Shown here piece after piece: positions 1-64,000 of a DNA stretch of 64,000 nucleotides. This DNA is from an uncultured delta proteobacterium (GTDB lineage: Bacteria > Desulfobacterota > Binatia > UBA9968): the NCBI GenBank assembly GCA_963755715.1, contig CAVWLW010000067.1, forward strand, positions 1 to 64,000, given 5' to 3'. Each line of letters opens with the position of its first letter. Position 1 is the stretch's first letter. The position numbers and the translations under genes were made by a program. The notes under the pieces are model-generated. The model did not search any database. It had not been told where the DNA came from and worked only from the letters and a program-made list of their open reading frames with translations.

Positions 1-49
1 AAACGTTTATTTTGCTACTTGTAAGAGCTTGAGGTGAAGGCTGTATGAA

Positions 50-1768
50 ATGAAGCCCATAATACTGACAGTAGATGACGATCCAGGAGCATTGATAGCT
101 ATTAAAAGAGACTTAGAAAGACAATATGAAAAGCGTTTTCGAATAGTCGGTTCAGACTCGGGAGTAAAAGCTCTGGAATTAGTACAAAAATTAAAGGCAC
201 AAAATGAAGTTCTGGCGTTAGCCATAGCTGACCAAAGAATGCCTCTGATGACGGGTGTAGAATTTTTACAACATTTAACTAACATTTTTCCAGACGCAAA
301 GCGCGTGCTGCTTACAAATTATGCAGATAGAGAAGCAATTATGATGTCGATAAATAAGGTCAGGATTGACTATTATTTGGAAAAGCCATGGGAGCCACCT
401 GAAGTCAATCTCTATCCGCCCCTAAATGACCTACTGGATGACTGGTGGGCATGTTTCAAACCTCCGTTCGAAGGCATAAAGGTTATTGGGCCTAGATGGT
501 CACCGAGATCACATGAAATTACCGATTTTCTCGCGAGAAATGGAATAACGTTTCAATTTCTAGATATAGAGGTTAACGCAGAAGCTCATACTTTACTTTC
601 CTCTCTAATAGGATCTGATACTGCAGCTTCAACGGCCACAGATCCACAAGGGTTGATGCATTTTCCGTACGTAATTTTTCCCAACGGATCATACCTAGCT
701 GAACCGAATATTACAAAGATCGCTGAAAAAATTGGTTTAAAGACTCGGGCGCACATGGCCTTTTACGATTTGATTATTGTTGGTGCAGGTCCAGCCGGTT
801 TGGCTGCGGCAGTATATGGTGCCTCAGAAGGTCTCCATACGTTGGTAATAGAAAAGGAGGCTCCAGGTGGTCAAGCAGGCACCAGCCCAAATATCGAGAA
901 CTATCTAGGGTTTCCATCAGGCTTACCTGGTATTAGTCTTGCTAGACGGGCTGTAGCACAAGCGATTAAGTTTGGTGCTGAGATACTTGAGCCGCAGGAA
1001 GTTATAGGGATAAGAACTGACGGTCAATATCGAATAGCTAGATTGACTGATGGAACTGAAATAAGATGTAATGTAATGTTAATTGCTTGTGGTGTGACTT
1101 ACCGCAAACTCCAAGGAGTGAATGGAATTGACAGACTGTCGGGGGCCGGCGTCTATTATGGGGCTTCCTTGGTGGATGCATTAGACTATAGAGAGAAGGA
1201 TGTCTATATCGTTGGAGGTGGCAATTCAGCAGGACAGGCAGCAATCTTTTTTGCAAAATATGCTAGGACAGTAACACTTGTGGTCCGCGATAGTTCCTTA
1301 CTCCAAAAAATGTCACAGTACCTTGTGCATCAAATAGAAGAAACAGAAAATATTAAGGTTTTATTAAATTCAGTAGTAAGCGAGTTACGGGGAGAGCGTA
1401 TGCTTGAGGGCCTAACAGTAACTAATAGAAAAACAAACGAGCAGCAAGTATTTACAGCAGATGGTCTCTTGATTTTCATTGGCGCTGTACCACATACTGA
1501 ATGGCTTGCTGAAAGCTTAAATTTAGACACACATGGGTTTATAGTGACTGGTTCTGACTTGCTTCAGGATAGCCATACAACAGCAGACGCCTGGACTCTG
1601 GACAGGCAACCTTTTCTCCTCGAGACTATTATTCCGGGAATATTTGCGGCTGGAGATGTCCGACATGGTTCCGTAAAAAGGATCGCTGCAGGAGTTGGCG
1701 AAGGCTCCATGGCTATACAACTGATTCAGGACTACTTAAGGAAGGGTGATTCATATTCTCCTTCCTAA
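50..1768 (+). CDS. Response-regulator receiver / glutaredoxin-like / thioredoxin-reductase-like FAD oxidoreductase fusion
   Basis: Receiver motifs VDDD, ADQRMP, KPW; FAD GAGPAG; NADPH GGGNSAG; C-terminal GIFAAGD; redox CXXC site replaced by GVYYGASLVDA. Confidence 0.9.
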   Translation: MKPIILTVDDDPGALIAIKRDLERQYEKRFRIVGSDSGVKALELVQKLKAQNEVLALAIADQRMPLMTGVEFLQHLTNIFPDAKRVLLTNYADREAIMMSINKVRIDYYLEKPWEPPEVNLYPPLNDLLDDWWACFKPPFEGIKVIGPRWSPRSHEITDFLARNGITFQFLDIEVNAEAHTLLSSLIGSDTAASTATDPQGLMHFPYVIFPNGSYLAEPNITKIAEKIGLKTRAHMAFYDLIIVGAGPAGLAAAVYGASEGLHTLVIEKEAPGGQAGTSPNIENYLGFPSGLPGISLARRAVAQAIKFGAEILEPQEVIGIRTDGQYRIARLTDGTEIRCNVMLIACGVTYRKLQGVNGIDRLSGAGVYYGASLVDALDYREKDVYIVGGGNSAGQAAIFFAKYARTVTLVVRDSSLLQKMSQYLVHQIEETENIKVLLNSVVSELRGERMLEGLTVTNRKTNEQQVFTADGLLIFIGAVPHTEWLAESLNLDTHGFIVTGSDLLQDSHTTADAWTLDRQPFLLETIIPGIFAAGDVRHGSVKRIAAGVGEGSMAIQLIQDYLRKGDSYSPS

Positions 1769-1973
1769 CTCAATTGAATAAGGAAGATAAGAAACCATAA
1801 GGTGCGGAGACCAATCACGGATGGTGTGAATTATAGGCTATATCAGGAATTCGATCTTAATTTGGAGCAAATCCAAGAAAAATCGGTTACACGATTATAT
1901 CACACAAGGTTTCAGAATCGTCTTACTTACCTTTCCATCTTACCTTTTATTACTGATAGTTCTTTGAGAAATA

Positions 1974-2246
1974 ATGATGAGAAAAGAAATCATCTTTATT
2001 TTTCCTATCTTGGCAGCTGTCATTTCTGCGTTAACTGCTGCAATTGGCGTAACCTCAGTTGACGCACAGAATCTGACTGGGAACGAAACAGGAGGAAATA
2101 TGACAGGAGGAAATATGACAGGAGGAAATATGACAGGAGTCACTGTGTCAGGAGTAATAAACATGACAAATTTCACGGTGAGTGGAAATATGACTGGTAC
2201 GTCGTTGAATTTGACCACGCCGACAACACCATCCCCAACACAATAG
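1974..2246 (+). CDS. Small secreted putative glycoprotein with GGNMT repeats
   Basis: Basic then hydrophobic signal peptide ending VDA-Q; mature part Thr/Gly/Asn-rich with nine N-X-T sequons. Confidence 0.75.
   Translation: MMRKEIIFIFPILAAVISALTAAIGVTSVDAQNLTGNETGGNMTGGNMTGGNMTGVTVSGVINMTNFTVSGNMTGTSLNLTTPTTPSPTQ
2088..2139 (+). repeat. 15-bp coding tandem repeat (ACAGGAGGAAATATG x3.5)
   Basis: Three perfect units plus a partial unit, encoding TGGNM. Confidence 0.95.
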
Positions 2247-2274
2247 TTCGTAAACAGTAAACCAGTCCTTCAAA

Positions 2275-2297
2275 TTCCTTTTTTACTTCACTTTGTT
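2275..2297 (+). terminator. Possible archaeal oligo-T terminator
   Basis: Pyrimidine/T tract ttccttttttacttcactttgtt ~30 bp after the stop at 2246. Confidence 0.35.
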
Positions 2298-2521
2298 CTG
2301 TACATACCTAAATTTTCTGCTCCATTTGAAAGTGTAGAAATAGTGCCTTATCTAAAGACAATACATAGATAATTGATATAAACTTCTTGACATAAATAGC
2401 AGATATTATTATTAACCCGTCTTAAGGCACTGTGACTCCCTACCAACTATCGTTCCATCATGAAGTAAAGTGGTAGCATTGTTTATTTCCTTTCGCCCCC
2501 TCGTATACATTTAGGGAAAGA

Positions 2522-2585
2522 CTAGGTTACCTACTAAGTTGTAAATTACTACGTACTTAAAATAAGATGCCTTCGTATCTTATTT
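2522..2585 (+). promoter_or_regulatory. Duplicated promoter/operator element, copy 1 (upstream of SnoaL gene)
   Basis: 58 bp identical to 3252-3309 except 3 positions; TATA-like cttaaaat at 2556-2563; inverted repeat aaataagat...atcttattt at 2560-2585. Confidence 0.8.
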
Positions 2586-2587
2586 AA

Positions 2588-3007
2588 ATGGCAACTAGCA
2601 ATGACAACCTCTTAAAACAATGGATAGAAGCGGAAAACGCCCGTGATGTTGAAAAAGTGCTCACACTTTTAACGGACGATATAGTGATCGAAGATGTGAC
2701 ATTTGGACTCGTCATGAAAGGAAAAGATGACTTTAAGCAATTTTATCCCACTTTTATCACGGCAGCTCCAGATTTCAAGCTAGAGCCAAAAGCTTGGGTC
2801 ACTGACGATAAGTCATTTGCTATGGAAATAGTGTACTCAGGTACACAGAAGGGAGACTTTCCCGGTCTGCCAGCAACAGGTAAGCGCTTCTCCGTTAGGA
2901 CGTGTAGCTTTGGAGAATTTGAAAACGGCAAGATAAAAGGAAGAAGAGATTACTGGGACATGGTAACCTTGAGAGAACAGCTGCTAGGAAAGCAAGACAA
3001 TTCGTGA
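2588..3007 (+). CDS. SnoaL-like / NTF2-fold ester cyclase family protein
   Basis: GTQKGDFPGLPATGKRF and ENGKIKGRRDYWD motifs; 139 aa. Confidence 0.88.
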   Translation: MATSNDNLLKQWIEAENARDVEKVLTLLTDDIVIEDVTFGLVMKGKDDFKQFYPTFITAAPDFKLEPKAWVTDDKSFAMEIVYSGTQKGDFPGLPATGKRFSVRTCSFGEFENGKIKGRRDYWDMVTLREQLLGKQDNS

Positions 3008-3251
3008 AGGCGAATACGAATTAGAGAATTACCTGAGACCTTCAACTGGCAGGTAGAGATTGATTCATTACGACAAGATATATCACTAAAGTGATTGTTA
3101 CGATAGTGGCTATTATGGCGGCAACCAGAAATTTTAGTTTCACGGACTATGCTTCATTATTCCACTAGATTAGGTTTCTGTAAGATGTTTAGATTTTCAA
3201 GATAACTCCCCTCTTGGCCGGTACGATGCCCGATGTTAATTCGAGTATTAT

Positions 3252-3309
3252 CTAAGTTACCTACTAAGTTATAAATTACTACCTACTTAAAATAAGATGC
3301 CTTCGTATC
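3252..3309 (+). promoter_or_regulatory. Duplicated promoter/operator element, copy 2 (upstream of MDR reductase)
   Basis: Near-identical to 2522-2579; TATA-like cttaaaat at 3286-3293; ATG at 3324. Confidence 0.8.
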
Positions 3310-3323
3310 GACTTATATCAACA

Positions 3324-4262
3324 ATGAAATCTGCTCAAATCAATAAATACGGAAGTAGCGAAGTTATCAAGATTAATCAAAATACACCTGAACCAACTGT
3401 ATCTCCTGGAAAAGTTCTAGTCACCATAAAAGCAGCAGGGGTAAATCCAGCAGATTGGAAAATTCGTGAAGGGGGTATGCAGCAATTGATACCACTTCAA
3501 TTCCCATCAACCTTGGGGATGGATTTTTCGGGGGTTATTAAACAAGTAGGAGAAGGAGTCTCTCCTCCCGATTTTAAGCAAGGAGATGAGGTATACGGAC
3601 AGGCCGGTGTAATAAGTGGCGGATCGGGTGCATTTGCAGAAATGGCATTAGCAAGCGTGAAAAGTATCGCAAATAAACCTAAGTTAGACTATCCTGAAGC
3701 GGCAGGCTTACCAACTGTGGGCGTTGCTACTTGGCAAGCACTCAAGGAAAATATCGAATTATCAAAAGGTCAAAAAATTCTAATTCATGGCGGCGCAGGA
3801 GGCATAGGATCAATGGCTATTCAACTTGCCAAGTACTTGGGAGCATACGTCGCGACGACTGTAAGTGCGAATGATAAGCCGTTTGTCCAAGAATTAGGTG
3901 CAGATGTAGTAATAGACTACAGAACCCAAACCTTTGAAGACCTGCTGCAAAATTATGATGCGGTTTTTGATACTGTAGGCGGTGACACGTACAGAAGATC
4001 TTTCAAAGTTTTGAAGAAAGGCGGCGTAATTGTTTCGATGCTAGAGCAGCCCAATTCAGAGCTAATGAATCAATACGGCGTCAAAGCCATATTCCAATTC
4101 ACACAAGCCGATAGAGAACGGTTGACAAAAGTGGCACAATGGGTAGATGAAAATAATATAAGGTTGAATATAGAGAAGAAGTTTTCATTGGATGAAACGG
4201 GTGATGCACTTGATTACCAAAGGGATGTACATCCTAGAGGCAAAGTGGTCTTGGCTATGTAA
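3324..4262 (+). CDS. NADP-dependent oxidoreductase, MDR/quinone oxidoreductase family (non-zinc)
   Basis: AAGVNPADWK, LGMDFSG, ILIHGGAGGIG, RGKVVL motifs; start moved to MKSAQ because the upstream ATG lies inside the promoter repeat. Confidence 0.9.
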   Translation: MKSAQINKYGSSEVIKINQNTPEPTVSPGKVLVTIKAAGVNPADWKIREGGMQQLIPLQFPSTLGMDFSGVIKQVGEGVSPPDFKQGDEVYGQAGVISGGSGAFAEMALASVKSIANKPKLDYPEAAGLPTVGVATWQALKENIELSKGQKILIHGGAGGIGSMAIQLAKYLGAYVATTVSANDKPFVQELGADVVIDYRTQTFEDLLQNYDAVFDTVGGDTYRRSFKVLKKGGVIVSMLEQPNSELMNQYGVKAIFQFTQADRERLTKVAQWVDENNIRLNIEKKFSLDETGDALDYQRDVHPRGKVVLAM

Positions 4263-4614
4263 ATCGTAATTGCTCATAAGTTCAAGAATTCTTTGTGCCG
4301 TCAGAGTATAAAATCGGAGAGCATTGTAATTTGTTGCTACCGCATAAAGGACATATCATCTAGGAACAAGCAACGGGAGATGATAGGACAGTTTGCAAAA
4401 GGATTTTCAAAAGAATATTATACTCTGTGCAGACGTGGCCCTTCTAACATCAAGCCTTCCTGCGATGGTGTAGAACAATTCATTTTAAGGATGGCGAAAA
4501 TTAATTGAAATCGGTACCATGTCTTTTAATGATAAGCCAATTTGATGGAGCATTTGGGAAAATTGGTAAGAAGCGACCATCAGGCTACTTTGCAAATTGT
4601 CCGTCTGTTTGCTA

Positions 4615-5052
4615 TTAATCCTGTATACTTGTATAACTCAAGTTAAAGTTTCCATCTTTTAGATTTGTTGGCCCACCATCAACTACATGCCAGGTTTCAA
4701 CCATTTTTCCGTTTTGAATTCGGTATATACTTATTCCTCTGTAATTAATTTTCTTCAAAGTTTGAGCAGGGGTTGCTTTTGGCGTCAATGTTCCTTTCCA
4801 ATAGGCACCCACGAGGTCTGGATAATTTGGTGATGCAATTAATTCTTCAATGAAATAACTGAGTTCATCTAATTTATCCAATGAATATTTGAGGTCATTC
4901 TTTGCTCCCGCAACTCCTAATCCTGGAGCGCCCATATAGGCAGACTGGCCGTGGTCTATGTAATCGGGAGAAATTATTTCATCAAATATCGCTTCATTTT
5001 TGTTATTGTATGCTTCAAAATAGCGTTGAATAATTCCCTTATTGATTTCCAC
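4615..5052 (-). CDS. SnoaL-like ester cyclase family protein, probably 5'-truncated at the junction
   Basis: NKGIIQRYFEAYN, SPDYIDH, GISIYRIQNGKMVETW; no native upstream region before GC-rich DNA begins. Confidence 0.8.
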   Translation of the reverse strand: MEINKGIIQRYFEAYNNKNEAIFDEIISPDYIDHGQSAYMGAPGLGVAGAKNDLKYSLDKLDELSYFIEELIASPNYPDLVGAYWKGTLTPKATPAQTLKKINYRGISIYRIQNGKMVETWHVVDGGPTNLKDGNFNLSYTSIQD

Positions 5053-5091
5053 TTGTGTAAATTCACGAAGCGTTTCACGACCGACCTCTGA

Positions 5092-6246
5092 TCAGCTCAC
5101 CTGAAATTCACCGGGCACGGGGCTGAGCATTTCGTTTTTTGCCGGATCGCGGATGATTCCCACCGGATCTTTACCATTCTCTACCGCTTCGATGCATTGT
5201 TTGAACATGCGCCGAAGAACGATCACGCCTTCGTCCGACACGCCGAGATGTTCGCCACTGCGGTCGAAAACCGGCCCCTGGCTTTCCTGAGCGCAACGAT
5301 CCTGGTCGCCGCGCGCGATCCAGCCGGTCTCTTCGTCCCAGCGATATTTGCCCGGTGTGCTATCGCCCAAGCCCTGGTCCGACTGGTCCTTGGGCATTTT
5401 CGCAGTCATTTTGCCGTCGACGATCGGCGCGAAGTAGAGCGTGAAGTGCATCGTATTCGTATCATCGATGGGCACGCGCCAGCGCAGCGCCTCGTAACCT
5501 TCGTGGGTGGCGGCGAAGGCGGCTGGATGTTCTTCGTTCAAGTGATAGCCGACTTTGTTCATGTTCGGCATCAAGAAATGACTGACCGTCATGAACGAAC
5601 CTTCGGGCACAGTGCGGGTGAAGGTGTCGCGGATGCCGAACTCGGTAATTTCGGAAGTGAGTTTCTCGTCGCTCCAAGCGCGGGTCTTAGGCGTGCGATG
5701 AAGCCATTTAAAATGATGCTGGTCGACGCTGTTTTCGACCGTCTGCAGATAGTTGCAGTGAATCACTCTCGCAGCGAGGGAGCGTACGCCGTCTGCGCGG
5801 ATCAAAACATCCCAGCGCGGCAAGAGCGGCGCAGGCTCCGGGCCGATGTAGGCGAAAATAATTCCGGCCGCCTCCTGCGCCTTGTAAGCCTTCTGGCGTA
5901 TACGATCTTTGAACGTGCTCTCCGCCGGCTCGCCGGGCATCTGCAAGATCTTTCCCTCGACGTCGTAGAGCCAGCCGTGATAGCAGCAGCGCAAACCGCC
6001 GTCTTCGATATGGCCGAATTCCAGTGACGTGCCGCGATGGGAGCAGCGCAGCGCGAGAAGTCCGACCCGGCCCTGATCATCGCGAAAAACGACCAAGTCT
6101 TCGCCCAGCAAGCGACGGCGAAGCGGCCGACCTTTGAGCTCGGCGCTGAGGCCGATGGGATGCCAATAGCGGCGCATCATTTCGCCGCAGGGCGTGCCCG
6201 GACCGACGTGGGTGATCAGTTCGTTTTCTTCAACGCTAAGAGCCAT
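5092..6246 (-). CDS. Rieske non-heme iron oxygenase alpha subunit (phthalate dioxygenase/LigX-like group)
   Basis: VGPGTPCGEMMRRYWHP, Rieske CSH...CCYH, iron-binding ENSVDQHHFKWLH. Confidence 0.92.
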   Translation of the reverse strand: MALSVEENELITHVGPGTPCGEMMRRYWHPIGLSAELKGRPLRRRLLGEDLVVFRDDQGRVGLLALRCSHRGTSLEFGHIEDGGLRCCYHGWLYDVEGKILQMPGEPAESTFKDRIRQKAYKAQEAAGIIFAYIGPEPAPLLPRWDVLIRADGVRSLAARVIHCNYLQTVENSVDQHHFKWLHRTPKTRAWSDEKLTSEITEFGIRDTFTRTVPEGSFMTVSHFLMPNMNKVGYHLNEEHPAAFAATHEGYEALRWRVPIDDTNTMHFTLYFAPIVDGKMTAKMPKDQSDQGLGDSTPGKYRWDEETGWIARGDQDRCAQESQGPVFDRSGEHLGVSDEGVIVLRRMFKQCIEAVENGKDPVGIIRDPAKNEMLSPVPGEFQVS

Positions 6247-6329
6247 TGGGAGTCTCCTGGATTAAAGCACTAAAGTCGCGCGTGATGCGCTATTGAGCCA
6301 GATATATTCGAGCAATGAGCAGGGTGTCA

Positions 6330-6403
6330 AGATTTCTCACTGCGTTCGAAATGACAACGATCGCTCATAGTGCGTCATTCCCGCATGTTTTTAGCGGGAA
6401 TCC
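6330..6403. repeat. CGTC/TGTC-tagged REP-like palindrome pair
   Basis: agatttctcactgcgttcgaaatgaca (reverse orientation, TGTC tag) and cgtcattcccgc...gcgggaatcc hairpin. Confidence 0.7.
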
Positions 6404-6483
6404 AGGCGAACTCCGATTGGTGCTTGAAAGCCCGTTGGCGCTCCGCGCGCTCGACGCGGCTCCATTCGAAGATCACCGATATT

Positions 6484-7245
6484 TTAACGGATTCCCTTGC
6501 GCTCTAGAAATGCTTTGAAACCTTCACGCGGCGAGTTGGCTTTGAGTTTGTTCTTGCGCGCGTTTTGCTCGGCGTCGAAGCGTTCGCGCCATGCCATGCC
6601 GACGCCGTCATCGAGGAGCCGCTTGATTCCCTGCACCATGCGCGGATCGTTTTCGCTGATCTGTTTGGCCATTTCTAGCGCGGCGCTGCGCAACTGCGCG
6701 GACGGCACGACTTGATTCAGCAAGCCGATGCGCTCGGCTTCCTCCGCTTTGACCGGCCGTCCGGTGTAAAGCAGCTCTTTCGCCTTGGGCATGCCGACGA
6801 CCAGCGGCAAAGACCAAGTCGAGTTCGCCCGTCCATACTTGGCGGCGAGGAACTGGATTTCGGTGTGTTCGCAGCCGATGCGAATGTCCAGCATGGTCGT
6901 CAACTGTGCGCCCGCGCCGTAGGCCAGGCCGTTGATCGCGCCGATGATCGGTTTGGCAAACGTCGCGAGATGCCAGTTCGCTTCGCGACGGATATCGGTT
7001 CGCGCGGCCATCTCCTCGGGCGTGGATTTCACCATCTGCATGATGTCGCCGCCGGCGGAAAACGCGCGCGGGCCGGCGCCGGTGAGAATCACGACGTGAA
7101 CGTCGTCATCGTTTTCAATCTTGGCGAGTTCTTCGTCCAGCTCGCAAGCGAGCTCATAACTCAGGGCGTTTAGTTTTTCCGGGCGGTTCAGCGTGATGAT
7201 GGCAACTTTTTCGACCCGTTCGGCGAGAATGTTTTGATAGCTCAT
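6484..7245 (-). CDS. Enoyl-CoA hydratase/isomerase (crotonase) superfamily protein
   Basis: ITLNRPEKLNAL, AFSAGGDI, KPIIGAING, AERIGLLN; RBS GAGGAG upstream of ATG 7245. Confidence 0.9.
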   Translation of the reverse strand: MSYQNILAERVEKVAIITLNRPEKLNALSYELACELDEELAKIENDDDVHVVILTGAGPRAFSAGGDIMQMVKSTPEEMAARTDIRREANWHLATFAKPIIGAINGLAYGAGAQLTTMLDIRIGCEHTEIQFLAAKYGRANSTWSLPLVVGMPKAKELLYTGRPVKAEEAERIGLLNQVVPSAQLRSAALEMAKQISENDPRMVQGIKRLLDDGVGMAWRERFDAEQNARKNKLKANSPREGFKAFLERKGIR

Positions 7246-7348
7246 GTGACTTCTCCTCTGATCCACCGCGCATTACAACAGAAAGGCGAGCACCGTGCAA
7301 ATTAACGCGATGTCAGCGATGACAATGACGGGAAAGAAGTCAGCGCGT

Positions 7349-7416
7349 GTAGGGGCAACCCCGTGGTTGCCCGTTCGAGGGGTTCGAAGAGGGCAGGCAC
7401 GGCGGCCTGCCCCTAC
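7349..7416. repeat. GTAG-tagged REP inverted doublet (REPIN-like)
   Basis: GTAGGGGCAACCCCGTGGTTGCCC (7349-7372) and GGGCAGGCACGGCGGCCTGCCCCTAC (7391-7416). Confidence 0.8.
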
Positions 7417-7418
7417 CT

Positions 7419-8198
7419 TCAGGTCCGATACGGCTCGTAGACCACCGCCTGTTTGATGGCGGCGTCGATTTGCGTGGCCATCGGGTTGCGAATTTCTTCG
7501 GCGATATGGCCGATGGCGCCGAGGGTTCGGCCGATCAGAGCGAAAGCCTTGGTGATCTGCCAAGGATAACCCAGGTCGAGCGCGATGGCGGCGATGGCGC
7601 CGGTGACATTTACCGGGATCAAGCGTTTGCGCCTCTCGCTCGAGAGTTTCGACAGGTGCTGAATCAGCTCGCAGTACTTTCCATAGACACCGGTGTCTTT
7701 GGCGATATTGAACAACGTCTCGGCGCGCGGGTCGCCTTCGGCGTGAGTGCGATGGCCGATGCCGGGCATGCGCTGTTTGCGCGCGCTGTAGTCGTCGATG
7801 ATTTTGGTCGCGATCTCGTCGTATGCGGGATTCTGCGTGTCGGCGGGCAGGACGTCGATCAACATTTTTGCCGACCATTCCGACGATCCCAGATGGACGC
7901 TGCCGGCGCCGCACAGCGCCGCGGCGACCGCGGCTTGCATCGCTTCCGGCGCGCAGTGATAAATCAAACGCGCGGCGATGACATGGGACACCATGCCATG
8001 CTCGACCAGTATGATCATCAGCGCGTCGAGCATCTTCGCTTCGTTGGCGGTCGGCAAACGGCCGCGTAAGATCAGCGAGGTCATATCCGTGAAGGTGATC
8101 TTGCCGACTAAGTCTTTGTTGAGGTCATAGCCGCGCACGAGAATTCGATGCAGCTCCGCTTGGCCGATGCCTGTGACGATTTTTGCTTGTTCCGCCAT
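7419..8198 (-). CDS. Citryl-CoA lyase-like protein (citrate synthase family)
   Basis: ILVRGYDL, LVEHG, MPGIGHR, GDPRA, GHIAEE; RBS GGAGG before ATG 8198. Confidence 0.85.
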   Translation of the reverse strand: MAEQAKIVTGIGQAELHRILVRGYDLNKDLVGKITFTDMTSLILRGRLPTANEAKMLDALMIILVEHGMVSHVIAARLIYHCAPEAMQAAVAAALCGAGSVHLGSSEWSAKMLIDVLPADTQNPAYDEIATKIIDDYSARKQRMPGIGHRTHAEGDPRAETLFNIAKDTGVYGKYCELIQHLSKLSSERRKRLIPVNVTGAIAAIALDLGYPWQITKAFALIGRTLGAIGHIAEEIRNPMATQIDAAIKQAVVYEPYRT

Positions 8199-8374
8199 CT
8201 GTGATTCCTCCAAGAAAAAAATTTATGCGACTTCGATACTAAGCCAGGCTCTTAGCGATCGTCAAATGGCGACCTATCGGTCGGTTTATTTCCGCAGCTA
8301 TTTGTGAATAATATGTTCGCAAGCTTCGAAATTCTAACCGCTAACCGAGCGCGAGCGAGGTAACGCATAGGACG

Positions 8375-9619
8375 ATGGGCGATTATATTAAGGAACACTA
8401 CGATTTCCCGCTGACCCAAAAAAGCGCGAACAAACCACTGAAAGGCGTGCGTGTCATCGATGCCGGCAACATGGTCGCGGCCCCGTTCGCGACGGTATTG
8501 CTTGCCGACTTTGGCGCGGACGTGATCAAGATCGAGCATCCAAAATACGGCGACGGCCAGCGCAAGCTGGAGCCGATTATGAACGGGATTCCACTTTGGT
8601 GGAAATCGGTGGCGCGCAATAAGCGCTGCATCACGCTCGATCTGGGCAAACCCGAGGGCGCGGAAATTTTTAAACAACTCGTCAAAGGCACGGACGTGAT
8701 CGTGGAAAATTACCGTCCGGGCACCTTCGAGAAATGGGGCATTGGGCCTGACGTGATTCGAACCATCGATCCGCGGATCATTCTTTTGCGTATCTCGGGA
8801 TTCGGCCAGACCGGCCCATACAAAAATCGCGCGGGCTTTGGCCGCGTCGCCGAAGCGATGAGCGGCCTTACGAATCTCATCGGCGAGCCGGACGGCCCGC
8901 CGATGTCGCCCGGATATCCACTTGGCGACCTGATCGCGGGCATTTTCGGCTCGCTCTCCGTCATGATGGCGCTCTACCATCGCGATCTACGCGACGGTGA
9001 GGGGCAGGTGATCGATCTCGCGCTCTTCGAAGCGGTCTTTCGCTTTTTGGATTTCGACCCGATCCAATACGACCAGATGAAAGTCGTCCATAAGCGCACC
9101 GGCAACCGCGTCGCTTATGTCGCGCCGAGCTCGATGTTCAAAACCAAGGACGGCAAGTATTTGACGTTGGCCGCGAGCACGCAGAGCGTCTGGTTGCGCC
9201 TAGCCGAAGCGATCGGGCGCAATGATATGGCCACCGATCCCAAGTTCATCGACAATCCAGCGCGGGTGGAAAATTCCGTGGAGTGCAACGGCGTTGTCGG
9301 CGCGTGGATCGAAAAGCACACGCGCGACGAAGTGATCGAGCAATTCGACAAGCACGGCGTGGCTTACTCAGCTGTCTTCGATATGGAAGACGCCTTTCGC
9401 GATATCCAATACCGCGCCCGCGAAGCGATGGTGCGTGTGCCAGATACCGATCTCGGCGAGGCGATCGTACAAAACGTCGTCCCCAAGTTTTCTGCTACCC
9501 CCGGCTCAGTGGATTATCTCGGCCAAAAAATGGGCACGCACAATGAGGAAATTTTCAGCGGTGAGCTCGGCCTATCGAAAGAACGACTTAAAGAATTGAA
9601 AGAGGCCGGAATTATCTAG
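8375..9619 (+). CDS. CoA transferase family III (CaiB/BaiF)
   Basis: PLKGVRVID, LADFGADVIKIE, RNKRCITLDL, ENYRPG, ISGFGQTGPY, catalytic LGD. Confidence 0.93.
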   Translation: MGDYIKEHYDFPLTQKSANKPLKGVRVIDAGNMVAAPFATVLLADFGADVIKIEHPKYGDGQRKLEPIMNGIPLWWKSVARNKRCITLDLGKPEGAEIFKQLVKGTDVIVENYRPGTFEKWGIGPDVIRTIDPRIILLRISGFGQTGPYKNRAGFGRVAEAMSGLTNLIGEPDGPPMSPGYPLGDLIAGIFGSLSVMMALYHRDLRDGEGQVIDLALFEAVFRFLDFDPIQYDQMKVVHKRTGNRVAYVAPSSMFKTKDGKYLTLAASTQSVWLRLAEAIGRNDMATDPKFIDNPARVENSVECNGVVGAWIEKHTRDEVIEQFDKHGVAYSAVFDMEDAFRDIQYRAREAMVRVPDTDLGEAIVQNVVPKFSATPGSVDYLGQKMGTHNEEIFSGELGLSKERLKELKEAGII

Positions 9620-9688
9620 ATTCGTTGCCAGCTAGGATATTCAATTTCACGCGCGGCGGTTCGGCTTGGCAAATTATTGAGTCCGAGA

Positions 9689-9714
9689 GGGCAGGCACGG
9701 GGGCTTGCCCCTAC
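9689..9714 (-). repeat. GTAG-tagged REP overlapping the stop codon of the second Rieske gene
   Basis: Minus strand GTAGGGGCAAGCCCCCGTGCCTGCCC, near-identical to the 7391-7416 copy. Confidence 0.8.
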
Positions 9715-11097
9715 TCGACGGCCGGCACGGTCATAGCTTCCATGACTCCATCGATCCAGTCGACGTTATCGGGTACGACAGTAGATGTGCCACGGACGCG
9801 GTAGACGCTTGGATCGCGCGCGCCGGGCGGAACCGCTCCTTTCTCGCGCAACGCTTTCGCCGCGTTCAGTAATTTCAGCCGCGCTTTGATCGTGCTGATA
9901 TCGCCGGCGCACAAATGCTCTTTGGTGCGATCCATGATCGGGCCTGGGCCTTCGTTCTCGGTGATGCACACGTCTTGCAGATTGACTCCGGCGATGCCCA
10001 TACGCCGCGCTTTGTGCGTCTCCCAGTCGATCAGGTAGTCATTCGATCGTCTCGCTTTCATGCGGATATGACCGAACGGAACCGAGTTGGTCGGCGGATC
10101 GTAAGCTTCTTCGGCAAACGACTCGCGGACCTGCTCTTTGGTATTCTTCGCGATTTCTGCCGTGGGATACCAGCGCACCTGCCACTTGACGCAGTTCTCG
10201 TCGTCGACCGGGACGAAGGCCCGCGCCGCTTTTTGATCGGCGCCGGGCGGCATGGTGTAAAAAGGCAGAATAAACTGGTTGACGCGCCAAAGATTTTTGC
10301 CGCCGCCGAGCGTGCGTTTGGCGCCGTAGGTAAAGCCGGCCGGGCGGTCGAAAATCTCGACGTCTTCCGGAGTTTTTTTCACGCCGAGTTTATTTGCTTC
10401 TCTTTGCTGCGCCGGCTGCTGCGCGTTCATTTCTTCGTCCGAGAGATCGTAGGGCGAGTGCAGCCACATCACGTGCGTCGGATCGATACCGCCTTCAAGG
10501 ACCTGAAGGTAATTCGCTTCCTGAAAAAATAGCCGGTAAATTCGGTGCTCGTCCGGCACGCGGAGAAATTCGAAGTCAGGAAGTTCGGGCAAGTTCTTCG
10601 CCAGTCCCATGTAAGTCCAGATGATGCCGCCGCGCTCGATGCAGGGGTAACCAGGGTGTTGTACCTCGTCCTTGAACTGTTGGTCCGCCGGGATGTTCGG
10701 CATCTCGATGCACTTGCCGTTCGGCGCGTATTTCCAAGCATGATAAGCGCAGCGAAGCCCGTCCGCTTCGACACGGCCGAAATAGAGTGGCGCGAGGCGA
10801 TGCGGGCAAAAGGCGCCGATGAGACCGACAGCGCCGGCGCTCGTGCGAAAGAGCACCAAGTCCTCGCCGAGGAGCCTCACGCGCAGCGGCCGGCCGCCGG
10901 GTTCCTTCAAATGGGCCGTTGGCACCACTGGAATCCAATATTGGCGCATAAGGTTGCCCATCGGCGTCGCCGGACCGACGCGCGTTAAGTACTTCGTTTT
11001 CTTCGCGCGTAAAATTGTGCAGATCTTCTCTGCGGACTTTGAACATGCTTTCAGTTTTCACGGCTTGTCCTCTTTTCGATTTTGTCGCTTCTACCAT
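9711..11097 (-). CDS. Rieske oxygenase alpha subunit (phthalate 4,5-dioxygenase-like), one frameshift near 10987
   Basis: CPH...CAYH Rieske motif, EGGIDPTHVMWLH; N-terminal FTREENEVL in the adjacent frame joins TRVGPATPMG; start could be 11046. Confidence 0.88.
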
Positions 11098-11163
11098 ATC
11101 GAGTCGGATTTTGATATTTGGCAACAATTGATCGCGCGTTTCAACAAGAGGGATGGATAGCTT

Positions 11164-12168
11164 ATGATGACAAATCTTGCACCGCCGCAGATCCGCGCGA
11201 TCACGGGCCTGGAACTCGCTGCCGGCGTATTCACTAAATGCTCCGACGGATTGGCGACCCAACTAAATGTTTCGCTCACCTCGGGCAAAAGGGATTCTGG
11301 GCCGACGGAATTTCGTATCGGCATCAATGGCGATGTTTATGGCGGAATGCTTGCGCCTATCGAAGTCGGAAAGAGACGCGTGGACATTGCTTATGTGAAT
11401 CCTTCGGCGATGGTGGCGATGGCCTACCGCGGCAAAGGTTACTATAAGCAGAAAATGGCATTGCGAATCTTGGGCTGTTTTCCATCCTGGGACCGGATCG
11501 CGCTCGTGGTGTCGAAAGATCTGGCGGTGAAGTCGCTGCGCGACATCGCTCGGCGAAAAATTCCGCTGAGCGTATCGACGAGATTCTCCGGCGTCAACAA
11601 CGCAACTTACTACACCATCGAGACGATTCTTTCGTTCTACGGAATCTCGTTCGGCAAGATCCGGCGTTGGGGTGGAAAAGTACAGGAATGCCCACGGCCG
11701 GACGCGCCGCAGCGGCGCAAAGGGATCGCCGAGCATTCGCTTACCGCGATATTCGATGAAGGCGTCAGCACGGTGGGCGGATGGCTGGATCAAGCGCTTG
11801 AGAACGGTTACGAGATCATCCCCATCGAGACGGAGATCGTCAAAAAGCTCGAGCGATTGGGTTATAGTGGCACGGTCCTGCCGCAGAGCCGATATCGACA
11901 ACTTAACCACGATGTCTCGACCATCGACTTCAGCGGTTGGGCGCTGGTGACGCACAAATGGCTGCCCGACCGCGTCGCGTACGCCGCCATTGAAACCATC
12001 GATGAAAAGCAGAAATTTATTCCTGTGGATGACGACCAGCCGCTCAATATGCGAGAGCTCTGCCAAGGCTCGGAAAAATGTCCGCTGCGCATGCCGCTCC
12101 ATCGGGGCGCAGCGAAGTATTATAAGGAGAAGGGATATCTGAACAAACGGATGAAGGCGAAGCGATGA
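11164..12168 (+). CDS. TAXI-family TRAP solute-binding protein-like
   Basis: C-terminal MPLHRGAAKYYKEKGY motif and LVTHKWLPD...Y segment. Confidence 0.75.
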   Translation: MMTNLAPPQIRAITGLELAAGVFTKCSDGLATQLNVSLTSGKRDSGPTEFRIGINGDVYGGMLAPIEVGKRRVDIAYVNPSAMVAMAYRGKGYYKQKMALRILGCFPSWDRIALVVSKDLAVKSLRDIARRKIPLSVSTRFSGVNNATYYTIETILSFYGISFGKIRRWGGKVQECPRPDAPQRRKGIAEHSLTAIFDEGVSTVGGWLDQALENGYEIIPIETEIVKKLERLGYSGTVLPQSRYRQLNHDVSTIDFSGWALVTHKWLPDRVAYAAIETIDEKQKFIPVDDDQPLNMRELCQGSEKCPLRMPLHRGAAKYYKEKGYLNKRMKAKR

Positions 12169-12232
12169 AGGATAAAGCAGGAGGTTAGGAACAAACTGCC
12201 CGTATCTTATCCTTCCGCCCGATCCTTCATTC
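12149..12232. repeat. Imperfect inverted heptamer-repeat element (GATGAAG/ATCCTTC type)
   Basis: Purine-rich arm ggatgaaggcgaagcgatgaaggataaag and pyrimidine-rich arm ttatccttccgcccgatccttcatt. Confidence 0.45.
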
Positions 12233-12248
12233 CTTTCTTGGAGGTCTC

Positions 12249-14469
12249 GTGAGCTATCAAATCATCGGCCAGTCGACCCCGCGCACGGATAACACTGGAA
12301 AAGTCACCGGCGAGGCACGTTACACGGCCGATGTACTCTTGCCTGGTACTTTGTGGGCAAAGACGCTGCGCAGCCCGTATTCACACGCGCGCATCATTCG
12401 CGTTGATACGTCACGTGCCGAAAAAGCGCCGGGCGTGCGCGCGGTGCTGACGGGCAACGACGTCCGCGGGATTCTTTATGGTCGAAGATATCGGGATATT
12501 TCGATTCTGGCGCAAGATCGCGCTCGTTTCATGGGTGAGCGCGTCGCCGCGGTGGCGGCGGAGACGCTCGAGCAGGCTGAAGATGCATTGGACCTCATTC
12601 AAGTCGACTACGAGGAGCTGCCGGCGGTATTCGATCCGGAGTCGGCGCTGCAGGAAGGCGCGCCGATTATTCATCCCGACGTAGCGAGTTATAAAGGCCT
12701 GCCTAAACCGTTAGAACAACCGACCAATCGTTTCGTCCACGATGTGTTCACGCGCGGTGATGTCGAGGCGGGATTCGCGCAGGCTGATGTGATCGTCGAA
12801 AATACTTTCACCGTGCCGCGGGTGCATCAGTCATTTCTCGAACCGCATTGTTGTCTGGTGTGGATCGACGAGCGCGAACGCGTGCAGATGTGGTCGCCCA
12901 ATAAGGTGCCGCATGGCTTGAAAGAAAGCATGTCGCAGGCTTTCGGCATCCCCAAGGAAAAGATCCGCGTCAATCCGGTGGCGATTGGCGGCGACTTCGG
13001 CGGCAAGGGCGCGCCTATCGATGAGCCGATTTGTTACTTGCTCGCTGTCCGCAGTGGCCGGCCAGTCAAGATGGTGATGGAGTATCGCGAAGAGTTTTTT
13101 GCCGGCGCGCCGAGGCATGCGGTGATTATGAAGTTGAAAACCGGCGTCAAACGTGACGGCACGATCATCGCCCACCAAATGGACGCTTATCTCGACGCCG
13201 GCGCGTACGGCGGATTTAGACCCGGCGCCGTCGTCGGCGGGATCGCTCACGCGGGCGGCTGTTACCGCGCCGAGCATGCGCGCATCGCCGTTTCGCGCGT
13301 CTACACGAACAATCTTCCCGGCGGGCAGATGCGCGCCCCGGGCGAGCCGCAGGGTTTTTTCGCTGCCGAGTCGCATATGGATTGCGTCGCGCGCAAGCTC
13401 GGCATGGATCCTTACGAATTTCGCATGAAGAATCTCATGGAAGAAGGGGACGTCACTCTTACCGGCGGTCACTATCAAGCAATCAAAGCCAAAGAGACGC
13501 TCAAGGCGGCGGCGAAAGCGGCTGGATACACGGCCCCAAAAAGAAAGTACATCGGGCGCGGCGTCGCGATGGGTTATCGCGGGCCTGGCGGCGGCACTAC
13601 ATCTCTAAAGGTCGAGCTCAGACCCGACGGTTCGATAGTGATCCACACATCTTTTTTCGAACAAGGCACCGGCACTTACACGACGCTCAGGCAGATTGCC
13701 GCCGAGGAGCTAGCGTGCGATCCTGAAGAGATTCAGATCAAAACTCTGGACACCGATTCCGGTGTTTCTTCAGATACAGGGCTCGGCGGCAGTCGCGGTA
13801 CGCGCGTGGCGAGCGGCGCTGCGTTTCAAGCCGCGCGGGCGGCCAAGGAAGAATTGCTCGGCCTCGCGGAAAAGCTGCTCGGCTGGCCGAAGAGCGACGT
13901 TGCTCTAGCGGGCAAAGAAATCATCAACAAGAAGACAAAGAAGCGCCAACGCTGGGCCGAACTGCTGAGCCGCACGGGCCGTCCGATCACCGGAGAAGCG
14001 TTTAATAAGGATGACGATCATTCGCCGGTGACGGCGTTTGCCGCTCAGGTCGCTGAGGTCGCCGTTGATCCGCGAGACCGGCGAGGTTACATTGCGGCGA
14101 CTGACGACGGCGCATGACACCGGCATGATCATGAACCCCGTGGGTCATCAAGGTCAGATCGACGGCGGTGTCGTACAGGGGATCGGTTACGGATTGATCG
14201 AGTATTTGCCGGTGCGAGAGGGACGCGTCGAAGTCGCTAACTTCGGCGAGTACAAGATTCCCACGATTAAAGATATCCCGGCGCTCAAGACGGTAATTAT
14301 TGCCAGCGACGAAGGCGTCGGGCCGTACAAGGTCAAAGGAATCGGGGAGAATCCGATCAGCCCCGCGGCTCCCGCCATCGCCAATGCGATCGAAGACGCG
14401 GTGGGCGTGAGAATCAAAGATCTGCCGATCACGGCGGAGAAGATCTATCGGGCGTTGCGCGGCGGGTAA
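12249..14469 (+). CDS. Xanthine dehydrogenase-family molybdopterin-binding large subunit, frameshift near 14074
   Basis: KVTGEARYTAD, LRSPYSHARI, GGDFGGKG, EQGTG, GQIDGGVVQGIG, KGIGE; VDPETG motif broken by one extra base. Confidence 0.9.
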
Positions 14470-14482
14470 TGGGTTATCGGTC

Positions 14483-14573
14483 GAGATGCTTCACTTCGTT
14501 CAGCATGACAGCTGATTGCAGCACGTTCGTAAACAGTCTCGTGTGTCATTCTGAGCCAGAGGCGAAGAATCTC
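14483..14573. repeat. TGTC-tagged REP-like palindrome pair
   Basis: gagatgcttcacttcgttcagcatgaca and tgtcattctgagccagaggcgaagaatctc in opposite orientations. Confidence 0.7.
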
Positions 14574-14618
14574 GTCTCGATACACGGCGAAATACTGAGG
14601 CTGTTGGAGGTTTGATTC

Positions 14619-16073
14619 ATGCCGTTTGACTCGTTAGGCGATTTTATCAAAGCCGCGGATGCGGTCGGCGAGGTGCAATACGTCGAACACGCCGACTTGG
14701 AGCTCGACGTCGGCGGACTCACCGAATTGACCGCCGAACACAACGGCCCGATGCTCGTCTTCGATCAGTTCGCCGGTTATCCGGTCGGGCACCGAGTTTG
14801 CGCTAACGCGAACCGAACGATTCGGCGGTTCGCCTTGGCAATGGATTTGCCGATTGACATTCATCCCTTAGAGTTGCTGCGCCGCTGGCGCGATAAGCGT
14901 GCGGGTTCTGTTCCCGTCGCGGCGAAAGTTGTGAAGGACGGACCGATACTCGCAAACGTACAACAAGGCGATGATGTCAATATCGAGAGCTTTCCAGCGC
15001 CGCGCTGGCATCCCGGCGACGGCGGGCGCTACATCGGCACGCAAGACATGGTGATCGTACGCGATCCCGAGCAGGGTTGGGTGAACATGGGTTGTTACCG
15101 CGCGATGATTCAGCGGCGCGACCGCATCAGCCTGTGGATCAACCCGCAGAAGCACGGGCGCATTCTCGCGCAAAAATATTGGCGCGACGGCAAGGCGGCG
15201 CCGGTGGCCGTTGTGTTCGGCTGCGAGCCGGTAACCTGGATGACCGCGTCGATGTCGCCGCCGTTCGGCACGTCGGAGTACGAGCTCGCCGGCGCGTATC
15301 GCGGCAGTCCGGTGGATGTTGTCGAATTGCCGCTGACGAAATTGCCGGTGCCCGCGCACGCGGAGATCGTTGTCGAAGGCGTGATTCCACCGGAAAGCGA
15401 AGAAACCGCGGTCGAAGGACCGTTCGGCGAGTGGCCTGGTTATTATACGCATCAGGGACCGGAAGCGGTGGTGCGCATCCAGCGCATTTATTATCGGGAG
15501 CGACCGATTATCGCCGGCGCGCCGCCGCTCCGGCCGATCAATTGGAGCAACTTCTCGAACTACGTGCATCTGTGGGAGCACCTCGAACGCTCGGGCATCA
15601 CCGATGTCGCAGGCGTGTGGGGTTTTTACAATGGCTTGCTCACGGTCGTCGCCCTGCGCCAGCGCTACGCCGGCCATGCCAAGCAGGCTTTGATTACCGC
15701 GGCGGGCTTTCGCCACGGCGATATGAAAACTTATTACGTCACAGTCGACGACGACATCGATCCGACCAATCAGGAAGAAGTTCTGTGGGCGATGTGCACG
15801 CGCGTCGATCCGGCAACAGCGATCGACGTTATCCACGACGCCTGGACCGCCGATCTGGACCCGCGCGTGTCGCCAGCGCGGCGTGCCGTGGGCGATTTGA
15901 CCGTTGGCCGCATGCTGATCAACGCCTGCAAACCGTTTGCCTGGCGCGATCAGTTTCCCAAGACCAACGTTTTTAGTGCCGCCGAGCGCAAAGCCGTCGA
16001 AACTAAATGGAGCGAGCTGCTCGCGAAAATTGCCCTGCGACGGAGCGCTGCGAACAATAATCCCGCGGTCTAA
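14619..16073 (+). CDS. UbiD-family (prFMN-dependent) (de)carboxylase
   Basis: DGGRYIGT, NMGCYR, AEIVVEG, EGPFGEWPGYY, VDDDIDP, WAMCTR. Confidence 0.93.
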   Translation: MPFDSLGDFIKAADAVGEVQYVEHADLELDVGGLTELTAEHNGPMLVFDQFAGYPVGHRVCANANRTIRRFALAMDLPIDIHPLELLRRWRDKRAGSVPVAAKVVKDGPILANVQQGDDVNIESFPAPRWHPGDGGRYIGTQDMVIVRDPEQGWVNMGCYRAMIQRRDRISLWINPQKHGRILAQKYWRDGKAAPVAVVFGCEPVTWMTASMSPPFGTSEYELAGAYRGSPVDVVELPLTKLPVPAHAEIVVEGVIPPESEETAVEGPFGEWPGYYTHQGPEAVVRIQRIYYRERPIIAGAPPLRPINWSNFSNYVHLWEHLERSGITDVAGVWGFYNGLLTVVALRQRYAGHAKQALITAAGFRHGDMKTYYVTVDDDIDPTNQEEVLWAMCTRVDPATAIDVIHDAWTADLDPRVSPARRAVGDLTVGRMLINACKPFAWRDQFPKTNVFSAAERKAVETKWSELLAKIALRRSAANNNPAV

Positions 16074-16140
16074 CCGGCTGCGAATTGGCATAGCAAGATT
16101 AGAAAGGAAAAACCCTCGAAAGAGTTTGTTGTCGATACCC

Positions 16141-17028
16141 ATGGATGAGCAAGTCAGACAATATAAAATCGAGGAATTCATCATCGAAGAAGAACCGTTC
16201 TACGTGCCGAGCTTCGACGAGGTCGAGATTTTCGAAGCGGCTTACCGCCAGCATGTGCCGGTTTTACTCAAAGGCCCAACGGGCACGGGCAAAACCCGTT
16301 TTGTCGAGTACATGGCATGGAAGCTTGCCCGACCGCTGACCATCGTTAGAGATCGGACCAAAAAAAATTCCCACGGTGAATCGGCCAACGGTTCGGTGCC
16401 GCTGGTTACGGTGGCGTGCCACGAAGATTTAACCGCGAGCGATTTGATCGGCCGCTATCTGCTCGACGCCAACGGCACCACATGGATCGACGGCCCGCTG
16501 ACCCGCGCCGTGAAAGTCGGCGGCATCTGCTATCTCGACGAAATCGTCGAGGCGCGCAAAGACACCACGGTGATCATTCATCCGCTGACGGATCATCGGC
16601 GTTTGCTGACCATCGACAAGCTCGGCGAAGTCGTTGAAGCCGCCGAGGGTTTTCTGCTCGTGGTGTCTTATAATCCGGGCTATCAGAACGTTCTCAAAGA
16701 TCTCAAACACAGCACGCGCCAGCGTTTCGTCGCCTTGGAGTTTCACTTTCCCGAACAGGCACACGAAGCGAAGATCATCGCCCATGAGTCCGGCATCGAC
16801 GATGAGACCGCTGCGCAGCTCGCCAAGCTCGGTCACAAGGTGCGCAGTTTGCGCGAGCATGGACTCAAAGAAGGCGCCAGCACGCGGGTGCTCATCTATG
16901 CCGGCCGGCTGATCAAAGAAGGAATCACGCCACGCCGCGCCTGTCACGTCGCTGTTACGTGGGGTATCACCGACGACGCCCAGGTGCAGCAAAGTCTGGA
17001 CGAAGTCGTCGCGGCGATTTTCCCGTAA
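16141..17028 (+). CDS. CbbQ/NirQ/NorQ-family MoxR AAA+ ATPase
   Basis: GPTGTGKT, ACHEDLTASDLIGR, YLDEIVEARKD, SYNPGYQ, STRQRF, EGASTR. Confidence 0.93.
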   Translation: MDEQVRQYKIEEFIIEEEPFYVPSFDEVEIFEAAYRQHVPVLLKGPTGTGKTRFVEYMAWKLARPLTIVRDRTKKNSHGESANGSVPLVTVACHEDLTASDLIGRYLLDANGTTWIDGPLTRAVKVGGICYLDEIVEARKDTTVIIHPLTDHRRLLTIDKLGEVVEAAEGFLLVVSYNPGYQNVLKDLKHSTRQRFVALEFHFPEQAHEAKIIAHESGIDDETAAQLAKLGHKVRSLREHGLKEGASTRVLIYAGRLIKEGITPRRACHVAVTWGITDDAQVQQSLDEVVAAIFP

Positions 17029-17068
17029 GAAATTTTGCCGCAAAGAACGCAAAGAATATAAAGGGAAT

Positions 17069-17091
17069 GTAGGGGCGACCGGCGGTCGCCC
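17069..17091 (+). repeat. GTAG-tagged REP
   Basis: GTAGGGGCGACCGGCGGTCGCCC hairpin, preceded by a short cgcaaagaa tandem repeat. Confidence 0.75.
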
Positions 17092-17116
17092 TCTGTTCTG
17101 TAGTTTCATCCTAGCC

Positions 17117-19321
17117 ATGTCCACCACTATTGATTCACCCGTCGTCGAGCTCGCGCCGATCCGGGAGGTGCTGCGATTGTATTGCCAGGCGCTGTCGGAG
17201 CGGAGCATCGATCTGCAGGATCTCAAACAATTGATCGACAAGAACATCGGCTGGTCGAAGAACGACGTAGCGACCAGCGACGGCGTGGCAATTTTTCTTC
17301 CCGGGACCATCGAACGGTTCGAGGTTCGATCCGAAAACTACGATTTTTTGAAAGTGGCGCTGACGCAGCAGGCCGGTCACATCGAGTTCGGCAGCTTCGA
17401 GTTTGAGTTCGCTCGCGCTGCGACGAGATTCGACGACCTAAGGCCGAAGATCAGCGCGCCGCCCGAATATCATGATCACGATCATGGCCACGAAGGTCAC
17501 GACGAGCGTCCGAGCGTCACCGAGCTGACGCGATTTTTTAAACTGTTTCCTAATAAACGCCTGGCGCTCGACGTGTTTTCGATCGCCGAAAGCACCCGGA
17601 TCGAAGCGCGTATCATGCGCGAGTACCGCGGCATCGCCAAGTCTTATGATATTATGCGCCGGCGCGCTCTGACCTTGCGCCCGCAGATGGTTTTTCTGCC
17701 GGCGCGCGAGGTCCTGCTGGAGTTCATGATCCGTCTGAGTCTCGGCCAGACCGACGGGATGAAAGTTCCCAAGAAGCAAGTGAAGGTGACTCGCGAGATC
17801 GCCACGATGGTGCGCCTGTTGGTGGAACCGGGCGCGACCGTGGAAGACGCCGCGGAAGTGACGCTGAGAATTTATGCGCGGCTGGCAAAAGTCAGGAACG
17901 ACTATCTCGATGAAAATGAGTTTATAGCTTTCGAAGCCGGCAAAGAAAATCCAAGTCATGCAAAACGTTCAAGCGTTTCAAAGCGTTGGTCGGATGTGCA
18001 CGCGAATGAAAGCGTTCTGCCATCTTTGATTGGTCGAGAAAGCGAGTATCTTTCGCCGCCAGGCGTTGATTATCGCGGTGAGTTTCGGCCGGAGCTGGCG
18101 CAATTGTTAACGCAACTGAAAGTAAACGCCCGCGAGCAGCGCAAGGCGCTGACGGCCGAGGAGATCGCTGATTTGCTGCGCAGCCAGCGAACACCCAAGC
18201 GGCGCGATTCGGAAGACGAAGGCGAGGCGCAAGATCCCGAGACCGCCCAGATGGCGCACAACTTGATGCGTGAGCTGGAGCGGCGCGATCCGCGCATGCA
18301 GAGCGTCGAGCGCCGCCCGGTGCCGCAGAGTGATGACGACACCGGCCCGCTCAGCGCGACCCAGCCGAATAGCTTTGTCTACGATGAGTGGGATGTTTTC
18401 GCGCAACGCTATCGCGGCCGATGGTGCAAGGTTTACGAAAAAACGATGCCGATAGGTGACTTGAATTTCTACCGCCAGACGTTGCTGAGCCACGCCGGAC
18501 TATTGCAGCGGATCCGCCGCGAGTTCGAACAGGTGGTGCCGGAGATATACCACAAGGAAAAGCGCTTGCCCGACGGTCCCGACCATGACCTCGACGCGGC
18601 GATCGAAGCGATCACCGACTTGCGCATCGGTGTTAGTCCATCGGAAAAAATCTTCTGGCGCCACCATAAAATCGAGCGCGACGTCGCGGTCGCCTTTTTA
18701 CTCGATATGAGCGGTTCCACCGGCGAAGCCATCGGCTCGCCGGTAAGTTCGCACTCCTTTGCGGAGATAGCGGCGACCGGCGAGCGATCGCACCGCCGCA
18801 TCATCGACGTCGAGAAAGAAGCGATCGTGTTGATGATGGACGCGCTGGAAGCGATCGGCGACCGCTACGGCGTGTACGGATTTTCCGGCCACGGCCGCGA
18901 CAACGTCGAATTTTATGTGATCAAGGATATCGGTGAGGAATTCACTTTAGACGTCGCCAAACGTTTTGGCCGTGTCGGTCCGCTCCATGCGACGCGGATG
19001 GGGCCCGCTATCCGCCACGCGGCGGCCAAGTTGCGGACGGAACAGACGCGCTCGAAGTTTCTTTTTTTGATCAGCGACGGCCGGCCGCAGGACCGCGGCT
19101 ATTCGCAGGAAGGATCGGAGAAGGCGTACGCGCTCCAAGACACGCGCATGGCGCTCATCGAAGCGCGCCGCGATGGAATTCATCCTTTCTGTCTGACCGT
19201 GGACAAAGAAGGAAACGATTACCTGAGAACCATGATGGACGATTTCAGCTACGAGGTCCTGGCTGACGTGAGCTTGCTGCCGCTACGTTTACCACAGCTA
19301 TACAGAAGGCTGACCACATAG
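17117..19321 (+). CDS. CbbO/NorD-family VWA-domain adaptor protein
   Basis: YDEWD, MIDAS DMSGST, TRMGPAIRHA, ISDGRPQD, LPQLYRRLT; adjacent to the Q-type ATPase. Confidence 0.9.
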   Translation: MSTTIDSPVVELAPIREVLRLYCQALSERSIDLQDLKQLIDKNIGWSKNDVATSDGVAIFLPGTIERFEVRSENYDFLKVALTQQAGHIEFGSFEFEFARAATRFDDLRPKISAPPEYHDHDHGHEGHDERPSVTELTRFFKLFPNKRLALDVFSIAESTRIEARIMREYRGIAKSYDIMRRRALTLRPQMVFLPAREVLLEFMIRLSLGQTDGMKVPKKQVKVTREIATMVRLLVEPGATVEDAAEVTLRIYARLAKVRNDYLDENEFIAFEAGKENPSHAKRSSVSKRWSDVHANESVLPSLIGRESEYLSPPGVDYRGEFRPELAQLLTQLKVNAREQRKALTAEEIADLLRSQRTPKRRDSEDEGEAQDPETAQMAHNLMRELERRDPRMQSVERRPVPQSDDDTGPLSATQPNSFVYDEWDVFAQRYRGRWCKVYEKTMPIGDLNFYRQTLLSHAGLLQRIRREFEQVVPEIYHKEKRLPDGPDHDLDAAIEAITDLRIGVSPSEKIFWRHHKIERDVAVAFLLDMSGSTGEAIGSPVSSHSFAEIAATGERSHRRIIDVEKEAIVLMMDALEAIGDRYGVYGFSGHGRDNVEFYVIKDIGEEFTLDVAKRFGRVGPLHATRMGPAIRHAAAKLRTEQTRSKFLFLISDGRPQDRGYSQEGSEKAYALQDTRMALIEARRDGIHPFCLTVDKEGNDYLRTMMDDFSYEVLADVSLLPLRLPQLYRRLTT

Positions 19322-19453
19322 ACATTTCTTATCCGTGTTAATGCGATTAGACCGTGTCATTACTTGATTTAGACGCGCTCCGGTATATATCCTGATTGCC
19401 ATTCACCACTTCTTTGAAAACACCTCGATCCTCATGTTGATCGGACCTGTCTT

Positions 19454-22400
19454 ATGAAGTGTGCGCATTGCCAAACCGAAAATTCCGATGACGCGAGCTT
19501 TTGCGACGAGTGCGGCGGGCCGGTCGATGTGAGCTGTTCTCACTGCGGCGAGTCGAACCGGCCGAGCGCGAAATTTTGCCGCAAGTGCGGCCAGCGTCTT
19601 GGCGTCGCGGCCGGCGGCGCTGAATCGTCCGCTGGAAAAACCGTCGTTCCCAAGCACCTGGCGGAAAAAATTCTGGCGTCGCGGCGTTTTATCGAAGGGG
19701 AGCGCAAACACGTGACCGTACTGTTCGCCGACATCCGCGGTTCGACCAGCGTGGTGGAAAAGCTCGACCCTGAGGAGGTGCGAAAGTATTTCGATCCGAT
19801 CCTGCATATCATGATGGATGCGGTGCACCGCTACGAAGGGACCGTCAATCAGGTTTTGGGCGACGGCATCATGGCGTTATTCGGCGCGCCGCTGACGCAT
19901 GAAGATCACGCTCTGCGCGCGTGCTACGCCGCCTTGGCGATGCAGGAAGCGATGCAGCGCTACAGCGAAACGACGCGCAACGGCAGCGCGCTGAAAATCG
20001 GCATCGGCCTCAACTCCGGCGAAGTCGTGGTTCGCTCGATCACCAACGATCTCAACATCGATTACGCCGCTCTCGGCCAGACGACTCATTTGGCCGCGCG
20101 CATGGAAGCGCTGGCGGGCGCCGGCGAAATCTTGTTGACGGTCGACACCCTGCGCGAAGTCGAAGGTTTCGTCGAGGTGCGTTCCCTCGGCGCGCGGGAG
20201 CTGAAAGGATTTTCCAGCGCCGTGCAGTCTTTCGAGCTCACCGGGGTGACCACGGCGCGAACCCGCTTGCAGGCCCAGGCCGCGCGCGGTTTGTCGAACT
20301 TCGTCGGCCGGCAAGATGAAATTGACTTGTTTCGCCGTTTGACGGTTGAAGCCGGTTCGGGAAAAGGCCGCATTCTCGCTTTGGTCGGCGAGGCTGGTAT
20401 GGGTAAGTCGCGACTGGTGCGCGAATTCATGCAGACCTACTTGCCTTCCGATTGGAAAGTGATCCAAGCCTTTTCCGTTTCTTACGGCAAGGCCGCGCCT
20501 TTTTTCCCGGTGATCGAGCTTTTGCGCGGCTACTTTAACATTGCCGCGGGAGAAGACAGTCACTCGGCGCAAACAAAGATTCTCGAGTGTATGCTGGCGT
20601 TGGATCCGGCGCTCGGCGGCGCGGCACCGCCGATCTTGGCGCTGCTGGACGTTCTGCCGCAGTCGCCGGCAAAGGATTGCGAGCGCTATCCTAGCGTGAT
20701 CGAAGCGATAAACAAGTTCAACGGCATGGAGCCCCAGGAAAAACGCGCGCGCACCTTCGACGCGCTCAAGCAGTTGCTTCTGCGCGAGAGCCGGGCACAG
20801 AAGCTGCTGGTGCTTTTCGAGGATTTGCACTGGATCGACAGCGAGACGCAGTCCTTTCTGGATATTTTAGTCGAGAGTTTATCGACGGCGTCAATTTTGC
20901 TCCTGGTTAATTATCGCCCCGGATATACGCACACGTGGGCGGCTAAGGATTATTACCTGCGGGTTCGGCTCGATCCCTTGCCGCCGGCTGGCGCCGACGA
21001 ATTGCTCGGCTCATTGATCGGACAGCAGGCGGAATTGGCATCGCTGCGCGAGCTGTTGATCAAACGCACCGGAGGAAACCCATTTTTCATCGAAGAAATC
21101 GTGCGTTCGTTGGCCGAGACCGGAGCTCTGGTCGGTTCCCGGGGAGCCTATACGCTGGGGACGGCAATCGACGCCGTGCGCGTGCCGAGCACGGTGCGCA
21201 CGGTTCTCGCCGAACGGGTGGACCGATTGCCGATGGCGGAAAAACAATTGCTCCAGACCGCGGCGGTGATCGGCGTGGTGGTGCCGCTGCGGCTGCTACA
21301 AGCCGTGACCGGCTTGCCCTACGAGGAGATCCAGCGTTATCTGTTCGATTTGCAAGCAGCGGAATTTCTTTTCGAAAGCAATTTGTTTCCCGACTTGGAA
21401 TATAGTTTCAAACATGCGCTTACCGGTGAAGTGGTCTACGGCGCGCTGTTGCACGATCGCAGGACCACTCTCCACGCGACTATCGTCCGGACTCTCGAAA
21501 AGCTTGCCGGAGATAACGATCACATCGAAGCTTTGGCTTATCACGCTGCTCAAGCCGAGCTTTGGGAGGAGGCGGTTCGTTACTCTCGGCAAGCCGGGGC
21601 CAAGGCGATGTCTCGTTCGGCTTTCCTGGAATCCGTGGCGAATTATCGGAACGCGTTGACGGCGTTGACGCACATCCCAGATTCGTCAGACAAACTTGCC
21701 GAGGAAATCGATCTTCATCTCGACGCGCGCAACGTGCTTTTCTTGCTTGGCGACTCGAAAGCCGTCGCAGAGCACTTACAAGCGGCTGAGCCGTTGGCGG
21801 AGAGGTTGGGCGATGAACAGCGCTTGGCGCGCGTGCTTAATTTTCTCAATAGCTATTACGGTCTGGCAGGCGACCCGGAGCGCGCCATCGAGATCGGCAA
21901 GCGGGCGCTAAAGCTCGGCGTCATCCAGCGCCGAGGCCGCTTCGAGCATCGTGACCTATTATTATTTGGGCGCCGCTTACAACAAGACGGGCCAATACGA
22001 CTTGGCGATCGAGGTTTTGCTGCGCGGCGTCAAGAATATCGGCGACGATCTACGCCACGAACGCTTCGGCACCGCCGCGGTGCTCTCGGTGATTTGCCGC
22101 AGTCACTTGGTTCAATGTTTGGCTGCCACGGGTCGCTTCTCCGAAGGTGCGTTTTTCGGCGAAGAAGGAGTGCGCATCGGTGAAGAAGTCGAACATCCCA
22201 CCAGCTTGATTCACATGCTGTGCAGCGTCGGAATGCTCCATCTGCTCAAGGGAGATTGCGATCAGGCGATACCCATTCTCGAGAAAGGCTTGGAGCTTTG
22301 CAGGTCGGCCAATATTCCGGTTTATGTGCCGGTCGTGGCGTCGCGCCTGGGAAGCGCTTACGCCAATTCCAAACGCGCCGCCGAGGCGTTACCGCATTTG

Positions 22401-22853
22401 GAAGAAGGCGTGGAAAGTTCCGCGGCGGCGGGCCGCGCCGCTTTTTTGGCGTTGAATACCGCCTCGCTCGCGGAGGGATATCTGTTCTTGGATCGCATCG
22501 ATGAAGCGAGGCGTTTGGCAGAACGCGCCTTCGAGCTCGCCAAGCAATATAAGGAACGGGGGCACCAAGCGTGGACGCTCAAACTGCTCGGCGATATCTC
22601 GATGCACGAAAGCCGGCGCGATCCGTCGGGCGCTGAGGCGCACTATCGGCAAGCCTTGGCGCTCAGCGAAGAATTGGGCATGCGTCCGCTTGCGGCGCAT
22701 TGCCGAATGGGTGTCGGAGCGGTCTTCGCCGCTCTCGGCGCCTTCGATCGAGCGCGCGCCGAAGTGGACGCGGCTCGAGAGCACTATCGAGAAATGGCGA
22801 TGACCCGATGGCTTGATCGCGCCGACACGGCGCTCAAAAACTTAGCCCATTGA
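19454..22853 (+). CDS. Double zinc ribbon - class III adenylate/guanylate cyclase - AAA/STAND ATPase - TPR protein, frameshift near 21935
   Basis: Four CXXC motifs; TVLFADIRGS and GDGIMALFG; Walker A GEAGMGKS; EDLHWID; GGNPFF; TPR-like C-terminus in the next frame. Confidence 0.9.
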
Positions 22854-22901
22854 ATCGCCGTCACCACGTTAGTGGTGTCGATTTATCCGACCTGTGATTC
22901 C

Positions 22902-24842
22902 ATGATCCCCAATCCCGCCTTGCACCCGAACCAGCCATTCGTCGAATTTCCTTTCGCCGATACCAACCAGACAATCGCCCGGCGTTTCGAACAACAGGCG
23001 CGCCGCTATCCTGAGCGCCTCGCGCTCAAAGCCGGACGGCGCGCGCTTAGTTATGCGGAGCTCAACGACGCAGCTGACCAGGTCGCGCGTGCGCTCGCTG
23101 GCGATGCGGATCGCGAGACTCCGATGGCCGCCGTTCTCTGCGAGGCGGGCGTGTCGATGATCGTGGCGCTTCTCGGCGCGTTGAAAGCAGGCCGGCCTTT
23201 CGTGCCGCTCAATCCCCGGCTGCCGAAATTTACACTGCAAGAAATCTTAGGAAGCTTGGACCCCTGTTTGGTCTTAACTGACGAGAGGAACATCGCCCTC
23301 GCGCGAGAAAATCAGCGGCGCCGGTAGGCGCGTGTTGGATGTCCAGCATCTTGAGCTCGATTCGCGCGCGGAAAAATCCCGCGCTCACGCTCTCGCCGGA
23401 CGCTCTGGCGTATATCAATTTTACTTCGGGCTCGACCGGCGCGCCCAAGGGCGTCATGTGGAATCATCGGAGCGAGCTGTTCGGCATCAGAAGCAAAACC
23501 AACGCGCTGCATATTGCGCCCACCGACCGGATCAGCTTGCTGCGCGCCAACAACGTCGGCGCGGCGCGGGACATGTTTCTGGCTTTGCTCAACGGCGCGG
23601 CGCTGATCGTTCTCGACCTGAGCCAAGGCGGGTTGGCATCTCTGGCGGATTGGCTGCGCGAGGAAGAAGTGAGCGTATTCACTTGCGTCGCGACAGTGTT
23701 TCGCCAAGCGCTCAGCGGCGCCGGCAAAACGCGCAAATTTCCCGCGGTGCGGCTGATTCACATCGGCGGTGAGCCGATTTTCAAATCGGACGTTGAGCTT
23801 TATCGGCGCCATTTTTCCGACGACTGTTTGTTCGTCTCGCGCTACAGCATCAGCGAAACCCAGGCCGTTTCCTATTTTTTTATGAGCAAGCGGAGCCGGA
23901 TCGAGGAAGACCGCGTGCCGGTCGGTTATCCGCTGGAGGGCAACGAAGTCGCGATCCTCGATGGGCAAGGCGATCCGCTCGGTGCGCGCGAGATCGGCGA
24001 AATCGCGGTTCGAAGCCCTTACCTGGCGCTCGGCTACTGGCGCGAGCCCGAGCTTACGCGCGCGAAGTTTCTCGAAGATCGGCGCCGGCGCCAAGACGCG
24101 CACCTATCTGACCGGTGATCTCGGCTATCAGTTGCCGGATGGTTGTCTGGTTCACGTCGGCAGAAAAGATTTTCAAACCAAAGTCAAAGGACATCGCGTC
24201 GAGGTCAGCGCGATCGAAGCGGCGCTCGATCAGATCCCTTCGATCAAGCAGGCGGTTGTGGTCGCCCAGCCGGATGATGCTAAAGGCAGCCGGTTGATCG
24301 CCTACGTGGTTGCGAAAAATTCTGCGGCAAAGATCGCCCGTCTGAGGACACAACTCCAGTCCAAGTTGCCCGCGTATATGATTCCCGACTCCTTTGTCTT
24401 GCGGCGGAGGCTGCCTTTGAACGCTGCCGGCAAAGTCGATCGAAGCGCGCTGCCCGTGCCGAAAAGAAACCAGCGCGGCGGCGCTAGGGCGCTGGTCGAG
24501 GCGCGAAACTCCGTTGAAAAAGCTCTGGCTCTGATTTGGCGCGACGGCCTCAAAATCGACGCGATCGGTATCGATGACGACATTACGCAACTCGGGGGTG
24601 ATTCTTTAGTTGAGGCGCAGCTCGTGACGAAAATCGCCGGCCTGTTCCCGCTGACGGAGCGGCTGACGAATCTGTTTCGAACGCCGACGGTTGCGGCCTT
24701 GGCCCGGTTCATCATCGATCACGAGACTCAACCGGGACAGGCGGAAAAAATTGCCGCGATATTTCTCCAGGTCGAAGCGATGTCGGACGCCGAGGTGCTG
24801 CGCGCCGTCGAAAATGACGGAGACCCGATCGGCGATGGCTGA
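22902..24842 (+). CDS. NRPS initiation module A-T, frameshifts near 23320 and 24080
   Basis: FTSGSTGAPKG, YLTGDLG, NAAGKVD, PCP LGGDSL spread over three ORFs. Confidence 0.85.
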
Positions 24843-27800
24843 AAGGTCAAAGAACGGTGCGCTCGCCGCGGCGCGGCGCAAACTGCTCACGCGACTGCTC
24901 GATAAATCAGGTATCGATCTCAGTGCCGGCCGCGCGCGTGCTGAACCGGCGCGTGGCGAAGGTGCCCTGTCGTTCGCGCAAGAGCGGCTCTGGTTTCTCG
25001 ATCAACTCCACCCTGATAGCCCGGTTTATAATATTTCCCGCGCCCTGAGATTGACGGGCCGTCTGGATACAGACGCGCTCGAGCGCGCCGTCAATGAAAT
25101 TGTCCGGCGCCATGAAATTCTCCGCGCGACCTTTCCCAGCGTAAACGGCAAGCCGGTTCAAACCGCCGCAGCCGAATTACCGATAGCGCTTCAGCCGATC
25201 GAGCTGAGCGGTTTGCCGACTAAGCGGCGTTCGGCCGCGATGGCGCGGCTGCTGAATTCTGAAGCGGCGGCGCCGTTCGATCTCGCGCGCGGTCCTTTGA
25301 TAAAAATGCGCTTGATCAAGCGCGCCAAGAACGATCATCTGTTGCTTTTGGTTCTGCACCAAATGATTTGCGACGGATGGTCGATCAGCCTGCTGCTCCG
25401 CGAGCTAGGCAAACTTTACAGCGCCTTTGTCAAGAAATCAGACCGTGGTTTTCGCCGCGCCGAAGATAACTTACAGCCAATATGCCGAGCGGCAAAGAAA
25501 TTCGCTGCAAGGCGAGCGATTGCAAAGTCAACTCGCGTACTGGAAGAAACAGTTGCATGGCAGCGCCGCCGCGCTAGCGCTGCCGAGCGATCATGCGCGG
25601 CCGAAGGCGCAGACTTTTCGCGGCGCGCGCTTTTCGTTCACGATTTCTTCCAAGCTGGTCCGGACGTTGCGGCGGCGCGGCGGCGAAGAGGGTGCGACCC
25701 TTTTCATGACGCTGATGGCGGCCTTCAATGTTTTATTATCGCGCTATTCGAATCAGGAGGATATTTCGGTCGGGTTTCCGGTCGCGAATCGGCGTCACGC
25801 GGATACTGAGGATTTGATCGGCGCTTTCGTCAATACGCTGGTCCTGCGCACGGACCTCTCGGGAAAGCCGACCTTTCGCGAGCTGTTGCGGCGCGTGCGT
25901 TCGCATTGTCAGGACGCCCTGGCGCAGCAGGATTTGCCATTCGAAAAGCTGGTCGAGGAACTGCAACGCGAGCGCGATCTCAGTCGAAATCCGTTGTTTC
26001 AGGTGATGTTCGCGTACCAAAATCATCCGGCGGCGGAATTCAAAATCCCCGGCGTGCGCGCTGAAACCGTGGAATTGGCAGGTGCGACGGCGAAATTCGA
26101 TTTAACTCTAGCGCTGACCGAATGTGACCTCGGTCTGCGCGGCGTCTTCGAGTACAGCACCGATCTTTTCGAGCGCGCGACGATCGAACGCATGGCGCGG
26201 CATTTCATTGCGCTCCTGCGCGGCATCGCCGCTCATCCCGAGCGGTCGATAGAGGAGTTGCCGCTGCTATCCAAAGACGAGCGTGCGCGGATTCTCGTTC
26301 AATGGAATCGCACCGCCGCCGGCTACGCCAAAGACCGATGCATGCACGAGCTGTTCGAGTTGCAGACCAAACGAGCGCCCGGCGCTTGCGCCGTTGAATG
26401 CGCCGGCGCGTCGATCACTTATGACGAGCTCAACCGTCGCGCCAATCAATTGGCGCGCTACCTGCGCAAGCTCGGTATCGGCCCGGATAAGCCGGTCGGC
26501 ATCTGCCTCGAGCGATCCGTCGATATGGTGATCGGACTTTTGGCGATTCTCAAAGCGGGCGGCGCTTATTTGCCCTTGGACCCGGCGTATCCGCCCGAGC
26601 GGCTGCGCTTCATGTTAGCGGATGCGCGGGCTTCGCTGCTGATCAGCCGGGGGGATTTGGTCGAGGATGGAGGATGGGGGTCGTCATGAGCGAACTCGAA
26701 GCGATCGACATCGCTAGTCAATCCTCTATCCTCGATCCTCGACCCAAAGTAGTTTGTCTGGATCGCGATGCTTCATTGATTGCGCAGCAAAGCGCGAAAA
26801 ATTTAAACGCTCGTATCGACTCCGAAAATCTCGCCTACGTGATTTACACATCGGGATCGAGCGGCGCACCAAAAGGGGTCGCCATCGAGCATCGCAACGC
26901 GGTCGCTTTCCTATATTGGGCCAAGCGGGTATTTTCCGCCGAGCAATTGGCCGGTGTCTTGGCGTCGACGTCGATTTGTTTTGATCTTTCGGTGTTCGAA
27001 ATATTCGCCCCGCTCAGTTGGGGCGGGAAAGTTATCCTGGCACCAAATGTTTTGGCGCTTCAAGATCCGGCGGCGGTCGGCAAAGTTACCTTGATCAATA
27101 CCGTGCCGTCGGCGCTCGAAGAGTTGCTCGATCTGGGCGGCTTGCCGCCGTCGACGCGAACCGTCAATCTCGCCGGCGAATCTTTAAAAACCGAGCTGGT
27201 CAGGCGGATCTATGACACCGGTCGGGTCGAAAAAGTCTACGATCTCTACGGACCGTCGGAGACCACGACTTATTCCACTTTCACTTTGCGCCGTAGCGAG
27301 GGCAAAGCGACGATCGGCCGTCCGATCGCGAACACAAAAATCTATCTGCTCGACGCCGCGCTTCAGCCCGTGCCTATCGGCGTGGCGGGAGAGATCTTCA
27401 TCGGCGGCGCCGGGGTCGCGCGCGGCTATTTGAACCGACCTGAGTTGAGCGCCGAGAAATTTCTCCGCAATCCTTTCAGTCGTGATCCAAAGGCGCGCAT
27501 GTATCGCAGCGGCGATCTCGGCCGCTATGACGCGGCGGGGAATATCGAGTACCTCGGACGGCTCGACAATCAGGTCAAGATCCGCGGCTTCAGGATCGAG
27601 CTCGGCGAAATCGAAGCCGCGCTCAAACGTCATCCGGCGATTCGCGAGAGCGTCGTCGTCGCGCGGGAGGAGCGCGCAGCACCTTCAGCGAACTCCGACA
27701 ATCTAAAATCTAAAATCCAAAATCCAAAATTTGACAGCCAATTGGTCGCCTATGTCACGGCTAAGGATGGCTCGCCGCCGGCCGCGCGTGAGCTGCGCAG

Positions 27801-30800
27801 CTTCCTGCGCGAGACGCTGCCGGACTACATGATCCCGGCGGCCTTCGTCGCGCTCGACGCCTTGCCGTTGACGGCCAACGGCAAGATCGATCGGCGCCGG
27901 TTGCCGGCGCCGGACATTCGTATGACCGAATCGACCGGCGCCTCGATCGCGCCGCGCACTGAAATCGAGGAGCTGGTGGCGCAGGTTTGGCGCGACGTTC
28001 TTAATCTCGACCGCCTCGGTGTGCACGACAATTTTTTCGAGCTTGGCGGCCATTCGTTGCTCGCGGCGCGGATCGTTGGCAGGTTGCGGGCGAATTTCAG
28101 CGCCGACTTGGCCTTGCGCACACTCTTCGAGCTGCCGACCGTGGCGTTGCTCGCGGCAGAGATTGACCGGCTGCGCGGTAACCGGCGCGGTGTAAATATT
28201 CCGCCGATTGTCGCCGCGCCGCGCGCTCATCGAATACCGCTGTCCTTTGCCCAGCGGCGGTTGTGGTTCCTGCATAAAATGGATTCCGATTTGACCGCCT
28301 ACAACATGCCGGTTTCTCATCGTGTCAGGGGACCGCTCAATATTGCGACGCTCGAAGAGGCTATCAATACGATAATCCGCCGGCATGAGGTCTTGCGCAC
28401 GGCGATTGCGGAGATTGACGGCGAACCGGTTCAGCGAATTCAATCGATGGCGCATTTCGAGTTGCCGGTGGTCGATCTGCGCCGACTGTCTTTGCATCAA
28501 GCTGAAAAAGAAGCGCTGCGTATTTTTAACGCAGACGCGCGGCAGCCGTTCGATTGCAACAAGGCACCACTGATGCGCGCTAAATTGCTCCGACTCGGAG
28601 CTGAAGATCAGTTGTTGATCTTGAACTTTCACCACCTGATTTCGGACGGCGCGTCTTTGGCGGTCTTTTATCGCGAGCTCGAGATTTTCTACAGCACGAT
28701 TTTAGCAGGAAAGCCCGCGGCGTTGCCGGCGCTCGCCGTGCAATATGCCGACTTCGTCCTATGGCAACGAGATTGGCTAAGCGACCCGGCATCGGTGTCG
28801 CAAACACGCTATTGGAAGGCGCGGCTCGGAACCAATCTACAATCTCTCGACTTACCGACCGACTATGAGCGGCCGACTGCCCAGGCCTACCGCGGCGCAA
28901 GGATAGCCCAGCGTTTATCCAAGGAGCTCAGCGAGGCGCTGAAACAGTTAAGTCGCCGACAGGGTGTGACTCTGTTCATGACGCTGTTGGCGGCGCTCAA
29001 AATTCTACTCTCCCGACTGGGGGGGCAAAAGGATGTCGTCGTCGGCGCGACCATCGCCGGACGAAACCGGCCCGAGTTGGACGGGCTGATTGGATTTTTC
29101 ATCAATGCGCTCGCGTTGCGCACCGATCTCTCCGGCAATCCGGCATTCACCGATTTGCTCGCGCGCGTGCGCGCTACTTGCCTCGACGCTTACACGCATC
29201 AGGATTTGCCCTTCGAGCGCGTTGTCGAGGAGATCAATCCGGAGCGCGATCTCGGCCGCAATCCGATTTTTCAGGTGTTATTCAACATGGCGGATATTTC
29301 AGCGCGGGCGCTGAAGCTAGCCGGCTGCGAGACGGTAAGGCTGAGCCAAGCGGCACCCGGCGCGAAATTCGATCTTGTCGTGCACGCGCCGGAAGTGGAC
29401 GGCTGCCTCGAGCTGATGTTGGTTTATAATGCCGATCTTTTCTCGGAGAAAAGAATGGCGGCGCTGCTCGATCAGTGGCTGAGTTTGTTGGATCAAATCG
29501 CCGCAGACCCGACAAAACCGATCGATCAATTCTCGCTCATGACCCCGAGCGCGCAAGCATGTCTGCCGGACCCCAGCGCGCGGCTCGATGAAACTTGGCT
29601 GGCACCGATACATTCGCTGATCGCGTGCCAAGCCGAAAAGGCGCCGGAAAAAGTAGCCGTGATCGGCGCGGATGAGAGCTGGACGTACCGCGAGCTCGAT
29701 GGCGCCAGCAACCGATTGGCCGGTTTGTTGAGCAGGAAAAATATTCATCCGGGCGACGTGGTCGCGATCTATGCGCACCGCGATCCGACCCTCGCGGTGG
29801 CGATTCTCGCGGTGCTGAAGGCCGGCGCCGTTTTTGTCATTCTCGATCCGGCGTATCCGGCGCCGCGCCTGATCGACTATGTGCGCATCGCGCGACCGAA
29901 AGGCTGGCTGAGAATGGCAGGCGCAGGCGCCTTGCCCCGGCAACTTGCGGAATTTTTGCGGACGAGTGAGATCCGCTGTCTAATCGATCTACCGTATGCA
30001 AAAAGAGAAATAGCTTGCCTGTTGGAGCGACAGTCCGGCGGTGCCCGCGAAATTAACCTGGCAGCGGACGATCCTGCTTACATCGCTTTTACTTCGGGTT
30101 CGACCGGCGAGCCCAAAGGGGTTTTGTGCCGTCATGGTCCGATCACGCATTTCTTGCCATGGCAGCAAAAAGCTTTTGCTTTACGAAGCTCGGATCGCTA
30201 TGCCTTGTTGTCCGGTCTCGGTTACAATCATCTCCAGCGCGAGCTTTTTACTGCGCTCGCGTCGGGCGCATCGCTTTTCATTCCGACCAACGAGCAATTG
30301 CAAAATCCCGAGCAACTTAACGATTGGCTACGGCGGTGCAAGATTTCTATTCTTCATCTGACGCCGGCGCTGGGGCGGCTGCTCCGAACCGCCAAAGGAA
30401 AGCGACTGCCGTCCGTGCGCCGGATTTTTTTCGGCGGCGACTTATTAACCCGCCAGGATGTCCGGCGCGATACGGCAGAGCGCGCCCGAAGCCACGCTCG
30501 TGAGTTTTTACGGCGCCACCGAAACCCAGCGCGCGGTCGGCTTTTTCACGATAAAAGAAACGTCCTTGGCGAGTGGAGCCGGCGCGAAACAGACAGTTCC
30601 AGTTGGCAAGGGCATTAAAGACGTGCAGCTTATTTTGCTCAACGCCGCAGGCCAACTCGCCGGCATAGGCGAACGGGCCGAGATTTGCGTGCGCAGCCCG
30701 CATTTGGCCACGGGCTACGTCGGCGACGATCCGCTCACCGAGAGTAATTTCGTCGTCAATCATTTCACCGGCGAAAAACGCGACCGTCTTTACCGAACCG

Positions 30801-31489
30801 GTGAATTCGGCCGGTACTTGCCGGATGGCAACGTCGAATGGGCGGGACGCCGAGATCGCCGCGTGAGCATTCGTGGTTTTCGCGTCGAGCTTGTCGAAGT
30901 GGAATCGGTGCTTCGTCAGTGCGCCGGAGTGCGCCAGGCCGCGGTTATAGCGCGGGAGTTTACCGTCGACGGCGATGCCGCGGTGCAGGAAAGCCGCTTG
31001 ATCGCGCACATCGAAAGCGACCCGGGCGCTGTTCTCGACGTCGACACGTTGCGCGCCTTCATGAGCGCGAGGCTGCCGCACTACATGGTTCCCGCATATT
31101 TTCATTTCCTGCAAGGGCTGCCCCTCAATCCGAGCGGCAAAATCGATTATGGCGCTTTGGCGGCCGTGGACTTTAACCGGCAAGGCGCCGGGCCTTTCGG
31201 AGCGCCGCAAAACGCCATCGAAGAAGCGCTTAGCAAAATTTTTGCGTCATTGCTGGGGCTCAAGCGCGTCGGCCGGCACGATAATTTTTTCCATCTCGGC
31301 GGGCACTCATTGCTTGCGGCTCAGGCAGCGGCGCGAGCTCGGGAAGCTTTGCGGGTGAATTTGGATCTGCGGGCATTTTTGCAGGCGCCCACCGTGGCTG
31401 CGCTGGCCGAGCGCATCGAGGCCGCGAAAAATTCTCACGACGGCGCAAAGAGATCAAGGCCGGATGAACGAGAGGAGATCGAGTTATAA
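24835..31489 (+). CDS. NRPS C-A-T-C-A-T, frameshifts near 25450, 26680 and 30460
   Basis: LSFAQERLWF, HQMICDG, YTSGSSGAPKG, LGGHSL, HHLISDG, FTSGSTGEPKG, LGGHSL; C-terminal docking peptide EREEIEL. Confidence 0.9.
26659..26744. repeat. Inverted heptamer-repeat element (GAGGATN / ATCCTCN) inside an NRPS A-domain loop
   Basis: ggtcgaggatggaggatggggg...atcctctatcctcgatcctcgacc; arms are near reverse complements. Confidence 0.75.
27700..27730 (+). repeat. Heptamer tandem repeat AATC(T/C)AA x4 in frame within an NRPS A domain
   Basis: aatctaa aatctaa aatccaa aatccaa aat encoding NLKSKIQNPK; AT-rich within a GC-rich gene. Confidence 0.85.
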
Positions 31490-31500
31490 ACGCCGCCGCT

Positions 31501-34500
31501 TTGTTCCAAGAGCTTCGCAGTCTCGATGTGCGCCTCTCGGTCGACGGTGAGCGATTGCGGATCAACGCACCGCGCGGCGCGCTCAGCGCCGCTCTGAGCG
31601 CACGCATCGTCAAGCATAAAAAAACACTCATCAAATTTTTGCGCCGCGCCAAGGCGCCGTTGGAAACCGATTCGTCGGCCATCCCCCATGTCGCCGATGA
31701 CGTACCGACGCTTTTGTCGTTTGCCCAGGAGCGTTTGTGGTTTCTGGAACAATTGGAGCCCGGCCGGCCGGTTTACAATTTATCGCGTGCGCTTCGTATC
31801 GATGGGCTGTTGCAAGTTGATGCTTTGGAAGCGAGCTTTAACCGCATTCTCGGCCGCCACGAGGCGCTGCGCACGAAGTTCGTCGAGGGCGGTGGTCGTC
31901 CGTTCCAAGCCATCGCGCCGCATCGACGACTGCGCCTCAAGGCCATCGATCTCAGCATGCTGTCTGAAGCCGAGCGCGAAGTTGAAAGCGCGCGTCTGGT
32001 CTGCGAAGAGGCGCGCCGGCCCTTCGATTTAACAAGCGGACCATTGCTTAGAATCCGCCTGTTGCGCCAGCGTGAGGATGAGCATGTTCTTTTTCTCGCT
32101 GTCCATCACATCGTCTTCGACGCCTGGTCAATGGGCATTCTGCTTCATGAGCTTTGGTCGCTCTATCAAGGCTTCGTCGACAGAAAAACTCCTTCGTTGC
32201 CAAAGCTTTTAGTTCGCTATCGCGATTACGCCGCCTGGCAGCGCGCACAGTTTCACGGCGAGGTCATGGCAACGGACCTGGCTTTTTGGAGAAAACAATT
32301 GGCCGCGGCGCCGCGCCTCGAGCTATCGACCGATCGTCCGCGCCCGCGGCTCCAGACCTTTCGCGGCGCGCGCCAGGAAATCAGCTTGACCGAGTCAGTG
32401 ACAGCGACGCTCAACCAACTGAGCCAGCACGAAGGCGTTACTCTGTTCATGACGTTGCTCGCGGCCTTTCAAGTCCTGCTTTATCGTTATAGCGGCCAAG
32501 AAGATATTATTGTCGGTGCGCCGGTGGCCAATCGCGACCAAAGTGGGATCGAGGGGGTCATCGGCTTTCTCGTCAACACGCTCGCCTTGCGCGTGGATCT
32601 TTCCGGTCAACCAAGCTTTAAGGAGTTGCTTCGCCGCGTGCGCGAAGTTTGCCTTGACGCCTATGCGCATCAGGCAGCGCCGTTCGAAAAAGTCGTGGAA
32701 GCGTTGAACCTTCGGCGCGAGCTGAACCGTAACCCTATTTTTCAGACAATGTTGGTTTTGCAAAACACGCCGCGCCGTCCGTTCGATCCGCCGGGCATCC
32801 GTTTGGAGTCCATCGAGATCGACAATCAAACCGCGCAGTTCGATCTGTCTCTTTATTTGCGCGAACGCGACGGCAAACTGATTGGATTTTTCGAATATTC
32901 GACGGACCTATTTAATCCGGCGACCATCGCGCGGATGGCCGGCCATTTTCAAATTCTATCCGCGAGCATCGCAGCCGATCCCGACCTTTCGATCGCGAGG
33001 TTGCCGATGCTTGGCGCGGCGGAGCGTCAGCAACTGCTCTTTGAATGGAATGACACCCGAGCGGAATACCCACATGGCGCATGTATCCACGAATTGTTTG
33101 AAGCGCAGGTCGAACGCACGCCGGACGCGGTGGCGCTGGAGTTCGGGCAGCAGTCATTGACCTACCGCGAGCTTAACGATGACGCCAATCGGCTCGCGCA
33201 TGAATTGAAAGCGCTCGGCGCCGGCCCTGGTACCATCGTCGGCGTGCTGCTCGAGCGTTCCTTCGAAATGGTCGCGAGTCTTCTCGCGATTCTCAAAACC
33301 GGGGGAGCCTATTTACCGCTCGATCCCGGCTATCCGGCGCAGCGTCTTCATTTTATGCTCGCTGACGCCGAAGCTAAGATTGTGTTGACGCAAGAGAAAT
33401 TCTCTCCACTTGTCGCTGTTTCGACGAAGATACTTTTTGTCGATCCAAGTCGCCGCGGTATTTCGCCACCAGCGAAAAACTTTAAAAGCGACGCGCGCGC
33501 CGACAGCCCAGCTTACGTGATTTACACTTCAGGATCGACTGGGACGCCGAAAGGTGTGGTTGGGTTACATCGAGGCGCGGTCAATCGCTTCAGTTGGATG
33601 TGGAAAACCTTTCCGTTCAGTCCAGACGAAAAAAGCTGTCAAAAAACTTCGCTCAGCTTCGTCGACTCGATCTGGGAAATTTTTGGCGCTCTGCTTCGGG
33701 GAATTCCAACGGTGCTCGTGCCCAACCCAGCAGCCAAGGAGCCGGCGTCGCTGGTTGATTACCTGGCTCGGCATGGGGTGACCCGGCTGGTCTTGGTCCC
33801 TTCCCTATTAAGAGAAATCCTGCAATCCGCGGATTTGTCTGAGCGCCTGGCGCGGCTGCGATACTGTTTTTGCAGCGGCGAGCCGCTCGGCGCAGATTTG
33901 GCGGCGCGCTTTCGCCGCGCTCTCCCTGATTGCAAGCTGATCAATCTTTACGGCTCTTCGGAAGTTGCGGCCGATGTAACTTATTGCGAGATCGACGAAG
34001 ACAACTCTTGCGCTACCGTTCCAATCGGCCGGCCGATCGACAACACGCAAATCTATCTGCTCGATTCTGAGTTGCAGCCGGTGCCGGTCGGAGTGCGCGG
34101 CGAGATCTGCGTCGGCGGCGACAGCCTAGCGCGCGGTTATCTCAAGCGCGACGAATTGACCGCGGAAAAATTCATCGCCAATCCGTTTGCCCAGAACGGG
34201 CAGTCGCGTCTCTTTCGCACGGGCGACATGGCGCGCTATCGCGCCGACGGGAATATCGAATTTCTCGGCCGCGCCGACGATCAAGTTAAAATTCGCGGCT
34301 GCCGGGTTGAGCTTGGCGAAATCGAGTCGGCGCTGAATCAACATCCGGGCATCGGCGAAAGCGCCGTTGTGGTAGATGAGTTGTCCGCGGCCGCGCCGAA
34401 CGGTTCCATCGATTTGGCAGGGAAATTTGAAAGGCAGTTGACGGCCTATGTAGTTGCGAAAAAGACAAAACAGCCGGCGGCGAGCGAGCTACGGACCTTT

Positions 34501-36280
34501 TTGCGGCAAAAGCTGCCCGACTACATGATGCCGGCAAATTTCGTTCGGCTCGGCGACTTGCCGCGCTTGCCCAACGGCAAAATTGATCGACGCGCTTTAC
34601 CGCTGCCTGGGGAATTCCGTCGCCGCGAAGAGGGAACGGTTATAGCACCGCGCACCGAGGTCGAAACCTTGATCGCACAGATATGGCAGGAGGTCTTGCG
34701 TGTCGACGGCATTGGCGTCGACGATAACTTCTTCGATCTCGGCGGCCACTCGCTGCTGGCGGCGCAAGTCGCGGCGAAAATGCGCGCTGTTTTTAATAAG
34801 CCGGTGGCGCTGCGCGACCTCTTCGAGGCTCCGACCATCGCGGGCTTGGCGGCGCTGGTGGAAAAGGCTGGGCGAGCCGATCAAGAAAAAGATCTGCCGG
34901 CCATCACGCCGGCGACAGCCAGGCGAGACGTGGGACTGTCTTTTGGGCAAAAGCAGCTGTTTCTTTTCAGCCAATTGTTTGGCGGCGCGGATTTTCTCAA
35001 CCTGCCTTACGCCTATCGGCTCGCGGGGCGACTCGATGTCCAGGCATTGAAAAAGGCCGTTCAAGAGATTGTCAATCGCCACGATATCTTGCGCACGGCA
35101 TTCATCGATACGGCGGATGGCGCGCGGCAGGTCGTGCGCCGCCGCCTCATGGTCAGGTTGCCGATTGTCGATTTGGCGCGCCTGCCGAAGGACAGACAGG
35201 ATAAACAACTGGATGAGCTCTCGAAGCGGGATGCGGCACGCAGCTTCGACTTGGAAAAACCGCCGCTCTTTAGAATGACGCTAATCCGGCTGGCCGATGA
35301 CCAACATATTCTTCTGGTTACGCTGCACCATATTATCGGCGACCAGTGGTCGATGGGGGTGTTTCGAAAAGAATTGGCGGCGCTCTATTCGGCATTTTCC
35401 AAGGGTTTGCCAGCGCCTTTGCCGCCGCTGCCGTTTCAATTTTCCGACTTCATCCATTGGCAGAAGCAACTGCTCGAGAACGGAGCTTTCGACCGGCAGG
35501 TCGCCTATTGGCAGAAGCGCTTGGACGGGTTGTCGCCCGCGCTCCAGTTTCGGCGCGAAGCCAAGCGCAAGAGTTCGCCGCGCTTTCACAGTGCGAGGCA
35601 GCCGATTCGGTTTCGATGACGGGCTGGTTACGCAGATCAAGTCATTTGCCCGCGCCCAGAGCTGCACGCCCTTTATGATATTCGTCGCGGGCTTGGATAT
35701 TTTACTTTGGTCCTATACCGGCGAAAGCGATATTCGGATCGGTACCCTCGTCGCCAACCGGGGGCAAGCGGGAACCGACGGGCTGATCGGCTATTTCGTT
35801 AACGCACTGGTTTTGCGCACGCGCGTTTTACCGGCGATGACCTGTGTCGAATTGCTGAACGACGTTCGCGAAACCTGTTTAGAGGCCTACGCTCATCAAG
35901 ACGTTCCGTTCGAATATTTGGAGGCGTTGCTTGAGAAGAAACAGAAGCGCGCCCGCGTGCCTTTATACCAGGTGATGTTTAACTATCGAAACCTATGGAC
36001 GTCGCCGGCGAATGCCAATGGCCTTACGATTGCGTCATGGAACGGAAAAAACCGCGCGGGCGACCCGGGACTGGCGATGGCACGACTGGATGTAAACTTT
36101 AATTTACGCGAGCTGTCAACGGAGTTGACAGGCGCTGTAAACTATAAGACCGATTTGTTCGATGACAGGCGCATTACAAAACTGCTCGCCGACTATTCCG
36201 AGATATTGAAGCAGATGATCGCTTTTCCGAAACGACGAATTTCCAAAATCGCTGTGCGCCGGGTTGGGGAGAGGGATTGA
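31501..36280 (+). CDS. NRPS with TubC-type N-terminal docking domain, C-A-T-C (no TE), frameshift near 35612
   Basis: VRLSVDGERLRINAPRGAL docking domain; HHIVFDA; YTSGSTGTPKG; LGGHSL; terminal C domain HHIIGDQ. Confidence 0.9.
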
Positions 36281-36283
36281 GAC

Positions 36284-38062
36284 ATGATGGTGCGACTGAT
36301 TGCAGCATGTGCAGTGCTGATGCTCATCGGGATGGCGCCAGTCAACGCCGGCCAAGGCGGAGCGGATTCATGGACTCCCCGCGAGATGGGTGATCCCGGG
36401 AAGTTGAAAGGCAAGGCATTGAAGCTCCCATTGTTGCCGGAGGATCGATCCTTTCCCGCCGAGTTTCGCTGTAAGGAAAAGGCGTCGTCCTGCGAATTCG
36501 AGCTTGCCTATTTTCTCGGCGACGGTTTCGATCTCAGCAAAAAACAGCGTCTCAGCATCCTTTATATACCCGGCGGGCCGGGAGCGATCGTCGATCCAAG
36601 CAACCGCTCCGCCGCTTTGCGCCTTCTGGAAGAGAAGCACAACGTAGTTTACTTCCACCCGCGCGGTATGGCCAAGAGCGCCATCGACGGGGACCGGCTT
36701 TACGATCAATTTCTGCGCGCCGATTATGTTGCGAACGACATCGAAAGACTGCGCCAGGAACTTCTCAAGTCGAGACCCTGGGACGCAATCTACGGGCATA
36801 GTTGGGGAACCGTAATCGCGCAGCGCTATGCGGCCAAATACGCTCAAGCCAAGGACCCCAACCCGAAAGTGCGAAGTTTGATTCTCACCGGACCGGTAGA
36901 CCGCCATCGGGCGAGTACGCAAAAGGCTCGCGCCGAGACAATCGTAGAAAATTTCAAATTGATCGTGACATACTACCGCACCCAGGGAGCGGGCAAGTGT
37001 CAGTGCGAATCACCTTCATATCTCAAATCCAAAGTGACCGACTTTTCCGCTCCTCAGATTGGAATGGTCGGCGATAGCTTGGAAGCGAGCGATAATTTCT
37101 GCTTTTTGACCGACAAACTGATCGATGACATCGTCGGTCGGCTGCGCAAGGTGGTAGCGACGATCGACCAAGAGTTCGGCTCGGCAGACTTGATCGTCGA
37201 CAACTTCCAGACGCTAAGGAAAGACAAAGAGTTTCAAAGTCGCTTCAGTCGGTTGCCGATCGAATTCTTTGCCGCCGTCCGCTATTTGCAAATGTCCGGC
37301 GCGCCGGAAAAAGACGGTTTAGTCTTCGTCGCGGACAGCCGCAGCCGCGTGAATGCCGCGCTTATCATTGTCTACGATCTGATGGCGACCAACGCCGGCG
37401 GCTGCAATTTCAAAGATCCGATTTTCAGCGGCGCTTCGGGGGAATGTCATTATTGCGATCGGTTGAAAGCGGCGAGGGAAAAACAACGCGAGCAAATCGG
37501 CGGGCGCGAGTCGGAGCGTGGCAGCTATGTTTTTGGTGTCTATGACGGCGTGACGCGCTGGCTTCCGGTGATGATGGGCACAGAAGGCTGCTTTACCGGC
37601 AAGGACATTGGAGATTTTGCCAAGCGCGCCGGCGCCGGCAAAGAGTTCGGCCGAGATCAAGCAAAAAAAATCGGCGTCGTTTCCGGCGAAAAAGTTTGCC
37701 CCTGGAATCCCGCGAATTTTCGCCACGAAGTGCCGACGCTCCTGGTCAAGGGAAGCCGTGATGCCGTGGTTGCCGGCTGCCAGGCGGAAGATTTCCTAGT
37801 CAACGGATTGAAAGACGGCCGGCGTGTCTTGTTGGAATTGCGCGGCATGGGACACGACTTGAGCGTGAGCAACTTGTACGGAGGGTTGGAAGTGTCCCCA
37901 TGGAGCAAGCGTTTTGCCGGATTGCTGGAAGACTTTATTAAATTGTCTCCCAACGTGGCGAAGTTTCGCGCGGACAATAGCGTGCGCGCAAATCTGCAAA
38001 AGCTTAAGGCGAGCGACCGAACGCGCGATCCGAATTTGGCCTCGCGCTGCGGAAAATCTTGA
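36284..38062 (+). CDS. Secreted alpha/beta-hydrolase (S33 aminopeptidase-like)
   Basis: Signal peptide; PGGPG oxyanion motif; GHSWG nucleophile; GSRDAV Asp; GMGHD His. Confidence 0.8.
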   Translation: MMVRLIAACAVLMLIGMAPVNAGQGGADSWTPREMGDPGKLKGKALKLPLLPEDRSFPAEFRCKEKASSCEFELAYFLGDGFDLSKKQRLSILYIPGGPGAIVDPSNRSAALRLLEEKHNVVYFHPRGMAKSAIDGDRLYDQFLRADYVANDIERLRQELLKSRPWDAIYGHSWGTVIAQRYAAKYAQAKDPNPKVRSLILTGPVDRHRASTQKARAETIVENFKLIVTYYRTQGAGKCQCESPSYLKSKVTDFSAPQIGMVGDSLEASDNFCFLTDKLIDDIVGRLRKVVATIDQEFGSADLIVDNFQTLRKDKEFQSRFSRLPIEFFAAVRYLQMSGAPEKDGLVFVADSRSRVNAALIIVYDLMATNAGGCNFKDPIFSGASGECHYCDRLKAAREKQREQIGGRESERGSYVFGVYDGVTRWLPVMMGTEGCFTGKDIGDFAKRAGAGKEFGRDQAKKIGVVSGEKVCPWNPANFRHEVPTLLVKGSRDAVVAGCQAEDFLVNGLKDGRRVLLELRGMGHDLSVSNLYGGLEVSPWSKRFAGLLEDFIKLSPNVAKFRADNSVRANLQKLKASDRTRDPNLASRCGKS

Positions 38063-38123
38063 CTTCAAAGTTTGCCAACGATAGCGTGGCAAAAAATTTA
38101 ATTCCCCGTGAGGAGGTGTCAGG

Positions 38124-38342
38124 ATGGGTAAGAGCGGACCAAAGCTGTCCGAGGCGAAAGCCGAGAAGTTGAGAAAAGGGGTACGCGCGATCATCAAAGC
38201 GAATAAAGACTTGCAGGCGGCCGTCAACGCGTTGACAAAGTCCTCGAAATCGAAAGACAACGAAGGCCAAGCTGCGCAGCGCGATCTCAAAGGTCATCGT
38301 GCGCAATCCACTTTTGCAGCAGGCCGCGAAAGACCTTTTTAA
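38124..38342 (+). CDS. Small basic hypothetical protein
   Basis: Strong RBS GAGGAGG 8 nt before ATG; Lys/Ala-rich helical sequence. Confidence 0.6.
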   Translation: MGKSGPKLSEAKAEKLRKGVRAIIKANKDLQAAVNALTKSSKSKDNEGQAAQRDLKGHRAQSTFAAGRERPF

Positions 38343-38460
38343 CAAGATGAAATAATTACGACAGAGCCGGGACCAATTTTCCCGCGAACGAAGCAGAATC
38401 GCTTTATAGGTTTGTCACGCGCGACGGCGGCGGGCGATTCGTCACCTGACAGGTGCGCGC

Positions 38461-40020
38461 TTAGACTTCCGCCGCGAGAGTCAGTTTCTTGAGCTTCTTG
38501 AGGAATCCTCCACGGCTCATACCGAGCATCTGCGCCGCCTTCAGCTTGTTGCCGCCTACCTGGTTCAAGGCATCTTGAATCATCCGGCGTTCGAGCGCGT
38601 CGACCGCTTCGAAGAGCGATTTACCGGTTATCGGCGCAGCGTGGGTTGACTGCGGGACCGGCTTTACCTCGGATTGAATAGCGACCTGATCTTCGGTGAT
38701 GATTTTTCCACGCACCGAAGCCACTAACCGTTTTATTTCATTTTCGAGCTGGCGCGCGTTGCCCGGCCAGTGGTACGCCGACAAGCGATCGAGAGCTGCC
38801 GCGCTCAATTGTTTGGGTTCGACAGACATCGTCGCGCAGTGCTTCTGCAAGAAGTGATTTGCCAGAATCGCGATATCCTCGGGCGTCTCGCGCAGCGATG
38901 GTGTTTGAATATTGACGACGCTCAATCTGTAATAGAGATCTGCGCGAAACTGTTTTTCTCGCACGGCGGCTTCCAGGTTGCGGTTGGTCGCGGCGATGAT
39001 GCGCACATTGATCGGCACCGGCGTGCGGCCGCCGACGCGGTCGACGGAGCGTTCCTGCAGCACCCGAAGGATCTTCGCTTGTGCCGTGAGACTCAAATCG
39101 CCGATTTCGTCGAGGAACAGCGTGCCCTCGTGGGCGGCTTCGAATTTGCCGATACGTCGATCGACGCCGGTCGCGACGCCTTTCTCAATGCCGAATAATT
39201 CCGCCTCGACCAGCGCATCTGGCAACGCCGCGCAGTTAACCGCGATAAAGGGGTACTTCGCTCGGGGGCTGTTGAAATGCAACGCCTTGGCGATCAGTTC
39301 TTTGCCGGTGCCGCTTTCGCCTTGAATGAGCACGTCGACCGAGCTCGGTCGGATCTGATCGATCAGCCGGATAGTCGACTCGATTCGGTGGCTCATGCCG
39401 ACGATATTCTGGGTGGAAAAACCGCTGATAAACTGCGCCGCCGGATAATTTGCGCGGTCAGTATTTTTTTGCGCCTTCAGCTCCGCTGCGACCGCGGAAT
39501 TTTCCAATACATCAGCCAATCGCGCCGCCAGCGTGGCGAGGATTTCCGCGTCCTCGGCGGTAAAACTGCCGCCCAACTTGTTGGTTGCTTCACCCACGCC
39601 GATCACCGCGCCATCGAGGCTATGTAAAGGCACGGCGAGAAGAGTATCGGTTTGATAACCGGTCTCGACGTCCACTTCTTTGTAAAAGAGCGGATGCTGA
39701 TAGGCGTCGACGACATTGATTGTCTGGCCGCTCAAGGCCACGGCGCCGGCGATCCCCAGTCTGGCGTCAAAACGCATGATTTTCCCTTCTTGGGAAATTG
39801 CCGACCAGAGCTCGCAATTGTCGCGGTCGAACAGAAAGATGCTGACCCGATCCGCCTGCAGCAGTTCCTTGGCTTCGCGCGTGATTAGCGATTGCAGCGA
39901 GGCCAGATCTGTCATCGCGCTCATGCGCCGACAAATGTTGAGAACCGCCCGCAGCTTGTCCACATGTTGCGCGCCTGCGATTTCGTTTTCAGTTTCGTAA
40001 TTGGATGTGCCAGACACCAC
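38461..40020 (-). CDS. GAF-domain sigma54-dependent transcriptional activator (bEBP)
   Basis: GAF (ADRVSIFL...LLAVPL), GESGTGKE, ELFGIEKGVATGV, LFLDEIG, WPGNARQL, Fis-type HTH. Confidence 0.92.
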   Translation of the reverse strand: MVSGTSNYETENEIAGAQHVDKLRAVLNICRRMSAMTDLASLQSLITREAKELLQADRVSIFLFDRDNCELWSAISQEGKIMRFDARLGIAGAVALSGQTINVVDAYQHPLFYKEVDVETGYQTDTLLAVPLHSLDGAVIGVGEATNKLGGSFTAEDAEILATLAARLADVLENSAVAAELKAQKNTDRANYPAAQFISGFSTQNIVGMSHRIESTIRLIDQIRPSSVDVLIQGESGTGKELIAKALHFNSPRAKYPFIAVNCAALPDALVEAELFGIEKGVATGVDRRIGKFEAAHEGTLFLDEIGDLSLTAQAKILRVLQERSVDRVGGRTPVPINVRIIAATNRNLEAAVREKQFRADLYYRLSVVNIQTPSLRETPEDIAILANHFLQKHCATMSVEPKQLSAAALDRLSAYHWPGNARQLENEIKRLVASVRGKIITEDQVAIQSEVKPVPQSTHAAPITGKSLFEAVDALERRMIQDALNQVGGNKLKAAQMLGMSRGGFLKKLKKLTLAAEV

Positions 40021-40389
40021 GCCCTGAATTACACAATCGGCGCAACGCTGTCAACGAAAGTCGACGGCGTAACATTCTAGAATGCTGGCCTTGAAAATCT
40101 TGGCCGAAATGATTCTTGATATTTCTTTGTGCGTTCTGCGATCGCGAGTCAGTCTATTCGACCGCCGTTCTAACGCTTAGAACAAATTGCCGGCAAGATT
40201 TGGCTCGCGATTCTTTCTGTTCGAATTCCGCGCGGCTTACTTGTTTGTTGACAATTCTGTCTCGTGTCGAACCTAGGTGTGTATCTTTATGCAATCGTTT
40301 CTATGTCGACTTCTGCATACAGAGGTAAATCATGGCGGAAGTTTAGCGAGTTTGTCAGAACCATTTTCCCATCTCGTGCTCTTTTCTGA

Positions 40390-40405
40390 TGGCACGTTGG
40401 TTGCT
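40390..40405 (+). promoter_or_regulatory. Sigma54 -24/-12 promoter
   Basis: TGGCAC-GTTGG-TTGCT, a perfect consensus match lying between two divergent bEBP genes. Confidence 0.85.
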
Positions 40406-40427
40406 TTTTTACGAGGGACACAAATCC

Positions 40428-40440
40428 AATCAACCGCTTA
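40428..40440 (+). promoter_or_regulatory. IHF-like binding site
   Basis: AATCAACCGCTTA matches WATCAANNNNTTR. Confidence 0.45.
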
Positions 40441-40586
40441 AAGAAAAATTTATCGAGGCTATGTACAAAGAGAGATAAGGCAGCTCGGTATCTTCAGTTG
40501 TGGTCGCGTCACGTAGTAAAACGTTTGTTCGAAATCTGACCGGAGTGACGCCTGTCAATTTTGCGCCAAGAAGCAAATTTAAAGCC

Positions 40587-41963
40587 ATGACGAATACTTT
40601 AATAGTGAATCAAGGGACGGCGGTGTGCAGCGAAAGGCATTGCAATGAATTGACTCGGCTGCTTGCGCCGACTTCCTTCATTAAAATGGAATTACCGATC
40701 GGCGCTGCGTTAAGCACGGTGGCGCGCATGCCCGAGATCGTGTTTATCCGACTCAGCGCGGCTGGCGATGAGAAAGGTCTTATTGAAACCTGTAAGGCGC
40801 GCTGGCGTGACGCCGTGATCGTCGCGATCGTCTGCAACGCCGCTGTTTGGGGCGGCGATATGAAACTGGCTCCTTTACTCGCACTGGCGGACGACTTTCT
40901 ATTTTGTCCGGCGCTTTCAAAGGAATTGTTGCTACGCAGCGAGCGGGCCCTGTTGTCGCGCCGGCCGAAAGTCGTTGCACAAAAGGAAACCGCGGAATTG
41001 CTGGCAAACCTGCCGCTGGTCGGTCAAAGCCCGGCGTTTCTAGCCGTGATCAACAAGACTGCCGCTTTGGCGCGCAGCGACGCCACGGTATTAGTTTCGG
41101 GTGAAACGGGCAGCGGCAAAGAGCTGGTTGCGCGGGCAATCCATTACCAAGGAGCACGACGGTCAAAGCCATTCATTCCGGTCAACTGCGGCGCTCTGCC
41201 CGATCATCTGTTTGAGAATGAGCTGTTCGGACACAATAAAGGAGCCTTTACCGATGCTTCGTCTGCGGAGCAAGGTCTGATTGCTGAAGCGGAAGGCGGG
41301 ACCCTGTTTCTGGATGAGGTTGATACACTTAGCCCTTCTGGCCAGGTCAAATTGCTGCGCTTTTTACAGAATGGAGAATATCGGCCTATTGGTTCGTCCC
41401 GGTTCGCTATCGGCGACGTTCGAGTTGTCGCAGCTACGAACGCCGATCTTTTTGAGCGAGTCAAATCCAAGGTGTTCCGTGAGGACCTGTATTATCGTCT
41501 TAATTCCCTGTCACTGTCCATTCCCCCTCTTAGGGAGCGGGTCGAGGACGTCGCTCCTCTCGTCACTCACTTTCTTGAACGATATGCGATGGAACATAGA
41601 CAGAAAGTTACAAATATTTCTCGGGCGGCTCTGCGAAAACTAATGTCGTATTCGTGGCCTGGCAATATTCGGGAGCTGGAAAGCGTCATGACAAGAGTCC
41701 TGGTTTTCACGACCTCGGAGATTCTCCAGCCAGATGACATCGATCTGCCGTCATCTGATCGTGCAGAATCCACCAGAGCTCAATCCCTCCAGGAGGCTAA
41801 GACCAGTACGATTACGATTTTCGAACGCAGCTATCTAGCAAAACTTTTGGCGTTACATCAGGGAAACATTACCCACGCTGCCAAAGCCGCTGGTAAAGAG
41901 CGACGGACTTTTCAACGTCTCCTGCGTAAACACAATCTCGATCGACACGCCTTTCGGTTCTGA
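40587..41963 (+). CDS. Sigma54-dependent activator with degenerate receiver-like N-terminus
   Basis: GETGSGKE, ELFGHNKGAFTDA, LFLDEVD, WPGNIREL, HTH GNITHAAKAAGKERRTF; start uncertain (GTG 40500 possible). Confidence 0.9.
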   Translation: MTNTLIVNQGTAVCSERHCNELTRLLAPTSFIKMELPIGAALSTVARMPEIVFIRLSAAGDEKGLIETCKARWRDAVIVAIVCNAAVWGGDMKLAPLLALADDFLFCPALSKELLLRSERALLSRRPKVVAQKETAELLANLPLVGQSPAFLAVINKTAALARSDATVLVSGETGSGKELVARAIHYQGARRSKPFIPVNCGALPDHLFENELFGHNKGAFTDASSAEQGLIAEAEGGTLFLDEVDTLSPSGQVKLLRFLQNGEYRPIGSSRFAIGDVRVVAATNADLFERVKSKVFREDLYYRLNSLSLSIPPLRERVEDVAPLVTHFLERYAMEHRQKVTNISRAALRKLMSYSWPGNIRELESVMTRVLVFTTSEILQPDDIDLPSSDRAESTRAQSLQEAKTSTITIFERSYLAKLLALHQGNITHAAKAAGKERRTFQRLLRKHNLDRHAFRF

Positions 41964-42006
41964 TCTCGCTAATCTTTCCTCTCTCCAGGTTTTTTTCTTG
42001 AGCTGA

Positions 42007-42114
42007 TGCGGCGGAAAGCGCGCTGTAATGCGGCGTCATCGCCGCGTCTGTCGTCCCTTAAATTTCAACGCATTGCCAGACACTTGCACTAAACGACGCG
42101 GCTGGTCTGCCGCA
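42007..42114. promoter_or_regulatory. Putative bEBP enhancer boxes (GCGGC-N6-GCCGC) with an IHF-like site
   Basis: tgcggcgtcatcgccgcg (42029-42046), cgcggctggtctgccgca (42097-42114), degenerate copy at 42007; tttcaacgcattg at 42063-42075. Confidence 0.6.
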
Positions 42115-42167
42115 CTTGCCACAACGCTACACCGATAATCCTTAAGGATATTCGGGGTTCTCTTTTT

Positions 42168-42183
42168 TGGTATTCCAATTGCT
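42168..42183 (+). promoter_or_regulatory. Sigma54 -24/-12 promoter of the eCIS operon
   Basis: TGGTAT-TCCAA-TTGCT with exact GG-N10-GC spacing, ~45 bp before the first operon gene. Confidence 0.75.
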
Positions 42184-42226
42184 CCTTCGCAAGAGCATCC
42201 ACGAGCCATTAAAGAAGGATAATCCG

Positions 42227-42523
42227 TTGAGTGAGCAGGACTTACCCGAGGGCGATGAGCAGGTAATCCGAGGAATCCTCCAATATTTGATCGAGCATCC
42301 CGACGCGAAGGATACGGGAGAAGGGATAGCTAAATGGTGGCTGGCAGGCACCGATGCTGAGTCGAAAAAAAAACAGGTTCAGAATGCGCTTGATTGTTTA
42401 ACCGCAAGAGGATGGCTAACAAAACGTGAAACATCCCGAAGGGAAAAAATTTACGGCCTTAACCGTAATCTATTACCGGAGATCAGGGGGTTCTTGAGAA
42501 TACAGGGAACGTTGGCGCACTGA
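42227..42523 (+). CDS. Small winged-helix-like protein heading the eCIS operon
   Basis: ILQYLIEHPDAKDTGEGIAKWWL...VQNALDCLTARGWL...IYGLN pattern; TTG start after AGAAGGA RBS, downstream of the sigma54 promoter. Confidence 0.7.
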   Translation: MSEQDLPEGDEQVIRGILQYLIEHPDAKDTGEGIAKWWLAGTDAESKKKQVQNALDCLTARGWLTKRETSRREKIYGLNRNLLPEIRGFLRIQGTLAH

Positions 42524-42592
42524 AACTCATCGCGTGAAAGCAACTGTGACAGGCGTGGTAAAACATTTAGCCTTATGGAGTGAGGAAGACCT

Positions 42593-43201
42593 TTGTACAC
42601 AGCGTTGCGGGCAACGAGCCGAACTTTATCGAAATTTCTCGAGACCAGCTTTCTAGCCGACCCATTGTTGAGCGGGTTCTTCGGCGGCGGCATGGTGGTG
42701 TCGCTCGCCACGCCCCAGGAGATGAACGAGAAGCCCGCGGAAGGATTGTCCGTCTGGCTCTATCGAATTATCCGCGACGAACAGCGTCTCAACGATCCTG
42801 CGGTTCGAATCAGCGCCACAGAACTGCGACCGCCGCCGCTGCCCGTCCGGCTCCACTACCTGATGACGCCGGTGACGAATGAGCAGACCGGCGATCCCGA
42901 AACCGAGCAGCTTATGCTCGGCAAGGTGCTGCAAGCGTTTTATAGCCACTCCGTGCTGCGCGGCGCGGACCTTCAGGCCGAGTTCTCGGGAACGGAGGTG
43001 GAACTCAAAGTTCGTCTCGAACCTTTGACACTCGAAGAGATCACACGCGTCTGGGAAGCTCTCGACGGCTCCTATCAGCTGTCGGTCTCCTATGAAGTCA
43101 GTGTTGTAAATATCATGCCCGAGGCGGAACCGGAGCGCGTCACTCCCGTGCAGATCGCGATGCCGGAATACGGACTGATCGTGCCCGCCGGGCCGACGTG
43201 A
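42593..43201 (+). CDS. DUF4255 / Pvc16(Afp16)-like tail terminator-cap protein
   Basis: LSVWLYRI, PPLPVRLHYLMT, LGKVLQAF, SVSYEVSVV. Confidence 0.88.
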   Translation: MYTALRATSRTLSKFLETSFLADPLLSGFFGGGMVVSLATPQEMNEKPAEGLSVWLYRIIRDEQRLNDPAVRISATELRPPPLPVRLHYLMTPVTNEQTGDPETEQLMLGKVLQAFYSHSVLRGADLQAEFSGTEVELKVRLEPLTLEEITRVWEALDGSYQLSVSYEVSVVNIMPEAEPERVTPVQIAMPEYGLIVPAGPT

Positions 43202-43215
43202 CAGGAGATTGATCG

Positions 43216-44391
43216 ATGCCGCGTCGCACTATTCAGCTCGATAACAGAACTATCGTGTTCTCACCTGATGATCCCGTACTCCCTGTGGATCGGTTTCAGG
43301 CCGTCATTAAAGTTCGGGTCACGGACGAGTTGACCGGTGCCGCGCCGAATAGTCGAACGACGCTCGAGGTCAAAGAGCGGGGATTTTTTCCGCGCCTGGG
43401 AAGCGATGGCCTGGGTGGATTGGTCGGCCTGCCGCGCCAGGTGTTTCCGGCACTGCAGGCCCGCGACTATCCCGTTCACCTGACGATTGACGCGGCAAGA
43501 TACGAGCGCCGCGATCATAAGAAGGATGTTCCTCAGGATCTCAGCTTCCCCACCACATTTACGCCTGCGGAGGTCGATATCGCACTGCACCGCCAACCGG
43601 TCTTCATTGCCGGGCGAACCGCGCGCTTGATCAACAATGCCAGCGCGCCGTTACCGGGCGCGCAGATCACCGTGACGGGCATATGGCGAATGCCGCCGTC
43701 GGCCAATGTCTCGATCCCTCCCGATCCGCCCAATATCGTTTCGCTGGTGCCGCCTCTGTATGCCGATCGCGCGGCCTTGACGCAGTCCCTGGCGCCGCGG
43801 GATTTGACGCCGGTCATCGGCGCCGACAAGGCGCTCGTTGATGATATTGCCGCTTCCGCCAAGGCGATTCGCATCTCCGACCGGTTGGGGTTGGCGCCGG
43901 GAAACATTTTGCTGATCGATGCCGACGAACCCGATCGGGCGGAATTCATTGCGATTGAAAACCTGACGACAACCGCGCCGGCGGATCAGCCCGCGGCCGT
44001 GACCCTGAATTACCCGGTGATTTTTTCGCATCGGCGAGGCGTGGTCGTGCGCCAGGCGAGCGCGCAGGCGCCGGGAGCGAGCGAGACTCTCAGCGTCGAG
44101 GCCTGGGCCGGTGATGCCTGTGTATATCTTAACGCCCTGGGCGGTTTGACCGGCGCGCAGGAAGTCGAAATTACCGGCGGACCAGGGCCGGATGAGTATC
44201 ATAGAGTGACGATTTTTTCCGTCACCAGCGACGCCGACGGATACTATCGCCTGCCGCCGCTCAGCCGCGTGGCGCAACTGGAGATTCACGCGGAGAAAGT
44301 GGTGGGAGCGCAGACATTTCAGGCGACGACGATTTTTCGTCCCGACTATCAGCAGCGCGACAACCGCCTGGATTTCATGCTGGCCGCTTAG
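43216..44391 (+). CDS. eCIS accessory protein: carboxypeptidase-regulatory-like beta domains with inserted sheath-like repeat domains
   Basis: VRVTDELTGA, PLPGAQITV, VTSDADGYYRL; insert ending LNYPVIFSHRRGVVV. Confidence 0.6.
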   Translation: MPRRTIQLDNRTIVFSPDDPVLPVDRFQAVIKVRVTDELTGAAPNSRTTLEVKERGFFPRLGSDGLGGLVGLPRQVFPALQARDYPVHLTIDAARYERRDHKKDVPQDLSFPTTFTPAEVDIALHRQPVFIAGRTARLINNASAPLPGAQITVTGIWRMPPSANVSIPPDPPNIVSLVPPLYADRAALTQSLAPRDLTPVIGADKALVDDIAASAKAIRISDRLGLAPGNILLIDADEPDRAEFIAIENLTTTAPADQPAAVTLNYPVIFSHRRGVVVRQASAQAPGASETLSVEAWAGDACVYLNALGGLTGAQEVEITGGPGPDEYHRVTIFSVTSDADGYYRLPPLSRVAQLEIHAEKVVGAQTFQATTIFRPDYQQRDNRLDFMLAA

Positions 44392-44460
44392 AGAGATCGG
44401 AGATCCGATGACGGAAAAGTCCGCTGAACCGAAAACAGTGATCAACCCCGGAGGAGCACT

Positions 44461-47400
44461 ATGCCTGAATATCTAGCCCCAGCAGTCTATGTCGAAGAAA
44501 TCGACAGCGGCAATAAGCCGATTGAAGGCGTGAGCACGAGCACGGCGGGAATGATCGGCGTCACCGAGCGCGGGCCTGCCAACGTGCCGATTCTCGTGAC
44601 CAGCTACGGCGAATACGTGCGCTGGTTCGGCGAGCGGCTGAATCGCGCCGATTTTGGCGATCACTGCTATCTGCCGCACGCCGTCGAAGGGTTTTTCACC
44701 AATGGCGGCAAGCGCGTTTTTATCACTCGAGTGGAGGCAAGCGGCGCGGCCCGGGCAACTTTCGAGCTGCACGATCGCGGCGACGCCAACTCGGCCTCCA
44801 CCGTGCTGCTGCGCACCGCTCCTGCCGGCACGGGAACCGCCGGAAATACGCCGATCTATGTTCTGACTATCAATACACCGCTCGCGAGCGCCCTGGCGAA
44901 CGGAGATCAAATCCGGCTCGGCGATGATAGCGACGCGGAATATCGGGTCATTGCGACGATTGAGCCGTCCGCCAGCACGACTCACGTGCCGCTGAGTTTG
45001 CCGCTGAGCCGCGCCCATGGCAGCGGCGTGACGGTCCATCAGATCAACCGCGTCGCCATCGCTTTCCCATCGACGGCCACGGCCCTGGCTATCGCCGAAG
45101 ATTCGCTCGCCGGCGACAATGCCGTCGTTGTCAGCGGCGACGCCGGTGATGTTGCCACTCTGGGCGCCAACCAACTGCTGGAAATCGGCGATCCGTTCTT
45201 CAACGAGCATCGATTTATCCGGACTGCGACGATCGACCCGGCGGACAACACGCGCGTCAGGGTGACGCTTGACGGCCCGCTCGGCCTGGACCATGCGGCC
45301 GCGGCCAATGCGGCGCGCCGGCTCGATATCGATCTTACCAACGTCGCCGTGCCGGTGGATGACGATACTCTCAGCGTTGCCGCCCTGGCGAACGATCGCG
45401 TCGCCTACGTCACCGATCGGAACAGCAACTTCGATGACCGCACCAGTGTGATCATTTTTGATATCAATACCGTGGCTGCCCGTGAAGCGCGGCGCATCGG
45501 CACGCTCTCGATGCTGACCCTGGCGACCGGGGTCTATGCCGCTAGTCCGGCGGGATCCGTCGTCGAACGCGTGGACCTGGGCGACGACGGCGCGGTAACC
45601 GTCAAGACCCTGACGGCCGGCGCGCGCGCCGGAACGGCGGTCATCGCTCTCGATAACCGCGTTGGACTCGTAGTGAACGGGATTCTGCGCATCGGCGCCG
45701 CGCCAGACGATGAATATCTGACGATTGCGGCATTGCCGAATCCCTCGCCCGGCAACGCGGCGCCCAACGCGGGCAATGTCGTGCTGGCTCATGCGCTCAA
45801 CCGCGATCATCCGCTTGGAACTCGTGCTTGGCTGGAAACGGATCCGGTCGGTCAACCCGGCGAGGCCCGCCACTGCGTTATTGATCGATGCCGATATTGG
45901 CGGCGCTTCGCTGCCGGTGACCGACGGAACCGGTTACGCTCAGGATGAATTCGTCAGGCTGACGCCCGCCGGTGGAGGCCAACCGCTATACCATCGGCTG
46001 GCGGCCAATGCCGTGAGTCTCGATGCGCGACTGGTGGACTTGACCGTGCCATTATCCCGCGCGCATGCCGCCGGAGCCGCGGTGGCGGAACGCGCGCCGC
46101 TGCTCAACTTGCAGGCGCTCGATACCGGCGATTGGGGCAACCGTTTGCGCGTTTCAGTGCAGGATGAGCCGGCGGGAATGGTGCCGCGGACCACTGTGAG
46201 CAGCGTCATCGATGCCGCCCACATTCGTCTGGCATCCGCGGCCGGCGTCGAAGCGGGAACGATTCTCGAAGTTTTCAATCCGGCGGACGGCGCGGTGGTC
46301 GGCGATCTGTTGAAAGTGACGGACGTCAATCGCGCCGCCAACTTTACGATTACGCTTGACGGCGCCGGCATTTCCATCGCCCAATCGGCGCCCGGCCTGG
46401 CGGTCCGGTCAAGAGAATTTCGTCTCACGGTCTATTTATTCCGTCAACCGGATCCGGCGATCCCTTCGCGCAACGAAACGATCCTCGACAGCGAAGTGTT
46501 TCGCTATCTCTCGATGGACCCGCGCCACAGCCGCTACGTGCAGGACATCATCGGCGACATCAACGGCGCGCTCCGGCTCTCCGACCGCCGTCCGGAAGGC
46601 GAATCAAGGTACATCCGCGTGAGCGATATGAATCCAAGCACGGACATCCGTCTCGGTCCTGAAACTCTGGTGGATGTCTTGCCGGATGGCCGCCGGCGTC
46701 CGGCGCGCCATGCTCTGGGGACCTGGTGCGCGGGACCGATTCCATCGGCACACTCACTGAAGACGATTATGTCGGTCAGGATAGTCAGGACCCGGAGGCG
46801 CGCACCGGACTCCACAGCCTGCGCAACATCGAAGAGATCAGCATCGTCGCCTGTCCGGGACGCACGACCGCGGCGATGCAGAGCGCGCTGATCGACCACT
46901 GCGAGCTGATGCGCTACCGCTTCGCCGTGCTCGACGGCCCGCGGCCGCCGCAGCGACACGCTCGCCGACGTGCAGGCGCAGCGCCAGCAGTTCGACACGA
47001 AATACGCGGCGCTCTATCACCCGTGGCTGCTGATTCCCGATCCGTTCCCGGCGAACCTGAGCCAGATCGCCGACTATCCGATTCCGCCGTCGCGGCCACA
47101 TGGTCGGCATCTACGCGCGCACCGACATCGAGCGCGGCGTGCACAAGGCGCCGGCCAACGAGGTCGTGCGCGGCATCATCGGGCTGCAGCGCATGCTCAA
47201 CAAGGAGCAGCACGACATCCTCAATCCCGTATCCGGTCAACATCAACGTGATCCGCGACTTCCGCGACAACAACCGCGGCATCCGCGTCTACGGCGGCCG
47301 GGTCATCACCAGCGATCCGGACTGGAAGTACGTCAACGTCCGGCGGCTGCTGATCTTCATCGAGGCGTCGATCGATCGCGGGCTGCAGTGGGTGGTCTTC

Positions 47401-47655
47401 GAGCCCAACGCCGAGCCGCTGTGGGCGCGCGTGCGCCGGTCGATCGCCAACTTCCTGACGCTGGTCTGGCGCAACGGCGCGCTGGAAGGCACCAAGGTCG
47501 AGGAGGCGTTCTTCGTCAAGTGCGACCGCACGACGATGACGCAGACGGACATCGACAACGGCCGGCTGATCTGCGTGGTCGGCGTCGCGCCGGTGAAGCC
47601 GGCCGAGTTCGTGATCGTCCGCATCGGCCTGTGGACCGCGCACGCGGACGACTGA
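44461..47655 (+). CDS. Tail sheath protein 1 (~1060 aa, with large insertion), several frameshifts
   Basis: MPEYLAPAVYVEE, AVEGFFTNGG, YAALYHPW, GVHKAPAN, WKYVNVRRL, WVVFEPN, GVAPVKPAEF. Confidence 0.92.
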
Positions 47656-47679
47656 AGAGCTCGAAGGAGGAGCTGACCG

Positions 47680-48123
47680 ATGGCCACCGGAGAACGGCGC
47701 GATCCGTTTCGCGCATTCAACTTTCAGCTCGAAATCGACGGCATCGCCGCGCGGCGCGTTCAGCGAAGTGCAGCGGCCTGACCGCGGAAGGCGACGCGGT
47801 GGATTACCGCGAAGGCACCGACCTGCAGCCCAACGTGCGCAAGCTCGTCGGCCTGCGCAAGTACACCAACATCACGCTCAAGCGCGGCTACACGCAGGAC
47901 GAACTCGCTGTGGGACTGGTACAGCAACATTCACAACGGCGTCGCCGACCGGCGCAACGTCACCATCATCCTGATGAACGAGGAGCGCCAGCCGGTGATG
48001 CGCTGGCACGCCGAGAACGCCTGGATCAACAAGATCGAAGGGCCGAGCTTCAAGGCGAGCGGCAACGAAGTCGCCATCGAATCGGTCGAGCTGGTCCACG
48101 AAGGGCTGACCATCGAAGTGTGA
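47680..48123 (+). CDS. Tail tube protein (Afp1/gp19-like), frameshifted, missed by the ORF track
   Basis: RBS AAGGAGG; MATGERRDPFRAFNFQLEIDG...YREG...KYTNITLKRG...NEVAIESVELVHEGL across frames. Confidence 0.88.
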
Positions 48124-48141
48124 GCCGCGAGGGATTCTCAC

Positions 48142-50145
48142 GTGCAATCGCCGCAAACACCGGGCGTCTATTACGAGCGAGTCGACGCGAGCGCGCCGGC
48201 CATCGCGCTGCTGCGCACCGACATCGCCGGCTTCGTCGGCATCGCCACGCGCGGGTCCGCTGCACCAGCCGCTGCCCGTGCAGTCGTGGCGGCAGTTTCA
48301 GGCCTATTTCGGTGATTTTACCGGTGCCGGTTATCTCGCTTACGCCGTGCGGGCGTTCTTCGAAAACGGCGGCCAGCGGTGCTGGATCGTGCGTGTGGCG
48401 TCTGAAACCGCGGCGACGGCCGCGGTAGCGCTGCGGTCGGAAAGTCTCGCCAGCGTCTGGGCGGTTTCAGCCTCGAGTCCCGGAGTGTGGGGAAACGATC
48501 TGGATATCGTGATCAGGGAAACGCACCGAGCGCAGACGTTGACCGTTCCCGCAACAGAGCGCGCCGGAATTTTCCACCGTGCTCTCGACCACCGGATTCG
48601 GCCGCGCCACGCAGGTGCGCCTCTCGCAGGGCGCCGATCATCGTCCACAAGGTCGTGTCGGATGTCGATGCGGTGAATCATCGGCTGCTGTGGATCAATC
48701 CGAAAGCGGCGAAGCGCAGCTGCCCTATGACAGCGCGTTGAGCGGTTTCGATGCCGGGCGTCCGATCCTGATTGAAAGCATCGAATACACGCTGTGGGTG
48801 AGAGAGCTCGGCCGGCTGATTCGCGTCTACGAAGGGCTCTCGCTCGTTCCCGAGCACCGGCGTTACGGCCCGGCTATTTTGGCAGCGTTTAAAGTCCCGC
48901 GGGTTTCCGGCCAACCGCTGAACCTGCCCTCCGCGCCTGAGCCGGTGACGATCACCGAATTGCGCGAGCTGCCTCTGTCCGTTCTCGAGTCGATGGCCAC
49001 GACGCCGGATCAGATCATGCCGCTCACGGGCGGCGCCGACGGCCTGGCTCAGTTGAGCCCCTATGATTTCATCGGCGAGGAGTATCGATCCGCTCGACAG
49101 CGATGACGTCCGCGCGCGCAAAGCGCGCGGCCTGCGAACCCTGGAAGACGTGCGCGAAGTCGCGATGGTCGCCGTGCCGGATATCCACATTCAGCCGAAA
49201 GCCGCGCCGCGTTTCAGCCCGCCGCCGCCCTGCGTCCCCGATCCGTGTCTGCCGGTGAGCGTGCCGCCGGCGGTCCCGCGCGCGCCGTCGGTGGGCGACC
49301 TGCCGCCGGTCTTTCCGGAAAGCGCCATCTATCAGGTGCAGTCCGCGTTGATTCAACACTGCGAGAAGCTGCGCGATCGCATCGCGCTTCTGGAGCCGCC
49401 GTTCAGCGCGTCGCGCGACGACAAGCTCGGCGTCGGCGCGGTGCGCGCCTGGCGGAGCCGCTTCGATTCCAAGTACGCGGCTTTGTACTATCCGTGGCTG
49501 CGCGTGGTCGATCCGTTGCGCTCGCCCATGTCACTGGTGCGGGAGATTCCGCCCAGCGGCCACGTGGCCGGACAATACGCGCAAAACGATTCTCAATTCG
49601 GCGTGCACAAGGCGCCGGCCAACGCGCCGCTCATCTGGGCCGAGGATGTAACCGTCTTCGTCGACGACGCCGTGCACGGGATCTTCAATCCCGGCGGCAT
49701 CAACGCGATCCGGCCATTGCCGGGCCGCGGCCTGCGCATCTTCGGCGCGCGCACGGTGAGCAGCGACGCCGATTGGCGTTACGTCAACGTGCGCCGGCTG
49801 ATGATGATGATCGAAAAAGCGATCGAGGCGGCGATCCAATGGGCGGTCTTCGAGCCGAATTCCACTCTGACGCGGACCAAGCTCAATTTGACGTTAACGA
49901 ATTTCTTGCTGTCGTTATGGCAGCGGGGAGCGCTCATGGGAGCGGCCGCGGAGGATGCCTTTTTCGTCAAATGCGACGACGATAACAACCCGCCCGAGGA
50001 GCGTGACCAGGGCAGGCTCGTGGCCACGATCGGCGTCGCGCCTTCGCGCCCGTTCGAATTCATTATTCTGAGAGTCGGGCGGGCGCACAATCAGTTCGAG
50101 ATCAGCGAAGCGTCGTCCGGCGCTTCCGGGCTGGAGGTCTTCTAG
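48142..50145 (+). CDS. Tail sheath protein 2, several frameshifts
   Basis: QTPGVYYERVD, AVRAFFENGG, SPGVWGN, YAALYYPW, GVHKAPAN, WRYVNVRRL, GVAPSRPFEF. Confidence 0.9.
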
Positions 50146-50663
50146 TGGCGGATTTGAATCCCACGGGACGGCGCGATGACCCGGTGTTGAATCATAACTT
50201 TGTCATCAGTCTGCTCGACAGCAGCAGCGCGAGCGGTCTGTTCGGCTCCGTTTCCATGTCAGCCATTTTCGATGTTGCCCTGGGCGGTTTCAGCGAATGC
50301 GGCGGATTGGAGATGTCGCTTCAGGTCGAGGAGTTCAGGGAAGGCGGCAACAACGGCCGGGTGCTCAAGTTTCCGACGCGGGTGACCTGGTCGAATATCA
50401 CGCTCAAGAAGGGCATGAGCTCGGGCACGGCGTTGTGGGACTGGCATTATGGTTTTACGGCCGGGCGAGGCAGTCGCCGCGATGGCGTGATCGTGCTGCT
50501 CAATGACCGTCAGGTGCCGAACAACATCTGGTATTTTCGCCGCGGTTTGCCGGTCAAATATACCGGGCCGGCGCTCAATGCGACTCAGAGCAGCGTCGCG
50601 ATTGAATCCATAGAAATTGCCCATGACGGGCTTTCACAGGTGCCGCTCGGTTTGGCGACTTAG
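50145..50663 (+). CDS. Tail tube protein 2 (Afp5-like)
   Basis: GGFSECGGL, FREGGNN, NITLKKG, PVKYTGPALNA, VAIESIEIAHDG. Confidence 0.9.
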   Translation: MADLNPTGRRDDPVLNHNFVISLLDSSSASGLFGSVSMSAIFDVALGGFSECGGLEMSLQVEEFREGGNNGRVLKFPTRVTWSNITLKKGMSSGTALWDWHYGFTAGRGSRRDGVIVLLNDRQVPNNIWYFRRGLPVKYTGPALNATQSSVAIESIEIAHDGLSQVPLGLAT

Positions 50664-50683
50664 ACTTTTCGGGAGGAATTGGA

Positions 50684-50881
50684 ATGGAAGTTCAAATCCA
50701 GACACTGCAAAGCACGGTGCAGGCATTCGACGGCGACGTGCCGCTATCGCCGCAGACCATGGACAAGATCGTCCGCGCGGTGCTTCAGGCGGTGAATGAT
50801 CAGCAGGCGCATCGTCAGCGCGTCCGCGCCGAGCAACGCATTACGAGCGGGGTGAGTCACGAGCTCGAGGAAAGGGACTAA
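50684..50881 (+). CDS. Small eCIS hypothetical protein
   Basis: RBS GGGAGG; fills the gap between tube and tube-initiator genes. Confidence 0.65.
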   Translation: MEVQIQTLQSTVQAFDGDVPLSPQTMDKIVRAVLQAVNDQQAHRQRVRAEQRITSGVSHELEERD

Positions 50882-50885
50882 GAGC

Positions 50886-51710
50886 GTGGAACAGGTCGCG
50901 AAAGCCATTTTGCGCGTTGAGTGGGACGCTCCACGGAACCCGGAGATGATCGAGGTTCAATATAATCCGACGGAGTTGTCATGGGACAAAGGCGCCCAGA
51001 TCGCCGAGATTTCGATTCCCGGATTAGACGCGCCCCTGCAACAATTTGTCCGCGGCCAGGCCGAGAAGCTGACCCTCGAACTATTTTTTGACACGACCGA
51101 TCACGGCATGGGCAAGGGCGCAGTGAGCGTCACGACGCTGACCGACCGAATCTATCAGCTCATCAAAATTGAACCGACGCGTCATGCGCCGCCGATCTGT
51201 ACTTTTATCTGGAACGACGCATTCCCCGGCAGCTCGCTTGAAGGAAATGCCGGCAGCGCCGCGAGCCTTGCGATCGGCGGCAGCTTTGGCGCGGCGGCGG
51301 GCGTGGTTGCTTCGGCCGCGGGCGCCGCGGTCAGCGCGGTCGCCAGCGCCGTGGCGGGAATCGCCAATGCCGCGAGCGGCAATCAGCGCCGCAACGGCTT
51401 CAGGTGCGTCGTCGAAAGCGTCAAGCAAAAATTCACGCTGTTCAGCCCGGAAGGTGTTCCGCTGCGCGCGGCATTAAGCGTGGGATTGCGTGAATACAAA
51501 ACTCTCGATGACCAACTTGCTCATTTGAATTTGACCTCGCCCGATCGCACGCATAGTCACGTGACGCAGAACGGCGATTCCCTGTCCCGGATCGCCGCGC
51601 AGTACTATCGAAGCGCCGGCGACTGGCGATTGATTGCCGACGCCAACGGTATTGAAGATCCGCGCCGCCTTGTGGTCGGTGCTTTTTTGCAGATTCCGCC
51701 GACGCAATAG
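50886..51710 (+). CDS. CIS tube initiator with C-terminal LysM (Afp7-like)
   Basis: VQYNPTEL, LELFFDT, FTLFSPEGVPLRA, LysM GDSLSRIAAQYY...WRLIADANGI. Confidence 0.88.
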   Translation: MEQVAKAILRVEWDAPRNPEMIEVQYNPTELSWDKGAQIAEISIPGLDAPLQQFVRGQAEKLTLELFFDTTDHGMGKGAVSVTTLTDRIYQLIKIEPTRHAPPICTFIWNDAFPGSSLEGNAGSAASLAIGGSFGAAAGVVASAAGAAVSAVASAVAGIANAASGNQRRNGFRCVVESVKQKFTLFSPEGVPLRAALSVGLREYKTLDDQLAHLNLTSPDRTHSHVTQNGDSLSRIAAQYYRSAGDWRLIADANGIEDPRRLVVGAFLQIPPTQ

Positions 51711-51720
51711 GAGATTGGGC

Positions 51721-52941
51721 ATGCCGGTAGTGACGCTCAGGGATGAATCGAAATTGCAGGGCAATTTCTATGTCCCGCGGTTTGAAATAAAAATCGCCGG
51801 CGCCAACCTGCCGCAGAATGTTTTGCGTGATGTCTTGCAAGTTACCTATTCGGATAACGTGAAAGAGCTCGATAGCTTCGAGTTCACTGTCAACAATTGG
51901 GACGCCGAAAAGCGCGAATTCAAATACGTCGGATCGGAAACGACCAGTTCCCTGAGCAGGAATCCGCTGCATCAGCTGTTCAATCCATCGCGCCATGAAG
52001 TGGAGGTCGCGATGGGATACGAAAACAATTTGACCCTGATGACGAAGGGCAATTTGACGACGATGGAGCCCACCTTTCCCAGCAGCGGCGGCCCGACGTT
52101 GACAGTGCGAGGCTTGAATGTCCTGCACAAGCTTCGCACCAAGCAATTCACCTACGCGTGGCCGCCAAACAAACGCGAAAGCGAGATCGCCAAGAGTCTC
52201 GACACACTGACCGACCCCGATCCTCAGGCGAAGGGCAAGAAACGCTTCCCGCTGCCGATCGAAATCGACGACAACGCGCTCAGCAAAGAGCAGCCGATTG
52301 CTTATGTCGCGCAAGACAGCCAGTACGATATCGATTTTCTTCTCTCCCGGGCGCGCCGTATCGGCTACGCGGTTTTCATCAAAGAAGAGGAACAGGAAAA
52401 TGGCCGGGTCACAAAGCAGAGGCGGCTCTACTTCGGACCTTCCGACGCCAATCATCCCGGCCTGCGACGGGTGACATTTGAACTCAAATGGGGCGTTTCG
52501 CTCATTGACTTCAAACCGACGTTAACCACCGCCAACCAGGTCAAGAGCGTCGTCGTCCAGGGATTCGATCGATCCACGAAGCAACAAATCACCGGTAGAG
52601 CATCGCTCGATGATCCGAAATTTGGATTGAACCGTGACCTGATCAAACTGTTGGAATCTTCCGATGCTCGCGAGGAGCGCGTGGTCGATAGGCCGGTTTT
52701 TACTCAGAGAGAGGCCGACGAGCTGGCGCGCGCGATTTTGCTCGAGCGCAGCAAGGATCTCGTCAAGGCGAGCGGAACCTGCATCGGTCTGCCGGATCTG
52801 CGCGCCGGACAGCGGATAAAGATCAGCGGCCTCGGCGCGCGCTTCAGCGGCGAATATTTCGTCACCGATACCACGCATGCGATCAACGATAGCGGATACA
52901 TCACGAGGTTTAGCGTGCGCCGCGAAGATCTGGGGAAATGA
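51721..52941 (+). CDS. Phage late control D / baseplate hub (gp27-like half of a split VgrG/Afp8)
   Basis: FYVPRFEI, YDIDFLLSRARRIGY, GLPDLRAG, GARFSGEYFVTDTTHAI...GYITRF. Confidence 0.88.
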   Translation: MPVVTLRDESKLQGNFYVPRFEIKIAGANLPQNVLRDVLQVTYSDNVKELDSFEFTVNNWDAEKREFKYVGSETTSSLSRNPLHQLFNPSRHEVEVAMGYENNLTLMTKGNLTTMEPTFPSSGGPTLTVRGLNVLHKLRTKQFTYAWPPNKRESEIAKSLDTLTDPDPQAKGKKRFPLPIEIDDNALSKEQPIAYVAQDSQYDIDFLLSRARRIGYAVFIKEEEQENGRVTKQRRLYFGPSDANHPGLRRVTFELKWGVSLIDFKPTLTTANQVKSVVVQGFDRSTKQQITGRASLDDPKFGLNRDLIKLLESSDAREERVVDRPVFTQREADELARAILLERSKDLVKASGTCIGLPDLRAGQRIKISGLGARFSGEYFVTDTTHAINDSGYITRFSVRREDLGK

Positions 52942-52951
52942 GCCGGATTCA

Positions 52952-53416
52952 ATGAAGCATTATCCGGGAGTGGTTACGGCGATTGTCAAAAGTTTGAAGG
53001 ATCCTGACGGGCAGGGCCGGGTGGAGCTGCAATTTCCCTGGCTGTCGGACTCGCTGCGAAGTTATTGGGCGCCCGTGGCAGCACCCCTCGCCGGCAAGCA
53101 GCGTGGTGTTTTCTTCATGCCTGAAATTGACGACGAAGTGCTGGTCGCCTTTGAGCACGGAAGTTTCGATCATCCTTATATCGTCGGTTATCTCTGGAAC
53201 GGCGTGGATATGCCGCCGGAGAGCGATCTCAAGAATCGCGTGATCAAGACACCGGGCGGGCACACCTTGCGGTTCGAAGACGGCAACGGAAAAAAAATCG
53301 TTCTCAAGTCCAGCTCCGGGCAGACGATCACCCTCGACGATACGGAAAACTCGATCACGCTCGAGGGCGGCGGACGGATTCTGAAGATGAGCAACGGCGT
53401 CGTGCAGATATCGTGA
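52952..53416 (+). CDS. Baseplate assembly protein V / gp5 OB-fold spike
   Basis: DPDGQGRV, FMPEIDDEVLVAFEHG...PYIVGYLWNG, short beta-repeat tail. Confidence 0.9.
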   Translation: MKHYPGVVTAIVKSLKDPDGQGRVELQFPWLSDSLRSYWAPVAAPLAGKQRGVFFMPEIDDEVLVAFEHGSFDHPYIVGYLWNGVDMPPESDLKNRVIKTPGGHTLRFEDGNGKKIVLKSSSGQTITLDDTENSITLEGGGRILKMSNGVVQIS

Positions 53417-53429
53417 GAGGTCAAACAAA

Positions 53430-54143
53430 ATGCCGCAGATCCTGACGACCAACGCGACGATTGTTTGCCCGCATGGCGGAACGGGCAGCACGGTGCCGGC
53501 TATTCCGAAGTGGCAGATCAACGGCGGCTACGTGGCCGTCGAAGGCGACACCGGCGCGCTCAGTTGTCCGTTCGGGCTGTTTCCGTGCACCGGTTATATT
53601 CTCAGCTCCATGGGATTGAACGCCACCGAGATCGACGGGCGAAAAGTGATTCTGGTCACCGATTTCAATCAGAGCCTCACCGGTTTGCCGCTGCGCATGA
53701 CGGAGTTTCACCAGACGTTCGACGAAAGCACGCCGGCGCCGATCCCGACCGGCCAGACGGCGCCGCCGCCGAGCGAAGAAATGGCCGACCTGTCGCGGCC
53801 CGTCGTCGTACCGGCGCTGCAAAGTTTCCCGTTCAGCATCAGCACGACGCCGGTCCCGGTCGTCGTGGCATTCAATCTGACCGCCGCTCATCCTCTGCGA
53901 TGGGTGCTGACGCTGATCAACACGACGCTCAAACGCCAGCAGGATTTGACCGGCGGCGCGCCCGGCGCGACCGTCGTTCCCGCGAACGGGCAGTGGAGCA
54001 CGCCGACTCTGACGGTCACCGTGACCCTCACGCCGGCCTTTGTGGCGGCGCTGACGGTGGGCACGCACCATCTGTTTCTCACGGCGATCAGCCAACGCGG
54101 CCTTTCCGACTACGGCGAAGCGACTATCGGGGTGACGCCATGA
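53430..54143 (+). CDS. PAAR-like spike tip protein with C-terminal extension
   Basis: ATIVCPHGG...CPF...PC metal-binding pattern directly after the spike gene; Pro-rich linker and beta-rich extension. Confidence 0.7.
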   Translation: MPQILTTNATIVCPHGGTGSTVPAIPKWQINGGYVAVEGDTGALSCPFGLFPCTGYILSSMGLNATEIDGRKVILVTDFNQSLTGLPLRMTEFHQTFDESTPAPIPTGQTAPPPSEEMADLSRPVVVPALQSFPFSISTTPVPVVVAFNLTAAHPLRWVLTLINTTLKRQQDLTGGAPGATVVPANGQWSTPTLTVTVTLTPAFVAALTVGTHHLFLTAISQRGLSDYGEATIGVTP

Positions 54144-54553
54144 ATCAGCCGGCCGGTAATCAACGCGATTTCCTCGGCGTCGGCTGGAAATTCCCGCTGC
54201 AGGTCACGCCCGGCGGGCAGATTGCCCAGGCGCGCTATGAGCAGCGCATCGAGGAATCGATCTATCTCATTCTCAGCACCGCCAAGGGCGAGCGCGTGAT
54301 GCTGCCCGAATTCGGCTGCGGCATACACGATCTGGTTTTTGCTCCGAATAACTCCACAACCATTGCGGTCGTGGTCCAGACGGTGCGCGAAGCGCTGGTC
54401 GCTTTCGAGCCGCGCATCGACGTGCTCGACATCAGCGCGGAGAGCGCGCCGGAAGAGCCCAATCTGCTGCTGATTCGCATCAACTACCGGATTCGCGCCA
54501 ACAATGCGCGCGGTAATCTGGTTTATCCATTCTATATCGAGGAAAGCGCCTGA
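54140..54553 (+). CDS. gp25/GPW baseplate wedge protein (Afp9-like)
   Basis: DFLGVGWKFP, ILSTAKGERVMLPEFGCGI, FEPRI, NLVYPFY; ATGA coupling to the upstream gene. Confidence 0.92.
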   Translation: MNQPAGNQRDFLGVGWKFPLQVTPGGQIAQARYEQRIEESIYLILSTAKGERVMLPEFGCGIHDLVFAPNNSTTIAVVVQTVREALVAFEPRIDVLDISAESAPEEPNLLLIRINYRIRANNARGNLVYPFYIEESA

Positions 54554-54556
54554 CCT

Positions 54557-56521
54557 ATGCCGCTGGAAAATGCCGTCCCCCGGATCGACGACCGCAACTA
54601 CGATAGCCTGATCGCCGAAGTGCGCACGCGGATCGCGCGCTATACGCCGGAGTGGACCCCGGTCTGGACCGACGTCAACGACAACGATCCGGGCATCACC
54701 CTGGCGCAGGTGTTTGCGTGGCTGGCGGAGATGCTCGCCTACCGCATGAACCTGGTGCCCGAGCTCAACTACATTAAATTTCTCCAACTGATCGGCATCG
54801 AGCTCAACGCGGCGGAACCGGCGCAAGCGGAAATCACTTTTCCCGTGCAAAGCGGGTTCGCCGATCCTTACGTGATCGTGCCGGAGCGCACCCAGCTGAC
54901 GGCCGAAGCTCCGGACGGCGGACCGCCCATTACCTTTGAAACCGACCGCGCGCTGATCGCTGTGCGCGCGCAGCTCGCCGCGGTTCTGGCGTATGACGGC
55001 TACGCATACACCGCGGTGACCGCCGATAATCAGGAAGCGGTCCAGGGCTTTCAACCTTTCGGTCCGATGGCCAATGACGACAGCGCGCTGCTGCTCGGGT
55101 TCGCCGATCCGGGTCCTTTCCCGGCGCTCGAGCTCAACCTGGCGATCTCGACCTTGCCGGACAATTCGGCGCCGGCCGCGTTTAAATGCGGCCTGCCCGA
55201 TGGGCCCGGCTTCGCTTCCGCGACCTTGCGATGGGAATTCTGGAACGGCAGCGACTGGCAGAGGTTGAGCCTGCTCAAGGATGAGACCCGCGCGTTCACC
55301 CGTTCGGGTCACGTCTTTCTGAAAACGCCGAACAAGAGCCTGCAGCCGGTTGTCATCGCGCCTGAAACCAGCGCGCTCTATTGGATTCGCGCGCGCGTCG
55401 AGCGGAGTCAATACGAGCGTCCGCCGAAACTCCTGGCGATTCGCACCAACACGGTTGCCGTGCGCCAGGCTGAGACCGTCCGGGACGAGGTCCTCGGCGG
55501 CAGCAACGGCCGGCGGGATCAGGTGTTTCGCCTCGCCAGCGCGCCGGTGCTGCGCGATACCCTGCGGCTCGAAATCGACGAAGGTTCGGGTCCCGAGATA
55601 TGGACTCGAGTCGATGATTTCTTCGGTTCCGGCCCGGCGGATCTGCACTATATGTTGAACCGCACCACCGGTGAAATCCGCTTCGGCGACGGGCGCAACG
55701 GGAATATTCCGGTCGCCAACCCCGCCAACCCGGAAGGCAACATCGTCGCCCGCGAGTATCGCTTCGGCGGCGGCAAGCAGGGCAACGTTGCCGCCGGCGC
55801 GATCAAGACGCTGACGACGTCCATCGAGGGCATCGACGACAACGGCATCGCCAATCTGCTGCCCGCGGATAGCGGCCGCGACGAAGAAACGCTCGATGAA
55901 GCAAAAAAACGCGCGCCCCACGCCCTCCGCAGCCGGTCCCGCGCGGTGACGGCCGAGGATTTTGAATTGCTGGCGATGGAGGCGAGCTCGATCAAACGCG
56001 CGAAGGCGTTGCCGCTCTATCATCCGGATTTTCCCGGAGTGAAAGTCCCGGGTGTGGTGACGATCATCGTCGTGCCGGACGGCGACGGCCCATCGCCAAC
56101 GCCGAGCGAAGGCACGTTGCGCAGCGTCTGCGCCTATCTCGATCAGCGGCGGCTGCTGACGACCGAACTCTACGTCGTCAAGCCGACCTACCAGCGGGTT
56201 CAAATCCGCGCCGAGATCATCGTCAACGACGACGCCGATCTTGCGGAAGTCCAGGAAAATCTCGAACAGTCGCTGCTTGATTACTTTCATCCGCTGAAGG
56301 GAGGCGAAGACGGATTGGGTTGGCCCTTCGGCGGGACGATCTATTTCTCACGAGTCAACCAGCGTTGTTTTACGATTCCGGGAGTGCAGAGCGTGGCAAG
56401 TCTCGTGATCGTGCTCGATGGCGAAGAAATGCCGGCCTGCACCGACGTGATCATCAACGAAGCCGGGCTGCTGTTCGCCACCGAACATCAGATTCAGGTG
56501 AGCTACCGCTTCGAGTCTTGA
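54557..56521 (+). CDS. Baseplate J-like protein (Afp11-like)
   Basis: IDDRNY, WTDVNDNDPGITL, IRFGDGRNGNIP, YRFGGGKQGNV, RAVTAEDFE, HPLKGG...GWPFG. Confidence 0.92.
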   Translation: MPLENAVPRIDDRNYDSLIAEVRTRIARYTPEWTPVWTDVNDNDPGITLAQVFAWLAEMLAYRMNLVPELNYIKFLQLIGIELNAAEPAQAEITFPVQSGFADPYVIVPERTQLTAEAPDGGPPITFETDRALIAVRAQLAAVLAYDGYAYTAVTADNQEAVQGFQPFGPMANDDSALLLGFADPGPFPALELNLAISTLPDNSAPAAFKCGLPDGPGFASATLRWEFWNGSDWQRLSLLKDETRAFTRSGHVFLKTPNKSLQPVVIAPETSALYWIRARVERSQYERPPKLLAIRTNTVAVRQAETVRDEVLGGSNGRRDQVFRLASAPVLRDTLRLEIDEGSGPEIWTRVDDFFGSGPADLHYMLNRTTGEIRFGDGRNGNIPVANPANPEGNIVAREYRFGGGKQGNVAAGAIKTLTTSIEGIDDNGIANLLPADSGRDEETLDEAKKRAPHALRSRSRAVTAEDFELLAMEASSIKRAKALPLYHPDFPGVKVPGVVTIIVVPDGDGPSPTPSEGTLRSVCAYLDQRRLLTTELYVVKPTYQRVQIRAEIIVNDDADLAEVQENLEQSLLDYFHPLKGGEDGLGWPFGGTIYFSRVNQRCFTIPGVQSVASLVIVLDGEEMPACTDVIINEAGLLFATEHQIQVSYRFES

Positions 56522-56526
56522 ATGCC

Positions 56527-58761
56527 ATGATGACTCTCGAACAATTGCCGCCGATTCCACGCCCGCCAAACGATCCGACGTCGTGGCTCCTCAACTGGCG
56601 CGTCGGTTGGCGTGCCGCCGAACTGCAACACCTGTCCGCGGAGCGATCGCTGGTGCTGGCTCCGGCGCCGGACACACAGCGTTCGCTGACAGAACCAAGC
56701 GGCAGCTTTGGCGGACTCAAGCCGCCGGGTAACGTCGCGTTAGGCCCCGACGGCAGTATCTATCTGCTCGATGCGGCCACCGCGCAGTTGAAACGCTTCG
56801 ATCCCTGCGAATGCCGCTTCCAGCCGGTTCCCTGTCTGGGCGGCAGCGGCAGCGGGCCGCGGCAGTTGAAAAATCCCCATGGCGTCGCGATCTGCGCCGG
56901 CAATCTGTTTGTGTGCGATACCGGCAATCATCGCTTGAGCGTGTTTGCTTTGCATGGATTCGTGCTGCGGGGATTCTGGCAGCCGCCGCCCGCCGCTTAC
57001 AAAGGACCCAGTCCACATCTGGCAAATCCATGGGAACCGTTCGATCTCACTTTCGACCGGTTCGGGCGAGCGTACGTTACCGATGGGGCGAACGGCTGTA
57101 TTCATCGTTTCACTCCGGCGGGGCAGTGGCAAAAATGTTTCCCGGGTTTCGGACCAGCGACCTGGATCGCCACGGACTGCCGCGACCGTACTTACGTCGT
57201 TGTCGCCGGCACGCCTGCAACCGTTGTGAAAGTCGATGGTGACGGCAACGGCGTCGAGACCGGGCCGGCGGAGCCGGTGCCGGCATTTCCGGGTATGCCT
57301 TTTTCAGTGGATGCCGACGGCTTGCTCCATCTCGGCCCGTTATGCGCCGCCGTTTCGGCAACGAATTGTATAGGCGCGCAACCGGCGCCAAAGTGCCCGC
57401 CCGGTCAAAGCCCGGAGCGCGGTGTTTTCGACCGGCGCGGCAATCCGGTGGACTGTTTTGTCAGCAAGCCCGCGAGCTACGTGACCCAGGCGACCTATGT
57501 CAGCGCCGCGCTCGACAGCGAGCTCTATCGATGCCAATGGCACCGCATCATTTTGCGCGGCGAGATCCCCGCCGGCGCCCGCGTGGTGGTTTCAAGCTAC
57601 ACGGCGGAAGCGGAGTTGGCCGACGACGACATCCAGAATCTGGGCGACGTCTGGCAAACCAACCAGACGGCGACTGAAATGGTCGGCGGCGAGTGGGACT
57701 GCCTGGTGCGCAGCGGCGGCGGCCGTTTTCTCTGGCTGCGACTCGAATTTCGCGGCAACGGCAAGGTGACGCCCCGCCTCGACAGCATCGAGATCGAATT
57801 TCCGCGCATTAGTTTGCGGCGCTACCTGCCGGCGGTGTTCGGCAAAGAAGCCGTCAGCGCCGACTTCACGGATCGTTTTCTGAGCCTCTTCGATACCACT
57901 TTTCGCTCCATTGAAACCAAACTGGATCGTGAAGCGCGGTATTTCGATCCGCTTTCGGCGCCCGCGGAACGCGACCCGAAAACCGGCGCGGATTTTCTCT
58001 CCTGGCTGGCATCGTGGATTGGTCTCATTCTCGACCGGCACTGGCCCGAGGCCAAACGCAGAAAGTTTTTCAAGCACGCCGGGCGCTTGTATGCACTGCG
58101 CGGCACGCGCCGGGGCTTGTGGCGCGAGCTGCTGCTGTTTCTCGACATGGACGGCGACCTGTGTTGCCGGACCGACCAGCCGCCTGATCGTTGCCAGCCG
58201 CGGCCCGCGAACTGCGCGCCGCCGAAACCGGCCGCATGCGGGTGGTGTCCGCCGCCGCTGATTCTCGAGCACTTCAAGTTGCGCCGCTGGCTCTTTCTCG
58301 GCGCCGGCCGCCTCGGCGATCAGGCGGTGCTGTGGGGCAAACGGATCGTCAACCGCAGCCAGCTGGACGATACCGCCCGGGCGGATCGCACCCGATTGCT
58401 GACGGCGCAGGATCCGCTGCGCGACCCGTTTCATGTGTATGCTTACAAATTCAGCGTCTTTGTTCCGGCGTCTTTCCGCGCATCGGATACCGACCGCAAG
58501 GCGCTGGAAAATATTCTACGCAACGGCCGGCCGGCGGGGACCCTGGCGCAGCTCGAATACGTCGAGCCGCGCTTTCGCATCGGCTTTCAATCGATGATCG
58601 GTTTTGACAGCGTCGTCGGCCGTTATCCGGTCGGGGTAACTTTGAACGATATGCAGCTCGGCCGCGCCACGGTGTTGACGGCGCCGCCGCACAAACAGGG
58701 CGGACCGTCTCTGGCAATCGGCGAACAGTCACGCATCGGCACGACAACGCGATTGGAATAG
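56527..58761 (+). CDS. Baseplate/tail protein I-like (Afp12/gp7-like) with N-terminal NHL beta-propeller
   Basis: NHL repeats (QLKNPHGVAI...LFVCDTGNHRL); YLPAVF...FTDRFLSLF, FLSWLASWIG, RGTRRGL, RPAGT. Confidence 0.8.
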   Translation: MMTLEQLPPIPRPPNDPTSWLLNWRVGWRAAELQHLSAERSLVLAPAPDTQRSLTEPSGSFGGLKPPGNVALGPDGSIYLLDAATAQLKRFDPCECRFQPVPCLGGSGSGPRQLKNPHGVAICAGNLFVCDTGNHRLSVFALHGFVLRGFWQPPPAAYKGPSPHLANPWEPFDLTFDRFGRAYVTDGANGCIHRFTPAGQWQKCFPGFGPATWIATDCRDRTYVVVAGTPATVVKVDGDGNGVETGPAEPVPAFPGMPFSVDADGLLHLGPLCAAVSATNCIGAQPAPKCPPGQSPERGVFDRRGNPVDCFVSKPASYVTQATYVSAALDSELYRCQWHRIILRGEIPAGARVVVSSYTAEAELADDDIQNLGDVWQTNQTATEMVGGEWDCLVRSGGGRFLWLRLEFRGNGKVTPRLDSIEIEFPRISLRRYLPAVFGKEAVSADFTDRFLSLFDTTFRSIETKLDREARYFDPLSAPAERDPKTGADFLSWLASWIGLILDRHWPEAKRRKFFKHAGRLYALRGTRRGLWRELLLFLDMDGDLCCRTDQPPDRCQPRPANCAPPKPAACGWCPPPLILEHFKLRRWLFLGAGRLGDQAVLWGKRIVNRSQLDDTARADRTRLLTAQDPLRDPFHVYAYKFSVFVPASFRASDTDRKALENILRNGRPAGTLAQLEYVEPRFRIGFQSMIGFDSVVGRYPVGVTLNDMQLGRATVLTAPPHKQGGPSLAIGEQSRIGTTTRLE

Positions 58762-58808
58762 AGGTGACGATCCGCGAGATCAGCGCAGCGTTCCACTAGG
58801 AGAGAATC

Positions 58809-61322
58809 ATGGTTCATTCACACAATGGTAATGTCCACCAGCTTGCTTGCCCGGCCTGCGACTACGGGCCATTCACGCGCAACAATTATTTCACCGGCAA
58901 GCTCCTGGTCGAGCGGGATTTCACCGATGAAACCCGTTTCCACATGGAAAAGCTGCGCCACCACGAGCAGCTGCTGCACGGCTCGGGCGTGGTCTGCGGT
59001 CTGAAAGTCAAGCCGCATCCGAACGAAGCCTGCCGCGACCGCTTTGTCTGCGTGGAGCCCGGATCGGCGGTCGATTGCTGCGGCCATGACATCATCGTCG
59101 CCGAAGAAGAGTGCGTCGACATTACGCGCTTTGCGGAAATCAAAGCGCTGCAGAGCAACAACGACAAGGACTCGCATAGGTTGCAGATCTGCGTGCGCTT
59201 TCGCGAATGCCCGACTGAAGATATTCCGGTGCTCTACGACGATTGCGGCTGTGACGATACCAAGTGCGCGCCCAATCGTATTCTCGAGTCTTACGAAATC
59301 GGCGTCATGATCGATCCGCCGGACCAGCCGGACTCCTTGCACACGCCGAAATTTAGCTGGGAGAACTCCATCGCCGTGGCCCACGCGGCTGCGGCTGTGC
59401 TGCACGATGCGTCGCATCGACTGTATGTTCTGACCGCGGACGATCCCGCCACCGTCTATCAGATCAGTAGCGATAATCACGCGACGATCACCTCGCGGAC
59501 CTTGCCGGCGAAGGTTCTTGCGCAGGCGGTTTCGAATGACGGCAAGCATCTCTACGTCGTCGTCGAGCCCACCACGCCGGCGACGCTGCGCCAGCTGCAC
59601 GTGCTCGATACGACCCAGCCGGGCATGCCCGACTTTAATACGAATCCGCTCGACCTGCCCAATAGTACGGGCAGCGCCGTGGCGTTGGCCGTCGCGCCGA
59701 ACGCGCGGTTGCTCGCGCTGGTGGCATCCAGCGGCGATGTTCTGCGCTGGCCTGCCGACCTCGACACGAACCCAGCTCCGGCTGCTCCGGACATCGTCAA
59801 GAATCTCGGCGCGGGCGTGGCCGGATTGACGCTGAGCAGCGACGGCAAGCTGGCTTTCGTGCTCGGACCGGGAAATCAGATTCAGGCGCTCGATCTGGCC
59901 GCCGCCACGGTGACTCCCATAACCGTGCTGCCTGCCGCGGCGAAGCCTTCGTCCATGGCGCTGGTCAGCAGCACCGCGCCGGACATGCTCGCCGTGGCCG
60001 ATCAAACCAATATGTTTGTTCACCTCGTTCAGCTGCCGCCGTCGGCGACGTTGATAGGCAGCGTCAAACTCGATCATCCGCCGGTCGGGCTCGTCGCCGC
60101 TGCAGGAGGACACTGGGCCTACATCCTCGAAAGGGATACCGACAGCTTTATTCAATCGGTCAGCCTTGATGCGCTGGTGCAGCATCTCGCGGCGACACCG
60201 GGTGCAGCGTTCAAGATCGGCGACGACAGCCGGCAGATCGTCATGACCGCATCGGGCAAGCGTCTCTACATTCCGTACGTCGATGATATCGCCCAGCCTG
60301 CCGCCGGCGGCGTCGCGATCGTGGAAGTTACCGAAGGATCATGCGCGGAAATTCTCTGGCGTCATCTCGACGGCTGCCCGCATTGCGACCTGCCGGATTG
60401 CGTGGTGCTGGCGACCATTGAGAACTATCACCTCGGTGATCGTATTGAAGAACAAACCGATCCGCCCGCCGATCCGGCACAGGATGCCCAAGACAAAATC
60501 GCCCGCATCGACAATCGCAAGGGAAGACGGCTGCTGCCGAGCACGGAAGTTTTGACCGAGCTGGTGGAGTGTCTGCTCGAACACGGGGTCGGCGGAGCCG
60601 GGACTCAGGGTCTTCCCGGCACGCCGGGCGCGAAGGGTGACAAAGGCGACAAGGGCGACAAAGGAGACAGCGTCACCGGGCCAGCCGGCGCCAAGGGAGA
60701 TCCGGGGCCGGGGTTAGAGGAAGGGCTCACGAGAATCGAAGCGTTGAGCTGGACTCACAACATCGAACAGGTGGCCGCGCCGGGCACGGTAAATTCCTTC
60801 GCCGTGGAAGTGACGATGGTAACCGGCGCGAAGATTCCCGGACTGGTTATCGGCTTCACCGCCGACGTTCAGGTCAGCAAGTTTATCGATGCCGATCATG
60901 TGTTCCAGGTTCTCGTCGATCACACCAACGCGGAGGATGCGCGGCGCGGTTTGGCCTGCCGCTGCGCGATTCGCGGCCGCACGATTCCGGTGAAGCTGAA
61001 GCTCGACGGGCAAGGCAAAATCGTCGTGAATGCCGCCGGCCATATCGATACCGCTTCGGAGTTGCCGGCCGGCGACGCGCGCGGCGTCGCTTTTCTGCTG
61101 GATAACGAAAATTTCCCGATCGCCGGCGAAATTCTCAACGGCAAGGTCAATGACCTGTGGATCCTCCTGCGCGGCGATTTCGTGCTCGACAGCAAGGGCA
61201 AGGCCGTCGATGCCGAATTCGCCCGCGCAGAGTTGCCGACCGGCGATCACCCCAATGGCAGCGTGTTCGGGGTTCAAGGCGGACTGTTCGAAAGCTGGTT
61301 CACGGTCAAAGCGCAGGGCTAG
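58809..61322 (+). CDS. Tail-fibre-like protein: fibre-attachment N-domain, beta-propeller, collagen-like repeat
   Basis: RNNYFTGKLLVERDFTDE...LHGSGVVCGL; propeller-like repeats; GTQGLPGTPGAKGDKGDKGDKGD. Confidence 0.7.
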   Translation: MVHSHNGNVHQLACPACDYGPFTRNNYFTGKLLVERDFTDETRFHMEKLRHHEQLLHGSGVVCGLKVKPHPNEACRDRFVCVEPGSAVDCCGHDIIVAEEECVDITRFAEIKALQSNNDKDSHRLQICVRFRECPTEDIPVLYDDCGCDDTKCAPNRILESYEIGVMIDPPDQPDSLHTPKFSWENSIAVAHAAAAVLHDASHRLYVLTADDPATVYQISSDNHATITSRTLPAKVLAQAVSNDGKHLYVVVEPTTPATLRQLHVLDTTQPGMPDFNTNPLDLPNSTGSAVALAVAPNARLLALVASSGDVLRWPADLDTNPAPAAPDIVKNLGAGVAGLTLSSDGKLAFVLGPGNQIQALDLAAATVTPITVLPAAAKPSSMALVSSTAPDMLAVADQTNMFVHLVQLPPSATLIGSVKLDHPPVGLVAAAGGHWAYILERDTDSFIQSVSLDALVQHLAATPGAAFKIGDDSRQIVMTASGKRLYIPYVDDIAQPAAGGVAIVEVTEGSCAEILWRHLDGCPHCDLPDCVVLATIENYHLGDRIEEQTDPPADPAQDAQDKIARIDNRKGRRLLPSTEVLTELVECLLEHGVGGAGTQGLPGTPGAKGDKGDKGDKGDSVTGPAGAKGDPGPGLEEGLTRIEALSWTHNIEQVAAPGTVNSFAVEVTMVTGAKIPGLVIGFTADVQVSKFIDADHVFQVLVDHTNAEDARRGLACRCAIRGRTIPVKLKLDGQGKIVVNAAGHIDTASELPAGDARGVAFLLDNENFPIAGEILNGKVNDLWILLRGDFVLDSKGKAVDAEFARAELPTGDHPNGSVFGVQGGLFESWFTVKAQG

Positions 61323-61393
61323 CGCCGGGAACTCAACGGCAAGACGTTTAGGAAGAGAATGGATTTCAGCGCACACAAGACTAGGAGTAAACC

Positions 61394-63091
61394 ATGGCAC
61401 AAACTTTAATGACGGCGCCGGCAACTTCACGAATGAAAACATTGCAGCCGGTTTGCCCGGCTTGCGGAGGACTCGAATGCTTGTGCCGGCCGCGATTCTT
61501 CGCCGGCCAACTGTTGACCGAAGAGGATCTCAACCGCCTCGATCACTACATCGTCGAGAAAAACAAACTGCACAACCGCTACCTGCACGGTTGGGGCGTC
61601 GTCTGCGGCCTGGAAGTTTTTTGCCATCCCTGCGAAGGGCAGGTCACCGTCACGTCCGGCTATGCTCTGAGCCCGTGCGGCGATGACATCGTTTTGTGCG
61701 CCGACGATGTCGTCAACGTGTGCGATCTTATCCAGCGCTGCCGCGAGCGGGAGCGGCTGGATTGCGAACCGCCGCGCCCCGCCGCAAGCGCGGAATGCCA
61801 GGATGTCACGGAACAGTGGGTGTTGACGGTTTGCTTCACGGAAAAGGCCTCGCGCGGCGTGACGGCGTTGCGCGGCAGCAGCGAGGCTGCGTGCTGCTCG
61901 AGCTGCAGTTGCGGCGGCTCCGCCAGTTGCGGCTGCGGCTGTCAGGAAAGCGGCATCAGCCGAAAGCAGCCGGCTCCGCCGGCTCGGTCTGCGCGTTCGC
62001 TTTCGACCGATGCACGATCCGGCCGTGACCTCTGCGAGCCGACGGTCACCTGCGAAAGCCACTATTTCTCGCTCTACAAAGCATCGGCTGCCGATCCGAA
62101 ACCGGGAGAGGCGCTCGGCGCGATGATTCAGCGCTTCGAGGCCTGTATGAAAGGTTTGTTCGATGCCGTGCCGCCGCTGCCGACGAGCATCGAGCAAGCG
62201 CAGGCATGGTGCTGTCAGCTGAAGCAGAACTTCATCGACTTCTTAACCGATCACCCGATCCACGACTGCCTCGCCTTGCAGAAACTTGCGCAGTTCGTTT
62301 GTCCCGCGCCGAGTCAGAATCAGACGCCGGAACAATATTGGACCGCAGTGCTCACGCAGATAGCGCCGATTCTCGCCGAATATATTCGTTCGTGCGCGTG
62401 TTCGGCCCTGTTGCCTCCCTGCCCCGATCCGGCCGCCAGCAATTGCGTGCCGCTGGCAACGATTACGATTCGCAAGCGCGACTGCAAAATCATGCGGGTG
62501 TGCAACTGGAGCGTGCGCAAGTTCGTGACCACCTTTCCCAATCTGCAGTATTGGCTCTCCTTCCTGCCGTTCGTGCGCAGCCTGCGGCAGGCCATCGAGA
62601 TCGGTTGCTGCCGGCCGTTTCCGTCGCTTGGCAGCGCCGGCCTCTCGGCGGGAACGCGATCGGATAGACGCTTTACCGCTTTCAGGAGAGCGGCGACGGC
62701 AATCAATCCAGAGCAGGAATTTTCCCGAGTGCTGTTGGACGCAATCGGGAATCGCGACCGCACGATCGACGCGCAAACGCTCTTTCTCGGCGCGATGGAG
62801 TTTCAGGATGACAAAAATCGGCCGCTGATGACCGACGCCGAGCTGCGCAATCCGCTGCAGTTTTTACTCATCAATCAGCTCGCGCCGCCGCTGGTGAGAA
62901 ATGCCGTCCCCGACGAAGACGCCGAGCCATTGCAGACGCTGTTGGCGACGATCTCGCGCGTCCTGGGTTCGTCACAAGCCCCCACCGGCGAAGCGCAGAC
63001 GCTCACCAGCCAGGTCGAGGAGCTAAAGCGCATGGTCGAGGATCAGCAGGCTCGCATCAGCGAGTTGCAGCAGCGCTTAGGCAACCGGTAA
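61394..63091 (+). CDS. Cys-rich fibre-domain paralog with C-terminal coiled coil
   Basis: RPRFFAGQLLTEEDL...LHGWGVVCGL; CCSSCSCGGSASCGCGC; terminal VEELKRMVEDQQARISELQQRL. Confidence 0.65.
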   Translation: MAQTLMTAPATSRMKTLQPVCPACGGLECLCRPRFFAGQLLTEEDLNRLDHYIVEKNKLHNRYLHGWGVVCGLEVFCHPCEGQVTVTSGYALSPCGDDIVLCADDVVNVCDLIQRCRERERLDCEPPRPAASAECQDVTEQWVLTVCFTEKASRGVTALRGSSEAACCSSCSCGGSASCGCGCQESGISRKQPAPPARSARSLSTDARSGRDLCEPTVTCESHYFSLYKASAADPKPGEALGAMIQRFEACMKGLFDAVPPLPTSIEQAQAWCCQLKQNFIDFLTDHPIHDCLALQKLAQFVCPAPSQNQTPEQYWTAVLTQIAPILAEYIRSCACSALLPPCPDPAASNCVPLATITIRKRDCKIMRVCNWSVRKFVTTFPNLQYWLSFLPFVRSLRQAIEIGCCRPFPSLGSAGLSAGTRSDRRFTAFRRAATAINPEQEFSRVLLDAIGNRDRTIDAQTLFLGAMEFQDDKNRPLMTDAELRNPLQFLLINQLAPPLVRNAVPDEDAEPLQTLLATISRVLGSSQAPTGEAQTLTSQVEELKRMVEDQQARISELQQRLGNR

Positions 63092-63104
63092 ACGGAGGAT
63101 CACC

Positions 63105-64000
63105 ATGGCGGCGAACCAGACGCAGCGGCCGAAATTTTTTGAAGAGCAATACCTCGGCGCCGCCGATCTTACCGCGGTGGTCGATTACGGGCGCATCCAG
63201 CAGGCGCGCCACGCACTGGGCGCGCACACCTGGGGCATCGCCATCGGCTTGACGTTGAAAGAGACGCCCCAGGCCGGCGGCGCGGTGACCGTGCATGTGT
63301 TGCCGGGCTATGCCTGGGACGGATACGGCCGCCCGATCGTCGTGCTCTCGCCCTATCAGATTCCCGAGGAGAGGTTCAGTGCAATCAAGTTCGATCCGAG
63401 CATCGATACGGACGGCAAGGGACGCTTGATTCCGGTGTGGCTCTGCTATGACGAAACCGCAACCCAGAGCCCGCGGCCCGGCTTCGAAGTGTGCGATGTG
63501 GCCGATCAACTGTCACGCATTCAGGAAAGTTTCCGTATCGAAATCGGCGATCAGCCTGCGCCGGCGGATCGCTACTCGGGAGTGAATGTTGCGGCCAAAA
63601 ATATTATCGATGCCGCGACCGCGTTACAGGCGTTCGATCCGGCTGCCCCGCTGGTGCGCGACGAGTCGATTGCGCAGCAGAATTTTCCCGATCCGCAAAA
63701 TCGCGCGCGCTGGTTGATACCGATCGGCTACGTGCGCTGGCTGCCGGTGCAGAATCAGGCCGGGCACTTCGTCGCGCGCGACGATAGCGGCGCGGGTGGG
63801 CTGCCCAAGGATTCGGATCAGATCCGCATCTTCCGCCGTTATGCCGGCGTGGTCGCCGAAGCCATCGAGGCGGCGGACGGCAGAATTCGTCTCAAGAACC
63901 GGGGCAACGGACTTCCAACCGTGCGCACGGATGAGCTGGTCTGGGTCGAAGGCGATCTGCGCATCGAAGGCGATCTGCGGCTTTTCAATCACAAGCTGGA
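63105..64000 (+). CDS. Third fibre-domain paralog (probable tail fibre), partial; absent from the ORF track
   Basis: RBS GGAGG; MAANQTQRPKFFEEQYLGAADL...HTWGIAIGL...PGYAWDGYGRPI; appears open to the window end. Confidence 0.75.
   Translation, partial: MAANQTQRPKFFEEQYLGAADLTAVVDYGRIQQARHALGAHTWGIAIGLTLKETPQAGGAVTVHVLPGYAWDGYGRPIVVLSPYQIPEERFSAIKFDPSIDTDGKGRLIPVWLCYDETATQSPRPGFEVCDVADQLSRIQESFRIEIGDQPAPADRYSGVNVAAKNIIDAATALQAFDPAAPLVRDESIAQQNFPDPQNRARWLIPIGYVRWLPVQNQAGHFVARDDSGAGGLPKDSDQIRIFRRYAGVVAEAIEAADGRIRLKNRGNGLPTVRTDELVWVEGDLRIEGDLRLFNHKL

What the first reader, a model, noticed from the sequence alone, without database searches (positions are those of the whole stretch)
42227..64000. 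Heavily decorated eCIS of an unusual architecture in a probable uncultured soil lineage
Seen: full tube/sheath/baseplate/spike set with split hub and spike, no head genes, and extra domains on many core parts (sheath repeats, Ala/Gly insert, NHL propeller, PAAR extension, three fibre paralogs). No Afp15 ATPase, tape measure, toxin or lysis gene is visible within the window. Known: eCIS (Afp, PVC, MAC, tCIS, Streptomyces CIS) are headless phage-tail machines. Inference: a structurally distinct subtype with unknown target; best candidate for the novel system here.
Basis: partly seen in the sequence, partly recalled or inferred. Interest (0 to 1): 0.82.

Follow-up and report, generated by a model that had tools for sequence, protein, structure and literature searches.

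The report
Complete soil-type contractile injection system
This is a real, complete headless phage-tail "syringe" gene cluster with a DNA/RNA-editing toxin as cargo, but it belongs to a widespread, already catalogued (though never purified) family, and its oddly split genes are most likely sequencing errors.

Summary
The eCIS is real and complete. It runs from 42227 past the window end to about 73.7 kb of the same contig. The tape measure, Afp15-type ATPase and a roughly 1000-aa cargo with an AID/APOBEC-like deaminase domain lie just downstream. No head genes lie in the 45 kb beyond.

The architecture is not unusual for its lineage. The same gene order occurs in 17 of 22 related loci from many phyla, including cultured Dyella. 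It also matches the Lysobacter dokdonensis operon listed in eCIStem. A split hub and spike is a published trait of lineage II subtypes. The closest solved structures are the Streptomyces and haloarchaeal CIS.

Real lineage traits:
- a giant (about 1070 aa) first sheath with tandem beta-domain inserts
- an NHL-Cis12 fusion
- three Cis13 paralogs
- a sigma-54 activator and promoter upstream

The PAAR identity is unverified.

The fragmented sheath, tube, third Cis13, ATPase and cargo genes come from single-base indels. Relatives and near-identical soil contigs lack those tested, so assembly errors are the likely cause.

The scan had not noted this lineage before.

Verdict: new member of a known kind, moderate interest.

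The parts
38461..40020 (-). GAF-domain sigma-54 activator (bEBP), divergent neighbour; possibly part of the regulatory input
   Evidence: Pfam GAF + Sigma54_activat + HTH_8. No conservation in relatives was shown.
40390..40404 (+). Perfect -24/-12 sigma-54 promoter consensus, about 95 nt before the bEBP gene
   Evidence: Only exact match to TGGCAC-N5-TTGC in the window. Not found upstream of the bEBP gene in 5 relatives.
40500..41963 (+). Dedicated sigma-54 enhancer-binding protein (487 aa)
   Evidence: Pfam Sigma54_activat E 4e-63. A homolog lies upstream on the same strand in 7 of 8 loci examined.
42168..42182 (+). -24/-12-like element (TGG-N8-TTGC) before the first gene of the operon
   Evidence: A comparable element sits in the same intergenic space in 7 of 8 loci. 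The genome-wide chance rate is 0.11 per 600 nt.
42227..42523 (+). First gene, 98-aa protein of unknown function
   Evidence: ORF. tblastn homologs at the same place in G001 (50%), G008 (39%) and weakly in G006 and G007. No family hit.
42593..43201 (+). Afp16/Cis16 tube-sheath terminator (cap)
   Evidence: Pfam Pvc16_N E 1e-37.
43216..44391 (+). 391-aa conserved protein; shares a beta-domain repeat with the first sheath's insert
   Evidence: Conserved in relatives. The G001 ortholog matches the sheath insert by blastp, E 3.6e-5. Weak CarboxypepD_reg hit.
44461..47655 (+). Giant first sheath paralog (1072 aa in intact relatives): sheath core plus about 550 aa of tandem all-beta insert. Broken here by single-base indels.
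   Evidence: tblastn frames 1>2>1>2>3>1. Indels at about 45850, 46720, 46953, 47091, 47225. Pfam Phage_sheath_1 and 1C in the intact ortholog. AF2 model pLDDT 79; Foldseek top hits 9ezm and 9gts/9gtp.
47680..48123 (+). Inner tube protein 1 (147 aa in relatives), with indels in this assembly
   Evidence: tblastn. Pfam gp19 E 3e-44 in the G001 ortholog. Indels at 47746/47768 and 47768, 47902-4, 48122.
48142..50145 (+). Second sheath (666 aa in relatives), broken by single-base insertions
   Evidence: Frames 1>2>3>1. Insertions at about 48253, 48636, 48709, 49082. PDB best hits 8bky/8bl4, E 5e-71.
50145..50663 (+). Inner tube protein 2 (172 aa)
   Evidence: Pfam Phage_T4_gp19 E 5e-33. PDB hits to tCIS, Streptomyces and AlgoCIS tubes.
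50684..50881 (+). Conserved 65-aa gene in the position of afp6
   Evidence: ORF. tblastn hits at the same place in 15 of 18 related loci, 41-95% identity. Same position and size as the afp6 or small ORFs in the eCIStem tables. Homology to Afp6 was not tested.
50886..51710 (+). Afp7/Cis7-like tube initiator with LysM; Ala/Gly-rich stretch at 51240-51335
   Evidence: Pfam CIS_tube E 2e-27 and LysM E 2e-7. Ala/Gly scan.
51721..52941 (+). gp27-like baseplate hub (N-terminal half of VgrG/Afp8)
   Evidence: PDB 9gtr_q residues 70-344, E 6e-9. Phage_GPD in the ortholog.
52877..53416 (+). gp5-like OB-fold spike (C-terminal half of Afp8)
   Evidence: Pfam Phage_base_V E 4e-27.
53430..54143 (+). Candidate spike-tip protein: Cys-rich N-domain, Pro-rich linker, Ig-like C-domain; sits in the PAAR slot
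   Evidence: Slot comparison and alignment A2. C-domain Ig-like, Z about 10, on a model of pLDDT 61. The slot is variable; true PAARs occupy it in L023 and L024.
54140..54553 (+). gp25/Afp9 baseplate wedge
   Evidence: Pfam GPW_gp25 E 5e-26. 95% identical to the G001 ortholog.
54557..56521 (+). Baseplate J / Afp11 / Cis11 (654 aa, single copy)
   Evidence: Pfam Baseplate_J. 9gtp_1K aligned over 7-648 of 654, E 1e-71. 1738 homologs with E <= 0.001 among the 7999 candidates scored.
56518..58761 (+). Cis12/Afp12-like wedge protein with an N-terminal NHL beta-propeller
   Evidence: Pfam NHL and Tail_P2_I. NCBIfam CIS12_fam E 4e-45 on residues 377-722. PDB NHL propellers and 9gtp_E.
58809..61322 (+). 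Cis13 paralog 1 (837 aa): Cis13 N-domain, propeller-like repeats, short collagen-like stretch
   Evidence: NCBIfam CIS13_fam E 7e-25 plus weak propeller and collagen hits. Weak PQQ_2 hit in the ortholog. No PDB sequence hit.
61394..63091 (+). Cis13 paralog 2 (565 aa)
   Evidence: CIS13_fam E 2e-9. 39% identical to paralog 1 over the first ~100 aa.
63105..64000 (+). Cis13 paralog 3. It runs on to about 65360 of the contig, is 734 aa in relatives with a C-terminal S74 chaperone domain, and is frameshifted here.
   Evidence: tblastn frames 3>1>2>3. Peptidase_S74 E 5e-17 in the L006 ortholog. CIS13_fam E 4e-7.

Best explanation
The locus is one complete lineage-II extracellular contractile injection system (eCIS). 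It spans about 31 kb, from 42227 to about 73727 of the contig, and belongs to a widespread, catalogued but experimentally untouched clade.

Proposed working:
1. A dedicated sigma-54 enhancer-binding protein switches on a -24/-12 promoter in front of the operon.
2. The baseplate assembles from a split hub (gp27-like) and spike (gp5-like), a tip protein, gp25, Cis11 and NHL-Cis12. Three Cis13 paralogs carry different distal domains and are the likely receptor binders.
3. The tape measure sets tube length, and two tube and two sheath paralogs polymerise on the baseplate. The first sheath carries about 550 aa of surface beta-domains. Afp16 caps the tail.
4. The AAA+ ATPase helps assembly or loading of a cargo of about 1000 aa. 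This cargo is a polymorphic toxin: a conserved carrier region with a C-terminal AID/APOBEC-like deaminase.
5. Particles are presumably released by cell lysis, bind a target cell, contract and deliver the deaminase.

Shown here: gene content, order, homologies, conservation, and the promoter and activator linkage. Inferred: assembly roles, extracellular release, the target, and deaminase activity.

The broken reading frames are most likely consensus errors of this assembly.
For: Core set:
- Cap, 2 sheaths, 2 tubes, Afp7-LysM, spike OB fold, gp25, J and P2_I by Pfam.
- CIS_TMP, WHD+AAA ATPase and the deaminase cargo directly downstream. The intact ATPase ortholog is 720 aa with WHD+AAA.
- Only one CIS locus in the genome: the 2 sheath hits are both here.
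- No head or terminase genes.

Lineage:
- Closest solved chains are Streptomyces CIS (IId) and Halogeometricum (IIa).
- Synteny holds in 17 of 22 loci.
- The gene order equals eCIStem operon 19455.
- Traits fit the published lineage-II descriptions.

Regulation:
- bEBP gene upstream in 7 of 8 loci, and a TGG-N8-YTGC element in 7 of 8, against 0.11 expected per 600 nt.
- rpoN is present in the genome.

Cargo:
- HAE...PCxxC motif in the translation.
- APOBEC_N scores 26.6 bits on the isolated domain against a cut-off of 25.
- 76 homologs share the carrier region but end in NucA/NucB, Endonuclease_NS_2, Ntox15, AHH or deaminase domains, and some carry DUF4157.
- A deaminase eCIS toxin (EAT11) is validated in Geller 2021 (passages read).

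Frameshifts are probably artefacts:
- All those inspected at base level are single-base insertions absent from both relatives.
- Soil contigs 96-99.5% identical lack the extra base at 45848, 47093, 47229, 47768, 48122, 48552 and 48636.
- Protein identity to G001 is as high in the broken genes as in the intact ones.
- rpoB and rpoC are intact.
Against: - No DUF4157/eCIS_core domain anywhere in this genome (0 matches; completeness 93.6%; the family rang in none of the 14 control genomes either). The close relative G001 has four.
- No lysis or release genes were seen in the cluster.
- The two nearest characterised systems are not extracellular: cytoplasmic in Streptomyces and membrane-bound in haloarchaea.
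- PAAR is unverified.
- The contigs that lack the extra bases are 0.5-4% divergent, so they are other strains. The frameshifts cluster in accessory genes, so real recent decay cannot be excluded.
- APOBEC_N is below the cut-off on the whole ORF (24.2 bits) and in ortholog P0125 (23.1 bits).
- No formal dbeCIS/eCIStem classification or phylogeny was run.
Confidence: 0.82

Rival explanations
1. The machine is not extracellular. It works inside or at the membrane of the producer, like the cytoplasmic Streptomyces CIS (stress-induced cell death) or the haloarchaeal T6SS-like CIS.
For: The closest solved homologs are exactly these two systems. Casu 2023 and Zachs 2024 describe them as cytoplasmic and membrane-bound (passages read). 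No lysis cassette lies in the locus.
Against: - Unlike CIS-Sc, this locus has a tape measure and three Cis13 proteins with fibre-type features. One carries the S74 intramolecular chaperone typical of tail fibres and spikes.
- A hydrophobicity scan of 26 proteins of the intact G001 cluster found no transmembrane protein that could play CisA or Hbor_38620. The one segment it scored is the Ala/Gly-rich stretch of the Afp7-like protein.
- Casu 2023 lists the absence of fibre and tape measure as a feature of CIS-Sc.
Confidence: 0.13
2. The locus is a recently decaying pseudogene cluster. The frameshifts are real mutations, so this strain makes no particles.
For: About 12 strain-specific frameshifting indels lie in 45.8-49.1 kb. 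More lie in the third Cis13, the ATPase and the cargo. Housekeeping rpoB and rpoC are intact, so the errors are not genome-wide. The neighbouring NRPS, also an accessory locus, is likewise fragmented.
Against: - Nearly all are single-base insertions: 11 insertions (one of 2 nt) and one single-base deletion in 45.8-49.1 kb.
- No drop in amino-acid identity to G001 within the broken genes.
- Near-identical soil contigs lack them.
- The tight clustering, with 13 kb of clean sequence next door, looks like a locally unpolished consensus.
Confidence: 0.15
3. It is the tail module of a defective prophage or an R-type tailocin, not an eCIS.
For: The sheath, tube and baseplate folds are shared with myophage tails.
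Against: eCIS-specific parts are present: Pvc16_N cap, CIS_tube, CIS_TMP, WHD+AAA Afp15-type ATPase, Cis12 and Cis13 family hits, DUF4157 cargo genes in the sister locus, and a toxin at the 3' end. No capsid, portal, terminase, integrase or lysis genes lie within the 109-kb contig regions scanned.
Confidence: 0.02

Closest known systems
eCIStem operon 19455 of Lysobacter dokdonensis DS-58 (Geller et al. 2021, Nat Commun; supplementary gene table read). It is the same locus as L027.
   Same: Same order: afp16, unknown, sheath, tube, sheath, tube, small ORF, afp7, afp8 (GPD), afp8 (spike), tip/PAAR slot, gp25, single Baseplate_J (653 aa), Tail_P2_I protein, several unassigned genes, AAA ATPase, large 3' gene.
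   Different: J is only 35% identical. Both Lysobacter sheaths are of ordinary size (538 and 512 aa), against about 1070 and 666 aa here. It has a canonical 129-aa PAAR. It is catalogued only, with no experiments.
Streptomyces coelicolor / S. venezuelae CIS (CIS-Sc; dbeCIS subtype IId; PDB 8bky, 8bl4, 9gtp, 9gts; Casu et al. 2023, PMC10066040)
   Same: Best sequence matches for the second sheath (E 5e-71), Cis11 (full length, E 1e-71), a tube, the VgrG N-half and the Cis12 core. It also has two tube paralogs.
   Different: CIS-Sc has one sheath, a contiguous VgrG, no fibre, no typical tape measure, and works in the cytoplasm with membrane protein CisA (abstract). Here the locus has a split hub and spike, two sheaths, three Cis13 proteins, a tape measure and no membrane protein.
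Halogeometricum borinquense CIS (clade IIa; PDB 9ezm; Zachs et al. 2024, PMC11566945)
   Same: Best match for the giant first sheath (E 2e-107; Foldseek E 2e-25). It has Cis12 and Cis13 baseplate periphery proteins.
   Different: Two cis11 genes, a membrane-bound T6SS-like mode, an archaeal host and a partner membrane protein. Here there is a single cis11 and no such partner.
Afp / PVC (lineage I eCIS; PDB 6rao, 6j0n)
   Same: The same parts list (Afp1-16 equivalents), several sheath paralogs, a 3' toxin and an Afp15-type ATPase.
   Different: Much more distant (sheath E 1e-34 to 1e-48). Afp16 is encoded at the 5' end here. Afp8 is contiguous in lineage I. Regulators differ.

Membership tests
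eCIS superfamily (Afp/PVC-like headless contractile injection systems) | Sheath, inner tube, gp25, Baseplate_J and VgrG-type spike genes in one cluster | tested here: met
   Pfam hits; PDB hits.
eCIS superfamily | Afp16/DUF4255 (Pvc16_N) terminator and Afp15-type AAA+ ATPase | tested here: met
   Pvc16_N E 1e-37. WHD and AAA fragments at L002:7601-9541. tblastn to the intact 720-aa G001 ATPase spans 67380-69535 in several frames.
eCIS superfamily | No capsid, portal or terminase genes linked | tested here: met
   Pfam scans of 27 upstream ORFs, 20 ORFs at 63-80 kb and 26 ORFs at 79-109 kb. The only HK97-like hit is an encapsulin (Linocin_M18). The contig is not a closed genome.
eCIS superfamily | DUF4157/eCIS_core marker domain in or beside the cargo genes | tested here: inconclusive
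   0 matches in the own genome, but the family rang in none of the 14 control genomes either. Four DUF4157 genes follow the ATPase in sister genome G001. Distant homologs of the own cargo's carrier region carry it.
dbeCIS lineage II, subtype IIb (Chen et al. 2019) | afp8 split into gp27 and gp5 ORFs (IIa, IIb, IIc) | tested here: met
   Rule taken from passages of PMC6899500.
dbeCIS lineage II, subtype IIb | Single afp11 copy (IIb and IId, against two in IIa and IIc) | tested here: met
   One Baseplate_J hit in the cluster.
dbeCIS lineage II, subtype IIb | afp10 (PAAR) absent; afp6 present; divergent afp12 and afp13 present | tested here: inconclusive
   No PAAR family hit for the slot protein. 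A 65-aa gene lies in the afp6 position, but homology to Afp6 was not tested. Cis12 and Cis13 homologs are present. Relatives L023 and L024 do carry PAAR.
dbeCIS lineage II, subtype IIb | Placement in the Afp11 tree / dbeCIS HMM classification | not tested
   No reference set was on hand. The supplementary figures of PMC6899500 were unreadable glyph code.
Streptomyces-type cytoplasmic CIS (IId) | Contiguous VgrG; no fibre; no typical tape measure | tested here: not met
   Split hub and spike. Three Cis13 paralogs. CIS_TMP hit. Features taken from Casu 2023 and Chen 2019 passages.
AID/APOBEC-like deaminase superfamily (cargo C-domain) | H[AC]E ... PCxxC zinc-binding motif | tested here: met
   HAE and PCDDCC are present in the translation. 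That this motif defines the family is recalled knowledge.
AID/APOBEC-like deaminase superfamily (cargo C-domain) | Pfam APOBEC_N at or above the gathering score | tested here: inconclusive
   26.6 bits on the isolated 270-aa domain (cut-off 25). 24.2 bits on the 739-aa ORF. 23.1 bits in P0125 and 27.8 bits in P0146.
AID/APOBEC-like deaminase superfamily (cargo C-domain) | Deaminase activity and substrate | not testable with these tools
   Needs an enzyme or toxicity assay.
Sigma-54-dependent operon | -24 GG / -12 GC promoter, cognate bEBP, and rpoN in the genome | tested here: met
   Element at 42168-42182 (2 mismatches to the consensus) and better copies in relatives. bEBP. rpoN. Transcription itself was not tested.

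The most novel reading that the evidence does not exclude
This clade may be a structurally distinct, still undescribed eCIS type and one of the commonest in soils. Its traits are a giant first sheath with five or six surface beta-domains, a second sheath, a free protein (orf391) sharing the same repeat, NHL-Cis12, three Cis13 proteins with different binding domains, and a sigma-54 switch. On this reading the two sheath proteins would build a mosaic or decorated sheath, and the three Cis13 proteins would give multi-receptor targeting. The carrier-domain toxins without DUF4157 would use a loading route different from the one proposed for DUF4157 cargo.
Probability: 0.3. Interest if true: 0.55.

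Novelty: new member of a known kind. Interest (0 to 1): 0.35.

Why it matters
All well-studied eCIS come from a narrow part of the tree. This locus belongs to a lineage-II clade that is very common in soil and rhizosphere bacteria:
- 1738 baseplate-J homologs with E <= 0.001 among the 7999 candidates scored, the 120 listed being 62-100% identical.
- Partial holders among runs of 17 sequencing studies.

No particle from this clade has been purified in anything my searches found.

Its value is as a pointer. Cultured carriers such as Dyella tabacisoli and D. flagellata offer a route to the first structure of a two-sheath, heavily decorated eCIS. The modular carrier-toxin family, including AID/APOBEC-like deaminases, is a pool of deliverable enzymes.

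As a single locus it is an ordinary member, and this copy is a poor template because of its frameshifts.

Tried and rejected
- Programmed frameshifting or another genetic code as the cause of the split genes. Rejected: a dozen or more sites without a common motif, and relatives have plain open frames.
- Genome-wide sequencing error. Rejected: rpoB and rpoC are intact, so the errors are regional.
- Formal dbeCIS subtype look-up through the supplements of PMC6899500. Table S1 only lists the genomes screened. The figure PDF is glyph-coded and unreadable.
- Dyella japonica operon 7711 in eCIStem as a match. Rejected: it has a different architecture, with one sheath, a fused afp8 and a 1224-aa afp11.
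- PAAR identity of the slot protein. Pfam at E<=1, NCBIfam, PDB phmmer at E<=10 and hhalign against two true PAARs all gave nothing. The AF2 model is weak (pLDDT 61), so the N-domain stays open.
- Foldseek on the whole giant sheath found only sheath cores. The fold family of the insert domains was not determined.
The protein atlas did not complete, or does not hold the sequences.
- Literature search for eCIS together with sigma-54. None of the 12 listed papers held the eCIS term, and the main text of Geller 2021 has no sigma-54 mention. Its supplementary Pfam table does list Sigma54_activat 49 times in eCIS operons, so the link is not new.
- Earlier notes of this scan: nothing on this lineage.
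- Laid contigs cover the stretch only in pieces. Parts without cover say nothing.

Full report
WHAT IS THERE

The window is the first 64 kb of a 109,420-bp contig, C67, of a 7.4-Mb, 76-contig genome. From 42227 onward every gene is on the + strand. Pfam names the following:
- a Pvc16_N cap at 42593-43201
- two sheath genes and two gp19-type tube genes
- a CIS_tube+LysM protein at 50886-51710
- a Phage_base_V spike at 52877-53416
- gp25
- Baseplate_J at 54557-56521
- a Tail_P2_I protein with NHL repeats

The 406-aa product of 51721-52941 gave no Pfam hit itself. It matches residues 70-344 of the Streptomyces VgrG chain 9gtr_q, and its intact ortholog hits Phage_GPD. It is therefore the gp27-like hub, separate from the gp5-like spike.

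The contig continues beyond the window. In order it holds:
- the rest of the third 'fibre' gene
- a CIS_TMP tape measure at 65357-67366
- a WHD+AAA Afp15-type ATPase at about 67380-69540
- a few small ORFs
- a cargo gene at about 70852-73727
- an IS200-like fragment

The cluster is thus complete and about 31 kb long. No capsid, portal or terminase was found in 27 upstream ORFs, in the 20 ORFs of 63-80 kb, or in 26 ORFs of 79-109 kb. An encapsulin is the only HK97-like hit. The genome holds no second CIS locus: both Phage_sheath_1C matches lie here.

BROKEN FRAMES

Stop-to-stop frames with coding-type GC3 switch repeatedly in 44.4-50.1 kb, 63.1-65.4 kb, 67.4-69.5 kb and near 71.4 kb.

Two collinear relatives, L005 and L006, are 81-86% identical in DNA. 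They carry clean ORFs of 1072 (giant sheath), 147, 666, 174, 281, 404, 198, 239, 137, 654, 768, 836, 570 and 734 aa.

tblastn of those proteins on this contig gave these frame paths:
- giant sheath: 1>2>1>2>3>1
- second sheath: 1>2>3>1
- third Cis13: 3>1>2>3
- ATPase: several switches

At base level the shifts are single inserted bases absent from both relatives. A count of indels shared against both relatives gives about 11 insertions and 1 deletion between 45.8 and 49.1 kb. It gives none inside coding sequence from 49.1 to 62 kb.

Contigs of four soil and rhizosphere runs, 96-99.5% identical where laid, lack the extra base at 45848, 47093, 47229, 47768, 48122, 48552 and 48636.

Amino-acid identity to G001 is as high in the broken genes (67-96% by segment) as in the intact ones (75-95%). 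rpoB and rpoC are intact.

I read this as a locally unpolished consensus, with probability about 0.8. Real recent decay is the rival, because the laid contigs are other strains and the damage sits in accessory genes. The NRPS at 22.8-38 kb is fragmented in the same way.

THE DECORATIONS, ONE BY ONE

1. First sheath.
   - In intact form it is 1072 aa.
   - Its ends align with the 574-aa Halogeometricum sheath (9ezm, E 2e-107) and with the Streptomyces sheath.
   - About 550 aa in between are all-beta tandem domains, with a recurring V.L..PL...H..G..V ending.
   - The AlphaFold model is confident there (mean pLDDT 79). Foldseek recognises only the sheath core.
   - At least 26 representatives of 50%-identity clusters align end to end, so the giant form is common.
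2. The 391-aa gene between cap and sheath. Its G001 ortholog shares this repeat with the sheath insert (blastp E 3.6e-5).
3. Ala/Gly stretch. It lies at 51240-51335, in the Afp7-like protein.
4. NHL.
   - The N-terminal NHL repeats of the 747-aa protein match solved NHL propellers over residues 44-217.
   - Residues 377-722 hit NCBIfam CIS12_fam (E 4e-45).
   - Residues 433-541 match the 190-aa Streptomyces baseplate chain 9gtp_E.
5. 'Three fibre paralogs'.
   - Only the first 100-170 aa are related. That part hits NCBIfam CIS13_fam in all three (E 7e-25, 2e-9, 4e-7, below the equivalog cut-off).
   - The remainders differ. Paralog 1 has propeller-like repeats and a short collagen-like stretch.
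   - Paralog 2 has a different remainder with no family hit.
   - Paralog 3 has an S74 intramolecular chaperone domain in the ortholog.
6. 'PAAR extension'.
   - The 237-aa protein sits in the slot between spike and gp25, where relatives L023 and L024 have true PAAR proteins.
   - It has no family hit, and hhalign gave probability 0.2.
   - Its C-terminal half is Ig-like (Z about 10, rmsd 2.4 over 94 residues) on a weak model (pLDDT 61).
   - The slot is variable. Other relatives hold an unrelated hydrophobic protein of about 240 aa.
7. A conserved 65-aa gene at 50684-50881 was overlooked. It is found at the same place in 15 of 18 loci.

HOW COMMON, AND WHERE IT BELONGS

- The J protein has 1738 homologs with E <= 0.001 among the 7999 candidates scored. 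The 120 listed are 62-100% identical over nearly the full length, with source names from Acidobacteria, Deltaproteobacteria, Methylococcales, Armatimonadota and Anaerolineales.
- In the species-representative genomes, 27 loci were confirmed out of 54 pattern matches.
- Of 22 of those loci compared with the intact G001 protein set, 17 show first sheath, tube, second sheath and tube upstream of the baseplate genes. Three are cut by a contig end, and two are distant.
- The loci include the cultured Dyella tabacisoli and D. flagellata.
- The own genome's RpoC is 94% and 92% identical to those of G001 and G002. These three are therefore one uncultured lineage. Their record labels disagree (Verrucomicrobiia against Binatia).

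Published context:
- Chen et al. [quoted passage not shown] By these traits the locus fits IIb best. This is an inference, not a classification.
- Streptomyces CIS is IId (Casu 2023, passages). Halogeometricum is IIa (Zachs 2024, passages).
- The eCIStem gene table (Geller 2021, supplement file 12) lists the Lysobacter dokdonensis DS-58 operon with the same gene order but ordinary sheath sizes. That operon is my locus L027.
- The Dyella japonica operon in the same table is a different type.
- The same paper's Pfam table lists Sigma54_activat 49 times, NHL 3 times and APOBEC_N once in eCIS operons.

The architecture and each decoration therefore have precedent in catalogues. My searches found no experimental work on this clade.

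REGULATION

- A 487-aa sigma-54 activator gene ends 264 nt before the first gene.
- A homolog lies upstream on the same strand in 7 of 8 loci examined: own, G001, G002, G006, G007, G008 and G010, but not G009.
- A TGG-N8-YTGC element lies between the activator and the operon in 7 of the 8. Examples are TGGTATTCCAATTGC here, TGGCATTCCATTTGC in G001, and TGGCACGTCATTTGC and TGGCACGCCATTTGC in Rhodanobacter and Dyella. Chance expectation is 0.11 per 600 nt.
- rpoN is present in the genome.
- A perfect consensus at 40390 precedes the activator gene here only.

CARGO

- The 739-aa ORF and the 276-aa ORF before it are one gene, split by a frameshift. A 1015-aa natural ortholog, P0125, is 91% identical over all of the 739-aa ORF.
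- The last ~170 aa carry HAE and PCxxC. They match APOBEC_N, SNAD4 and NAD1, and APOBEC_N reaches its cut-off only on the isolated domain.
- The preceding ~430 aa recur in 76 proteins of up to 1294 aa. These end in NucA/NucB, Endonuclease_NS_2, Ntox15, AHH or deaminase domains, and some start with DUF4157. It is a polymorphic toxin family.
- The own genome has no DUF4157 match (with the caveat that no control genome rang). G001 has four DUF4157 genes in the same position.
- G+C falls from about 0.6 to 0.5 across the cargo, which fits cassette exchange.

MODE OF ACTION

I favour the extracellular mode. The reasons are the tape measure, the fibre-type Cis13 proteins and the absence of any membrane protein in the cluster. 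However, the two nearest characterised systems are cytoplasmic and membrane-bound, and no release genes were seen. That rival keeps about 0.13.

VERDICT

The claim of an unusual, distinct subtype is not supported. This is a new member of a catalogued, uncharacterised lineage-II clade, and this copy is marred by probable assembly errors.

Noticed in passing
window 22872-38062 (+): Large NRPS cluster: condensation, AMP-binding and PP-binding modules, a TubC_N docking domain and a terminal alpha/beta hydrolase. Its first modules are cut into overlapping ORFs in successive frames (22872, 23339, 23961, 24691, 25427). This is the same kind of frameshifting as in the eCIS.
   Followed up: partly
window 1-5000: G+C is 0.41-0.47 here against 0.55-0.60 in the rest of the window. 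The stretch holds a response-regulator/pyridine-nucleotide-disulphide-oxidoreductase fusion (50-1768) and a zinc alcohol dehydrogenase (3297-4262). It could be foreign DNA or a chimeric join.
   Followed up: no
window 15937-22853 (+): CbbQ/NorQ-type AAA (15937-17028) with a VWA partner (17117-19321). It is followed by a zinc-ribbon, adenylate-cyclase, AAA_16 and TPR protein (19454-22853), which is STAND-like.
   Followed up: no
L002:13879-14770 (contig 73879-74770): IS200/Y1-transposase fragment followed by a DnaA_C-type HTH ORF in another frame, directly after the cargo gene.
   Followed up: no
L002:18688-19536 and L003:4374-6461: An encapsulin (Linocin_M18) gene lies 5 kb after the cluster. 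A third sigma-54 activator, with two GAF domains, lies at contig 82374-84461.
   Followed up: no
L012-L019, L021, slot about 8840-9590 of each locus: In many relatives the slot between spike and gp25 holds an unrelated protein of 229-246 aa with 1-3 hydrophobic helices, in place of the Cys-rich/Ig-like protein. No family hit was found for the two members scanned, L012 and L019.
   Followed up: partly
L005 / L006 (genomes G002 / G001): Record titles call these MAGs 'Candidatus Binatia' and 'Verrucomicrobiia'. Yet their RpoC is 92% and 94% identical to that of this genome. At least one label must be wrong.
   Followed up: partly
L034:3358-11347 (-), genome G001: The sister locus carries four DUF4157/eCIS_core cargo genes, two of them with PG_binding_1, where this genome has a single deaminase cargo. 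This is a cargo cassette swap between close relatives.
   Followed up: partly
L002:11508-13727 (cargo carrier region): Two strongly hydrophobic 19-aa segments lie in the conserved carrier part of the toxin, at residues 233-251 and 286-304 of the 739-aa ORF. They may be membrane-active helices.
   Followed up: no
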